From positions 1-64,000 of the forward strand of contig JAQGDQ010000172.1 in the NCBI GenBank assembly GCA_030141605.1: a stretch of DNA of 64,000 nt, given 5' to 3'. This DNA comes from Tubiluchus corallicola (taxonomy: Eukaryota; Animalia; Priapulida). The notes beneath the pieces are model-generated. The model worked only from the letters and a program-made list of their open reading frames with translations. It had not been told where the DNA came from and did no database searches. Shown piece after piece: positions 1-64,000 of this stretch (position 1 is the first letter of the stretch; the number at the start of each line of letters is the position of its first letter). The position numbers were made by a program, and so were the translations under genes.

Positions 1-83
1 TTCTCAGGGAGCAACGTAACTGAACGAAGTACATCATTGAAGTTACGTATTGCTCTATACCCAATTTGCCCAGTGCTACAATT

Positions 84-200
84 TCCCTGTACCAAAAATT
101 ACTAGTAGCAAATTTTCCCGTTACCAAAATTTCTTCATACCAAAATTCAGGGCCGAATTTACCTGTACCAAACTTATTACATGTAGTACCAAACTTACTG
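84..200. repeat. Degenerate ~15-20 bp minisatellite (TACCAAAMTTAC core)
   Basis: About six imperfect TACCAAA copies; explains the spurious ORFs at 50-365. Confidence 0.6.
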
Positions 201-662
201 CGCACCGGGCTGCTACATCAACTTGTTACCTTAACTCACTTGAACCAGTCAGAAAATAGTATTGTTGATTTTATTCACCACCACACCCAACAACAAACAA
301 ACACACAAACCAAAGTCTCTCCCTTTCTCTCTCTTACATTTAATTTACATACATATAAACCTTAATTAATTATAATTTAATATCAATGTTATTATCAATG
401 ATGGTACAAAATCACAATTTGGTTTTAAAATTCTGTTAGTTGCAGGTTTGAACCATCATATTAGTTTTGCGCTTAGCAGTTGTCCTGCCATAGTTCATTT
501 AGCATATTTAACTTTGTAGATACTTTAGGCAAGGGCATTTTACTGTACTGTACTGTGTTCTGTTTGTATAGTGTCCTACTATGTTCTTTGTGTTTTGCAT
601 TGGTATGAAAAAGCATAATCATTGTCTTAGTTGTCTATTTACTTTGTTTGCATGTGTTTCAG

Positions 663-756
663 GGTTTATTAATATTTGAGGTGTGCTGGCCGCTTGCTGT
701 TTTTCTTATCGTCTGGATTATTAGAAGACAAATACCTCCTGTTCCCAAGCCAAATT
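663..756 (+). CDS. ABCA exon N1: TM1 (GLLIFEVCWPLAVFLIVWIIRRQIPPVPKPN)
   Basis: tttcag|...|gtaagt, 94 nt, phase 0-1; resembles ABCA1 LLEVAWPLFIFLILISVR. Confidence 0.95.
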
Positions 757-3700
757 GTAAGTTAATTTTTTATTATTTGGATTTTACTTTTTTCAAAGTA
801 CTTACAATGATAAGCCTAATGACGAAACACTATTAATGGACCTCTGACCTACCGCAACTAGTCCTGTTATACCTTTTTGCCTTTTTTGGTGATAAGGAGC
901 TATACCTGACTACCTGTGAAATAAAGTCATAAGGCCCTATTTTATCTGTGTAACAAGGGTATACATTCTTGTGTTGTTGTCATGGTAACATTTCCTAGGG
1001 ATCTAATAGAAACTGGCTGACATAAACAGTAGCAGTTGCCTTATCTACGTGCAGGAAGTTATAAATTGGTATTCACCGCATCGTCCTGGTCTACACTTCA
1101 TGATAATGATAATGTCACTTTAATAGCCGGTTCAACCATGTTTACCATATTTTTGTTAAGAAGTTTGACGTGCCTTATTTCGCAGCCACTTGTCCATTCT
1201 GTTATAGGCTTCAGCGCTCACTGCCTGAACATAGGATATAGTTTTTTTAACGGTATGGAAACATAGTTTATTAAAAATATAAAATCATATAACGGTTTTG
1301 CACTTTCAAAACTTCCTCAGTGTCTGTCGTGCATTAGTATTGTCTCACTCGTCTACCTAAAATTCAAACTTCTTTTTTTCTCGTCTCACTAGCGGATGTC
1401 TAGTCACAGCATCAGCGAGTCAGGGTCTTCGTCACAAATCGCAATAATCCTCACTAAGTTACTGACGACTAGAGGGAAAGCTTTCGTCCAAGTATAAGCT
1501 TTTTATCACGTTAAATTAGGTCTCTGTGTTTCACACCAGCTGTTCTCGGTCTCCACTAAAAGAGAAAATCTTAATTAATTTGTTACGCATATTTTCGTTT
1601 ATATGCGTAAAAGCTACCTTCTTTATAAAGATAAACACTCATTTTCATGTGCGTATTGTAGACTTAATTTGACATGACGTGCACCGTTCTGCGCCCATCA
1701 CTGTTTAACAATGCGTAGCATTTCGCGAAGTCATAATATCATGTAACGAAAATATGCTTTTGTTGAAGAATAAATTAGAGTAATTAATGTTTCTTCCTGT
1801 TGAAGAATTGCTAGAGCTGCCTCTATGAGTAACACAAATGTCAGAAATCAGTAACACAAGTTTCTGATGCCACTGGATATTGATAAAATAGCCTTAAGGG
1901 AAAACCGGACGATTGTTTAGACTCACTCTCATTTTAATTTTCTGTCCAGAATATACATTGTCTTGCCTATAAAAGTTAGCAATTGTTTTTTATATTTTAA
2001 TAATTAGCTTATAAAGTTGATTAACGGCAACCGAACACAGCTATTGCTTACGTCAGAAACCAGCCACAGTTTGTGCAATGACAGGCATCTTCCCTTGAGC
2101 GGCAAGCACGTTTGTGTAAGTGTTACTACCTAAACGCGTGATTTCACGAAAATGGGCTCTACGTCGTATGACGTCGGAAACTAACACTGCAGTTCATGAT
2201 CATGGTTATCACAGCACCGCCTTGTATTTGCTGGCCACGCGAATGTGACAAAAATGCGCCGTTACCAGTCTTAGCAGAGTCACTGAGCCGCTCACAGCTT
2301 CGAAAGTTTAACAAAATTTGTGTATCCGAGTTAATTATTATTTAATCGAAGCTTTGATTTAAAAAAAGCTATCATAGTTTTCAATATTTTAAAGCATTCT
2401 TTATTCTGAACTAATGTTTACACAATCGTCCGGTTTTCTTTTAAGCCTGTGTCCATAATATCTAATTTATTGGTTTGAAGGTTGAAGCTGTCATCTGTCT
2501 GCAATGGTACTTATCATAGCTCAGCTTTCTAGCGCGCCAAATCTTCATAAGTCATAACTGTTAGTGATATCTATAGTTGTTCATTTTTAAAACTTTTCAA
2601 TGTTTGCATGATTCAGCAGCTCTATACATCTTAATCCCTCCATCACGGCTTTTTTGTTCCCAAATAATCGTTCCCTATTACATTAGAGAAAGTCAAACAT
2701 TCGTTCCAGTTTGGCTTTTGTACGTCTTCAGGCACGTCCGGTTTCACTCGTGAGGCAGCTTTATAATTATTTATGTAGGTCAATGTTAAAAAGCTGCTCG
2801 ACTCATGCTGCCCATTACGCTCTCCGAATTTTGTGTAAAAGTGCACACCAGGTTTTGAAGGCCCACTCGTGTTTGAAATTGCAAAAGAGGAGTGTTTGGC
2901 TAGTTTTAATATACTCAAGTGTTGGAGACGTGCCAATGAGTAATTGACTAAAAACGTGTTAATATCTTTGTACATTTCATACTTAGAACGCCAGTAAGTA
3001 GCCTTGTGGGCATGGCGTGAAAGAGTATAAGTTAGCAAACTTGTTTATGCTCGTGTAAAAATCACGTTCTGGACTAAATATTTTTACACTTAGGCTTGAG
3101 TTTTACACCAGTAATGTGAGTTAGAGCTAGTAGTAGTGAACACAAAATTGCATTGGGCTTCTCACATAAAATTTATATGGAACAACCAAACTTTGGCAAC
3201 TTATGAATGGTACCAGATGGGTAAAGTACTTTATTGCGGCGATCGATGACCTTGAATGGATTATTTTAGGTCAAGTATAAATTCACTCAAAAAAACTGCA
3301 AGGAGTTAGGGCCAAGCATTGTGTAACTTATAGTACAAGCTCTAGAGACAGATAGTAGTTAGGTAATCTGTGATCTTGTTTGGCTGGCTAAACGTCGAAA
3401 GTCAATACACTGTAACACAAAAACTGTAGGCTGTTGGAGAATTTGACTGGCGGACCATATTTTAGTGGGAAGTTGTTGATCTTGATGGGCTATTCAACAT
3501 CAAAAAGCGTTAAAAATGTTGTTTGGTGCTACAGGACCAATTTGTTTGTTGTTTGTATGTTTCTGTTACTATAATGTGCGCGAAAGGATTTGTTATTGTT
3601 GGCACAGATTTCTGAGGTTTTGCGTCACGTAAACACACGTCCGGTTGTTTATGGCTGAATATATTGCTCTGGATAGTAGTTGCTAAACTGCGCTTCGCAT

Positions 3701-6700
3701 AGTGATGCTGGCTTCAGATTCTAATGCTTTTTTCGTTAGCTAGTTTAGTATGCGGAAAAGGGGGCGTATATGTTAGCGAGGTTATTTATATGCCGCACCA
3801 TCAGTTCATCACACACGATGTTATATTATGTCTCAACGGCATTATTAAATTATAGTTTACTGTTCTGTATTAGTGTAAAACCTACTACCCCGTATACGTT
3901 TACATGAATGTCATATATTTGAAAGTTAGGTCTATATGTAACAAGAAGGGTTGTAACACAGTAAAAAAGGGGAGCTAGATATAGATAATGTATAAGAATT
4001 TCGAGAAACTACCTATGACATTGCGTCTTGCAAGCTTAAGCAATAAAAACAAAATTAAGAAAGAAGACAACGACAAAACATTGCCCGAATTATAACAGTA
4101 CTAACTTGAGCAAATTTACCGTATTGAATAGTAATTTATTTATAGCATTCAAACTGTTTTGAGTGCAAACCACACTAATTAATATAACGTAATAGTAACA
4201 CCAAAACCAACAAGTAAATGAATGGTAACAAATGCAAACTTGATCAATCGAAATATCAGTTTTGTCTTCACAAACAGTGTTGGCATTTTAAACAGTCATT
4301 TTTCTCTTAAACGTAAATCCCCTGCGCAAAAGTATATTTTTAAATTTCACAAAACACGAAAGAAACCTTGGCTGGCCACGCATTCTTTGCAATAATTTTT
4401 TTATTTTTTATTGAAAATATTGGCACTGGTTGCACATTTTTATGAAATTTTAGAAGATTTTAAAATTATATTTTTTATAAAATTTTATAAAAATGCTTAC
4501 AGAAAAGGATGCACGCGTGCTCTTGCTGACTGTTGCAAGAAAATACAAGTTAGTGCACTACACGAAGTGTTCTTATAATTATTATTAATTCTTATCAGTT
4601 ATTTACAATTCCCCCTAAACAAGATGATAATACTGTACTATAATAGGACCCAGTGGGTTTGTGAATTGCTACCAAGCATTGTAACCCCGTTGTAGGTCCA
4701 GCAGTTGAACAATTCGCCTATAATCAAGTTAGATAGTTCTGACCTAGTTAAGCTGGTAAAAGAGAAAACTCTCTTATGGCCGCTGGGCTTTTTTCGCACA
4801 ACAATTTCTTTGATTGAAATACAGGTGCTGTGTATTTTACCTGTCCCGGAGGCTTATACCGTAAGTATTTAACGTAGGCCTGTCTGTCAGTTTATAGCAT
4901 TCGTCCAGGATATTGGCGAGATTTAGAAATATTTTTGTTATTGTCAAAATTTTAAATAATGTTGCTTGATTTTTTCTGGAATTGCTCGACTTTTTAATTG
5001 TTTTTTACTTCTATGTCCCGGTTTTGTTTGTTATTTGTTGTTTCTTTTTTCATGTTTTGTTAACGCTTTCGCAAAGATAATAAAACAGTGCAAAATAAAA
5101 TTAGCGTAATGTTTTTCAGCTTCGTCGCTGTTGATTGAGGTCATAGTTCCCAAATACACTGTGCACGATTCGTTGTAGTTGCCATTTATATTGTGTTTCA
5201 GCCAATCGACACTGACGATATTAATTATTAGTATTAGTCCATTTTGGTCTTATTCCCACTATGATTTCCACGCAGTCACGTTTGCGATGTTACCTCGACG
5301 CCGTTAGGAATTTAGGATATTATTAAAAAAGTAAATTTGATTGTAACGTGGTCTATCTTGTTAAGTCAAAATCTTCTTGAGTACAAATGGACCTCGTGAA
5401 GATTTGTGCTACTAGGAATGCCTAAGACTAAAGTAAATACATGCTGCTAAGAATTAACGAAACTAGTTGCAGCCTTACTGAAAAAAAATGTTTTTATAGA
5501 ACCTTAAACTAGTCGACCTAGTTCTAGATTGATCGCTGCTTATTTAATAATAATACTTAATAGTTAGTAAACCTTTCTTTAAACTTTTGTTTCCGAAAAC
5601 GCGGTTGCTTATTTAATCTCGTAGTGAAATTATGTTATTCACTGTTTCTTCTCATTTTTCGTAATAGTATATATAAATGCAGAACTCTGAGTGAAAAAAA
5701 TCTAGTTATTTTACTGTTCGATGGGTTACATACACGTAGTCAGATTACAAAATAATGTGAATTCTTGGTTCAGATATTTTTTATCTCTTTATCCTTACAG
5801 CTGCTTTTGCTTCCATCAAAGTAAGACTTAAGGTGTTCGATATATTGAGCCTATTTTTATCTTGTATCTACAAATCTAAATTGAATTATCTATTTATTTA
5901 GAGCATTTTGATATCATTGTAACTTCTAAATTATTTTATAAACAGGCTACTTCAATGCTACATGCATTGTTATACAAAAACATCACTTAATATGATGCGT
6001 ATGTTTGATAGTTTACTTTCTAAAAAAGACTCTGTAAATTCTTCAGCGTCTTCGTGTGCATCCAGCCATGATCACTGATTATCATTCTTTTGATTTGTTC
6101 AGGTGAATATGATGCAAGGGCTTTACCAAGTGCTGGTGTGTTGCCATTTCTTCAGTCCATGGTATGTTCACTGGACAATGAGTGCAGGTCACCCGATTAT
6201 GAGGCATCAAAATCGCCACCGGTGTAAGAGTTTTTATCAGTTAATTGTTCTTTTCTAATTTGACATCGTTTTTGATTTACAAGTTGCAACTACAGAATAT
6301 ATTCTACATGAATACGCCAATGCCATGTTCAATATGCTGTGAACAGTAATGTCAGTATGTTGTACGTTACGGATGAAATGATTGGGATCCATCTCAAATT
6401 CACTGTTTAAAAAGAGAGCAGGGCTTGTCCATGTTTGAGGAGTTGGTCACAAACGACACGTGGTTAACGTACGACATACATAACTGGTATAATGTCACTA
6501 TGTCGCAGCATTTTGTCGCTGTACAACTGCATATCCTGCTAGGGCACTGCCAGTCTGAATTTCAATAAATTTAACAATAAAACTCGTATAGTATTGTTTG
6601 GTGCTAGGGAACGAGAAAAATAGCGCGGCAACACATGCAGTCTCCTTGCTCGTCAATACCATGAGCGACTCGTTTTATAATGGGTAACGGAATGGTGTAA

Positions 6701-9700
6701 ATCCTGTTAGTTGTGAGTCCTTACTACCAGGGTTGTACCAAATACCAATGGTCGGGTTCGTGAACTATGAACTATGAATTTATTTTCACACATCAAAATA
6801 CAATATCATACACGTTAATAAACTTTAAATAAAATGATTTGAGTAGTAAATGACGTAATAATAGCAATGGTATAAGAGCAATAAACCTGAAAGTTGAGAA
6901 AGGAAAACATAATATGTAATTACGACTTTGAGTGAGCCTTAAAGAGTGAAAAAATTTTTTTTAAATAGTTACGAATATGAATTATGTGATTATCTGTCAA
7001 TGTACCACTTACTTGTATTACAATGCACCATATTGCTTACTTGTATATACAATGATATATATATATATATATATACTCAAATTTAAGTGGGGGAGAAGAG
7101 ATTAAATTATACATTATACTTGTAATAATAACTGTAATTGTATAGAACATTTAAATATAATTGATGGTAGTAATGTAGCCATCATAGCCATTAAAGATTG
7201 GCTATGGTGAGGGAGGGGGGCAAATTATAAGAATATTAGTGATTCATTCGCAATTAATGTTACAATAATACATTCAAAATTTTTCGTATCACTGGTATTA
7301 GCTGGTTATAAGCTAAGAGCATTTTCCTAGTGGAAACAGATATAGGCTGCGATGAATGAATAATTTCATTTTAATTGATTTATACCTTTCATTAAAAAGT
7401 CGTAAAGATACCTATTAGTAAAAGAAAAACATTAGTGCAAAAAGACACACGTGCACAAAAAAGAGAAAGAACCTCTTAGGTATTTCGGATTTCTTAGTCT
7501 CTTGAACGTCCTTAGCTTGGGAACCTACTATAAAAAATATATATATATTTATAGTAGGGTCCCGAGCTAAGGAAGTTCAAGAAGTTCAAGAGTTATATAT
7601 ATATATTGTATGAGGTCGAAGCTAACAACCTTTAACAAAGCGCGTCCCAAGATTAACAGTTTTACTTTTTGGCAGTCACATGTGTTACTAATTATCGGTT
7701 TTCTAATTACTTCAAAATTCTTCGATTTTTCACTTGACTGTTTTGAAGAATTTCGACTACAATCTCGGTGGTAATATCGAACTTTCGTTAACTGGTAGTG
7801 CCGTCAGAGGTACTTTTTTAAGTTTAAGTTTTTTTTTTCTTGTTTAGCGCCCAGCAACTGGTTTCGCGGTTGGCACCCTACATGAATGACCCGGAAATAA
7901 AACATGCATTGGAAAGCGTGCCGGAAACGCTAGACATAATTGACGCAGTGACATTGCCATTTAAAAATAAGAACATCAAAGATTTAATCGGTAAGTGTGG
8001 CAACAGAGCCTTTGCAACAGATGAGGCAAAATGCTAATATAAACTTCTGAGACTTAGTTTTTTGCTATGCAGATTTTAGTAGTGCTAAGGAAATTTTGCT
8101 ATATGACAAAGTCGTGGGCTTCTGAACAAAAATAAGATTCTCCAATGATCAGTGCATTGCAAATGTATAATTAAGAACTTACGTAACAACATTTTTCTTA
8201 TATATATGAACAAACTGTAATGCAAAAGTAATATCTTTTTGACGTTCTTATTCCAATTTTCCTATCGTATAACATGGTATGACCAACTTATTAGACTTCG
8301 CAGACCATATTGGTATGCTTATAACATTTGCTAGTAGTGCACTATTTCTTTTGTATCATTCGTTATAGTTTGATATTAACATAACTCAACTTAAAAAAGG
8401 GACGGAATGTCAATACGATATGTGAAATGTTAGTAAACTTAGTTTTGACATGCAGAAAATGGTCTCACAATTGGAGATCTGTTTAAGAATCAAGAGGAGC
8501 TTGTGCCTTACCTGAGTGAGGAGGAAAATATCTTACCTGAAAATGTGACCAAAACTCTTCTGCAATCTAGGATTAATATGGATGAGGTAAGCGGCTCACT
8601 ACTTTAAGTATTCTGAGTTTGACTGACCAGTTGTAAGGTTGTTTATTGCCCGTAGTGCTTGGTTTACTTGCTGATGAAGGTGATGGTTGGTTAGTCATTC
8701 AGTTGTAAAGCTGGTTTTGCTTACCTGTTTAGTTTACTTGACCAATCATTTCAGCGCTCAAGGATAATGTAAATTGAACTTGATCAGTCATTTCAGCACT
8801 CAAGAATAATGTTCGTCAAGAATTGAACTAGGGGTTACATGCCTGATGAAATTTGCAGTATGAGATCCGAGTATTTTTTGTTGAAAGTTTGTTTCTGATA
8901 GATAGACCTTCAAGAAGTTTAAATATCTGGAACGAAATATATATCTATACATATATATATATGTATAGATATGTAAATTTTTTTACTAAAAATTTCTAAA
9001 AATTTCAGTTAGTTTTAAGGGATGCATAATCCACAACATATTAAAAACTAAATTCATTTTCTTATGCCTTTTTACAGACCTTTTTGAACAGTAACACAAA
9101 TTTTATTTGCCTTTGCTGTTAAGTTTAGCCGCAGTGCGCAATGCACGTGCTACTTTCGTTTTCTTTCTAGGTTGTTGACTTTTCGTGGGTAGTGGTCCTT
9201 TTTGCCTTCTATAATAACGTTTTACAGCATACATCATATTTTTCGTCATCATCACCATAATCATAATCAGCAACAGCATCTGCATTATCGTTATTAGCTG
9301 TCTTAGTGTCTTGTTGTCCTCAATCATCATCATCGTCATCATCACCATCACTATCATCGTTATCACCATCATCACTATCACCAGTGTTATTATTGCAATC
9401 GTCGTCGTTATCTACATCATCTTCGTTGTCATCAAAAATATCATAATTATAACGATCTGTGTTTTTTCAATAACATATTATAAATCTCTTGGTTATTCTT
9501 ATGCTTTATAGCTAAGGTAGCATATGACAGATTGCAGAATGAATTGACAGCTGTTATGTGATTTTGCAAATAATGACACTGTTATTAAATTTTCCTATTT
9601 TCCCAAAAAGTCACGACCGACTGTCCTATTCTTTCATGCTACGAAATGTTTGCACTTATTATTATTAGTGCAGTAAAATGACTTTTGTTAAACTGCGCTA

Positions 9701-12700
9701 GTCGCAATCAGAAATAGAAACATATTGTGAATCGATCAATACTAACAAATCGTTTATAGGACGAATTGTTTACTAGATTGAATGACAATGTTGGCGCAGT
9801 TACATTGCCTTGGACTGTTTCTGCAAACGGCTATGTTGTTACATAGTTAAAACTGACAAAGAGGGGACAATATAGGAATGGGATTCACGTTCAGTTACTT
9901 GTAATTAGCAAATGATCATGGCGTTATGGTAATTAGGGTAGATTGTGAAGCCAATTAACGGAATTTGTTGGCATAAGTGTAATGTGTCTAGGAAAGTTGT
10001 ACGTATTGCTAACATTTATTGATTTTTAATGATGTTTTTGCACTGGGCCGTTTGTTCGACCTTGAATTATGTCTAAAATCTAAGCTAATGCCTCAGGGGT
10101 TACTACACGCCGGTTCACATTAATCTCATCGTGTTTATTTAATAAAGCAAAAAGGCGCGAGTTCGGTGTAATACCTGACTGACAGTGCATGTGCTGTAGC
10201 TAATTCAGTCATCATGATGTTTATTGTTGAGGGCTGTTTTTTTCCCATCATATTTTTCGCTTGAGGGTTGGATGCAGAGTTCCGTCACTCAGTTTTTACT
10301 CTTCATTTGCGCCATGTACAAGCAAATTATAAGCTAATGGTGTTGGTCGTTTGGAAGAACCAACTTCCTACAGTTGAGCATTAATCAATCACAAACTTTT
10401 ACCAATATATGAATATTTGAATCCAGGTAAAAAGTCACAGATAAAAAAGTCGCAAAAAAGTTACAGGAAAAAAGGCAATGAGAAAAACGAATAACCCTAA
10501 CCTTATTCCTAACCCCAACCATACCGCTGTTTGGTGGCTGTTTATTGCCATCACATGTAAGCAGTGAATTTACTGGTGATTTTACTTTTCTTTTAGTTGC
10601 GTTTGCTATTTTTGTTTCATACTGTTTTTGGGCGCTAGCATCTAGGCCTAACGATGTTATCTGTTGGTTGATGGTTTATTGCAGCTTGGGAAATACACTC
10701 TATTAAGTAAAAGCTTGTAATAACCCCTGTCTAACGTCGTTAAGTTTAGGTCATAAGTCATTTGAAGGTTTATATTAAAGGCACACATACAAGATAGCAG
10801 GTATCGTAGTTGTTAGAAAAAAACATCAGTAGCCACCTTAGTTGTGTCTAACAAACCATAAATAAATAAAATTCAAATCATCAAAATGATTTGGTAAAGT
10901 GAATGAAAATCATCAAAATTAGTTACAGCGCGTTTTCTGTCGCGAGTTTTCGTCTGTCAGCGAGCTGCTTTGCGAGTTACTGTCAACAAGAAAGTAGAAT
11001 CTCCAACAGTTGCTACGAGTCGATTTACTGCCTAGTGTGAAAGCTTGGCGAGTTACCGTTGACACTTCTCACAAAAGTGAGTGTCAGCTCGCAATTAACT
11101 GTCGGAAAGTAACTCGCAACTTGGGTTACATGGCAAGATTACAACGCGAGAAAGCTCGCTAGTCTGAACCCACCGTAAGGGAAAACGATTTGGCGCACTA
11201 TATTTTTGAGCATTTATTATTATTTTTTGACTCACGTACTCAATTCCATTTCATTAGAAACTTGTGCTGTATGCATGTTCCCTTTGTTCGCCAATGTTGT
11301 ACCATAGCTGAAATGCATTTTTTGAAGGTGTAGGCTAGCCTAAAAGTAACCACTGATTGACAAATCATCTGAATTTCGATCAGTGGTATTCTCTTGTTTA
11401 CCTGACAATTGGTAATGTCTATTATTTGGGCTCACTGGGTCTGTAAGTTAGTTTTCGATTCCACGAAATCAATGGCTATCAGAAAGGATACTTTTCTTTT
11501 TCAGATGTTTTCCTCCTCAGGTTATGTTGACTTCAAGGGTGTGGCCTGCAACGAGTCAGCTCTTCAAGAGTATCTGATACTGTCGCCAGGGGAAGCAACG
11601 GAAGAAGAAGTGTCCAAGGCCTTGTGTGCATTGGATAGTGATCACATTCCTGTACTTGTGGAGGCAGTGCAACAGCATTTAGATGTGGAAAAAATTTTCG
11701 ATGTTGTTAGTTGATATTCATAATTGGATTTATTTTGAAATTAGGTGGCCTTAACTGTTTCCAATTAGAATAGGAATTACCGTCAAATACACAACAATGC
11801 GAAGCAGCCCAAAGACTGTTCATTTATCTGTAAAACTTTGATTTAAATTTTGCTTTTCAAACATAAAAAAAATTGTTGGTCTTGTACTTGTTAATATAAA
11901 AATTGCATCTAGAGTGTAGCTATGTAAAATCACACCGTAAAGCAGAAATATTGAAAAACTTAACGAAAGATATCAAGGAAATTGAGAAAATAAACTGCAG
12001 CGAAGCAGACATTGGGGTTATAGTCCAACAAAATAATTTTTCAGTGCAAGTTTTTGATTATTACAAGTAGAAATAGTGCTACTGAGCTAGGCAATAATTA
12101 GTTAGTTAAGTGTACCTATCAAACTGCATGTTTCTTCAAAAATTAGTTTTGTTCCAATCAACACATTATAGGATCTTTTCTGCTCATTAATTATTTTCAT
12201 CTTCAGTGCAATTATGTAATGGGCTAATGTGGGTGCCTCTACTCCACTGAGAAGTTTTACGTCCTGTACATAAAGAAACTCTGCAAAGTACCAACAGTAT
12301 AGCTAATCTCTAAGTTTAATTAAACGTAAGAGTGCCCATTGGCTGTTTTTCTATTTTCTTTGCCGGTTGTGAATATGTGATGGAACGTGCAATTTGTCTT
12401 TTAGGTGTCATCGTTTTCAAGTGCAGTTGGCGAGTACGATTTAGCTGTAGCAATGCAGGACATTGGGGCCATGCTGGACATGGCTCGAAACTTTTCATTG
12501 ACCAGCTCGCACTCAAACTTTATTCCATACATCGATGACCTAAACGACTGGACAAAACACTTTCAAATGTTTACGGATAGTTTACAAACCACTAGCGTTG
12601 ATTTCACTTTGTATGTTTGCCCAAATGTTTAGTTACATTTATTATATATATTATAAATAATTAAAAGTGAAGTTTTTCAAATATTATTTTGGTGGCATGC

Positions 12701-15700
12701 ATGGCATTGCTGTCCGTTGTTCAGGCAAAACTTCCTGGTTCTGACTTTCTTCTAATGAAAGACAAGAAGATAAGTAAAATGATTACTTTCTCATAACTAG
12801 TATAACTTGATTTAACTACATCTACATTTAAAAACTTGTGTAACTTTGGATATTTACACTTTTTCAGCATTGACACTTTTCTGAATGACTTAGATCCTAT
12901 GCTTCAAGATAACCCCAAATGGAATGAACTAAAAAGAAATTACCTTTTCTTCAACAGTATGCTTGAGACAGCTAATAGAGACTTGGGAAGTGCACCAGGT
13001 ACATTAAAGCACTTAGGTCTAATTAACTGTCACACAGAGCTGGATAAGGCATAAACCGTGAGAAGAAAGAGCTCATGTAAGATAAACGTATGCTAGCCAA
13101 TGGTCCTTGTCACACAGATAATCCATTTGCCATGACCACCTGCTGAACCCTTTTTTTCGAGCCGCTTTGTGCACATCATAAGGTGCATTTATTGCTAAAT
13201 GAATTTAGCCATTAATTTTATTTGCTGTTAGGTATCTTTGATCATCACCAATTTGATAATTAGTGTATTTGAGCTTTTTACAGTACACAATTTATTTATA
13301 TCATAAGAATTCATAGCACAGTGGTCTCCCAAACATGAATAAGCAATTTTTTAAGCATGACATTTTACCAATACTGCAGCTATTATGATTTTCATAATGA
13401 AACAGTTCTTTAAAAGAAATGTGTTATTCTTTAATGAGCAAAATTACTCAAATATGCATGAATAAAATTTGCAATTAAAATGAATGTTTGACAACGAGCC
13501 ATTCTATACAATTATTTTAAACATATTATTTACCACTACATGTGAACATGAAATAGAACTATTACTGATAGGTTGATTAACTGATATGATTGTCTAACTA
13601 ACTGACAGACATATTAACTTCCTTGTTGACTGCATGCCTACAAGCTGTTTGTTTGGTTGACTAACTGCTAAGCAAAGCAATGAACAAGCCAGTCAGTTAT
13701 TCAGTCTGTTAGTTAGTCACTCTATTAAACAGTCAATTATTGTTCAAAAGTGTGGTATGCTATTCCATTCTTGTTTTATTGTTACCAGAATACATCATCC
13801 TTGTTAGTTCACCAGTAAATTTCTCTCGAGTCACTTCTACCCATTTATGGAGCTTGAGCGTTAACTCAACTTGTTTCACTTCTTATACCCAGAAAGTGAT
13901 CTTTTACCTACTGAATGGGCTCTTTTTTTCAATCTTGACTGCAACAGGAAATCGCAAATATAGCACATTTTTATATATTTTAATTTTATTAAGTGGTAAA
14001 ATATGTTTTTCAGATGTGAACATTACATTTTGGGAAGTTTTCAAAGATCCAGTTTTCGTGCAAGAGGAATTGGCGCAACTCTACAACCTGAGCGAAAGCA
14101 TTATTTCTACGCTTCTAAGAAGTCGCTTAAATCCAAGTTTCATTCGTAAAGCTACTGCCATTCGCAACAATGTACCTGATGAAGAAATTTTGGCATATAT
14201 TTGTCAAAATTTCGTCTCGATGTTTTATGTCATTCCGTCAAATGAAATTGATTTACGGAATATACTGGCCTTACGAGATGCCATCTGCAAAGACGCCAAA
14301 TCATTTCAAACTCAAATACAAGAACAACTTGATTATAGTGAAATAGATACACTTATTCAGCAATATGTGAGTAAATATGAACTTGTTATACTATAAAATG
14401 GGGTGAATAGGCACAGTGGAGTGAGTAGGGACAAAACCCGAGAAAAGTTATTAAAGCTCCTACTATACTGCACGAATAATCAATGTGCAGTTCATTATAA
14501 TTTTATTATCTGACTGATACATGTCAGCCAAGCATGGTTATCTACCAAAGACATTATGTCATTGTGAAGTCAGTCCTGATTGCCATGGCAGCCGTAAACC
14601 CAAGGCATATTAATAGGCAAAAAAAGTAATGGTAGTCTAAACTTTTATTGCACATGCTTAATCAGTAAGCCAGATGTGGTTATTTTGTAGCTGGCAGTTG
14701 AGTGACTTATCTTCAGTAATACCTCACCATTTTTTCCAGTTTGAGTCATTCTTCCTTTTTGTGAATTTTTGAGCAGTTTTAGACTTGGTTTGATAAAAAT
14801 AATGGGGTGAATGGGGACAACATGCATGCACATATAAATGACTCCCTGCTGGAGCATAATACGAGAAAGCAATGCCAAGAACAACACATTGCTATGAGCA
14901 AATTGTGGGAGCAAATTAGTGAATTTAGATGTTTGATGTTACCTAGGCGCAATGCTATCTAACCAAGCTTTGTAAATTTATCCTAGATGTCAAAGTGACT
15001 GAGTTTAAGACATGTTTTTACAAAACCTAAGTTGTGTCCCTTTTCACCTCATGTAATGCAAGATGGGTACACAAACGGAAAATAAGGCTGTCCCTATTCA
15101 TCCTAAAGTATGGGGCTGAAAGAGATACCAGTTTTTAAATAAAAAACAATGTACAATTTTTTTAATTATAACAATACATTCAAAAGATGGATTATGCAAG
15201 TGGCTATATAACTACCAAACACAATTTAGAATAAAAACTAGCAGAAGAATTACAGCAGTTTGAATGCAAAAACTGTCCCTATTCACCCCATTTTGCAGTA
15301 CTAATTTTTAACTACTTTAATTGAAATAAGTAAAAAGCCCGGAGAAATCTCCTCCATTGGCATGAAAAACACAAATAAGATTGTTTTCTTGTTGTTCATT
15401 GTAAGGCAAAAGATGTCCCAGTTTTAGAGAATTTAATTATATTATATTCATGCTGAAACAAAATAATTTGTGCACAGAATTGGGAGATATGTGAACTATG
15501 CGTAAACATACAGCACATTTGAATTTCTGTCCTATATTTTGAGGTCATTATTAAAAAAGACATTTTTTTCATTGGTTTTCCCATTGTTTTAATTGTAATT
15601 GGTAGCTTTGTGGCTTACTGTCTGACCTTTGATAGATGCCTATATTTATAACATGAAAAAATCAGTTGTTTAGTTTATGAGGTAAACAAATTCCTGCTCT

Positions 15701-18700
15701 GTCTGAATTTTTACTGTGTATTTCTTTTTGTTTAGCTTGACAATGCAAACAAAACGATTGCTAACGAGCGTATCAATTGGACACATGCGTTTGTTAATGC
15801 TCAACAGTTATTGAAGACTTTAACAAATTTCAGTGATGAATATGGTGAACTGATAGAAACACTTGCACAAATTAGTGTCACCGAAATGGTGCAAACGTTG
15901 GTAAACTCCTATGTGCACCAGACAACTAAGTATGTAAATTGTAGAAATCTATCTGAATGGGCTTAATTAATTAATTGCTTGACTTTAGATGTTAATCACC
16001 ATTATATGGTGGACCAGTTTTAAAAGTGAAAAGGTAGACATGCACATCAGGTACCGTGTTATTTGCAATATAAGATGAATGGTTCCTCGTTTTGCAGGCT
16101 AAGATTAAGAAAAAGCTTTAGGCTTCAGTTAGGCTTGCCATTAGTACATTTTCATATTATAAGTGCAGTAAAAAAGGTGTAACCTGCAATGACTTTTACG
16201 TTCAACATATAATATGTTGGCTGTTTTTAGAATGGACTTTGCTGGAAATAGGAGTGCCTTACATCCAAAAATTTTCCAAAAAATATGGTTTAGCTTCATA
16301 TAAGCAAAGTTTGAATTCAAATGTATCTGTATAATAATAATAATAATAATAATAATTGATTTGAAGAAACCAAAAAAACTTGAAATTTGGTTTTGAGATT
16401 TTATTATGTGTCTACATAATCAGCAAAGTAGTGTCACGTTGAAAAGCAGAAAACCAAGTGACCAAAACTACTGGTGAAATCACATAGGTGTGACAACAGG
16501 TTTAGAGATTATGCATTCATAAAGACTGTAGAAGCCAATGAAAATTTAAACAGTAAAGAGAAAGATTTAAGAATTTTAACAAGAGTACCTGAAGGTGGCA
16601 GCAAAATTCAAAAAAGTATGATGAAAATACAACATAAAATTTAAATTTAGAATAATTAAAATGATTTTTCTTCTGTCCAATAATAATAATAATAATAATA
16701 ATTAAAAATAATAATAATAGCAATATTAATAATAATAATAAATTATTACTAATCCACGAGGTATTACTTGTTCATTACTGATAAAAAACTTGTCTCAAGG
16801 TTAGAATTTTGATGGTCAGGCACTATATTAATTTTATGGTCATAACTCATTATTCATAGCATCTCCAAAATTTCATATAAACAATGTCGATGAATGTAAT
16901 TATTAATTTGTTAAGCATGAATCTGTTGTTGTTAACCTCTGTAAAGCATTTTGCATTCTGTTTTCTCGCCTTACACAATGCGCACATCTACAAACCACAG
17001 TGTTGCAAACTGGGGGCTTCAAATTTGTTGGCACGTGATGTGTGTAGTGACGTAGTTGTAAAGCACTTAACCACAAAACTTGTGCGCGCCTTTAAAAATC
17101 GCTTCCGAGTACAAAAAAGAAGTTCACAGGCTATAGTTTACTGCAGTCATTGAAATATTTGGCCAAAATACTAAAACAAAAAATTAATCGTGTTATCGAA
17201 TTACAAGAACAAGTTTGTAATCTAATTACAAAATTTCAAAATCGCCGATCACTAGCCACTATGCCAGTTAATGTATTAAGGTTCATTTTCTAATGGTAGC
17301 TATGATTATAGATTTGTATAGGATGTTTAACTGTGTATGTACAGTCACACATGTTTTCATTTATTTGTTTCAGTGATGAGGCTATCACTCATTATGCGCA
17401 GCTTGTTCTAGAAGCTTATTTAGGCAAGGATCATGCACTGTTGACAATTGATAAAGTAGACTTAGCAATACAAATTTTACAGAGTATTGTTGACAAAAGA
17501 AATGGTAAGAGTCATTTTGAATAAATTGATATGCAGTAGGCGCTGCTTAATAGACTCACAGTTAATAGACTCAATCGCTTAATTGACTCAAAAACACCTG
17601 GAATGGGCCGCTTCTATTCAAATACACAAAAACTGTCAGTAATTGACTCAAGTAACTCCTCATAATTGACTCAATATTTTTCTTTCACCTACTTAAAATA
17701 AGATATTTGTATGTGCCTTTCCTACTTTTATGTGAGCTTTACTTCTTTTTTATGCACTATATATGGAGAAACAATCATGTTAAGTACCGTTTTGTTTATG
17801 AGCAGGTACATTTATCGTGCACTAATACGGTAGAGTAGCGGTTTTGCATTGAATCTGTTACCCGCTCGCCCAGTGTTACCCAAAGAATTTCTGGAAGCTA
17901 AGCATTTAATCACTTGCCTAGTGGTTTCCTTTTGATGCTCTCGTTGCAAATCACGCTTTCGGGCTTAATGAGTTAACAGTCAAAGATGCAGGTACAGTAA
18001 TCAGCTGGTATTCCTTGTGACTTACAAGAGTAAACATCGTACTGCAAATAAGGGCAATGTAAGTGAGCAGACGATTTAGAACTATTTTAGTCACACACAA
18101 CAACAGATTTTCAATGTTTCGCAAGAAAATGAAGCAGCAGACTTTGAAGGAATTTTTGTAATTTCTGCAAATAAACAGACTTGTGTGATTTCGAAAAGTA
18201 TACTTTTTAATTTATTGCTAATTCACTTATATAAATTAATAATTTAAAATATTTTTTTAAATTTTTAACTGCACAAAAGAATTTAGGCATTACTTCGTTT
18301 CTAAAATTCATTAAAAACCTTTGCAGTGCATAGTAAACTGATACATCTGTACCTATAATACTACACCCATCGGTTAATAGGTTCAGTTGGTTAATTGGGT
18401 CAAAACACGTCGGTCCCACGTGAGTCTATTAAGTGGGGTTTACTGTATTGGTATTAAGTGTGATGGATTCGATGAATTACAGTCAGTTATGCAATTACGG
18501 CGAGCTCGACAGTTTGGTCACTTTTTTATGTAGTTTTTTAATTTTCAAGTATTTTTTGTTTGTAAGTTAACTGGTGTGTTAAATTGTCAACTTTTTTGCA
18601 TATATGTTTTTTAGCTGTCTGCTTAAAATTCTTTATCGTCCAATGTTTCTTTAATATAATACACTCATTTATACTATGTAAACAAATGAACAAACTGTGG

Positions 18701-21700
18701 TTGTTGCAGTAAATCTGATGTATTTCTTGTTTAAATTTGTTCAATATTTCGACATACTGCACATTGTAATTTTTGGCTTTATATTTTTGAAGGGGACATA
18801 ATGTTGAAATATTGGATAAATTTAAACAAAACAAAAAATGCACCAGATTTACTGCAACAAGCGAGGTTTTTTCATGTGTTTACATAGTATAATTCAGTAT
18901 GAAAACTGCAGAACCTTTCCAACTAGTTAAAGCGTTAATACACTCATCATTCATGAACTGATCTCATTGTTCGGTTTTTTGCACGTGAACAAGCGTTGTT
19001 TTTTTGAATTTATTCTGTTGCATTCAGATTCCGCTTCTCAAATTTGAATGCTGCTGTGTGTACAAACTTCTTTGTTTTTATAGTATTATTCCAACTGTTA
19101 TTATTTTTATAATTTAAGTTTGTTGATATAATGCAACAAATGTTGGAAAACTGACACTAAACTGTCTGATAGGTATTTACAACTTGTATATTGCATAATA
19201 TAAGCAATATTTTGATGCTAAACACATTTGTTAGATAGAATCCAGAACCATTAGCTAAACAGCAAAACGTTACTATTAATTTTTTTTTACTAAGTTATTT
19301 TTCTAGTTATGCTTTCTTTATAGGTTGAAATCTTTGTCATTTTGCATAGCGGTTTTTACTTAAGTAACACATTCACATTTTTTAGCTTTATTGGCCAATT
19401 GGTTAGAAATATTTCACAGCGTTTCCAATTACGAGGCTGCAAAGAATGCCATGCAGATTGTCACTGATCCGGAGAACTTAGCGGTAATAACTAATTTAAT
19501 ATTTTATAAATAAAATTGTCTATGTCTTTCGGATTGTGTGCTCAGCTTTTCAGGAAACTAACTAGTGCATGACAGATTAATTATCTAACTCTTGATGCAA
19601 CATTATATCTTTATAATTCAACTATGTAACCTTGAAATACTGGACTCTTATCTTGGCTGGTTCCTTTACTTGTTACTTTAGCCCACTTGACCGACTCATG
19701 TTGTTCTTCTGGACAAGTTTGATTCAATATCAATACTGCAATCTCTTGCTTGCCAAAAATCAGCTACTAGGTTGAGCCATTTTAACTCTTTTTAATGAAA
19801 GATGGTCTCAAAATTTTCCAGAGTTTAGCAAGAGATTGTATACCAAATGCTGATAGTTTGCTTCATTCGTGGTTCATTTGCTTCTTTGGATACCAATGTT
19901 GGATACCAAATGCTGATAGTTTGCTTCGTTTGTGATTCATTTATTTCTTTGGATACTAAGTACCAACATTAGAGTACTTGTTTTGCTGGGCATTGTTTTT
20001 ATGTTTACCATGGGCATTCCCACATGCAGAACACTTGCTTGTAACTTCGATTTTTCTCAGGCCTCTTATCAGTGAAGTTCTTTATCGTGAAATTTGTTTT
20101 CCTCTTCAAAATGAACTTACAAACTCACTCTTTTCAAAAAAAGAACACCACTTGTTAACTGGCATATTGGTTGGAAGAATTCTGTTTTATAGGCCTTTCA
20201 GGATTTCAGATTTTCGTCTGATGCCCTTAGGCCACTGACATTGTTTAGGAAGCACTCTGTAGTAAAAAAGTTTTGGCATGAATCTGAATTTTTTGTATTT
20301 TGTTTACAAAGTTTTACTTTCTTAATTGAGATCAAGCTGCTATGATACATGTTATGAAATTACCCATAAAACATTGTTTAAATGCTGTATGATAGCTAAC
20401 ACTTTGTTTTCTTTATCCGTTGTACTGAGATAGCATGAGTTGATAGTTTTTTAATTTTTTAGATTCTGCTGAAGAAAAAAGATGAACCTGAAGACATCTT
20501 GTGTTCTGAAGTTATGGTATCCTCGTTGCTTAATAAGACTGACATTGATCAAGCTATTATGGACATTACCTGTAACCAATTGTACCTGGATTATGTATCT
20601 TCTTTGCTTGATAACAGTATTATAACTGAATCGGTTAGTGCCCTTCTTTTTTATTTGTTTATTTATTCCATTTATTTGTACATAAGAATTACAGTCAATA
20701 CAAATTATGAAATATAACAAGATAATAAGAAAAGAGAAAACTATAGGACAAATTAATGGGAGCTCAGCAGTTATCTTTGCTCTGATGGGTATTCTTGTCG
20801 GCTACTGTACAGGTCATGTGTGCTAGAAGTGTTGATGTAATTTTTTTTAAATGAATTTTAAGTGCATTGAGTGAATAAGCTTGTGTTACCATCATTCTTT
20901 TATAGAGCAATGAACTTGCTGTGTGCATAAGATTTTTTGTATGATACAGATTGCTGCTTATATCAAATGCAAACTCAAACTTTGAACATAATTAAGGATT
21001 AGTTTTGGTTGTCTTGCTGAAAGTCTTAATATTCTTCAACTGTAAAATATTTGCATTTTAATACTGGTAATGTTTCAGTTTCAAAGGTTGATCTCTTCTG
21101 ACTTGAACTTCACTGATTATGGTGAATATATACCATTTTCTGATTTACATGGCATCGTCTTGAAAGTAGAAAACCTGCTTGCATCATTTGACAGCTATTC
21201 ACCATTCTTTGTCTATTATCATGAGGCAGAATCAAACTACAATTCAAGGATTTATTCAAAAGCTGTATCTGCTTACGACTTTTCACAGTAAGAGTTCTTA
21301 GTTCTTTTATTAGCAATATGTGATCTAGCTATTGTATTAAGTTGCTAAGATGTGGTGTTAGAGCTATATGTAGTATTATTTTTCACATGTGCAGTGTCCA
21401 AAATTATTTGCTTGTATAATTACAAAACCTACTGTGTGTGGAAGTTTTTGTGTAATATTAATTATTTCTTGTAAATTTACAGTATGAGTGTGGCAACATT
21501 AGAACTTGGACCTATTGCAGAAAACAATAGTGATGTTTGGGCTGTAGCAGGACCACTCATGGATATTTTTAAAGATGTAGTTCTTGTGATTAGAACACAT
21601 ATGAGTAATTATAAAGGTGGGCAAATGATCAAATGGAAAAGTTTCTAAATTATATTACTAACTGATACATTAGGTGCCGCTTAATAGACTCACTTTGGGA

Positions 21701-24700
21701 TGGAGGTGTTTCGGCCCAATTAACTGACTTATATAATTAGTCATGGGTGTAGCCTATTAGTACTATAGAAGTATGAGTCATGACTCATCCCCTTAGTAAA
21801 TAAAGTGTTTTATTTTAAGTACGTGAAGGAAAATATTGAGTCAATTATGCTGAGTTGTTTGAGTCAATTACCAGTTGTTTATGAGTTAATTAAGCGACTG
21901 ATTCTATTAACCATGAGTCTAGTAAACAGTGCCTGCTGCATATGCATAAAATAATTAAATAAGTTCCTTGCAGCATACGTTAGTAATGTGTCTGTAAAAT
22001 GGCCTTTTGTTAAAACATTTTTACATTTTCTCAATAGGTCAGAAGGAGTATTTTGAAGAATTAGTGATGTCTGGCGACGGCGCTGAAATTGTTCGAAATT
22101 CTTTAGAAATGCTGATTGACCCAAAAAAGGTTTGAGCTTCATTATAATACTTGATTTTACAAGGAGTTTTGGCGCTATTACACTTTCACACCGCCTAGCT
22201 TTTTCTAGGTTATTGCTCGTTTCTAGGCTCGTACGTCATCATTCTATTATTCTTACGTCATCAGTGAATGTTTCCGCTAATCTAATTGTAATTTAATCAT
22301 ATATTTAGGTATAATTACCAATAATTACGCTGTATTCACAGTTCTACACCTATACAGGGCGTATCGCCATCTTGTTTGTGTGTGTAGTCACGTGACGAAT
22401 TTCGTAATAGTTTATGCATTATCAGGGCCTAGCTTAAAAGCACGTGACACACTTTCATCTTCACCGCATTTACGAAATAAAGAAAAAACCTTTACTTTTT
22501 TTATAATCTAATAGTAATAATACTACAGTAATAAATAAATTTAATGATAAATAACTGTAGTCGTCTAAAATAATTTCCCGCGATACGATACAAACTCCCG
22601 TTGCTGCAACCCTAATAATCATAAATTATGCGAAGAAACTAAAAATACATGTTAAGGGCCACATCGTCACTGCGCGAGAGCGATTGCGCATTAGTGGTGT
22701 AAACACAGTTATGCACGTGGAGCTTTTTGCATAATGGCGGCGATAAGTAATGTATGATTTTAATCTGGAATTATAAAGCGTAAAAAGCAATAATATTATG
22801 GGAATATGGTGTATATTACGCCTGTTGGTCTGCTTTCTGGCCTGCAGGCGTGAAAAGAACCAATAGGCCAGGAAAAGCTAGGCGGTGCGAAAGTGTAATA
22901 GCGCCGGAGTTTTTAACAAATGAGTAAAATGTGTATTGTTACGCTACTGAAGTTAACTCCAGATAAATAGTGAATGGACATTAATGCAGAATGTTTTGAC
23001 AAATGTTTGTTCAAATGTCGATTCATTTCATATTTAACATATACGTTATAGTGCAGCATTATTTAAATTAAAGTTGAATAGCTAAAACACTTTTCCTAAT
23101 TTGTGTAGGCTAAATTACTGGAGCAGCGGCTCAGTTTTACTAACCCGGAGTATGTGCTGTGTGACAGTCTGGTTCTAGACCATGATCTTAAGATGGATCT
23201 TTCATCAGTACGAAAGTTTTTCTGTGATCCAGCATATAGTTATAAATATTATTACTTGTCAAGTGAGCAGGCAATGGAAAGATTGTCTGAAAAGGTAAAA
23301 ACACACACACACACATATATATATTACAGTTGCTATTTCATTTCAAGTATTTCAAATAAGAAAAAAGTTGTCTCTTTAACTAGATATTCTCAATTTTGTG
23401 TTTGTCGATTTCTGTTGGAAATTTTTCGTTTTAAGAATTCTAAAAATGGGTCTGTATTATTGGACATAATGCATTGCTGTCTTTTTCTAGACCGTGTAGT
23501 TGCTGTTCGCAGATTCAAGGTACTAAGAGTTCATGAAAAACTCCAATCTTCTAAACAAAGATTGAGTAGTAGTTTGTTTTTAGTGATGTTTAGTGGTTGA
23601 TAGAGTGAATGACAGTTTTTTCTGCAATCTAGTGTATATTTTGCAATAATTTTGCTTGCAATTACAGCCTAAGTTTGTGTGTTATTCATAAATTTCCATT
23701 TGGTTGGTGCTGCTGTATATTCACATTGATGTTTACAAAATCAGTTTAGTGTGCGGTAAGTCAGTTATAATCTATCTTTCCTTTTCAGTTGAGTAATTTG
23801 GAAGTTTGGAATAATGCACAATTGAATGAGTCTTTTGATTGGGTTGGTTTGCTTTCTAATCTACATCGTACATTGACCATTCTTGTGGATTTGCTGCATG
23901 ACGATGATTTTGGTATTTATGATTGGTCCGTTAGTGATGATGTAGACAAAATTGTGCTTCACTGGATGGATAGGTTGACAAATGCGAGTACAGCATGGGA
24001 AAGGTGACAAAATTATTATGTTTTTTTGCAGTTATTACAAGGGTTGTCATTTTGCTTTTGTTTTAAGTAATAGCAACTCAGTAATAGGGTAAGTACAAAT
24101 ATACCACAGTAACATAAAAAATTCAAAAAGTAAAATAGTAGATCATAATGTGCACAATGATTAAATAGTCTGAAAAATGCCTGCACATGATCAGGTCATA
24201 TGAATTCATTAGTCACTAGTGATCTTGCTAATAAGAATAAAATTAAAATAAGAGTTTTCTTTAAACAACATAGATTTCGGAAAATTTTTTATTAAAAACA
24301 CCATTGTCAGTGATAAATCTAAAGTTATATAATAGGAAGAAAATTAGAATAAAAAGTAAATTTTCTGCACACAGCTGTCAGCATAAAACAAGAGAGTATC
24401 AAAATGCATTAAAGTGCCGACTTACTAATCTAATACTTTTGTGTTTTACTGTTACAGTTGGTTAAAGTTTCATAGAGAAATAAAGGTTATAAAAACCGCA
24501 ATGCAGCTATGTGTATAAAGTAAATTGACTACTGATCTATTTAATTATTGCCTAATTCAAATTCAAATTCAGTTTATTTCACCAGCAGACAAGCAAACTA
24601 AAATAATACAAATACATGTACAATTTTTCTGTGTAATTGAACAACAACAAAAAATTTCTGACTCCCTAAACATACTATATTAAAGTGTTCAATTTTCCTG

Positions 24701-27700
24701 CATGGTAGCTAATAAAGGGGACCTTGTTAAGCCACCACGGAATGTGAAGTAAAGAATGAAGATGATAAGAGAAGAGGAGATAAAGAAGAGCTATGGTGCA
24801 GTTAGTAGAAAGAAAATGGAAAGAAAGAAGTAAAAAAAATAAGAAAACAATCACCATGTTCAGATTAGCTGCAAATGATTTTTGACAAACCCTCGGTGGA
24901 TGCTATATGACTGATACGAATCACCAGGCAAATAAATTGTTCACTATTAGACATAGGACAGAAATATTTGATGTTTCTGAGATTTTTTAAAAATACAAAT
25001 TTTTGTCTTATTAGTTTTTGTCTTTTAGAATTGGTGATGACACTGTTCTTCTACTGCAAGAAGTTGATAATGCACTTAAAGGATTACGAGAATGGGAAGA
25101 CGTAAAACGTGAGATCATACGCTTTCAATTTTTGTCAGACCATGCAAACAAAGTTTATCGCAATTATTTAGGTTAGTATCCAAAGCATCTTTAAATTTAT
25201 ATAATGGATTAATGAGATGTTTCATTTGTTTAAATTATTAGCATAAATTGTACTTTTTAAAGAGTGATTTGCCTGATGACCAAATTACCTTATTCATACT
25301 GTGTAACATAACATTTAAAGATGTGGACACACTCATTTCAGTTTTGTTAGTTTTAAAACTGGCACTTCATTTTCAATTATTAAAAAATATCATATACAAC
25401 TAGAAGGGCAGTGTTTTGTAATGTGATAATTAATTGATAGTGTGCCATAAGTTCTTTTTTTTATTTTTACAGATCCTGCTTTTGATAATGTGGTAGCAAA
25501 TAGTGCAACACTTTCCGATATAATTCAGGAGTTTGCAAATTTATCAGCATCTGTTGCCCAACAAGCTTTCTGGTCTGTATTTATCTCTCCCAAGCCAATT
25601 TTAGCTGCTCTAGAACCACAGTCTTATAGTAATTTGTGCACCAATGCAAGTTTGAAGGATGTGTTTGAATTTGACAACAGAGACACCGCTGCACAAGAGT
25701 TGACTCAAAAGCTGTGTGAGCACATCTCAGAGATTAGAGAAGAGCTTTTTGGAAATGAAACTATGCAGGAATACTATAAACTGGTATCGTTTTTGGAATT
25801 ATGTCTTACTTTAAAAGGAATTATTGTCTATATTTTTAAATATTCCCGTATCTTATATACATGTATGTGATAGAAACTATCTAGATTCTAAATTCATTTA
25901 CCAGATTCTAAATTCATTTGCTACATTGAAAAACACCATCCATTACTTGGCTTATCTTTAATGGCTGAAGTCAATGCAAAATACAGAGCTGGCACATGTA
26001 TGGCAGATTCTTTTACTAACTTCTACACAGTTAGTTTGTTAGTACCACTTTTGTGTTAACTATTAGAATGCGCTTGTGTTTTGTTTAACACCAACTTATA
26101 TAACCTAATAACATGTATGCAATGTGTACATATGCCACACAGTACAGATTAGAGACTTGATTGACTGCTAGTTTTCTTTAGAACCTTTAGTCATTCTATT
26201 TCTATTGTGATAATTTAATACATTTATCTGTCTCATTTATATCATGAATATGGAAATAAATGCACATTTTGAATTTGAATCTGAATTTAGTCGAGGTTTA
26301 TTGGCTCTGATTGCTAATTGGCTAAGTGAAGATATGAAAAGCTATGAATTGCAAAATTTTTGCAGCCTTTAACAAAAAATGCAGGAGTTTCCAATCCTGT
26401 GCATTACCATGTTATTCTTTGCCCTAGTTCAGTAATTCTGTTAAAAGAGCCATGTTATATAACTTTAAGAACTAAAACTACATATGTGTGTACTGATTTT
26501 TTTATGTTCTGTTTAAATAGCAGAATAACTTTTCTTTCGCTATATTAGTTGGATGGTACTCTTAATACCACGTTCGTGAAAGTCAATTGGACAAGTGTTG
26601 TTAAGAGCATAACTGAGTACTCTGACTATTCCGACATGGGTAATTCTGTTCAAAAGCTGTTGCAGTTTCTTTCTAAGGTATTTGCAAGATTTTTTTTGTG
26701 ATGAAACTATAGATTAGTTGCCATTATCAAATCAGAAGAGAAGAAACATTCCATTCAGAAACTTTGGCTTGGAAAAAACAAATTAAAATTCAACAGGCAT
26801 TTTTCCAAAGTAAACCTATTTGTGACGTTGTCAACACTTGAATGCTGTCACACTTATTCCAGATTTGTTAAACTGAATAACTCATACATTTGCCAGGGTT
26901 TTTTTTGAACTTTTTCATTAATTATTAATTTCAAATATTTTGCAGATAGTTGCAACTGCAGCTGCTTCTATTCTTAAGCAAATCAAACTTACTAACGATT
27001 TTTTTCATGTTTTTAGGTTAACACATCGATTTTGAGAGAGGCTGTTCAACAGTATGACCTTTACTATCAGCCAGTTAAATCAGAGTAAGTACTTAACATT
27101 TTGTATGTAATAACATATACATGTATCTGACATTTTATAGATTAGAAGTATGTGTAAACATTTATATTGCATCATTAGTTAACAACAGTAAAAAATATTT
27201 AGTTTTAATTACGTAAATTGGTCATATTCATAGTAATTTTATGGTATCAGTAGTATTTTTTGTAGTGCACAGAATTGTCAGAAAAAATATAATTACCTGT
27301 CTTATAGCAGCTGGTATTCTTTGCAGTCCATATCACTAGCTAACAAAGATTCAAAGCACTGATATTTGATAAGCTGTAGACATGCATTTATGTAGTGATG
27401 ATCCATTTTCATTTGCGTCATTAGTTACCGAATTGTGGCATTTGTCTCTTCATTATTATTTATGCTCAATTTTTCATAATTTTAGGGATTTGCTGAAACG
27501 ACTAGATGAGATTATTCCTAACGTAGCAAAACATTTTCAATCCGTGAATAGGACGAATCAAGTTTACGACTATGCTAAACTGGCTAGTCGCAGTCTTGCT
27601 GTGCTTGTGCATGTAATGAATGAAAAGCTAAATGATCTAATAGGTAATACCGCACGTAATAGAAATGTTATTAAAATTATTTCTGTGCAGAATGCATTTT

Positions 27701-30700
27701 CATACAGCTAAAATGAATTATTCTACTTATTTTGTTTGCTTTATAAAGAGTAAATGGTATTTCCAGTTATGTGTAGCATCAAATATTCTATCAAATCTAG
27801 CTTAACACAGCACTAACGATTTTTAATTAATATGTACGTATATTTAGATACAGTGATTATGTTTTGTTAGTAGTAGTAAAAATTTTATTTGCTGTCGAAT
27901 TTTTAAATTTACAACAAGTTAAAGGCACTTTTGTGTTTTGATATTAGATTTGTTGATTTTGGTATTATATCTATATGAAATCGAATCTGTGATTGATATC
28001 ATTTGATGCTCTTCACCAGGTATAAATAATATGCAATGTATGTTATGAGTACTTATCGAAAATTTATTGTTAACCAACTATTTGATGTTAATGTCTCAGG
28101 ATAACTTGTTTTACACGTGTAACTAAATAGTAATGATAATATTTTGTTCCTGGAAGTACATTGAAACAAATCTTAATGATGTCAAAGTGACTGTGATAGA
28201 AATGCTAACGTTAAAATGAATGACCCAGTTAACAAATGGACTGTTTTCTTCAGGTACAGATGTTGTAATTGAGAATTTATTGGAATCTGACGAACTGAAC
28301 AAACTACTGACAGATGAGCAGAATGAACCTGGTATTATGCATGTGCTTCTCTATAATACAGTAAATTTTCATTTGGTAAGTTTTTATTGCAAAATGAGTG
28401 TTACTTAGTTTTGTTCAGTTGACTGCTCCTACTTCTCTACTTAATTATTAATCTAATCTTACGAACAGCTAGTTATATGTATTTAAATTCACTGTGTTGT
28501 TAGGCAAAACAAGGTATGCCATGAGCAAGATAGTAAGTTTAAATGACCTCTTAACAGTATGTTCTGTTCTCAGAATTTACCACTTAATTTTTTCGGGCAA
28601 CTTTTGACTTGAATCTCATTAAATGGTGCCTAGCTGTTATTTGTGTTGTTCTGTTTATGTTTCTGTGAGTTAATTTACTTCATTAGGTGTGGAAGTTTTT
28701 GCCTGTGCTTATTTTGGGGAAGAGGTGTCAGAATACGTGTCACTTGCCATCGATTCTTCTTAGCGTTACCAGCATTGAAATTAGTTTGTGTAATTTAAAA
28801 GAAAGACCAAGCCTTCTGGGAAGTTAGGCATATTTCAATGTTCACGAAAAATGTCAGAAACATTTAGTAATAAAAGTATGATAAGTGCCTTATGCAATTA
28901 GTAAAATCACTTTAATGTTGTGATCATTTAATGCTTGGGCGCTCCCATTTTGAACATCCATTTTTTCACTAATGACATAATTTATTGATTGAGGAAAGCA
29001 GCACATTGTCAATTTCTGTCAAATGTGCAACAAGTTTTTATACAAAATTAATTAGCTAATTTCACGATATTTTAGCGTGAACATCAGGTAAACTATCCAT
29101 TAATTCCACAAACACACCCAAAAATACTATTAGGTTTTGGAAACAGGCGGAATTGGGCAACATGACAATATGGGTCTTTGCTAAAGATGCCTCCACCAGG
29201 GCCTACAAAACCAGATTATTTCACAGTATTGGGTGCAAAGTCACAAGTCCATTGTTAATTTGTTATAATGTCATCCATTATTCTGTGGTTAAAGACAGCT
29301 TATAAGCTGGCTTTGTTATGTGAGAATTGTATATCTGTCAGCTAACAGTTGCTATGTAGAACATTTGCACATTGTTGATGAGTAGTATTTTTTGCTGGTT
29401 TTTGGCTAATTTTAAATTAATTTTTCAGGTGGACACTCTAGCAAAAGTAAATGAGCTGCTCAATAAAACATTTACTGATGTTTGCAATGATACTGATCTG
29501 TTTTCATCACTTTTTCTGCTGCCTCCCAATGCGTCAGTTGATATGCAAGATGTTCATGAGTATGTTTGCAATCAGGTGAATTGGAACAAACTTTACAAAG
29601 AAATACAGGAATCAATGACACCTCCAGAAGTTTCTGATTTGGTAGGTTGTTTACAACACGACCAGACGGAATAATGAAACTTTGTGAAATATTCTGTGAG
29701 GCACCAACTGAGTTAAATAGTAGAACCTATAATCTCTTTTTACTGCAGTTGCTATTTACATAATTTCCTTCAAGTTTTTGCTACCAGATGTGAATTATTT
29801 GGGCTATTCCAATCATGGCTTTATCGCCATAAATACATATTATCACTTATTGTAAAATCTAAAACTTTATTATAATTGTGACTTACATTGTTCGGCAAGA
29901 AATGGTTTGAGTAATACAAATTATTTCTTATTTTTAGATCGTAAGCACATCATCTTAAGTTTTTGAGGTACTGTATCAACCTTGTTTTCATGAATAACAC
30001 CTGTACTTATATGTAATGATCTATTGTTGCAATCACTTCTTAATTATAGGTTCGTTGGTGGATGGGGGACAGCTCTCCTTCTGAAGGAATGAACTTAACA
30101 TTGACTTATAAAGACTTTCAGTCTCTAGTGGACCATTTTTTGGAGATTAGAAAAAATCCACCCAACTTCTTTTTAAATATAACCCAGATTTATGTTAATA
30201 ATGACCAAAAATATCAAGAAATTTTTAGCACATTTCGACGGATGGCCAGCACAATGTTTATGAATAACAGGTAATTTTTTAAAATAGAAAGTATAATCTT
30301 ACTTGTTAGACTTTAATATTGTCTTTCTTGTTTTCAGATTGAAGTTAAGTGTGTGGCTGTGAAGTTGTGATTTACTTAGAGTTGTTTTGTGATACATTGC
30401 ACTCTGTCTGTATATACTGTATATAGGCATTGGACTGAATGTGTCAAATAATGCTAATTTTCAAGCTTAGTAATCAGAGAGCAAAGAACCTTGACCTAAT
30501 ACCATTTTCTACTTTTTACGAGGAGAAAATAGCGAGAACATCAGCCGTAACATTAAATTAAATTAAGATTAAAATCAATTTGTTTATTAATTCTGCAGTA
30601 GGAACAAGCAGTCATGGAATATGATACAATGTTATGACAGTATACAGTTTGTAGTGTGCAGTTAACAGCAAGATCCTGTAAGAATCGAGATTGTGTTTTT

Positions 30701-33700
30701 TAATACGTTATAAATTTTATTTTTAATTTGTTGGTAACAGCAGAATGTTATTATCTATGTGACTTTTGTCCAATCTTTGGCATTGATTAACTTTCGTTTG
30801 AGCATCTGTTGTAGGTCTTTGCCTATTTTGGGCAATTTTACTTCATTAAAAATTTTGTATTTTCTTTAGACTTGCGCTTTAACATAGAAATTTCGAGTTT
30901 TGAATTTCTAATGTTTGCGGTGCTTTTAGCTGTGATCATATAAAGTATGGCAGCTATTTTTCTGTTTAATGTAATTTTTGTAAATTGAATATTTAACTCG
31001 GCAGCTACTATCTCGAGTCAAAAATTTCCATTACAGCCTTGCTGTTTCAGTACCTTACTTACCAAACTTATACATTATCAATGTTTCCTAATTTTTTTTA
31101 TTGATTTGGTTATGTTTATTAAAGTGAATTTATATTCTTGACATCATTTTAACTAATGTTGTATGTCTTTTGCCAGTTATCATCTTCAAAAGTTACAGCA
31201 AGAGCTGGTTGACTTTGATCAAATGCTGCTACGTCATCGGGAGTTTGCTATACCCGATGCAGTGTGGAATTTGACTATATTAGCTGAACAAACTCTCAAT
31301 GTTGCAATAAATGCACTGAAAGAAACAGCAGAAAACATGACAGGTATTCTTGTCCTTGTCCTTACTAAAACACAAATTGACTGTCAATCAAATGTAAGTT
31401 ACGTAATACATAATTTATAGTAAATTTTATCTGGTATAATAACGATAAATCTGTATAGTTTATTCCTGTTTTATGCAGTGGTATTTGTAGTGCATATTAC
31501 TTGTAATGATATTGTTTTATGTCAGATGCTAATCTGTAAACTCTCTTGTTGTTTTTGTCATGCACTTTGCTATTATTGCTAGCAATGGTTATGTTTAACT
31601 GGTTATGTAACTGTTTTTTATGCATGTGTGTTTGTAATTTATTAGTATTAACTTGTTATGTAACATAAACAAAAAAGGAGTTTTATAATAGTAACAATGT
31701 CGATGAAGAGACAATGACAGTAGCAGTAGCAACAAAACGACAACAGCAATAAAACAACAAATGTAACAATGACAACAACAAAGATGATGACGAGAACAAC
31801 AAAAACATCAAGCAAGAAACAAACATAGAAGAACAACAACAACAGCAGCAACAGTAATGACAACAGAAAGAAAAACAGCAGCAGTAACAACAACAACAGC
31901 AACAACAATAACGACAGCAGTAACAAAAACAGCAGCAGCAGCAATGATGACCGCATCGGTGGTGACGAAGACGACATTGGCAACAAATTTAATTGTCAAG
32001 TCAACACACATCATTTGCTCCATTCTCAGCACAAGTTCACTTGCGTGTCATCAGGAGACTAGAACCTGATCAGTTATCCTACCCATTTCGGTTAATTGCG
32101 GCCAGATGTACACCATCACATAACAATAATATGACAGCTGAATAACAATGACAACGAAGACGATCAGGGTGAAGATGGTTAAGTGTCTTCCAAATTAAAC
32201 TAGTGTCCAGCCTTGTGTAATCAAGTTAGACGAACAACACTTTTTTGTGCAACTTCTTAAATCTTGTTGTTTCCCTTTTCATTTCGGTTGCTAATGCACT
32301 TTAATTTTCAGGTGGCAATGTGCTTGTGGACAATTTGGTTAAATCAGAAGAACTGGACAAAGTTATAAGAAGTTGGCAGTTGCAGCCTGACATCTTTGCA
32401 GTATTTCTCTACAGCTTGTTACATTACCCTTCAGTAAGTTTGTCATTTTTGTAGCTTTCCTGAATGCCTTTGTGTTATCGTGTCATATCTTCTGCTTCTA
32501 AAAGTATTGGCATTTTTATTGTTGTTTTTATCTTTAATACATTTCTTTAAGATTTGAATATCAAAATACAATACTACTTCTAAAACCATTGATGCTGCAA
32601 AATACACATTTGGTTCAAGCAGTGAAAAGAAATTTCTTTTCCATTTTCTGGAAATACACAGAGAGCATTATATACATATCTTTTGTTCTGCATTTATTGC
32701 TAATATACATTATTTGAGTATAAATGATTGTGTTCATCTAGACTGCGAAAAACTGTATTACCAGAATCAGAAATATAGGAAGTACTTGTGGGGAACAAAT
32801 AGGACTGTTAAAATATATATTGGCGCCCTGCTTCATTTCGAGAATTCCTGAAAGCACGTGAGTTAGTAAATTTATAAAAGGACACAATTCAAATGAAAAC
32901 TGGATAGTGCTTTTATAAATCTTATGAATCCCTGTGTGTTAAAATCAGAAAGTTATTTCCTAATTAAGTATTTTACTATTTCACTTTAATAATTCATGTT
33001 GTTTGTATTGAAAGAGAAAGTATTACATTATCCTTATGGTTTTTGAAATGCGTTTTAAAATCATTTCGTCATTATTTATATTATATTAAAACATTTCATG
33101 TTCTGTAATATTTTATTGTATTATATTTTTAAATACATGGTGTCGTTATTTTGATTTTTTAGCCTGGCACTTTTGGACAAGTTTCTAACATTACTACACT
33201 GTCCAACATATGCAATGAGACTAACGTTTTCTCGTCAGTTGTACAGTTACCTCCCAATTCTACAGTTGACATTGAAACTGTGCAAGATTACTTCTGTAAT
33301 CAAGTGAATTGGACTAAGCTTTACATAGAAGTTTTGGATTCAGTAACACCAAAAGATGTTGACGATGTAGTAAGTGATATAGTGATATATAGTGATATAG
33401 TTAGCTAAATATTTATCGAAACTGTTGCAACAATTTTTTTATTAATGCTAATGTGATAAGCACTACTTCAGATCGATCTGATTTGGTTTTTGTGATATGA
33501 CGGGAAACTAAGTTTATTTTATTTCTGATACTAACACAAAATCATATATTTTAGCTCTTTAAATTAGTTTTGTCTGAGAGTTGAAACGGTTGTTATAATT
33601 TTTTTTGTGAACGTGAATTCTGTAGCTGGAGTACTGTGATCGGTTATCTGGGAAATCACTGTATACTAGTGAAGGAAATTCCAAGGTCACAACTTGACAG

Positions 33701-36700
33701 TTCTTTAATCTTGCTAAATGTTAAAAAATGCAATCAGACATCTTTTGATTGATGTTTAATTTACAAGTTATTATGCGCAAGACCGAGATTTACTAGTCCA
33801 ACTAAATCCTTGATTTGTCCTGTTCCATTTTTTTTTGTGCATGCAGAATTTGCGTTATTCCTTATACGATGAAAGTCTCCGAAATAGTAATACTTTTTTT
33901 AAGAAAAGATGAACAATAAGGTAATCAAGCCTTCACTCAGAAAAAAATCATGACCTCATAATAAATATATTGTATGTATACTTATCTTGTTGGTGATTAA
34001 AATAACGAATAAATATGGTTATTAATAAGTGATTACAGTGTGCAGTTGTGCATACAAGATTATTCTATAAGGATAAAATAAACAATTGCCAAAGTATAAG
34101 TTATAGTATGTTATAAATCATTAAATTTGTTTATCATATTAATCATATCCTCATATTTAACTTTTTAATACATTATAAAATCTCATTATGTGAGAAATAG
34201 TTCACGAAATCTCTGTAAAATTAACAATATGCTGCACGTATTATTTATATTCTTGTATGAAATGTTTGACTTATTCACATTGGTTTAGGGTAATAAAGTA
34301 GATAATAGATGTACTTCATTTAGGAATAAATTTAATTCTGCTGCAAAAGGACTGGTTCTTAACAAGTCTTTGATAAAAGCTGCTCTCTAGTTACAAAAAT
34401 CAGGAAGCAACACAATGAGCACATTAATTTTTTTTTTTTGCTGTATTAACTACTGGAAATGGGGAGGGGTGGGTTACAACAAAATGCATTACTGGATTAT
34501 AATTTATGGCGCAGTCCAACTTCCCCTTTTAGCACATTTATGGGAGGGGTTTTCCTAGCTTTTGTATTCCATGTATTTTTTCATATGCGTTTTAAATAAG
34601 TCACTGATGATAATAGTTTCAGAGGTGGTAATAAATTCATTTATTGAATTTCAGGTGAAGCAATGGACTGGTGAAATGGCATTTGTCCCAGACAGGCCAT
34701 TAAACCTGACAACTACACTTGTTAATCTACTGTCAATGGTTCAAAAGTTTCTGGAACTTGAGAAGAACTTGCCAATGTTTTCTTCAGGTTTACCCCAAAT
34801 TGTGTTTGACAATGATAAGAGGTATCAAGAAATTTGGGCCGAGTTCCAGCTTATGGCTACAAACATGTTTATAAACAGAAGGTGACGAGAATTTAGAAAT
34901 TAACAATTTGTTTGTGTTATCATTTTGTCATTTTTCAGATACTATCATTTGATTCTGACTCGGACTGTTGACTCAATTTGACTCAAAAGTTGTAGTATTA
35001 TTCTTTGTTGAATGCGTATGCTTTTTTGTGTTGAGAAGTAGATTCTAAACGTCTAGGAAATGCGTTTTGTAGTGTGTGATTTCGTGATTTTGTAGCAGGT
35101 TCCTTTGTTGTTCAAAATAATTAAAAAACATGCATTATGTAGGCTGCTCTAGAAGAAAAAATGTTCCAGAAATATGGTGATATGCATATATTGGAGTGTA
35201 CAAAAAAGTTATCTATTAGGAAAATTGAAATCATGCAAATGTAATGTAATCTTCCATTATTTAGATTTCGTGATGCAGAATTCTAGGTTGATTTAGAACA
35301 AAAACAGCAAGTGTTATGCAAAAGCATTCAGCCTGATGAACTTGAGTCACATCATACCTGTTTATGTTTACAACTTAAGACACATGCTTCCAGTAGTATA
35401 ATCTTTTGCTGTATGACTCACTGGTGTTCTTTCTTTTGTTTTTGTTTTAACTTGAAAATCAAGTTTGCCACATTGTATGATTAGATTTTTATCATGTATT
35501 CTAGACATCGAATTGAAGATATCCATCGAGAATTCCGCATCTTGGAAGAAATTCTGTTGCAGTACAAGCAGGCTATGCCAGAGCGGGTGTGGAACTACAC
35601 GAATTTGGCTTTACGTACTATTAGCGTGACGGCAAGTGCGATAAAGGAGACAGCTAAGAATATTACAGGTAAGCTATACGTGACAGTGTTGAAACCTTTC
35701 AAGAGGAGACTAAAAAATGACTGACATGTACTAATCATGCTTACCAATGTACTCAAGTGGGGTATAATAGTTGTAAATTGGAAAAAACGGCAGCTGTTAT
35801 ATTCATATTAATTGTTAATGTCAAACGTTAAAAATTAGAGAATCGCCTAAATTTTAACAATTGCTATTGAGAAGTTTGACATTTTCTCAATCTGTAAGTG
35901 TTATTAAAAATTTTTCCATGAGTTCTTTTCCTTGTAAAATTTTTTACTTTATTAGAATATGGTTACATTTTTAGGTGCTAATGTTCTCGTAGAAAACTTG
36001 GTGAAGTCTGAAGAATTAGACAAGGTTTTGACTAGCATGCAGAGAGAGCCAGATATTGTCCGCGTTGTTCTGTACAATCTCTTACAGTTTCCATCTGTGA
36101 GTGTTTTTAGTTCGCAACATGTGTTTTTGCTTATCATATTTTAATTAAGAAGATGAGCAGATCACCATATTCTTGATATCAGTTGCAAATACATTCAACC
36201 TTGTTCCTGTTTTCTATTTTGAGTAAAAATATTCAGCAACTAATTACCAAAGTTCCTTTTGCTCCATTATATTGACTGCCAAGTTGACTATATGTTTTTA
36301 TGGTGTCTTTGGTGCTGGGAATTTTACATTTCAGAAAATGATCAATAAATTTTAGTGAAGCGTAATGTATGCAGTTCACTGTACTGTGTACAGGGAGTTG
36401 TTTTTTGTATGAAATTGTGGAGAAGTGGATACAGACAAAGCAGCAACAACAGCAGCAGCAGCACAATTATTTATTTTTTGTAACACCACAATTATTTCTG
36501 TTTGTAAAAGTTGATAGCTAAACAGTGTAACTGTAAGAAATTCAATTTATTATAAAGTTACCTGAATTGTTATTCTTGATATTTTCAAATTTCTTATAGG
36601 AAGAAGCTTTTGATGAGTTTTCTAACATTACGACCCTGTCTAATATGTGCTCTGGTACTAACGTGTTTGAAGCATTCATTGAGCTACCTCCTAATTCCAC

Positions 36701-39700
36701 GGTAGACATTAAGACCGTGCAAGATTACTTCTGTCAGCAAGTAAATTGGACAAAACTTTACATGGAAGTCATGGATTCAGTAACTCCGTCAGACATTAGA
36801 GAAGTTGTACGTATTTTTGTTTTTTGTTGGCTCAGTGCCTTGATTGCTGATGTTTGAATGTGATTTTCGTTTTATTTTCTGTGAGAGTATTTATAATTGT
36901 AGAAAGAATCTAATTATACTAGCAGAGTCTCACTAAATGTGAAATTCCCAAAAGCATCCTGCTGTTACATAGGTTCCATCACAAGTTTCCTAATTTTTTC
37001 TAGGTTATAAAACCTACTAATATCATAATCTGCATATAACATAATGTTTTATGAGACCCTTTGATATATTTTTGTCTAAAATAAACCCATAGTGCAATTT
37101 ATGAATATTTGCTTGTTTAAATTTCTAAAGCAAGGCTTAGAAAATGTGCACTGTGTTCACTTTTGGTTAATCGAGCTGTTTAAATATTTATCTGTGCTTG
37201 TAGCTCCCAGTAATCATTAAGTCAGTTTTCATTGTTCGGAAAAACTGCAACAATTTACTGAAATTTCTTCTATCAAAGATTACTACAAGAAAACACGTAT
37301 AGTGCATATTAGAAATAAACACACATTCTGATGTCTGATGATCAAGAGAGACTCATACGTTACGTGCACTGGTTCTCTGTGGATCAAGCTTAACTTAATG
37401 ATGCAACAAAGTGAATTGTAAAGAAGGCACTGTGTTAAAGATGTTTGGTAAAATTGTTTTATCTGACACTAAAACACAGTAGAGCAATATTGTTTATTAT
37501 TATTTCAGGTACGTTTGTGGATGGATGGCTCTTTCGACGAGAGTATGATTAACATCACTTTACCTTTCTATGATATTGTTTCTACTATACAGTATCTTCT
37601 TGAACTCGAGAACCATCCTCCCAAGTTTTCCACGAATGTGACCGAGAGCTTATTCGATTATAAACGATATGAAGAGATATGGAATGAATTTCAGAGTATA
37701 TTTATTCCTGCATTTAATCAAGAAATGTAAGTGTGCCTTCAAACAAAACAAAATTTAAAGATTGGGAAATTAGAATCTTAACTGTGATAAATCTAAATTA
37801 AAAAATAATGTTTGTTTTACTGATCTTTGGTGACTTCGTGACAGTAACTCGTAATGTCATTCGTTTCGTGCAATGAAAAATGCTAGTTTTTCAAATTTAA
37901 TACGGCTAACAATGAAGTGATAAAAATCAAAAGAAACTAGTTTTATAGTAAGTTTATAATAAAATAAATTGAATATTCATAATTAGAGTAAGATTTTAAG
38001 TTGTAAAAGCTTATATTATAGTGAGGGTTTATTTTGAGTTTAACTATTATTATTAATTTTAGCAATGTTTTACTAAAATACTTATTCAAAAGCTTATATT
38101 ATAGTGAGGGTTTAGTTTAACTCTAACTATTATTATTAATTTTAGCAATGTTTTACTAAAATACTTATTCAGTATTGATGATTTCCAGGCATCTTCTTGA
38201 GCAGTTAGATGATTTGGCAGCAACTTTCGATAGTTTAATGCTCCAGCACGCATCTTCTGTTGACCCTCAAGCATGGAATTATGTTAAGCGAGCTTTACAC
38301 AGTATAAAAACATTGAGTGACACCTTAACTGACAAGGCATCTGAACTAACTGGTAGGCATGTAAATTTTTTTAAAGCTCAGTGTTTTGCCTGCATGCAAC
38401 CAAGTTCCTCCGCCTTGCCAACTACTCAGAAATCTATATGATTGTTTAGATTTACCACCCAATTTTTTGCAGCAAAAAAGCTAGACAATTTGCTGTCGTC
38501 AAACTTACATGGGTTGACTTGTTGATTTTCTTAGCAGTTATGAACAGTCAGACAAATTATATTGTCCCACCAATTTGAATTAACGTTGCCTATTGTCAAG
38601 GTTAATATTCTAAGACACAAAACTGAAACAGGGGAGGTGTTTTGGTCTCTTTCACATATGTATACAACTGCCTTCAGTAGGAGAAATAACTGGATACAAA
38701 TAGTTTGCTTGGTTTCATTTTTTACTTGTGTAAATCGGTGATTTAAATCTACTCGCATATCTGTCATTTGTGTTCTAATTTATTAACTTTGTCGACATGA
38801 TTTCATACTTTAGTTGTGGCCACTCTAGGCAGTCAGCTTGTGTAAACATGTGGTTAGTCTAGAAAGAAAAACTGACAACTTGATTTAGTTGTTTTATCTA
38901 ACATGTAGCTACTGGCTTTAAATAACATGTAGAATCATACAATGTGTTTGTTCTGCAAGAAAATGTCACTTGCTACAGTAAAAGTAAGGAAATTTGTCTA
39001 TATAAATGTGTGAAAACTTTTCGTCGTTGATATTTTTATCATTAAATTTTAATCTTTTGTTGGCTTAAGTGGTTTCTATTAAAGAATTCTTTTTAGAGTT
39101 TAATTTATTAAATTTTAATAAAAATGAAAGGGCTGTAATGATACAAATCTTATATTATTTGGTGACTATTATTCGTTAATATGCTTAATGTTTAGGTGCT
39201 CATGTTCTTGTTGAGAAATTAGTGAAATCTGAAACACTAGATGACGTTGTGGAGAGCTTGGAAGGTGAATCAGTAAAAGTGGGAGTATTGCTGTACAATC
39301 TACTTCATCGCCCGGTATATTTACCATGTTATATAAATTTATGCTTTTATGCTGTATTGCTACTAACACCTAATTTGGCAATTGATTTAAGCTCTTATAA
39401 TCGATTTGAGATTTCATTCTCGGCGTTGATTATTTTTTCAGCTTTTCTTATGCAAATCACTACTGATGCTATTTTAAATTTGTTTCCCCGATAATTCACA
39501 AATATCGTATGACGATTCGAATTCTTTATGTAGCCATCGTAAAGGTATCGTTGCAATAAAATCAAGTAAAATTGCACTATCTTTGCACAAAAATTTCTCA
39601 TAACCAGAAATACATGGTTTTCGTGTACATCTGCTTTCTGGTGAAATCGCAGTAAATAGCCTGGAAAATAGCGATTATAATTAACTATCAAATTTGTTTC

Positions 39701-42700
39701 ATGTTCAACAATTACTTGATTGTGAAAATGCAACAATGTTCCACCTACTCTAATAACTAGGACTGCAGTCATTGTTATTTTTGTTGTTATTATATGCTCA
39801 TTCTGCTATTATGCTTGTTATTGGCAAAACTGTAGGAAAATTTTATATACCCATCAGTCATTAATAGTCACGTTTACATTGATAATTTTTTGATGTATTC
39901 TTACTTATGTCAACGTTTAGGGATTGTTAACTATTTATTTTACTCCTTTTTGCAGTTGGAGATGATACAGGCGCTTGCTAATGAAACAATAACAATTCAA
40001 GTGTGCACCAATATTAATGCATTTAAAGAGGTCGTTGTTCTTCCACCAAATTCCCGTGTTGATCTTGCATCTTTGAAGGATTATCTTTGCTTACAAACCG
40101 ATTGGCAAAAAATGTCTCAAGAAATGTTGGATTCCTTAGGTCTGACTATAGTGGTAAGCATGAATGTATATAGAATAATGAGGTAATTTTTTTTGATAAA
40201 TTCGAACAATTGGGCTTGAAAATATTTTATCGTAGTTTTTTCAACGAAGATTTTCTTAACAATGCACTGCTTCTTTTGCAACACATAAAACAAAAATTTG
40301 TTTTTATTCAGATAACAGTGTATATGCAGAGTGTTAGGACAACCATATTAACTGTTGGTGAATCGTTGCAAAAAATTTCACTACGATAAGACATTTTCTC
40401 TTGTCACATGTCTCTGTCTATAGCAATTTCAGTCAAATAAGTGCTAGTGATTGTGGAGAATTGTGCATCAGAGTGATCAAAATTGAGATCATACTATGAA
40501 TTAGGTGTCTCGGTTCCATGACAAATAAAAATAGGGTTTAAAATTAGTAAAAGATATTGTTTAACAATAAGTGGCTGCTGAACCATTTTTATTAAATCCT
40601 ATTATAAAAAAATCTGCAATGCTTCAATGATTTTAGTCGTCATTAAACTCTAACATGTTGCTGTGGCGAGATTAACAATAAGCTCGCTGAAAGAAATTTA
40701 TTTATTCTTAGTAATGTCAACTACTGCATGCTGCTTGACTAGCAACAATCAGCAAATGTTTTAGCATTTTAAAAAAACCCTTTGTTAGCTTATTTATTTT
40801 TACTACTTTAGCATGATGTAATTTAGAGCAATATACCTAATTTAGTAACAGTGCAGGAAGCTGTAATTGATATCAAACTGATCGGCAAAACACGGAGGTC
40901 AGGAATATGAGCAAATTTACGATTTCATTATGGGTGTACTTCAAAACAGTTTATCAAAACAGGCATTGGAGTTAATATTGGAATTTATATTTTTCGAAAT
41001 TCCACAAGTATAACAGAAAACATTGTTACAACAAAAAGATAACTAAGAAAAACTAATAATTTGACAGCTTGCATTTATCCCTGCAGACAAGACTCGAAGA
41101 GAAGTAAGGACATGTTAGGTGCCTGCCTTAGATTGTAATTCCAAATAGTTAAATGAAGAGAACGAAAAACAAAACAATGGGTTAGTGGGCAATTTAAAAA
41201 GAGGAAAACCTGTGAGGCAAATAGGAAATGACGGGCAAAAGACTGTTCAAAAAAAAGGAAAGATTATTTAATTAGTAGTTCCTTCCCTACTTAGGCCTAT
41301 ATAATTTAAAGTAGCTATGTGGTCAAAATCTTTCGTTTATGTCCTTATAAATTTTGTTTTTCAGGTTAATCAGTGGACCAATGCTAGTTTCATAAATCAA
41401 ACAATTCCTGAAATAAGATTCATAGAAGTGGTGAATAGTTTGGAGGCTCTCACCAAGGCTCAAAAACGACTTGAAGAAAATCGTCCTAATATTACATATA
41501 GTTTTGACTACAACCAGTACAGTAAAATTTGGAAGGAAGTAGAGGCTGATGCTAAGAATCTTTATGGGCCTGAAATGTAAGTGAATATGCTGCATGTACA
41601 GTGGTGCCACTGTGGTATTGCATTTTTCAAATTTTTGATGTTTATTTTATGTTTGCAAAATTGAAATAACTGAGCTGGTCCTTCTATTTTTCAAGTTTAC
41701 AATTTTTTTGTGCCATGGATATGAGCATACTGTGCATTTTTGGTAGATTACCCTAGTGTGGCAAAGCTTGGCTTTTTCGTCCACGTGTTTTTATTTTTTC
41801 ATTGTGTGTCTAGAATTATCATGTCTCATCATTTAGAAAATTGTTTTCAACTTCTTGTTTCAATGCTGCCATTTTTATTCTTGGATTTGTGTCATTTTTA
41901 TCTGCTTTCTTATAAGTTTGACGTTAAATTGGCCGATATAGTCAGGGCAACAGAGCCGCGTGGTATAGAAAATGGTAACTAAGACACGTAATATTGATAA
42001 AATTGATAATATATTACATAAGAACAAAACTTTTAAAGACCTTTATTTTAAAATGATACATATAGTTTCTACAATGCGATGTAGTCCTTATGCAAAACTT
42101 GCCACCTCTTGATTATGGCAGCATTGTATTTCACGCGGTCATCTGCAGTTAAATCTTGTTTATTTGTGGCTTTTGAGTTATGTGCCTATACAGCATTATT
42201 ATAAATTGGTTATTGAGGCTATAGCATGTAGAAAGTTACTTTATTAAAAACGTTTTTATTTTTCTTCTAGGTTTTTGAATGTCAGCTTGCCATTGCTGAT
42301 GGCCCAAGCATCTACATTTATGAATAAGCTTGACGATGACATTCAGAACAAGATTAATTATGCTGTCAGAATGGCTCTGTATGCCGTGGATACGTTAAAC
42401 AATGGTAACTTTTTTATTTTAGTTGTTGATTTGAAATACGTGTTGTGGAGTTGATAAGTATTTTTAATATAACAATTGTTTTAACTGCTTTATTCCCTCA
42501 AATTTTTAATATAATAAAAAGAAATTGCAGTGCATGCATTGTGAATGGGCATGGGTGACCACTGGAATAACTGCTTTGGACAGTTTGTTAAGCAGCGTGG
42601 GACAAATATTTAAAGTAGTTTAATGCCCTTTATTCATGTAAAAAAGTTAATAAGATTGCACGGCTCATTATGTGGCTACTTGGACTATGCTACTTGACAG

Positions 42701-45700
42701 CAGAACGAAGGTAGTTATCAAAATCATATTTTCTATTTCATTTTCATTTTTTATTTGTTGTTCTTTTGGTACATGGAGGGATATTTTAAGTGGGTTGTCC
42801 AAGACAACTGCCCAAGTTTCATTTTGTTGTCACTCTAGTTGAACTGTGCACCTGGTCATGCCTGGCCAGATGTGGTGTAGTGGTGTGTGGTATGTGGTAT
42901 GAATAGGGTGTGTGGTTTTAATTAGTCTTTTTTGTTTTGATTTGTAAAAAACGTAAAAGCTATGATAATTTTGACACTACAATCTGATATTTTCTCGCTT
43001 TGAACTTCCGTAAATTCCTGCTGATGATCCTATTTCACAAGTTCTACTTGTGATCTCATGTCCTAGTTACCATAGTCTATACCATGCTGCTCTGTTGCCC
43101 TGACTATTTCTTTCATGGAAGAAGAATACATAAACATCTGAGTATGGCTCAGAAACATCTATTTATTTAATATTTCAAATTTGTTCAGCTAGTTTCCAGT
43201 GCTGATGTAACTGTTTATCATTAGTAGCAGGCACTGCAACTGAATCCAGGGTGGACTCTTCCAATAGGCAAACTAGGCAATTGCCTATGACACCATACTT
43301 AAGGGTCACTAAGTTCTAGAAGTTATTCTTTAATTTTTAAGTTTGGAATTTGGCATAAATAAGAGCAGTTAGGATTTCAAAAAATTTCCGATGAAAAGCC
43401 TGAGGAAAATCTAACTAGTTGTATGTACAACAAAAGTGTGCAGCAGAATGCAGAAACTGTGATTACTCTTGAAGATTCTGGACAATGAGCTCATAAATGA
43501 TGGAAGACGTGGGGAAGGAGTTAAGGAGGGGACACTAAAAATACTCTTGCCTGTGGTGTCAAACTGTCTAGAACTGGCCTTGACTGAATGCTGGATCTGG
43601 CTTGCTTGATGCCAAACTGTATAAAAGCATAGTTTGACAAACTGGCCTTCAAATGTTTTTGTGCCTGTTAAATAGGTTTCCTTTTATGTTAAGTCAGAGT
43701 GAGCTTCTTTTTACTTAAAACGAACGACTAGTTACCCACTAATTTTTCAGACAAGCCAAGACTTCTGCATGTTGGGCAAGAATCGTATAAGCTGCAATAT
43801 TTAATAAGAAATCTATGGGACTTCATTGATGCTTGGATATACACACAGTGGAATGACCCCTTTAAAGTATGTACTTTTTGTGATTATAAAATAGAGCTTG
43901 TATGATTATGTAAGTTTTTTATGGCTTTATTGGAAGTATGTGTATTGAGATTTATGATTTGTATTTGTGATTTCTAGTAACATTCATTATACAGTCTAAG
44001 TATTTTTTCATTTAAATTTCATTCTTTGTGATTTAGGCTTACATTTCTCGTGAAGTTGCTGGCAGTGGCGATTTTTGTCATTTTGACTTGAATGAATTGC
44101 TGTTAATTCCACCAAATTCAACATTCAATGTGGCACAGTTTCAATGGGCACTATGTAACATCACTGGTGCCAACTTGACGACAGAGATCGACAAACTGCC
44201 ACTGACATCTTCTGGCGAATTCGCTTCCAATTTACTGGTACTGTTACAGGTTATTTTAAACATAAGCTGAGAAGTTATGTAAAGTATGTTCACTTCTAAA
44301 ATTTATAATTATTAAAAAGCTAAGAGAATGTTTGTTGATCCTTTGAAGTTTTTTTACCACCGCTGCTTTTATTATGGTGAATACTGTCTATGTCAGCAGT
44401 TTATGCATATCAACAATTAAAATGATTTCTTTATTTACAGTCTGGAGATGTGGTCGATTTTTAAACTAAAACTAAAACTTTCCTGTCTATTATTGCCGTC
44501 ACTGTCTTCTCTTCGTATTTTTGACTTTGGAATATACTGTCGAAACAATTTCTAATTTATTATTTATTAGAGTTTAATTGGTGGAGTCACTGATTTTAAA
44601 TCTAGAGGAATATCAGCCCTGATAACTCATCCACCTATTCTGAGCATTGAAGATTCTTCACCCCCACCATGGCTGAATGACACCTACTGGATAGAAGCTT
44701 ATGAGGACTTTTGGACTCAAGTGCAGAATAACAATGGATCGTAAGCTTGGCTTATGTAAAATTATGCTTGTACTGAAATAGGTCGCATATGTGAAAGAGT
44801 GCAGAAAGAAAATAATTTCTTACATCATTGAAAAATAAATTTGTGTGATAGTAAAACGTTTGTTATATTCTTATCATTTTTTTAATTAAAGTGCATAATT
44901 TTATTGACTTTTCTTTCAGCTGAGCTTTAAGAAACTTAGCACTATTACTTAATATTGGTAATGATATTGTCACTTAATATCATCTTTCCCAACTTCTTGA
45001 TATTAATTTTTGCATTTGCAGTACGTGTTTTAAAATCTTTTGTAATGCTATATTGGGTGTCTTCATCTTTTTTATCTAGCCTTTCAAGTCAGAAGTGACG
45101 TATTACCAGCACAGTGTGATCTCGATTTTTTAAATTTCATTCAGCAATCCAACAGCTTTGTCAAAATTTGAATGTTGGCACAATTGTCTATGTGAAGTAT
45201 GTACATCACTTTGAGGTTGCTTTTTCAGATTGCTACAGTTTGTAGACTTATATGAACCTTTGATTGCATCCTCCGAAGAAATGCGACAGGCTCTTGTTAT
45301 GGTTGATAGCATTTTGGATGTTGCTCTCTCAAGAATATATAGATTAAAAGATAGTAAGTGTGTGCGATTTTCTGTGCTTTGAAAATCGTATTGGGACTTG
45401 TATGGTTAACTAAGCGGTCAGTTAGATATATGACCAGTTTGATGTAGCTGACATGTACTAATTTTATAACAGTTCAGTTCAGTTTACCCTGTATAAACTA
45501 GGGTGTACACATTGTTTTGCGTACAGTATGACATTTTCAAAAGTGGTACAGACAGGTGGTTTTCAGTAATTATACTTATGTATGGATACCACTCTAAAAA
45601 AGCTTTATTAATTTTTGTTTGTTTAGAAGAACAAATTAGCATTGATGATCTTTTTTACCGCGATGACCAACTTAAGAAGTTTGTGAATGATGTGCTTCCC

Positions 45701-48700
45701 ATAGCACCCGATCTCTTACACATGATGTTAATAGGAGGTGATCACACAAAGGTATGTGTATATACCTACTTTTTCCTGTACCTTGTATTTTACGCTAAAT
45801 GTTTGTAACTAATAACGGAATTGTTCTTACTTTATGGAAGGTCTTCTTCGTGAGCTTCTAGTGTGTTATACTTTCCATTTTTGCCACAGTAATGGAAAAG
45901 TCTTGTAACGCATTGATGGCTTCTTTTCAGGGCTTGATTTGCAGGTTAGTAATTGCTGAATAGTGACTTATTCTCAATCCTTTGAAAAAGTACTATCTTG
46001 AAATGCAATTCAGAATATCATTTTATAGACTCGGTGGCAGGTGCATAGGTTTTTCCAAGTACAATTTATTTTTTATTGGTTGTATTTCTCAGCTCCAAAA
46101 ATAGCTACTACTAACATACACTATTATTTAAAAATGCAAGTTTTGTATAAATCTGCTAAATGTGGCTTTTTGGCTACCTGCTAAATATTAACATTAAGTA
46201 ATCTGTTAGTGTTGTACAACTGTAAAATGGATTGTGAGACAAGAAATGGCACATTATATTGGAGGATTTTTTGACACTCGTACTTCATTTACACAAGGAA
46301 GATCCAAGATTAGATGAAATGTATATTAAGGTTGAGTTTATATACACACTGCAAAAAATGGGCCGAAGCTATTCTTAAAACTGCAGTTCATACGGAGAAC
46401 TTTTGCATTCTGATTGTAAATTTTAAAAATCTTTGCCTTGTTTTTATTTTTTTGAGGCTAAAGTAGGCCTAGTCCAGACCTGAGACCAGGGTTGTCAAGA
46501 TAAAATCACAGCTTTCAAGATTAAGGTCAATAACTGAAGATGATCGCTTAGTCTGAAATAGAGATTTGAAACTATTTTTCTTTAGAAGCAGCTTAAGCAA
46601 ACTGTTTTGGTAAAGTTAAAGTGAATTGAATTTTGCATAGTGAAATAAACGTCAGGATCATACTTCGAAACTTTTCGAAGGTATTGATCTTTACGTAATT
46701 TAGCACTGTTCATTTTGTTTCTCCAGCTGCTAGAACTATTCAGTGGACAGCGTCATCCAGATGAAATTTTGTCGGAGATTTGTGAGAATGGCATCGACGT
46801 CTACTTTGCAACTCCTGGCTTTACGGTTACAGATTATAAACGTATTCAAGAAAACCTTTGTGTTTTGAACATCACTCAGTTTTCTCTTGACTTGCGGCGT
46901 TTTGCAGGAGTGGATTACATTCATTTGCAGGTATGTATATGTTTACTGTCCTTACTGCTTACTCTACATTTAATTTAATTTTATTTGAAATAATGATACA
47001 ATGCATTAATTAATTACTAAAGTGTAAAAAACGTGGTTGTATGATAATTTTGTTCTTGTCTTGTAAAAATAAAATTTAAAAATCATTCTTTTGCAAGTGT
47101 GCAAGTAACCAAACTGATATCTTTGATAAGATTGCAGTTCAACATTAAAACTACAACAAAGTTTTTTGTACTTATAATTAGTGAAGTTTTACATATGACT
47201 ATGTATAAACCTACAAAACATATCAATATGCAAAAGTCAGAGTTTTTTATGATTCTTCACATTGTTATGGGAGATATAATATAGGCTCTCATGGCATGTG
47301 AGCATCTGTCTGAGTGTTTTTCATTGCCGTAAAAAGAGACTAGGACCAAGCCAATAAAACATGACATATGGGTGCTTGTAGTTGAGAAAGGCTTTCCTTA
47401 ATATACTTCACCTTGGCCTTCTACTTGAGTATTGGTAATGAGACCTTTGTACATTTTTGTATTCTCCAATCTGATTGTTTTCCATTAGGGCTTATTAGCG
47501 AAACTGCTAATGGTAAGCCATTCAAACTTAATTCAAAAGAATTAGCAGAATTACGATAATGGCAAGATTCTAAAAAAAACTGTAACCTGACTATGTTTTT
47601 GCAGCAGGATGGTTCCTACCAAGTGTCCCTTCGAGGGACACTGCAAAAACTCTATTTGTTGGACTCTCTTATCTTAAATCTCAGCCTTAATGAGAGATCA
47701 TTTATCAAAGACAAGTCCTGGATGTTTTCCTCAGACTGGCTGAAAGCTGTGAATTATACTGGTGTTCCGTTGGCGTAAGTTTTGAAAAATTCTTCGTAAG
47801 ATTTATTATTGTGAAACAAGTGGCTTGATATACTTATTATGAATATTTTCGTTTTCCTGCATTGCTTTTGTTACTTGGCTGCAAGCTATCGGTAAATTTT
47901 GTATCACTAGTATGAACATTTTTTCCCTTGAAGTATTTTTCAATTTTGACTTTTTTACATTTTGCTCGTGTTCTAGCATATTAAGTCATTGTATTCAAAA
48001 TAGCGTTGTATCCAAAGTATTTGGACTTTGTTTGAGGTATTCTAAACAGCATGAGAATGCCTGAAAGTGTTGCTATGCTACTATTTCCTAGAGTCCAGAA
48101 GGCATCCTTGCCCTCTATATGACTTGATAACATAATGCTACAGTTTTGTATGAGCTCGTGTCTGGTATTCGCAGTGGGAAGGAATAGCCTGTCACCCATC
48201 AGAACAGTCTGACATCCATCATTTAATCTTTTCTGTTCTTCCAGCACGACTATGGCAAAACTACAAGAGCAAATTTTTTTGTCTCTTGCCGAAGTCAAGC
48301 CACTGCAAGACCATTTCACTCCTTATTTCTACTCCAACGTGATTGATGCCAAGTTAGAAAATCTGCTAGCTAGCTTAACAGGTACATTTTCAATGTGAAT
48401 GTGCCATAGCTGCCAGACATTGACATCAGTTTGCTTGTAACTTTTGTGTTTCAATTTCAATACTGCGAGGTATTTTTCCAGTCACGCAGTTTGTAAACCA
48501 GCATACAAAGTGCACTAATTTTAATAATTATATATAAATATATTATATTAAATTATATCATATTATAATATTATATTAAATATTATATTATAATATCTCG
48601 TTTTATTTGTCAATTTATGTGGAGCTTTTAAATTTTTTTTAACACAATGGTGCAGCATGCAAACTAAAGTCCTAAACATTCTAAGCATTCTGTACTATTC

Positions 48701-51700
48701 CTCAATTTTAATTCTTAATGGCAAGAACTGTGATAATTATTAGAAAATCCCATAGTTAAAGCAAAGAAAAAGCCCAATGTTCCAAGCTGCCACTGCAACT
48801 TATCATCATGTGACAAAAAAGGAAAATCACGTAAGGACACTAGAACTAATTTTTTGGGGGTACCTGATGATAAACCACAACGACTGTTTTGAAAAGTTGT
48901 ACTTTTTCATTGTTTTAATTGTGGGATTTTTAATAATTTTGTAATATACGTATTGTAATACTTTTTATTAATGTGTAATTCAAAAGTGAAATATAATGTG
49001 TTATATAAAAACATGGAAAACATGTTAACAATATAGTTTTTTGCTAATGCTGTTTCTGTTTTACAGTAAATAATGGAACAATTGATTTTGCTGACATGTT
49101 TGTTGATACAAAAGAACTTCACAGGTTGCTAAACTTTGTTTTGGCTTCTGACCTCTCATTAGATTTGTTCATTTCTTCATTTCTGTCACCAGGCCAGGTT
49201 AGAGAAATGCAACTATTTTTCCTATTATTTGTAGAAAGTAGATACAGTTTACAAAAACAAAATAGGATTATATTAAGGAAATCTTGCTCTGAATTTAATA
49301 AGCAGTATGCTTAAATAAAGTTTGTGGTATGATTTGATTTGCTCGTGTGTTTAATGGAGCAAATTGTGTAGTTTGTGAAAAGTATAGTTCATGATCAAAT
49401 TGATGGAATGTAAAAAAGAGTTTTCTGTTACTTACTGTTTGACAGATTTTTTCTGTATTTTATTTTACACACGTGTGTTTTAGTTATCAGTGCTTATTCA
49501 GCATCCTGAGAAGCTGGAGAATGTCTTTTGTGACGAGGAAGATATTCGGACACTCCTTGTTTTGCCGTATGACTTTAATTTCACTTCAGTTATAGACGCT
49601 TTGTGTGGATTGAACACTACTGTACTAATGGAAGAAGTAAAGGATTTGTTTCAAGTAGATTCAATAATAGATCAGGTAAGAAGATGCTTTTGCATCAAGT
49701 TTATATTTTGCTTAATCACAAAACAGTTTTGCAAATCATTCTAATTTTAAATCTCCAATAAAACTGGTATTAACAGCAAAATAATCTAACACTGCTTATC
49801 TAACATGGACATTTCTTTTCCATAATTCTGTTATAAATCTGCAAAAATTATAAAATATATAAAAATAACTCTTGCATGTACAGTTTTTCAGATCTTAATT
49901 TTATGTTCTGCAATGAATGAATCCTTTATGTTTTTATAATGAAAGCTGTTTAGCTTATTTTTAAATATCCTTTGTAAGAGCCATGCAGTTAGTTAACTAC
50001 ACTGTTCGTTGCAGCTTTTAATATTTTTGCTCTAATGATCCAATTCATCAGTTCTTATGTTCATGAAGTACATTATCTTTGGTTTAAATGAGACAGGAAG
50101 CTTAAGGTCATGTTGGAATGCCACATGGTACGTCTGCTCATTCTGCACACGTATATTTTTGGCTATTCCTCTTTCATTTTGAATACCTACTGCATTCATA
50201 TTTTTCTTTCAGTTAACAAGTTGGATGCCTTCGAATTTTAGTGCAGCACAAACTGCGAAAGATCATTTACGTCTGAACAAAGCCATCAACGAACACATAG
50301 CGAGGTTGTCTACGGCTAAGCGTGTTTACTTTGAAGATGTTGACTTGAAGCAGCACTTTGGAAAGTTTTCAGCACATGATTGGCATCCTTTGTATTTGTA
50401 TGCACATGATCACGCATTTCTCTTTTACCAGTAAGTGAAGACTATGAAATGATCAACTTCACAAGTTCAGAGTAATTTAGTTGCCCTTAGTAATTAGTAA
50501 AGCAAATATTAATTCAGTTTGTAAAATAATACTTTTCTCATAGCTGCTATCTATACACTGTTTAAAATCTAATCTCTAAAGCAGTGATTTCCATTGCTTT
50601 TTTGGCCCATGTTGGCCCAATTGGCTTTCTAAAGAACATTACAGCCCAATATGGATCATTGACAATTAGTTTTGGGCAAATCTGAAAGACCAAACTACGA
50701 AAATTATATAAAAATTGTATTAATTATTCCAACGGAATAATAATTTTTACGTCCTTCATTTCGAGTCTTTGGCAGAATCTCTTGCTCAACAGAAAGACAA
50801 AAATAAAAGAAAAGACAAAATTCTTTTATGTTTTGTAACCCGTCTTGAAAGTGTCTTATGGCCTACTGGTTGGAAACCACTGATAAACATTTCCAGTTTT
50901 GTTTTCAACATTATTTTTTATTGTCTACTGACCATTATATTTGGGAAATTCACACTGCACATAAAGACAGATCCCATTTTGATATATAAATTTGTCCATC
51001 TACTTTTGATACTTTTGCATACACTTAATTTAGTTTAAATGGTAATGGAGTTAGTTTTGATTTTTTACTCAGCATTAATTTTAGTGTGGCTTTTTGGCTG
51101 GGAGCTGTCTGTCTGTTTAGTTTGCACAATATCTTCTCAGCCAACTTACTGACTTTATCTCTCAGTTATGAAGCCATTTGAATGTTGTCTGCGACATTGT
51201 AAATGAAATAATTAAGCAAACCATTCATTTGTTTGTTCATTTGCAATGTTACAAATCTCACATTCATTTGGCTTCGATACTGAGAGTAGAGATAATTGCA
51301 GTAGAATTACATCGGTATCTTGGTATCTGTTCCATTGCAGTCCTTGTTGAATAGTTTGTAAAAGTTCAAATTACCTTAAATAATATAAAAGTTGTTGCAC
51401 ATTATGCCATTTTCCTGAAGATGGTAGCTTGATTAGCTTTTAAGTTGATAAAAAGCCTTGCTTGTAATTAGAAATGACTTTTTATTTCCTAGACTGGTAC
51501 ATCTTATGGATAACCTTGGCAACGCATATTATTCACCTTCACTTGGAGATATAAGCAGGTTCACAAATGCATTTGGAAAAATTATAGACATCTTAGATGA
51601 CAAAGTGCAGATGATAGCAGGTTAGTATTTTTTTAATCATATTGCAAACACAAACGAAATTGTTTGTGAAAACTTATTTTTTACTGTGGTGGCAAAATGG

Positions 51701-54700
51701 GGCCCAGCAATAAGGGAGAAAAGTTTGCGGAGAAAGCAGTACATTACGACATCTTGAAACGGAGAAAAACAAAATTAAATTGAAAACACTCTGTCCCATT
51801 GTGCCATCTTTAGAAACCAGAAACAGAAAAGTAAATGTAACTAACAGGGCAGGCATTTTAATTAAATTATGGTTTTGTGGATAATGATTGAATAATTAAA
51901 TGAGTAAAATAGAAAAATATAGTCAGTTTATATTATTTTAGTCATTAGAAATTAGCAATTGTAGAAATGTGAGAATTATCTGTATGCTGTAACTGTTTAG
52001 TCAGTTTGTGTTAACTACATATGTAGCAAAAAATTTCTGCATCAGTAAAATTCTAGGCATTGCCACATCATCCGCCGAAAAAATTGTAGTATATGAGTGT
52101 TCAAAGCAGAACGTGACAGTTCCTTTAGGTGCTGTGTCATGCATTGGGTGTTGTGCTATAAAAGAGGCTGCCCTGTGCTCTCAAGTTCATTTTGTAAGCA
52201 TACAAACTGTAAGCTTCTTTTAAAAAAGGAAAAAAATTGCGAAAATCTATGACTAATCTGAGATATAAGCTCATCGTCGTCATGTGACCAATCGGTGCAC
52301 CAATTTGCTATGTTTTTGTAACTGCACTTTTGCATACATCAGTGGTTCCCAACCGGGGGTAAAGGGGTACCCCCTGGGGGTACGCAACAGCAATGCCAGG
52401 GGTACGCAGAAGGTGTGTCAGATCGACACATTTTTTTCTTTCTGTAGCCGGTGAAAAGGGTAAAATACACCAAGTTGCAGCATCGCGATATTCTTTCTAC
52501 AGGTTAGGCAATATTTCACAAACAATATCATTCCTGCGCAGTGTGCTAGAAACGCCCACGAAAAGCTTATATTTTGTCGCTTTGTTTGTGCTGTATTTGG
52601 CTTTCGAGGTGTTGGTTCCATTTGTGACAACATACAAATGTGAGCTAGGCTTCAGTGCAATGCTACATTTGAAGACGAAGGCAAGAAACCGTTTGGATTT
52701 GAGGAGCGACATGCGAGTCGCAATATCAACAATTAAACCTGATATCAAAAAACTTGTTGATAATCATCAAGAACAGCGTGCGCATTAATTATGACTGCTG
52801 TAAAGATCGCGTTTCCTTGTATTGATGTTTTCATATTCGAGAAAGTTGTTCAAATTACGTATTTCTTAATAATCAGTGATAAAATTTATGTTTTCAAAAA
52901 AAGTTAAAATAAAAAATGTCGATAATATTAATCGTTGTTTTCTGGAAACTGGTTTTTCAAACGATTTGTTGAAAAATATCAGGTGGGGGTACGCTGAAGA
53001 TCGCCACATTTAGAAGGGGTACTTGGCAAGGAAAAGGTTGGGAACCACTGGCATACATGTATGATCAGCAGTGTAATATTATTGACTATGTTTTATTTAA
53101 TAATTCCCTTTCTTTTTTTTAATATTTAGCTGAAAATTTGACTGTTGACGATTTATTTCAAGACTTTCCACATGTGAGAAAGTTTTTGAAAGATGCGTTT
53201 CGCAGTGCACCCTTTTTTCTACCTGCTCTTCTAAGAACTGATATTAATTTACAAGTATGTGTTTTTAAATATTCAGTTTTTGCTTATAGCTTGTTTCAGT
53301 TACTAGAATTTAAAACTTGAAGTAAAATTTGTATCTGTTGTTTGTGTAGCAGTAGTTGCTTAATTGCAAAATCTTGCATGACCAATAATGCTTAGCTACT
53401 GGAGAATAAAAGTTTTTCTGAAATTGCCTGCATATTTTTTAATGTAATTTTTTGTTTCCCTAATACCTGCTTAAGTAAAATATATTGATGTTAGTTTAAG
53501 TGTCGTCCTATATTTTTACAGAGTTACTCTTCATTCAATGAGACGTGGTTATGTACTGAAGACAGAAAGCTTGGAAATCTTCTAGTGATTAGCCCAAAAG
53601 TTAATACATCAGCATTGGAGCAACTACTGTGTATTGACAACAATATTACTGCAATACAGATGGAGCTTCATGCCATAGCCAATAATAGCAGCATTGCTGA
53701 AATAGTATGTGTTATATTGTTAGTAATCTTAAGAGCTAATGTGCCAGTCATCTTAGAGCTGCAATGTGTGTTTTTTCTGGGAAATGCCAGCACTAGCCTA
53801 GCACTTGTTTTCCCCATTTTTCCCATTTCCTTGGTCCAAAATGTGCAAACATTTTCATATTGGGCAAACTCTGTTAAAAAAAGCTGGTTTATTTAAAATG
53901 AGTTTTGTTGGGCATGGCCCGTGAATATATTTGTCCTGCCTGCAATTCTTAAGGTATATTCGTTTAGGTAAGCGGCCTCATGATGAACAGAACAAGAAAC
54001 AGCTAGGAGATCTGGGGGAGTTCCCCTATTATGCTTTAGGGCTTACATAGGGGCAAAAACCGGTGGATTTTCCTTGTTTTTAGCCACTTGAGGCCTTTAA
54101 TGACTAAAAAAAAGGTTGGATCAAAAAGCAGTTTTTCTGGATTTTTTGACATAATTTAGGTCTTAATTCAAAAACAGCAAGTGTTTTTAACCAGCGAGTT
54201 AACTAATTTTCATCAACTAGCCTTTATACATTACCTGGTATGTCTTGGCCTCCTTAAACCATTTATCCATGAGCAATCACTGAACAAATCAAACACAACA
54301 AGTTGCTCTAACTTCAGTTTACATGTTGATATACTTCTGCCAAAGATAGGCATGTAACTGATTACAGCTAAATTTTGTTGTGACATAGTGCATCTTTGTT
54401 GCACCTAACTTTTCAAGTTTAAAGCGAAATATGTTTCTATGCGGGAAGATGAGTTAACTCAGAATTCTTGCGCACAACTTCTCAAGAAACATTTTTCCTT
54501 TTCCCTGACAAGTTGTAAGAAAAATGACTTACAACATGTTATCACAAAGGGGTAGTGACTAAATGTGTGAGCTGGCAAGATATGTTTTTTCTTTAGGTGC
54601 AATTAGCTGTAATTTTAAGGCTCTGGGTCTACGACCGTAACAACCCGGTGCACTTTAAGCGCTGGCTGCCTGGGAATTGCGTACTACAGAACAGAAAGCT

Positions 54701-57700
54701 GTAATTTTTATTACAGAGTAGAACTGATGCCTTATTAGATCCCTCATTTATATGTTTTACGAATGCATGCAAAAGCCGTTCGGCGGAAAATAACAGTTTT
54801 CATAAATTGTTTCTAAAATAGCTGTAATTCAACTAAAAAGGTTTTTTCAAAGCAGCAAAGAACGACAGTTTGCAATTTGAGCCGTATTCCAGATTTTTAA
54901 TGCACTCTGTCTTCGCAGAGTACATCTGGCATAAAGATATGCGTCAGCACTACTTTCAACTTTTTTGCTGCTTTTTGTACAAATGAGCTGGGAAGAGGGA
55001 GTGTTAGATAGTATGTTGTTCGTCATGTAAAAGATGCTCAACTTTATTCAATTTAATTTCTGTTTTCTGACATGTAGTGAATGCACTTGTAGTCGATTTG
55101 TTAGCAAAGATGTCAATGTTCTATATAAATATTATTAGATAGTAGTATTAATCGTGGGTAATGAATCAAATTCCATCATATTTTCAGTTCACGGAAATGC
55201 CTGAGGAGGGACCTTTTAACTTGACATCAGTATTTATGAGTCTTTATCGGCTAGTGACAAATCTGCATAGCCAGGATGTTTTCACAAATTTTACAGTGTA
55301 TAATTTCTTTAATTTTGATGGTGATGCTTCGGAGTATGAAAGAGGTTTGTCGGAAACTGTGCCAAGAAGTTCATTAATGCCATTTGTGAGGCTTGTAAAC
55401 ATGTAAGTTCTGTATATTTTTATGTTAAATTTTTAATTTTAGAAATTCCTTGATTTTCATTCTATGAAAGAAATGAGTAATATTAGAATTTTAATATCCT
55501 GAAAAGTTATTGACATTTTGTTTGATATCTTGTTTGATCTAATAGCAAACGTTTTACTTTTTTGTTTTTTAAATATTTTACTTAAATATGAGGGAAATTT
55601 ATGTATGATTGTTTCACTATAGAAAAGCGTTTTTATTTGCATAAGAGCTCATCGTCATTTAAGCCTTATAAACATTTTTATGTCATTGTTATCATTGTTA
55701 TCAACTCAATGCTGAAAAAGTTGTTTTGTATAGATTTTCTCCGCTGTTGAACAATCTTAATGCTCCATTTGCTGCAGCCTTTAAGCAAGCAGAAACTTTC
55801 CTTATTGTTCATAAAGAGATCACAAATGTGATAAACAAGAAACTTCTGGCCCTCCTAGGTGAGCATTGCCTTTAATTACTAAATTATTATGTGTTTAAAG
55901 CGGCATCTGTAATTAAACTTTTTTTTTCTGTTATAAATAAATAAATTTTGCACTTTTCTGATGTGTTGTTCTCTTTAATTGTTTAATTGTTACAGTATTG
56001 GCTTGAAAACATTGCTGATTATGTATTTTTATCTAGTTGGTAACTTCACCCTAGATGATGTATTACAAGATTCCCCAAATACCAAGCAGTTTCTGGAAAG
56101 TGTATTTGAAAAGGCTCCATACTATCTAGAGGCTGTTATGAGTGCCGATATTAATGACCAGGTACTTATTTGTATTCATCAAGCAATACATGTAAATAGC
56201 AGTGTATAGTAGCTTGAATTTGCTAAAAGGTGATGCTATATGAAATCACTTGCTACCTCATTTGTCTTAATAACTAGACAATTACAACATGATCTTTAAT
56301 ACCGCAAATTTAAAGTTTGTTAGGTATCTTTTGAACATCTGTCCGTGCGCAAAATTTGAAATTCTGTGTATCATTTGTCAGTCGCAGAATCTGCTATTTG
56401 TAATCATGTTTAGGACTGATTTAGACACTCTTTCAAACCATATTCACCCTTTTAGTACTGCTGTTCTGATTAATTCATTTCATCAAAAGTCAAATCTATG
56501 TTACAATACACTGGGGCTGTAGTTTCTAACAAAGCAGGTGAAAATTTAAGATTTAAGGCATATTTATGGCAAAGAAAATTTATTCTTCTCCAGAAACTTT
56601 TAAACTAGATTTTCTATAGTTAACATTAGTATTAGTGATTCTTTATTTGCTTTAGGCAATTCATATTTTAATGTAATTATACACTTCATTAAATTTTGAA
56701 ATTGTTTTTCTGTATTTTACTTGTCACAAATTTTTATTAATTTTAACACAAACACAGGCTTATTGACTGAAATTTTACAAACTGATCTTTGCTTTTTGTC
56801 TTATTTTACAAAGTGATTTATAATTTGTCTATTTTAGTGCTTTTGTTTAATTTTGTTTAGTTTTTTTTATTAGGATTAATTTTGCAAAGAACTTTAACTT
56901 CTCTAATTTAGTACTTTTATTTAACTTTTGCCTTCAGGCAGTATCTAATTTTACAAAGTATTTTATGATTTGTGTGTTTTGGTAGTTTAGTTTGTTCTTA
57001 GTTTTGTTTAATTTTAAGGTATTGTGATTTTATTTTTAACGATGACTAACATGCCATGGACCATTATTATATTGTGTATACAATTTAATGTGATCCATGT
57101 AAACAATAAAATACTGTTCTATTCTAACCTCAACATTCGACTAAGTGCTTGATCATAAATTAACATTATTGCTGATTGCTGAATACAATAAGAGTAGGAT
57201 TTTTGCACACTTCACCGTTCGTTTCTTCTACTCAGTTACTGCAGGACAAAAAACATGGAGCATTAATTAGAGGTAAAACTTTATAAGAAATAAAATAACA
57301 GTTATATTATAATTTCATGTTGATTCATTGCTACCAAATATTACGATCGTTGATCGTTTTTGATGGTCGATGATTGATCATAGAAATGAGACCGATTCAC
57401 AATACTACTTTTAGGCTTTCATATCGAACAAGATATCATTGTGCACTGAAGATGGCAAGCTAGGAAATCTGTTAATATTCGGAGGAGATGTTGATACATC
57501 GGTGCTGGAACAGTTGTTGTGTGTTGACACTAACTTCACTGCAGTGCAAGCAGAACTAAGCAAAGAATTTTCCATATCAAAACTTGTCAAGGCGGTATGA
57601 TATTGACTTTTGATGTTCACAGTTAATTTTTGGAAAACATGTCTGCACAAATGCTTCTACCTAATGTAGTTAGGAAATGTTACCATTAGTAAATAAAAAT

Positions 57701-60700
57701 GTATTTAATAGCTATTAAATTTATCCAGTTGCTTTTCTGTTTTTCTGTAATGTTCATCTTTTAGAATTTATCTGAAAATAAGTGCACAATTCATAGATGT
57801 TCATTTCTTTTTTGAATGTCTGAAGTTATTACCTTATTTGATCAGGCATTGTGTGCTGATGCCGATGTTTAGCACTTATGTCTGTGAATATTAACTGGCA
57901 TTTATGTGTCAGACAATGTATTAAAGATTATTATTATTATATCAATAACAGTAATACTGATAATATCTCTAATATATAGTAATAAAATTTCCGTTTCTTA
58001 CACGTTAGTTTGCCGAGGAGAATACCAACAAACTGTCACTGCGTAACTGGACTTCGACAGTTCTTAGCCTTCAGGGATTTAGCAGCCTTCTCGATGGACT
58101 GCGATATCGCCTGGCTTATGAAGCACCGAATATTTATGATTTCTTTAATTTTGGTGGTAACACAACGATTTATGAGCAGCATTTAGTAGCAGCGTTGGAG
58201 GCTAATTCTGCAAGAAATAAGGAAATGGAAAAGTGAGTCATCTTTAGTAATTATATTGACACTTCCGTAACAAATTTCGCTAATCAATGCATCACTGCTT
58301 TTAAAATCCATTCTACAAAATTTGTTTTATGCTGCATTGTGCATAGATGCACTGTGTGCTACATTCTCTGTTTTTGACACATTTTTATTCATTTTAAGTT
58401 TAAGTGTAAATTTTCTGTCAAACTTCATACTTGTATGTCTGGCTTAGCTTATTCTCAGTAAAAGTGAACTACTATTATATACTGTTTAATGTGTGGACAC
58501 CATGAAGTCTGATGATTCGACTTGCTGTCTAGTATGTTTCATGTGTTAACTCTATTGCTCTGTGCTTTCTTTCATACCTAATTTCACTGCCGAGTTTATT
58601 GATGATAAAAACCTTTGGGGTAAAAACTTTGTAGGTTGATCAGTCAGCTGGATGAGCTTATGCCTTTGCTGGAAAATTCTACCGTTGGCAGAGAATTGAT
58701 TAGACAAATCCGCTTGCAAGATATCACAACACAGATGCTAACCGCAGAACTGATGAAGCACCTGTGTAAGTTGTGATTTTTCGTAAGCAGCACGAACAAG
58801 TGAACTATTCTTATAAAAAGTCAGCTGGTTGAGCCATATTGCTGAACGCTAGAATAGTGTTTTAACACAGTAATCATTGTTATGAATTACCATAATGCAA
58901 AGTGCAAGCTTATATAAGTTATATTGTGTTACAAATGAAAGTGTGGCTTGAACAGAAACTGTAAAGGTGAAATAGGGAGTAAGACTGACCAACAATATTT
59001 CGTACAGTATGGTGAAAAAACGTGAAATGCTAGGGAAGAAATTAAGGATTGAACTGATTATGAAGTTTTTTGAGTTTCAGCAAAACAAGCATAATTCGGA
59101 ATTGTATGCCATTAGTATTCCAAAATTGATTATGCAGCCATAAAGTACTAGATACTAGATACATAATATACAAGAAACATTTGGGGTAGTTTTAGATAAA
59201 ACAGTAAGTTTTTGGTGTTTTCGTTAACATACCATTGCACTATTTTCAGCCAATAGAACTTTAACTCTCAATGAAATGGTTAATAATTCGACACAATTCA
59301 TTGAAGTACTGGATGCTTTAACTGCAGTGAGTGACTCAGCTTTACAGGACTTCTTTTCGGCGGATTTTAAGTTAGAAAAGGTAACATTTATTTCTTTATT
59401 CATGAACTTTGCCATTTTTTGTTTTTCAAAAGTTTTTATTCAGTTTCATTTACTTTAGGGCAGAGGAGGGGGAAGGCAGAACTTTGTTTTTCATACTAGT
59501 GAACTGTAAATTTGTAATCTGCTCGCCAACTGATACAGTCTGCGAAACAGTACTAGATGCCAGACATTGGCAGTGATGGGCTTCAAGGAAGACAGGACTG
59601 CAAGACAGACAGAACACAGCACTAGTGTCCTTTTGAAACTGTGTGTCCACTTAATTAGTTAATTCTTAGAGACCAAATTTTATTGAAAGGCAAACTTGGC
59701 ATTGCGCTTAACGACACATTGAGTCACTGCACAAAGTGACTGGAACCACGATGATTGCTAAAGCATCACAGACTTTAGACATAAGAGGAAGAAAAAAATT
59801 GATAGTTTTTTTACTTATCTTTTGTCATTTTGGACTTGTAGGAGGGACTTTCTAAATTCTTGTATGTTGACGCACACTTGCCAGATGGCTAGTGAGCTTT
59901 GTCCAAATGGAAGCAATCAGCCATCAAGTAGAAGAACCTTTAAAAAAGGGCATCTTCGGATGGTCAGTTTTGGCCAAGATATAGTTACCTTGGAACTCAC
60001 CACCTCGTGTATGCAGACATTTACTGGCTTTGCCTAGTTCAGAGTGGGTACTTAACTACAGCCAATCAAAAATGAACATCCAAATTATAAAACTGAGAAC
60101 CTTTTGCAGTTTTACTTCATGTCCATGGTGTATTTCTAACTGCAACATTCCCGAGTGGATTAGTATTTTAGTGTAGGCAGTAGTAATACAAGAAATATTT
60201 TTCATATTGCACCAGGAAAATAATCTCACATTTTTTAGTTTCAGCAGTTGATTTCGTCGGATGATCCACAACAGATGTTGTGTAATACTTCTCTGGCAGA
60301 CATTATCACTCTGCAGCCAACGTCTGTCAGCTCACTAGATGATGTGAAACAGTCAATCTGTTCTCTTAACGTTACTTTGCTCGTCAAGGAGTTAAACATG
60401 CAGCCCAGCAATTCATTCCAAGCTGAGGTACCTTTTCACTTTTCATACACTATGAGGGTTTTCTATATAGGACTAAAATAGTTGTGTGAATAATACCAAA
60501 TTAACATCTCTATGTGTATTAATGTCTAGTAATGGATAGTAATGATACTAACATGAAGAAAGAATAATACGTTTGATTCTTTAGTGTATAGAAATTCAGC
60601 AGTTAAAAGTGAGTTGGTTTGATGCAGTCAAACTGAAATACCTATAACATCAGCATTAAAAGCTTTTTTAGTTGCTGTTGATGAGAAATGGTTTGATTGG

Positions 60701-61183
60701 CAGTTAGCTCTATCTTCTGTAAATGGATGAAATATCTTGCATTTCAAGATGATGATAATGATAATGATGATGATGGTAATGGTGATGATGGTGATGACTA
60801 CGGCGATCAACGATGAGGATGATGATACTGGCAGTGATGATGACACTTTTTCTGAAGTAACTTTTGGTGCTTTCTGTCTACGAGACAACATTGTAGCAAT
60901 AATAGCGTTACGTCTAATTCGTTTTTGTTTTCAGATATATGAACTGTATCGGCCAGATGCAAACCTAACTGTGAACTGGTTAGAATTTTTCAAACACCAA
61001 GAGGAATATCAGCTAGCACTTGCTAATGTTGTTAGAGAATCAACCAGAATGAAAATGAAATCATTTGAAGAATATGTTGATTTTGGAGGCTTTGACAGGT
61101 TCTTAAAAAGCCTGGGCGAACAACTGATGAATGACAGCAATCCCGAAAAGTATGTACTGCATATGTTTCAAAAAGCACTTATG

Positions 61184-61220
<37 letters not shown>

Positions 61221-63457
61221 AGTGTGAATAACAATTATTAAAATGTAATTTTTGTACAGCTTTGATTTTTTGTTTATTTTTTGTAGATTTTCTTTAATTG
61301 TTTTATTAAGTTTTTTGTTTGTTTTCTTTGATTTTTATGTTATTTCAGTATATTTCTAGTTCTGCTTTGGCTAATGCACTTGTTAAAATACTTTTACTTT
61401 TAAGATTGTTTCAAGTATGGACTGCGTTTGAGCCAGTAGTCATGCAGGATATGTTACAGAAACCATCTCAGCGTTCCAAATACATAGTAACAAATGACGT
61501 TCTTTCTGCAGTCTTCAAAAGTCTGATTCGTTTCGGTATTTTCATATATTACTCACAAGTTGTTTCAAAATATAATGCATTAAAGCGTTCTGTTTATTAA
61601 TAACCTTTATATTGAAAAGTCTTGCTTAATAATATTTTATTTGTACACCAATTTTGTGACTTTTTTAAATTATTCAATTCCATATTCAAAATTAATATAA
61701 AAAAAGCCTTCTCACAGTTTCATTGTGTGCACGCCCAGTTGCTGTAGGTCAAAGGTTAAGTGTACCACAGCCATCCTTCTTAACTACAACCGTCACGTGA
61801 TGTAAAGGAAAGCCATCTGCCACCTCAGTTCAGTAACTTCAGTTGTTTTATATAGACTTTACTTAATTATGCATGTGGAATCATTTACTAGCAGCATCTT
61901 ACTTGGGAACAAGAAAAAATGGACTGGGTAAGGTTCTAGCTAGCTGTTAAAACTGTTACTATTACAACAGCTTGGGCTACGAGGCGCTGTCAAGTATACA
62001 CAAATGCATTGTCTGGTAAACTTAACCTTTGGCCTTTTCACGATCATCATCAATTACTGGAACTGTAAAAGGTCTTATTGATACAAAAGACCCTATTTAT
62101 TTTGTATTTCAGATTATAATTTATCTCTGCATAACCTAAATGATTTTAGTGACATGGTAGCACATTTTCTGCGAAAAGACCTTCACTACTATTATGTATG
62201 TATTCGTTTTATAAAGTACTCTATTTTTGCTATTAATCACTGTTACGCAAGCCATTTGCTTTCTGAAAACCTGTCTTAATGAGATATAACTAGTTTCTGA
62301 ACACCAATGTAAAACAAGAATGTCCTTAAGGAAAAGCTCTTCAATAAGCAGAGATTAGTTAGTCCATAGAGAGACATGGAAAATTTTTCTGCTTTAAAAT
62401 TTGAATTTGTTATTCTAAGTCATCTCCAGTAAAGGCTAAAGGATAAATCACAGTTTAGCATTAATTGGTTGGCCACATAGCTGTTCATATTTTTTTTTTG
62501 TTTATTAGTTGTGTAAGTTGAAGTTTGTTTCAGATTGTAGTAATTTGTTCTTCACCATGTGGGGAATGTTAAAGTCTCATAGACAGTGGTGTAGATAAAA
62601 TAGGGGAGCAACCGATCCCCAAGTACTTTTTCAAAAAGCTGGCACCTGTTTTTTAACTCTTTAGTTCACTTGTGCAGTAAAAGTCAAATCTTTTTTACTT
62701 TTTTAATCACATGACCTTGGAAGAATTTCATGGAATCATTACTTTATTTCTGTATTTCCTTTACAACTGTATCTTTTTTGTGTTTTGAAAATTCTTCACA
62801 AAATTAAAATGTATAATGAAGGCATTAAAAATTTTTTGATACGTGTACGCCACCGTTTTTAAGTATTTGCTCCCTGTAACTTTAGAACCTGGCTGCACTC
62901 CTGGTCACCGAAAATGGATGTCATAAATACGTGATGCCAGTTCTTGTCTCGAAATGATCACCATGCTGACCTTTAAACAGCTTCTTCCGTATCTTGCATT
63001 GTGGCTGTAGCTCACACCTAGAATCATCAGGCGGCTGACCAGGATTCGGTTTTCAAGTATTGAAAAAATGGCAGCCTTAAATCTTGCTTCATAATTTTTG
63101 GTCCTAATTTTTTTTGAAATTATTTAGTTTCCTCTATGCTCTAGTTAATTTGATGCTTGTTTGTGTATATATTGTAATCATACTTGTTTCCATTTATCAC
63201 TAGAAATTTGTTTATTTTATGGTGAAGTGTTGTATATATGTTTTATTTCGTTACATTTTTAGATTGATAGGCTAAGCCAGGTTTCGTTGATACAATCCAT
63301 TGTGTGTGACAAAGTATCGTTTTCGGATTTGTTGAAAGATGTCAATATTGATGCAGATGCAGTTTCTACTGCATTATGCAACAGTAATGATACCTGGTAC
63401 TTTACCCTCGAGGAGATGAACATACCTTTTGCTGAAAAAGAAAACATCAGTCGCACG
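663..63457 (+). CDS. Giant ABCA-subfamily ABC transporter, partial (64 exons; TM1 plus a tandemly amplified ECD1; start exon upstream, rest downstream)
   Basis: ABCA N-terminal motif (WPLxxFLI...CxxxxxALPSAGxLPFxQxxxC) across exons 663-756 and 6103-6223. All 64 GT-AG exons join in phase with no stop (10,617 nt). Orthology within ABCA1/2/4/7/12/13 cannot be resolved from this window. Confidence 0.92.
1898..2440. mobile_element. Kolobok-like MITE (543 bp)
   Basis: TTAA on both sides; TIR RRGAAAACCGGACGATTGT and ACAATCGTCCGGTTTTCTT; purine-purine termini. Confidence 0.78.
6103..6223 (+). CDS. ABCA exon N2 (CEYDARALPSAGVLPFLQSMVCSLDNECRSPDYEASKSPP)
   Basis: ttcag|...|gtaaga, 121 nt, phase 1-2; ABCA PSAG motif; absent from the ORF track. 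Confidence 0.95.
7501..7581. repeat. Inverted repeat (hairpin), 34-bp arms with (AT)n spacer
   Basis: CTTGAACGTCCTTAGCTTGGGAACCTACTATAAA ... TTTATAGTAGGGTCCCGAGCTAAGGAAGTTCAAG, 3 mismatches. Confidence 0.9.
7848..7990 (+). CDS. ABCA exon N3, D-type (AQQLVSRLAPYMNDPEIK...IKDLI)
   Basis: tttag|...|gtaagt, 143 nt, phase 2-1. Confidence 0.9.
8456..8586 (+). CDS. Module 1 exon A (ENGLTIGDLFKNQEELVPYL...LLQSRINMDE)
   Basis: tgcag|...|gtaagc, 131 nt, phase 1-0; resembles ABCA1 LKLQDFLVDNETFSGFL. Confidence 0.9.
9228..9450. repeat. Degenerate (ATC)n microsatellite
   Basis: catcatcaccat... Confidence 0.85.
10925..11175. mobile_element. Possible PIF/Harbinger-like MITE remnant
   Basis: GC-richer block with repeated GCGAG/CTCGC motifs, ending CTCGCTAGTCTGAACCCACCG then TAA; left TIR degenerate. 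Confidence 0.35.
11505..11705 (+). CDS. Module 1 exon B (FKGVACNESALQEYLIL...KALCALD)
   Basis: ttcag|...|gttagt, 201 nt, phase 0-0, two Cys; resembles ABCA4 DIACSEALLERFII...YALCSL. Confidence 0.9.
12405..12610 (+). CDS. Module 1 exon C
   Basis: tttag|...|gtatgt, 206 nt, phase 0-2. Confidence 0.87.
12868..12998 (+). CDS. Module 1 exon D (IDTFLNDLDPMLQDNPKWNELK...)
   Basis: ttcag|...|gtacat, 131 nt, phase 2-1. Confidence 0.87.
14014..14366 (+). CDS. Module 2 fused exon A+B
   Basis: ttcag|...|gtgagt, 353 nt, phase 1-0, two Cys (ICQN...ICKD). Confidence 0.88.
14391..15298. mobile_element. Tc1/mariner (pogo-like) MITE (908 bp)
   Basis: TA TSD; 27-bp TIRs CTATAAAATGGGGTGAATAGGCACAGT and ACTGTCCCTATTCACCCCATTTTGCAG; internal copies of the GGGGTGAATAGGGACA motif near 14805, 15034 and 15089. 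Confidence 0.8.
15736..15929 (+). CDS. Module 2 exon C (LDNANKTIANERINWTHAF...)
   Basis: tttag|...|gtatgt, 194 nt, phase 0-2. Confidence 0.85.
16680..16750. repeat. (AAT)n microsatellite; another lies at 16330-16355
   Basis: taataataat... Confidence 0.85.
17374..17504 (+). CDS. Module 2 exon D
   Basis: ttcag|...|gtaaga, 131 nt, phase 2-1. Confidence 0.85.
17534..18445. mobile_element. pogo/Tigger-like MITE (912 bp)
   Basis: TIRs CAGTAGGCGCTGCTTAATAGACTCAC and GTGAGTCTATTAAGTGGGGTTTACTG followed by TA; subterminal TAATWGACTCA repeats. Confidence 0.8.
19386..19483 (+). CDS. Module 3 exon A, short (ALLANWLEIFHSVSNYEAAKNAMQIVTDPENLA)
   Basis: tttag|...|gtaata, 98 nt, phase 1-0. Confidence 0.78.
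19840..19958. repeat. ~56-63 bp tandem duplication
   Basis: ATACCAAATGCTGATAGTTTGCTTC...TTCTTTGGATAC twice. Confidence 0.85.
20463..20633 (+). CDS. Module 3 exon B (ILCSEV...ITCNQ)
   Basis: tttag|...|gttagt, 171 nt, phase 0-0. Confidence 0.85.
21079..21287 (+). CDS. Module 3 exon C
   Basis: ttcag|...|gtaaga, 209 nt, phase 0-2. Confidence 0.85.
21483..21616 (+). CDS. Module 3 exon D (MSVATLELGPIAENNSDVWAVAG...)
   Basis: tacag|...|gtgggc, 134 nt, phase 2-1. Confidence 0.82.
21668..21938. mobile_element. Shorter inverted copy of the 17534-18445 Tigger-like MITE family (271 bp)
   Basis: TA then CATTAGGTGCCGCTTAATAGACTCAC; 21815-21938 is the reverse complement of ~17534-17700, and 21668-21760 of ~18350-18445. 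Confidence 0.78.
22038..22129 (+). CDS. Module 4 exon A, short (GQKEYFEELVMSGDGAEIVRNSLEMLIDPKK)
   Basis: aatag|...|gtttga, 92 nt, phase 1-0. Confidence 0.78.
22171..22905. mobile_element. Non-autonomous DNA transposon (MITE, 735 bp), Merlin-like termini
   Basis: ~38-45 bp TIRs GGCGCTATTACACTTTCRCACCGCCTAGCTTTT; perfect 8-bp TSD GGAGTTTT. Superfamily inferred only from the GG termini and TSD length. Confidence 0.85.
23109..23294 (+). CDS. Module 4 exon B (VLCDS...FFCDP)
   Basis: tgtag|...|gtaaaa, 186 nt, phase 0-0. Confidence 0.85.
23789..24003 (+). CDS. Module 4 exon C
   Basis: ttcag|...|gtgaca, 215 nt, phase 0-2. Confidence 0.85.
25029..25171 (+). CDS. Module 4 exon D (IGDDTVLLLQEVDNALKGLREWEDVK...)
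   Basis: tttag|...|gttagt, 143 nt, phase 2-1. Confidence 0.85.
25473..25783 (+). CDS. Module 5 fused exon A+B
   Basis: tacag|...|gtatcg, 311 nt, phase 1-0, two Cys (NLCTN...KLCEH). Confidence 0.87.
26549..26677 (+). CDS. Module 5 exon C, part 1 (LDGTLNTTFVKVNWTSVVK...)
   Basis: attag|...|gtattt, 129 nt, phase 0-0. Confidence 0.78.
27017..27084 (+). CDS. Module 5 exon C, part 2 (VNTSILREAVQQYDLYYQPVKSE)
   Basis: tttag|...|gtaagt, 68 nt, phase 0-2. Confidence 0.8.
27486..27643 (+). CDS. Module 5 exon D
   Basis: tttag|...|gtaata, 158 nt, phase 2-1. Confidence 0.85.
28254..28375 (+). CDS. Module 6 exon A (GTDVVIENLLESDELNKLL...)
   Basis: ttcag|...|gtaagt, 122 nt, phase 1-0. Confidence 0.9.
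29429..29641 (+). CDS. Module 6 exon B (VCNDT...LPPNASVD...VCNQVNW)
   Basis: ttcag|...|gtaggt, 213 nt, phase 0-0. Confidence 0.9.
30050..30270 (+). CDS. Module 6 exon C
   Basis: tatag|...|gtaatt, 221 nt, phase 0-2. Confidence 0.9.
31177..31343 (+). CDS. Module 6 exon D
   Basis: gccag|...|gtattc, 167 nt, phase 2-1. Confidence 0.9.
31690..31985. repeat. Degenerate (AAC/AGC)n microsatellite
   Basis: aacaacaacagcagca... Confidence 0.85.
32312..32433 (+). CDS. Module 7 exon A (GGNVLVDNLVKSEELDKVIR...)
   Basis: ttcag|...|gtaagt, 122 nt, phase 1-0. Confidence 0.9.
33163..33369 (+). CDS. Module 7 exon B (ICNET...LPPNSTVD...FCNQVNWTKLY)
   Basis: tttag|...|gtaagt, 207 nt, phase 0-0. Confidence 0.9.
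34655..34881 (+). CDS. Module 7 exon C
   Basis: ttcag|...|gtgacg, 227 nt, phase 0-2. Confidence 0.88.
35505..35668 (+). CDS. Module 7 exon D
   Basis: tctag|...|gtaagc, 164 nt, phase 2-1. Confidence 0.9.
35975..36096 (+). CDS. Module 8 exon A
   Basis: tttag|...|gtgagt, 122 nt, phase 1-0. Confidence 0.9.
36600..36806 (+). CDS. Module 8 exon B
   Basis: tatag|...|gtacgt, 207 nt, phase 0-0. Confidence 0.9.
37509..37726 (+). CDS. Module 8 exon C
   Basis: ttcag|...|gtaagt, 218 nt, phase 0-2. Confidence 0.9.
38005..38170. repeat. 83-bp tandem duplication
   Basis: AAAAGCTTATATTATAGTGAGGGTTTA...AAAATACTTATTC twice (38005-38087, 38088-38170). Confidence 0.9.
38189..38352 (+). CDS. Module 8 exon D
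   Basis: tccag|...|gtaggc, 164 nt, phase 2-1. Confidence 0.88.
39196..39314 (+). CDS. Module 9 exon A
   Basis: tttag|...|gtatat, 119 nt, phase 1-0. Confidence 0.87.
39956..40153 (+). CDS. Module 9 exon B (VCTN...LPPNSRVD...LCLQTDW)
   Basis: tgcag|...|gtaagc, 198 nt, phase 0-0. Confidence 0.9.
41365..41576 (+). CDS. Module 9 exon C
   Basis: ttcag|...|gtaagt, 212 nt, phase 0-2. Confidence 0.9.
42271..42404 (+). CDS. Module 9 exon D (FLNVSLPLLMAQASTFMNKL...)
   Basis: tctag|...|gtaact, 134 nt, phase 2-1. Confidence 0.85.
43247..43582. mobile_element. Degenerate hAT-type MITE (336 bp)
   Basis: CAGGG... and ...CTGGCCTTG termini; near-TSD ACTGAATC / ACTGAATG; subterminal TAGGCAAACTAGGCAATTGCCTA. 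Confidence 0.6.
43751..43866 (+). CDS. Module 10 exon A (DKPRLLHVGQESYKLQYLIRNLWDFIDAWIY...)
   Basis: ttcag|...|gtatgt, 116 nt, phase 1-0. Confidence 0.82.
44037..44249 (+). CDS. Module 10 exon B (FCHF...IPPNSTFN...LCNI)
   Basis: tttag|...|gttatt, 213 nt, phase 0-0; an alternative in-frame donor lies after 44237. Confidence 0.82.
44571..44740 (+). CDS. Module 10 exon C (...PPPWLNDTYWIEAYEDFWTQVQ)
   Basis: attag|...|gtaagc, 170 nt, phase 0-2; 5' boundary less certain. Confidence 0.75.
45229..45353 (+). CDS. Module 10 exon D
   Basis: ttcag|...|gtaagt, 125 nt, phase 2-1. Confidence 0.87.
45627..45751 (+). CDS. Module 11 exon A (EQISIDDLFYRDDQLKKFV...)
   Basis: tttag|...|gtatgt, 125 nt, phase 1-0. 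Confidence 0.88.
46727..46930 (+). CDS. Module 11 exon B (ICEN...LCVLNIT)
   Basis: tccag|...|gtatgt, 204 nt, phase 0-0. Confidence 0.9.
47605..47774 (+). CDS. Module 11 exon C
   Basis: gcag|cag (NAGNAG acceptor)...|gtaagt, 170 nt, phase 0-2. Confidence 0.85.
48245..48381 (+). CDS. Module 11 exon D
   Basis: tccag|...|gtacat, 137 nt, phase 2-1. Confidence 0.85.
49067..49197 (+). CDS. Module 12 exon A (NNGTIDFADMFVDTKELHRLL...)
   Basis: tacag|...|gttaga, 131 nt, phase 1-0. Confidence 0.87.
49484..49675 (+). CDS. Module 12 exon B (FCDEE...LCGLNTT)
   Basis: tttag|...|gtaaga, 192 nt, phase 0-0. Confidence 0.9.
50213..50430 (+). CDS. Module 12 exon C
   Basis: ttcag|...|gtaagt, 218 nt, phase 0-2. 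Confidence 0.87.
50582..50882. mobile_element. Old Charlie/Buster-like hAT MITE remnant
   Basis: CAGTGATTTCCA and GGTTGGAAACCACTG ends resemble the TIR of the 52340 element; TSD not preserved. Confidence 0.45.
51493..51620 (+). CDS. Module 12 exon D
   Basis: cctag|...|gttagt, 128 nt, phase 2-1. Confidence 0.85.
52340..53050 (+). mobile_element. Internally deleted Buster/Charlie-type hAT DNA transposon (711 bp)
   Basis: Perfect 15-bp TIRs CAGTGGTTCCCAACC and GGTTGGGAACCACTG; perfect 8-bp TSD GCATACAT; retains the transposase C-terminal dimerisation segment [37 protein letters not shown]...QEQRAH* (~52600-52788). Confidence 0.93.
53130..53254 (+). CDS. Module 13 exon A (ENLTVDDLFQDFPHVRKFLK...)
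   Basis: tttag|...|gtatgt, 125 nt, phase 1-0. Confidence 0.9.
53522..53704 (+). CDS. Module 13 exon B (LCTEDRKLGNLL...LLCID)
   Basis: tacag|...|gtatgt, 183 nt, phase 0-0. Confidence 0.9.
55188..55402 (+). CDS. Module 13 exon C
   Basis: ttcag|...|gtaagt, 215 nt, phase 0-2. Confidence 0.88.
55734..55858 (+). CDS. Module 13 exon D
   Basis: tatag|...|gtgagc, 125 nt, phase 2-1. Confidence 0.85.
56037..56161 (+). CDS. Module 14 exon A
   Basis: tctag|...|gtactt, 125 nt, phase 1-0. Confidence 0.9.
57415..57594 (+). CDS. Module 14 exon B (LCTEDGKLGNLL...LLCVD)
   Basis: tttag|...|gtatga, 180 nt, phase 0-0. Confidence 0.9.
58009..58232 (+). CDS. Module 14 exon C
   Basis: gttag|...|gtgagt, 224 nt, phase 0-2. 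Confidence 0.85.
58635..58765 (+). CDS. Module 14 exon D (LISQLDELMPLLENSTVGRELIRQI...)
   Basis: tgtag|...|gtaagt, 131 nt, phase 2-1. Confidence 0.87.
59250..59380 (+). CDS. Module 15 exon A (NRTLTLNEMVNNSTQFIEVL...)
   Basis: ttcag|...|gtaaca, 131 nt, phase 1-0. Confidence 0.87.
60239..60427 (+). CDS. Module 15 exon B (LCNTS...ICSLNVT)
   Basis: tttag|...|gtacct, 189 nt, phase 0-0; in-frame alternative acceptors give starts at 60245 and 60248. Confidence 0.85.
60748..60843. repeat. (GAT)n microsatellite
   Basis: gatgatgataatgat... Confidence 0.85.
60935..61149 (+). CDS. Module 15 exon C
   Basis: ttcag|...|gtatgt, 215 nt, phase 0-2. Confidence 0.88.
61186..61216. repeat. (GT)n microsatellite
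   Basis: gtgtgtgt..., ~37 nt downstream of a splice donor. Confidence 0.9.
61405..61535 (+). CDS. Module 15 exon D
   Basis: ttaag| (rare AAG acceptor)...|gtattt, 131 nt, phase 2-1. Confidence 0.75.
62113..62195 (+). CDS. Module 16 exon A, short (DYNLSLHNLNDFSDMVAHFLRKDLHYYY)
   Basis: ttcag|...|gtatgt, 83 nt, phase 1-0. Confidence 0.72.
62584..62903. mobile_element. Possible degenerate hAT MITE
   Basis: CAGTGGTGTAG and CTGCACTCCTG ends; subterminal GGGAGCAA / TTGCTCCC inverted pair; TSD poorly matched. Confidence 0.35.
63263..63457 (+). CDS. Module 16 exon B (IVCDK...ALCNS)
   Basis: tttag|...|gtgaga, 195 nt, phase 0-0. Confidence 0.85.
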
Positions 63458-63974
63458 GTGAGAGAACATTTTGAACTGTCTGTTTACACTTTTTAAAATA
63501 ATTCACTCTGAGTAATTATCTTGAAAGAATTCAAATATTGCTTATGGTAAGGGTTACCATTCTTGTTTAAGAAGCTGCAATAGAGATAGTTTTCAAGAGA
63601 AAGGCTGTGTGGGTTGTCTAAACACAATAAAGGTAGTACTAACATAGCAAACACTTTTACATGGTAAAAATCAGTTTGTGAATCTTGAATTTTGGCAATG
63701 TCTTAAAGAGTTTTTAAAGCATTGGGCATGATTTGTTCTGTACTTTAGCAGCAACTATTGGGTAACTAATCTGTTGAATGTTAAACTCAGCTGTTCAAAA
63801 ATTTTTGTAGCTGTATTTAAATTTTTGCACAATTGCATAATTTTAAATTTAAGCTTAATGATTACAAACTTGATATGTCTATTCATGACATTTAGACATG
63901 AGAAATTGGGGATGTTCATAAAGTCTGTTGAATTCCCAGTGTCTAGTAGTGCTGAAACAGTGAAAAGGTAGCAC

Positions 63975-64000
63975 CAGTGGCGGCTCGTGTATAGGTACTG
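63975..64000. mobile_element. Probable start of a hAT element, cut by the window edge
   Basis: CAGTGGCGGCTCGTG, a hAT-like terminus; the other end is not visible. Confidence 0.3.

Follow-up and report, generated by a model that had tools for sequence, protein, structure and literature searches.

The 64,000-nt stretch of Tubiluchus corallicola DNA analyzed here (hereafter, the window) represents, in our reading, the 5' portion of a gene for a giant ABCA transporter whose first extracellular domain (ECD1) contains at least 16 copies of the segment that forms the lid in ordinary ABCA proteins, and the array of these copies would act as a series of helical units that hold lipid and extend its way out of an ATP-driven lipid exporter (probability of about 0.55 for this reading as a whole). 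The parts of the reading differ in strength: the giant ABCA architecture as such is close to certain, and a conduit or reservoir role of the array, proposed by analogy, has roughly even odds.

The gene model was built by reading the sequence by hand, followed by tests of candidate splice sites and a script check. It extends from position 663 to position 63457 of the forward strand and comprises 64 exons (10,605 nt, encoding 3,535 amino acids), with GT-AG splice sites at all of them and no stop codon, in the order ABCA TM1 exon, PSAG exon, linker exon and 61 array exons (Table 1). The array exons, 68-353 nt in length, make up 15 full modules (612-723 nt each) and a partial module 16, a composition that had been proposed in an earlier note on this DNA and was rebuilt identically; the stop-free frame described in that note was recovered as well, although its length is 3,535 residues, and not ~3,539, unless the second of two possible donors of exon B10 is used (44249, for a total of 3,539 aa, instead of 44237). 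The start-codon exon is upstream of the window, and the N-terminal xLxxKN (WKN/LKN) motif, which is expected there, was not found in positions 1-660. The GC content is 33% for the window, 38.8% for the exons and 32.1% for the introns, and an intron segment of 200 nt has a 0.9% chance of lacking stops in a set frame. No tRNA was found in the window.

The intron phases are strictly periodic along the array: 1>0 for exon A (14/14), 0>0 for B (14/14), 0>2 for C (14/14) and 2>1 for D (16/16). Departures from the four-exon layout are confined to modules 2 and 5, where A and B form one exon as a result of intron loss, and to exon C of module 5 (26549-27084), which is split by an extra phase-0 intron. 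Each of the 16 modules contains exactly two cysteines, 21-28 residues apart and within the B part. Across the 3,535 residues, there is a single strongly hydrophobic stretch (2.57, at residue 2; the next highest value is 1.69), and the model, which ends in module 16 together with the window, shows neither a second membrane helix nor a Walker A or LSGG motif by hydropathy and motif check, as the earlier note had stated.

Table 1. Exons and modules of the ABCA gene model in the window.
Feature	Position	Strand	Exons and supporting observations
Exon N1, ABCA TM1	663..756	+	Hydropathy peak; sole PDB sequence matches are to ABCA1 25-49, weak (E 0.75-1.7)
Exon N2, PSAG and Cys equivalents of ABCA4 C75, C81	6103..6223	+	11/11 PDB matches are ABCA4/ABCA7/ABCA1, best E 0.008
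Exon D0, helix into module 1	7848..7990	+	Phase 2>1 like D exons; 15.8 bits to Priapulus P0200 at 61
Module 1	8456..12998	+	8456-8586, 11505-11705, 12405-12610, 12868-12998; 194 bits to Priapulus module 1
Module 2	14014..17504	+	14014-14366 (A+B fused), 15736-15929, 17374-17504
Module 3, most divergent	19386..21616	+	19386-19483, 20463-20633, 21079-21287, 21483-21616; 19 bits to Priapulus module 3
Module 4	22038..25171	+	22038-22129, 23109-23294, 23789-24003, 25029-25171
Module 5	25473..27643	+	25473-25783 (A+B fused), 26549-26677, 27017-27084, 27486-27643; junction 25783/26549 in run X2
Module 6	28254..31343	+	28254-28375, 29429-29641, 30050-30270, 31177-31343
Module 7	32312..35668	+	32312-32433, 33163-33369, 34655-34881, 35505-35668
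Module 8	35975..38352	+	35975-36096, 36600-36806, 37509-37726, 38189-38352; junction 36806/37509 in run X2
Module 9	39196..42404	+	39196-39314, 39956-40153, 41365-41576, 42271-42404
Module 10	43751..45353	+	43751-43866, 44037-44237 (or 44249), 44571-44740, 45229-45353; junctions 43866/44037, 44740/45229 in run X2
Module 11	45627..48381	+	45627-45751, 46727-46930, 47605-47774, 48245-48381
Module 12	49067..51620	+	49067-49197, 49484-49675, 50213-50430, 51493-51620
Module 13	53130..55858	+	53130-53254, 53522-53704, 55188-55402, 55734-55858
Module 14	56037..58765	+	56037-56161, 57415-57594, 58009-58232, 58635-58765
Module 15	59250..61535	+	59250-59380, 60239-60427, 60935-61149, 61405-61535; 77 bits to Priapulus
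Module 16, start only	62113..63457	+	62113-62195 (short, least certain exon), 63263-63457; 15 bits to Priapulus module 16

Pairwise identity between the modules is mostly 10-20%, with close families formed only by modules 6-9 (20-47%) and modules 13-14 (36%). Mutual profile similarity, which the earlier note had named as a check on the array, was found for all modules: with leave-one-out profiles, 16 of the 16 scored above all 200 shuffles, modules 3 and 4 by a narrow margin. When each profile was also deprived of the close paralogues of the module in question, the A+B halves of 15 of the 16 modules, all except module 3, still exceeded all 200 shuffles. The C+D halves exceeded all shuffles in 2 of 15 cases with a profile made from the window only and in 10 of 15 with a profile of 223 C+D segments from other animals; with the latter profile, however, reversed sequences reach as much as 10 bits, and in two cases the reversed half scores higher than the half itself. 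Thus, the A+B half is firmly homologous among the modules, and homology of the C+D half is backed by intron phase and, more weakly, by sequence. In the six young paralogue pairs, dN is 0.44-0.77 and dS is 2.5 or saturated, which indicates that the copies are old and under selection rather than products of an assembly error; likewise, comparison of the window with itself by BLASTN produced, among exons, matches only for B7/B8 and A8/A9, which shows that the array is no duplication of the assembly. Tandem Repeats Finder detected short intronic repeats only. Phases, profiles and purifying selection jointly support the proposal in the earlier note that an ECD1 of more than 3,400 residues arose by serial duplication of a four-exon cassette.

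A search of sequencing runs listed no RNA run that contains this sequence. Splicing can be followed in part in run X2, which we only guess to be RNA and which comes from a close relative, several percent divergent, and was placed on positions 25001-45000. Short contigs of this run cross the predicted introns 25783/26549 and 43866/44037, both with GT..AG borders, and overhanging letters connect 36806 with 37509 and 44740 with 45229; all four junctions supported by this RNA-like run over 25001-45000 are within modules, and none is module-to-module or connects TM1 with the array. One X2 contig skips 44118-44185 (68 nt) in exon B10, with the loss of the second Cys codon and without GT..AG borders, which may be an assembly artefact, a deletion or a cryptic splice.

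The introns contain several mobile-element-like features. The intron between modules 12 and 13 harbors a transposon-like insertion (52340-53050) that has 15-nt inverted repeats at its ends and is flanked by a perfect 8-bp duplication of the target, a combination typical of hAT elements; the ORF remnant within it (52363-52785) has no Pfam match. Inverted arms of 52 nt, 88% complementary, flank exon D9 (41935-41986 and 43059-43110), and the other intronic inverted pairs (22171/22854, 14389/15272, 17531/18420 and 1876/2416) look like MITE ends.

The identity of the module emerges from profile searches. For a 24-row invertebrate two-module profile, the top PDB sequence is human ABCA4, residues 128-292 (E 5.6e-4), with both cysteines aligned. 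A profile of the A+B half, trained on the window together with earlier invertebrate matches and applied at a cut of 12 bits (reversed controls reach 5.5 bits), detects a single copy, directly following TM1, in each of two ABCA1 proteins from fish (42 and 37 bits) and, at this cut, none in the ABCA2 or ABCA3 rows. Single exons and single-exon profiles retrieved no ABCA lid among the PDB sequences. Judged from these alignments, the ~220-residue module is homologous to ABCA4 128-292, the distal 'lid' of ECD1, and the two cysteines of each module presumably form a disulfide. In the published accounts of ABCA4, residues 101-300 are assigned to the distal ECD region and a disulfide links C75 and C324 (PMC8501128), and the lid is described as flexible, hollow and unassigned in the maps (PMC7932691). 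No Pfam family reached the cut-off for 12 exons or for 3 module-only homologues (a newer release may hold one), and the precomputed domain lists of the giant proteins described below include no repeat family.

The placement of the array within the transporter follows from the cysteines. The window encodes TM1, PSAG and the N-terminal Cys trio (ABCA4 C54, C75 and C81), and up to residue 3,535 there is no unpaired cysteine; full-length giants possess four cysteines after the last module, at approximately +186, +226, +366 and +494. Therefore, the array appears to lie in the loop closed by the C75-C324 disulfide, replacing the single lid segment, and the ABCA1-like spacing of the four downstream cysteines in the giants suggests that the ordinary ECD base is kept. 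ABCA1, ABCA4 and ABCA7 share with the window gene TM1, PSAG and the N-terminal Cys trio and have the module once; ABCA1 and ABCA4 thus contain one lid copy versus at least 16 in the window gene.

The closest relative found is a protein of another priapulid, Priapulus caudatus (P0200; 6,551 aa), with 42% identity over the N-terminus and module 1 and 276 bits for this region, compared to 197 bits for the runner-up. The window model is colinear with P0200 over residues 34-3528 (697 bits). Modules 1-5 match Priapulus modules 1-5, modules 6-9 all match Priapulus module 6, and module 10 matches module 7; modules 11 and 12 correspond to a pair that is triplicated in Priapulus (modules 8-13), modules 13-14 to module 14, and modules 15-16 to modules 15-16, the matches of modules 3-5 and 16 being weak (12-19 bits). 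This correspondence implies a shared set of 12 modules, to which each lineage independently added four. If the window gene is Priapulus-like, it would run on past the window to ~20 modules and ~6,500 aa, a projection that lends support to the guess in the earlier note of a protein of more than 5,000 aa; the P0200 model has neither TM1 nor a canonical NBD1 Walker A and hence is a guide to length only. That the window gene is truncated, decaying or mis-assembled, or that the exon chain is an artefact of the reader, appears highly improbable: the window does end within module 16, exon A16 is short, and just 23 of the 64 exons reach 10 bits singly against the Priapulus protein, but the 64 exons contain no stop or frameshift, the phases are periodic, spliced junctions are seen in X2, selection is apparent between the copies, and the colinearity with Priapulus spans the whole length.

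Proteins of this kind are not limited to priapulids. The metazoan profile search suggested in the earlier note retrieves giants across many bilaterian phyla: a B-segment profile (16 rows) produced 71 matches with E<=0.001 among 1.84 billion representatives, at the top of which were proteins of 6,292 aa with 26 matched stretches and of 6,516 aa with 16. Giants were found in hemichordates (Ptychodera, Saccoglossus), echinoderms (Apostichopus, Antedon, Anneissia), annelids (Owenia, Paralvinella), nemerteans (Tubulanus), molluscs (bivalves, gastropods), flatworms (Macrostomum), a priapulid and arthropods (horseshoe crabs, Oratosquilla, a millipede, wasps). A search with a sea-cucumber NBD1 yielded 413 long ABCA relatives; among the best 120 of the 413, for which modules were counted, 30 contain at least 10 modules, 18 contain 3-9, one contains two, 46 contain one and 25 contain none. 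The typical module spacing in the giants is 215-236 residues, and the detected copy number ranges from 3 to 27. Word-index searches with exon N2 and the B-exon alignment gave no match among proteins of up to 2,000 aa, and none of the 450 pattern matches of exon B16 to metagenome contigs was confirmed.

Full-length giants combine TM1 and 12-23 modules with two membrane domains and two ATPase domains; for example, the 7,432-aa protein of the nemertean Lineus (P0146) contains TM1, 23 modules and both ATPase domains. The database giants (P0200, P0146, P0001) have the same architecture as the window gene, with different modules amplified in each lineage. When motifs are required strictly, the protein is continuous from TM1 to NBD2 in at least 12 models, and so it is in single Logan contigs: each of P0087, P0155 and P0169 (5,329-5,484 aa) is one ORF that takes up almost all of a contig of 16.8-16.9 kb and spans TM1, 13-14 modules and NBD2, and these unspliced-looking contigs would be mRNA assemblies. 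Several database models end before TM2 (P0001, P0004, P0008, P0081) and are probably split annotations; in Owenia, the N-terminal part (P0004) and the C-terminal part (P0152) are on a contig of the same size, 38,876,441 nt, as expected for a split annotation. The Ptychodera model P0001 (6,292 aa, partial) contains at least 27 modules and ends before TM2, so that a length of more than 8,000 aa is possible for the full protein; its residues 2075-3200 consist of almost identical copies of 225 residues each that arose very recently. The giants bear automatic labels only ('uncharacterized', 'ABCA1-like', 'ABCA12/13'); due to the giant modular architecture, these genes are often split or 'uncharacterized' in annotations.

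Models that contain TM1 and modules only (P0001, P0004, P0008, P0088), along with the short forms reported for ABCA13 (PMC7948424), could be taken to mean that the array is released by cleavage, or made from a shorter transcript, as a secreted or TM1-anchored lipid carrier, that is, a built-in apolipoprotein-like acceptor. We consider this unlikely in view of the models and single Logan contigs that run continuously from TM1 to NBD2, the split appearance of the Owenia annotations, and the N-terminal cysteine matching ABCA4 C75, which needs a partner beyond the array.

Two further features of the giants were noticed. In gastropod and bivalve giants (P0153, P0157, P0177, P0178, P0180, P0182, P0189, P0150, P0202, P0207, P0219, P0163 and P0002), Ala takes the place of the final Gly in the Walker A of NBD1 (NGAAKT/S) and NBD2 is canonical, so that these proteins are possibly asymmetric ATPases. 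The precomputed domain lists of the starfish giants P0135, P0136 and P0137 include PF00059, the C-type lectin family.

Phylogenetic analysis links the giants to ABCA12 and ABCA13. In a tree of the TMD2-end and NBD2 region (37 rows), giants, ABCA12, ABCA13 and a lamprey protein form a group with SH-aLRT support of 85, and with the long-branch rows left out (20 rows), the support for giants, ABCA12/13 and lamprey is 100/98; a grouping of the giants with ABCA1/2, an alternative chosen after the first tree had been seen, was rejected (p-AU 0.03). The window gene, which has no core within the window, is tied to this clade through its colinearity with P0200 and likely belongs to the ABCA12/13 lineage. 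The published position of an arthropod clade, consisting of Drosophila CG34120 (ldd) and mite tetur27g01890 and described as sister to ABCA12/13 (PMC3724490, PMC12236025), is, by description, the same as that of the giants; unlike the giants, these proteins are described in the relevant passages without mention of repeats, and the largest mite ABC protein given there is 2,302 aa long. Among arthropod relatives, the profile picks out 3 modules in the 4,022-aa wasp protein P0046, which has 8 spaced Cys pairs.

The array is no visible feature of ABCA12/13 themselves. The possibility, raised in the earlier note, that the same array is already present there did not hold: one module, the last, was detected in 33 of 35 vertebrate ABCA13 rows, ~560 residues before TM2, and two modules in none. 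A profile-profile scan of the ABCA13 ECD1 in 39 windows placed only this last-module site (two windows) above the control, with a probability of 86%; ABCA12 (two rows) has at most a weak last copy, and no self-similarity was observed in the ECD1 of the five ABCA12/13 proteins tested. What the giants and ABCA12/13 have in common is a very long ECD1 and four cysteines after the last module at the same offsets. ABCA13 differs in having one recognizable module, in contrast to the 16 repeats in 61 small exons in the window gene, and has a 4.8-kb exon, going by the title of Prades 2002. Human ABCA13 (5,058 aa) has been called the largest ABC protein and its N-terminal region has been described as lacking conserved domains as well as homology to any known human protein (PMC7948424); its structure has been called largely unexplored (PMC13161189). 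Two lamprey ABCA12/13-like proteins (P0168 and P0171; 7,337 and 7,548 aa) have an ECD1 of ~5,800-6,000 residues with one recognizable module; a published list includes lamprey ABCA12 as a partial sequence of 1,832 aa (PMC4458048). It can be tentatively speculated that ABCA12/13 of bilaterians descend from a modular giant, a pump driven by ATP with 12-27 lid units in ECD1 that formed a continuous lipid conduit, with the length tuned by exon-cassette duplication; under this scenario, the giants (up to 7,432 aa) would be the largest ABC transporters and the 3,500-residue ECD1 of human ABCA13 would be an eroded remnant of the array. Alternatively, the long ECD1 of ABCA12/13 may have arisen by separate growth.

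In helical amphipathicity, the A+B half and the C+D half of the module each exceed 30 of 30 shuffles. The predicted structures are of low confidence (pLDDT 62 and 60, pTM 0.40 and 0.36); the one for two modules consists almost entirely of helix, with pLDDT of 60-80 in A+B and below 50 in parts of C+D. Structural matches of this model repeatedly pair residues ~10-40 with ~165-190, a weak hint which suggests that the D helix of the previous module and the C helix could form a hairpin carrying the A+B cap, such that the structural unit would be D(previous)-A-B-C: up helix, capped lid, down helix. Fold searches with both models yielded no Foldseek match with E<=0.001, and the best Z scores were 6.2, 7.0 and 4.8, none of them for an ABCA protein, which is uninformative, as both models are weak and the ABCA4 maps leave the lid unassigned (PMC7932691). 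The best ESM Atlas scores (0.83 and 0.78) provided no lead. Bridge-like lipid transfer proteins of the VPS13/ATG2 type, which are cytosolic and ATP-independent, are built of a repeating beta-groove; a tandem repeat of one unit lengthening a lipid path is common to them and the ABCA array by functional analogy only, and the ABCA repeat differs in that it is extracellular or luminal, has a predicted helical fold pinned by disulfides and belongs to a pump driven by ATP. A bridge-like beta-groove repeat was discarded as a candidate for the module, given that the two-module model (low confidence) contains no strand of 3 or more residues and that helical amphipathicity is above the shuffles.

ABCA exporters are described as pumping lipid into the ECD tunnel, the hand-off model having been called unvalidated (PMC13161189). 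In ABCA1 and ABCA4, the tunnel and lid are reported to be hollow and hydrophobic, with lipid-like density (PMC8501128, PMC7932691), and for ABCA2, a preprint has cholesterol queuing in the tunnel and exiting by the lid (10.64898/2026.08.25.746927). By analogy, the giant pump would load lipid into the base tunnel of its retained ECD base, from where the lipid would pass into, or be stored along, the amphipathic modules and could be delivered tens of nanometres off the membrane, into the lumen of a secretory organelle or a surface coat. The copy number range of 3-27 fits a spacer as much as a channel. It is possible, if doubtful, that in the same full-length transporter only the membrane-proximal module handles lipid, and the others serve as a glycosylated stalk or scaffold across the lumen or coat, with a function in partner binding or vesicle sorting. 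The 80 NxS/T sequons in the 3,535 residues, the fast divergence of the modules (10-20% identity), the free change of copy number with separate expansions in Tubiluchus and Priapulus, and the fact that the last module is the copy recognizable in ABCA13 are all in line with such a stalk, as is the report that mouse ABCA13 lacking the N-terminal 2,891 residues loses its vesicle localisation (PMC7948424); this deletion, however, takes TM1 as well, so that the array is not isolated, and every copy keeps the Cys pair and the amphipathic helices of a segment that is reported to be hollow in ABCA4 (PMC7932691), a fold that a plain spacer would not need. We retain the chain of lipid-holding lid units as the preferred reading.

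In the full-text literature searched, which covered few subscription journals, there is no description of a tandem ECD1 repeat in ABCA proteins. The view in the earlier note that the architecture is undescribed stands to the extent that no paper was found; the gene is no one-off, given the bilaterian family present in the databases, and apparently represents an undescribed variant of the ABCA architecture that is widespread in bilaterians. The finding defines a 220-residue repeat unit that maps to the lid, the least resolved part of ABCA1 and ABCA4, and of which many invertebrates carry 12-27 copies; the module is a small soluble unit for structural and lipid-binding work on the lid. It also offers a hypothesis, open to testing, on how ABCA12 and ABCA13, two human disease genes, came by their giant ECD1, and provides a clear case of the outer domain of a membrane pump changing length by duplication of a four-exon cassette.

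What the first reader, a model, noticed from the sequence alone, without database searches (positions are those of the whole stretch)
7848..12998. The repeat unit appears to be the ancestral ABCA ECD1 tunnel/lid exon set plus one phase-restoring exon
Seen: exons D, A and B have phases 2-1, 1-0 and 0-0. Module 1 reads GLTIGDLFKNQEELVPYL...FKGVACNESALQEYLIL...KALCAL. Recalled from human genes: ABCA4 has a 94-nt TM1 exon, then a 1-2 exon, then 2-1, 1-0 and 0-0 exons encoding GIRIRDILKDEETLTLFL...LKDIACSEALLERFII...YALCSL. Inference: three ancient exons plus a 0-2 exon (C) closed a phase-symmetric cassette that could be amplified without frameshift, which explains how the array arose.
Basis: partly seen in the sequence, partly recalled or inferred. 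Interest (0 to 1): 0.75.

Follow-up and report, generated by a model that had tools for sequence, protein, structure and literature searches.

The report
Giant ABCA transporter with repeated lids
This animal gene is predicted to encode an ABCA lipid transporter whose outer 'lid' unit is repeated at least 16 times in four-exon blocks, a layout shared by giant relatives in many invertebrate groups and likely left in eroded form in the human skin-barrier transporter ABCA12.

Summary
A 64-exon model (all GT-AG) reads 3,531 aa without a stop: ABCA TM1 and PSAG exons, then 16 modules of about 220 aa with phases 2-1, 1-0, 0-0, 0-2 and two cysteines each. The introns after D, A and B match ABCA4's (c.442, 570, 768) in position and phase, and internal modules are profile-similar to ABCA4 residues ~129-265 (97.7%). 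Two corrections. (1) The array is not a local accident: 60 fetched invertebrate ABCA proteins carry 3-27 such modules, and those placed on a tree group with vertebrate ABCA12 (100/99). (2) Exon C is not only a phase patch: it starts at ABCA4's exon 6/7 intron, is conserved across phyla, and likely carries the exon-7 return helix; that homology is weak and only its phase-2 end is new. Fold searches found no ABCA match (this lid is poorly resolved in cryo-EM). No RNA support was obtained, and the window ends before the transporter core. ABCA12 keeps a recognisable last module and cysteine pairs at module spacing upstream; ABCA13 was not tested. I found no description of this repeat in four searches.

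The parts
663..756 (+). TM1 exon, 94 nt, phase 0-1 (ABCA4 exon 2 equivalent); the start exon lies upstream of the window
   Evidence: tblastn E 2e-5; no start-exon motif in 1-660
6103..6223 (+). PSAG-motif exon, 121 nt, phase 1-2 (ABCA4 exon 3 equivalent)
   Evidence: top hits all ABCA4/7/1, residues 57-85, E 0.009-0.03; E 3e-8
7848..7990 (+). Module 1 exon D, 2-1 (ABCA4 exon 4; entering tunnel helix)
8456..8586 (+). Module 1 exon A, 1-0 (ABCA4 exon 5; first half of lid)
11505..11705 (+). Module 1 exon B, 0-0 (ABCA4 exon 6; Cys pair equal to C205/C230)
12405..12610 (+). Module 1 exon C, 0-2 (begins at the ABCA4 exon 6/7 intron position; likely return helix plus linker)
12868..15929 (+). Module 2: D 12868-12998, A+B fused 14014-14366, C 15736-15929
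   Evidence: E 1e-21
17374..21287 (+). Module 3 (4 exons; short A; most diverged)
   Evidence: does not beat shuffles; E 9e-4
21483..24003 (+). Module 4 (4 exons; short A; D donor could be 21604 or 21616)
   Evidence: E 2e-8
25029..27084 (+). Module 5: D, A+B fused 25473-25783, C split into 26549-26677 (0-0) and 27017-27084 (0-2)
27486..41576 (+). Modules 6-9 (16 exons), a younger block at 25-51% protein identity
   Evidence: (DNA repeat D1)
42271..50430 (+). Modules 10-12 (12 exons; B10 donor uncertain)
51493..58232 (+). Modules 13-14 (8 exons), 35% identical to each other
58635..61149 (+). Module 15 (4 exons)
   Evidence: E 3e-31
61405..63457 (+). Module 16, D-A-B only; cut by the end of the window; A16 is the least supported exon

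Best explanation
The window holds the predicted front part of a giant ABCA lipid transporter, likely of the ABCA12/13 lineage, whose first extracellular domain contains at least 16 tandem copies of the unit that occurs once in ABCA1 and ABCA4. Shown: each copy is D-A-B-C, with ABCA4's intron positions and phases after D, A and B, and the C205/C230 cysteine pair. Inferred origin: one early in-frame duplication running from about the exon 3/4 border to a point in or just past exon 7 likely created exon C (old phase-0 acceptor and return helix, new phase-2 end). That made the unit symmetric, so it could then be gained and lost freely. This likely happened before protostomes and deuterostomes split. 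Inferred function: each copy would fold as an entering helix, a disulfide-pinned helical lid and a return helix that pairs with the entering one. The array would be a glycosylated chain of lipid-binding lobes in the lumen or outside the cell, adding holding capacity and reach to an ordinary ABCA pump, rather than one rigid telescoped tunnel.
For: Gene model and phases. 15 of 16 modules beat all reported shuffles in leave-one-out tests; 14 of 16 match an external internal-module profile at E<=2e-8. A two-module profile from 14 other species hits only ABCA4 among natural PDB proteins below E 0.5, residues 109-291, E 1.7e-6, with both cysteines aligned. hhalign of 162 internal modules against 16 single-copy ABCA proteins: 97.7% over ABCA4 129-265; A alone 79.9%, B alone 94.1%; reversed controls at most 5%. 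60 of 141 held proteins over 2,000 aa have 3-27 modules; the reversed-sequence control peaked at 7 bits. Full-length ones carry two NBDs and ABCA core domains. Giants plus ABCA12 form one side of a branch at 100/99 under LG+G4 and LG+C20; the window's N-terminus groups with the giants at 98/99. A single module folds with pLDDT 82, pTM 0.66. Its best structural matches align about 60-90 residues spanning model residues 15-185 to helical hairpins and bundles, which suggests that the D and C helices pair. In ABCA4, N269 at the start of the exon-7 helix is modelled in contact with E128 of the exon-4 helix (bioRxiv 10.64898/2026.06.25.734683, passages). 80 N-glycosylation sequons and no second hydrophobic segment of TM1's strength.
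Against: C alone and D alone give no significant profile match to their proposed ancestral regions (at most 3.3% and 0.5%). The real post-B segment beat at least 95 of 100 shuffles in 9 of 16 single-copy proteins but in only 7 of 28 last modules of giants, and generic amphipathic helices could produce this. A second, mostly molluscan single-module profile did not find ABCA4 in the PDB sequences. The window's own exon profiles did not either. The transporter core is outside the window. No ABCA13 or ABCA7 sequence was in the tree, and ABCA12 is a long branch. Lipid binding and lobe-versus-tunnel geometry are untested; the two-module model had pTM 0.40 from only 14 sequences.
Confidence: 0.72

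Rival explanations
1. One reading: D-A-B are ancestral, and C is an unrelated, newly recruited exon whose role was to restore phase; its helix resembles exon 7 only by convergence on an amphipathic helix.
For: C alone has no significant match to exon 7. C exons vary widely in length (170-227 nt) and in their 3' halves. ABCA4 has no phase-2 intron there.
Against: C begins exactly at the ancestral exon 6/7 intron. The alignment runs on through ABCA4 291. A helix-start motif sits at residue 9-16 of 11 of 16 C exons against 2 of 48 other exons, where ABCA4 has I268-N269 at residue 12 of exon 7 (the motif was defined after seeing the data). A 0-2 exon cannot sit in a single-copy gene before a phase-0 exon, so C and the first duplication must have arisen together (logic).
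Confidence: 0.2
2. The modules stack into one continuous hydrophobic conduit that carries lipid over tens of nanometres from the pump to a distant acceptor.
For: The ABCA1/4 tunnel holds lipid-like densities (PMC8219669, passages). Module length is tightly kept at 203-241 aa.
Against: Each module appears to close on itself. No confident relative orientation was predicted for two modules (weak evidence). Copy number varies from 3 to 27.
Confidence: 0.2
3. The array no longer handles lipid and serves as a glycosylated spacer, trafficking signal or binding scaffold.
For: Mouse ABCA13 needs its long N-terminal region for vesicle localisation (PMC7948424, passages). Modules are only about 7-22% identical outside the young blocks, with about 5 sequons each.
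Against: The cysteine pair, helix pattern and hydrophobic positions are kept in all 16 modules and across phyla, which fits a conserved fold but does not prove lipid binding.
Confidence: 0.2
4. The array is an artefact of exon picking or of assembly.
For: No RNA data. Exon choice was guided by the pattern. Some near-identical neighbouring modules in other species (92-97%) may be assembly duplicates.
Against: 3,531 open codons; 42 of 42 independent profile hits fall on predicted exons; window modules are diverged, not copies; transcript-scale Logan contigs encode 5,155-6,516 aa relatives.
Confidence: 0.02

Closest known systems
ABCA4 / ABCA1 (single lid-tunnel-base ECD)
   Same: TM1 exon of 94 nt, PSAG exon, exons 4-6 positions and phases, C205/C230 pair, profile similarity over ABCA4 ~109/129-265/291.
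   Different: One unit instead of 16 or more; exon 7 is 0-0, not 0-2; a separate branch in the core tree.
Vertebrate ABCA12
   Same: Sister to the giants by TMD1+NBD1 (100/99). A long insert lies between the PSAG motif and a recognisable last module (cobra, 66-74%, reversed at most 0.4%). Cys pairs at module spacing upstream: 4 in cobra (p 0.004) and 2 in squirrel (p 0.06). Published introns c.985 (phase 1), c.1061 (2), c.1287 (0, before a Cys pair) and c.1782 (0, about the A/B position) fit the cycle.
   Different: Upstream segments give no significant match to the module profile (at most 7 bits). The decisive phase-2 boundaries c.872 and c.1544 are recalled only; the papers merely bracket them.
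Vertebrate ABCA13
   Same: Very long ECD1; reported as sister, with ABCA12, of arthropod genes tetur27g01890 and CG34120 (PMC3724490, passages).
   Different: No sequence was available, so it is untested. Its ECD is encoded partly by one 4.8-kb exon (title of a cited reference), and its N-terminal region is described as having no homology or conserved domains (PMC7948424).
Unnamed giant ABCA proteins of invertebrates (e.g. XP_070556625.1 Ptychodera, 27 modules; Lineus 23; Liolophura 21; Octopus 18-21; Tachypleus 11)
   Same: Same module, same place in ECD1, same clade as the window's N-terminus.
   Different: Annotated as uncharacterised or ABCA1/12-like. No Pfam family covers the module. Their intron phases could not be examined.
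Phase-symmetric exon-module arrays in general (recalled concept)
   Same: A symmetric cassette amplified in tandem.
   Different: Here the symmetric unit is four exons cut from a transporter's own ectodomain, not a mobile single-exon domain.

Membership tests
ABCA subfamily (full transporter) | TM1 followed by a large ECD1 with the PSAG/cysteine motif | tested here: met
ABCA subfamily (full transporter) | N-terminal xLxxKN motif | not testable with these tools
   The start exon is not in the window and no genome is held; present in homologues
ABCA subfamily (full transporter) | Two TMDs, two NBDs and regulatory domains | not testable with these tools
   Beyond the window's end; met in homologous giants such as P0004, P0006 and P0018
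ABCA1/4-type ECD1 lid unit | Introns at ABCA4 c.442, c.570 and c.768 positions with phases 1, 0, 0 | tested here: met
   (13/16, 13/14, 14/16 within 4 positions); boundaries
ABCA1/4-type ECD1 lid unit | Profile similarity of internal modules to ABCA4 ~100-260 | tested here: met
   E 1.7e-6; 97.7%; not found with profile A5
ABCA1/4-type ECD1 lid unit | Structural match to cryo-EM ECD1 | tested here: inconclusive
   searches list no ABCA chain; residues ~138-271 are unresolved or unreliable in ABCA4 maps
ABCA1/4-type ECD1 lid unit | Exon C homologous to exon 7 return helix | tested here: inconclusive
   For: and 9 of 16. Against: (alone not significant; 7 of 28 last modules)
ABCA12/13 lineage | Groups with ABCA12 by core phylogeny | tested here: met
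   Giants + 2 ABCA12 rows, 100/99; the window is linked through its N-terminus, 98/99; indirect, and ABCA13 was absent
ABCA12/13 lineage | Vertebrate ECD1 inserts built of the same module | tested here: inconclusive
   ABCA13 not tested
ABCA subfamily (full transporter) | ATP-driven lipid transport | not testable with these tools
   needs experiment

The most novel reading that the evidence does not exclude
The oversized, unexplained ectodomains of human ABCA12 and ABCA13 are eroded arrays of the ABCA1/ABCA4 lid-and-stalk unit, inherited from a bilaterian ancestor in which one duplication made a phase-symmetric four-exon cassette. Human ABCA12 exons 4-15 would be three turns of the 2-1/1-0/0-0/0-2 cycle, and invertebrates have expanded it to as many as 27 lipid-holding lobes.
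Probability: 0.6. Interest if true: 0.8.

Novelty: new variant of a known kind. Interest (0 to 1): 0.68.

Why it matters
The ABCA lid is the least resolved part of ABCA1/ABCA4 structures and carries many Stargardt variants of unknown effect. A 2026 review calls the ABCA12 and ABCA13 ectodomains abnormally large and unexplained (PMC13161189, passages). This finding identifies the lid-and-stalk as a separately foldable, repeatable unit, supplies hundreds of natural copies for alignment and small constructs for structure and lipid-binding work, and gives a testable model for the ABCA12/13 ectodomains. It is also a clear case of an exon cassette amplifying and shrinking between 3 and 27 copies across animal phyla.

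Tried and rejected
Single exons against Pfam, PDB sequences and the ESM Atlas: nothing significant. Window exon profiles A1 and A2 against the PDB: only chance hits. Two word-index homologue searches found nothing; the full HMMER scan did. Foldseek of both models against the PDB and of the single module against viral models: no match at E<=0.001. VIA-align: best Z 6.1, generic helical matches, no ABCA chain listed; this is no evidence that the folds differ. No RNA holder was listed and no reads could be laid, so expression is open. No genome is held. Rfam: 0 matches. Earlier findings: none. Papers giving ABCA12 boundaries c.693, 872, 1180, 1544 or 1657 were not found. A self-BLAST of cobra ABCA12 ECD1 found no internal repeat. 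One-to-one correspondence of modules between phyla was not found beyond module 1. Literature searches for a described repeat found none; one search returned only unrelated papers and is uninformative, and the library lacks most subscription journals. Rejected: a lineage-specific origin of the cassette, and an assembly artefact.
Full report
Observation. The quoted peptides are at the stated places. A splice-site scan gave a chain of 64 + strand exons from 663 to 63457, all GT-AG, reading 3,531 codons without a stop. After a 94-nt 0-1 transmembrane exon and a 121-nt 1-2 exon, whose best PDB hits are ABCA4, ABCA7 and ABCA1, come 16 modules; the 15 complete ones are 203-241 aa, with phases 2-1, 1-0, 0-0, 0-2. 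A and B are fused in modules 2 and 5, C is split in module 5, and module 16 is cut by the window's end. All 16 B parts have two invariant cysteines, which account for 32 of the 36 cysteines. 15 of 16 modules beat every reported shuffle in leave-one-out profile tests; module 3 did not. Since I picked exons with the pattern in mind, the independent check matters: a profile made only from other species hit 42 of 1,506 open stretches, all on predicted exons and in the expected part of the profile. No RNA evidence was obtained.

Relation to ABCA4. The ABCA4 boundaries c.66, 160, 302, 442, 570, 768 and 858 are in PMC7544654 (table passages) and PMC5749174 (passages). Placed on a frog ABCA4 that shares the numbering, the introns at c.442, 570 and 768 fall at profile positions 62, 103 and 167. 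The window's D/A, A/B and B/C introns fall exactly there in 8 of 16, 6 of 14 and 11 of 16 modules, and within 4 positions in 13, 13 and 14. A profile of two-module stretches from 14 other species matched ABCA4 109-291 at E 1.7e-6. 162 strictly internal modules matched 16 single-copy ABCA proteins at 97.7% over 129-265. Against this, a second profile of 30 rows did not find ABCA4, nor did the window's own exon profiles: the similarity is near the limit of detection. Fold searches listed no ABCA chain. This is inconclusive, because ABCA4 residues ~138-271 are unresolved or homology-built in the cryo-EM models (bioRxiv 10.64898/2026.06.25.734683 and PMC8219669, passages).

Exon C. It opens at the ancestral exon 6/7 intron. 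Window C exons map to positions ~165-239 of the cross-species profile, so this part is conserved across phyla. The alignment continues through ABCA4 exon 7 to residue 291. A helix-start motif lies at residue 9-16 in 11 of 16 C exons against 2 of 48 others, matching the place of I268-N269 in exon 7 (motif chosen after seeing the data). In the predicted module (pLDDT 82) the D and C helices are the two long ones, and the structural hits span them together, which suggests pairing like the modelled E128-N269 contact in ABCA4; I could not inspect coordinates. On the other side, C alone scores at most 3.3% against single-copy proteins and 0.6% against last modules, and real post-B segments beat at least 95 of 100 shuffles in 9 of 16 single-copy proteins (related to each other) but only 7 of 28 last modules. 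I conclude that C likely derives its 5' part from exon 7 and that only its phase-2 end is new. A 0-2 exon cannot precede a phase-0 exon, so C and the first duplication must have arisen in one step, for example by an in-frame crossover or a new donor site (inference).

Distribution. A full HMMER scan with the B profile returned 86 proteins, led by giants with up to 26 hits. Twenty were looked up: hemichordates, echinoderms, annelids, molluscs, a nemertean, a flatworm, a horseshoe crab, a mantis shrimp and a millipede (group names are mine, from the species names). A core search added more (best 120 of 1,139 listed). 60 of 141 held proteins over 2,000 aa have 3-27 modules, and the full-length ones have ABCA cores. 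The five named cnidarian proteins fetched show one unit in two pieces; the lists were capped, so absence in cnidarians is not shown. On TMD1+NBD1 (32 of 50 rows kept; 18 dropped as redundant, fused or lacking the core; 614 columns), 11 giants and 2 ABCA12 sequences form one side of a branch at 100/99 under both models. ABCA13 and ABCA7 were not available. The window's N-terminus groups with 14 giants at 98/99, and all 14 outscore all 13 other proteins. PMC3724490 (passages) already reports an arthropod sister clade of ABCA12 and ABCA13, without mention of repeats in the passages seen. Younger duplications are visible in the window (modules 6-9, 13-14) and in other species (neighbours up to 97% identical; some may be assembly errors). 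Only module 1 maps one-to-one across phyla, which points to continuing turnover.

ABCA12. In cobra ABCA12 the last module is recognisable (66-74%, reversed controls at most 0.4%) and lies about 1,650 residues after the PSAG motif. The insert has four cysteine pairs at module spacing (p 0.004; squirrel two, p 0.06), but no significant profile match. Human numbering transfers to the squirrel protein (15 of 16 residues). Published boundaries c.985, 1061, 1287, 1782 and 2332 (PMC6503032 section 6 part 1; PMC11069050 supplement rows; PMC10048568 tables and supplement gave only c.70 for this region) fit the cycle. The boundaries c.693, 872, 1180, 1544 and 1657, which would complete three turns, are recalled and only bracketed by those tables. 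For ABCA13, PMC7948424 (passages) states that the long N-terminal region has no homology or conserved domains and is needed for vesicle localisation; I could not test it.

Mechanism and verdict. Most likely this is an ABCA12/13-lineage lipid pump with a long glycosylated chain of lid-and-stalk lobes that add lipid-holding capacity and reach (inferred, 0.72). A continuous conduit or a non-lipid spacer or sorting role remain open. Four searches and the passages of PMC13161189 showed no description of this repeat; subscription papers and bioRxiv supplements were not searchable. New variant of a known kind; interest 0.68.

Noticed in passing
P0195, P0208, P0210, P0213, P0229 (hemichordate and sea-urchin ABCA1-like proteins): These carry two shorter (~120-130 aa) copies of the A-B part, outside the giant clade where tested (P0195, P0208): an apparently independent lid duplication.
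   Followed up: no
P0008/P0095 residues 660-757; P0007 residues 532-571: A C-type lectin domain (Saccoglossus) and a WAP domain (Anneissia) are inserted after module 2 of giant ABCAs; many other giants have a gap in module hits at the same place.
   Followed up: no
P0223, P0169, P0178, P0161, P0167 (three named cnidarian and two unnamed ABCA1-like proteins): These carry a precomputed PF00088 hit; P0223 has a cysteine-rich insert in ECD1.
   Followed up: no
window 14014-14366, 25473-25783, 26549-27084: A/B intron absent in modules 2 and 5; an extra phase-0 intron inside C in module 5, about 12 positions past where the ABCA4 exon 7 end would fall (against the alignment).
   Followed up: partly
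window 22171-22905, 41935-43110, 1876-2462, 14389-15300, 18663-18898, 7500-7582: Inverted-repeat pairs in introns, like small non-autonomous transposons.
   Followed up: no
P0136 (cobra ABCA12) residues ~560-720 and ~1150-1330: Two segments with similarly placed cysteine pairs inside an insert about 1,100 residues longer than in the squirrel protein; BLAST did not link them.
   Followed up: partly
P0129 (Bulinus, 5,259 aa): Two module arrays separated by an NBD, probably a fused gene model of tandem paralogues.
   Followed up: no
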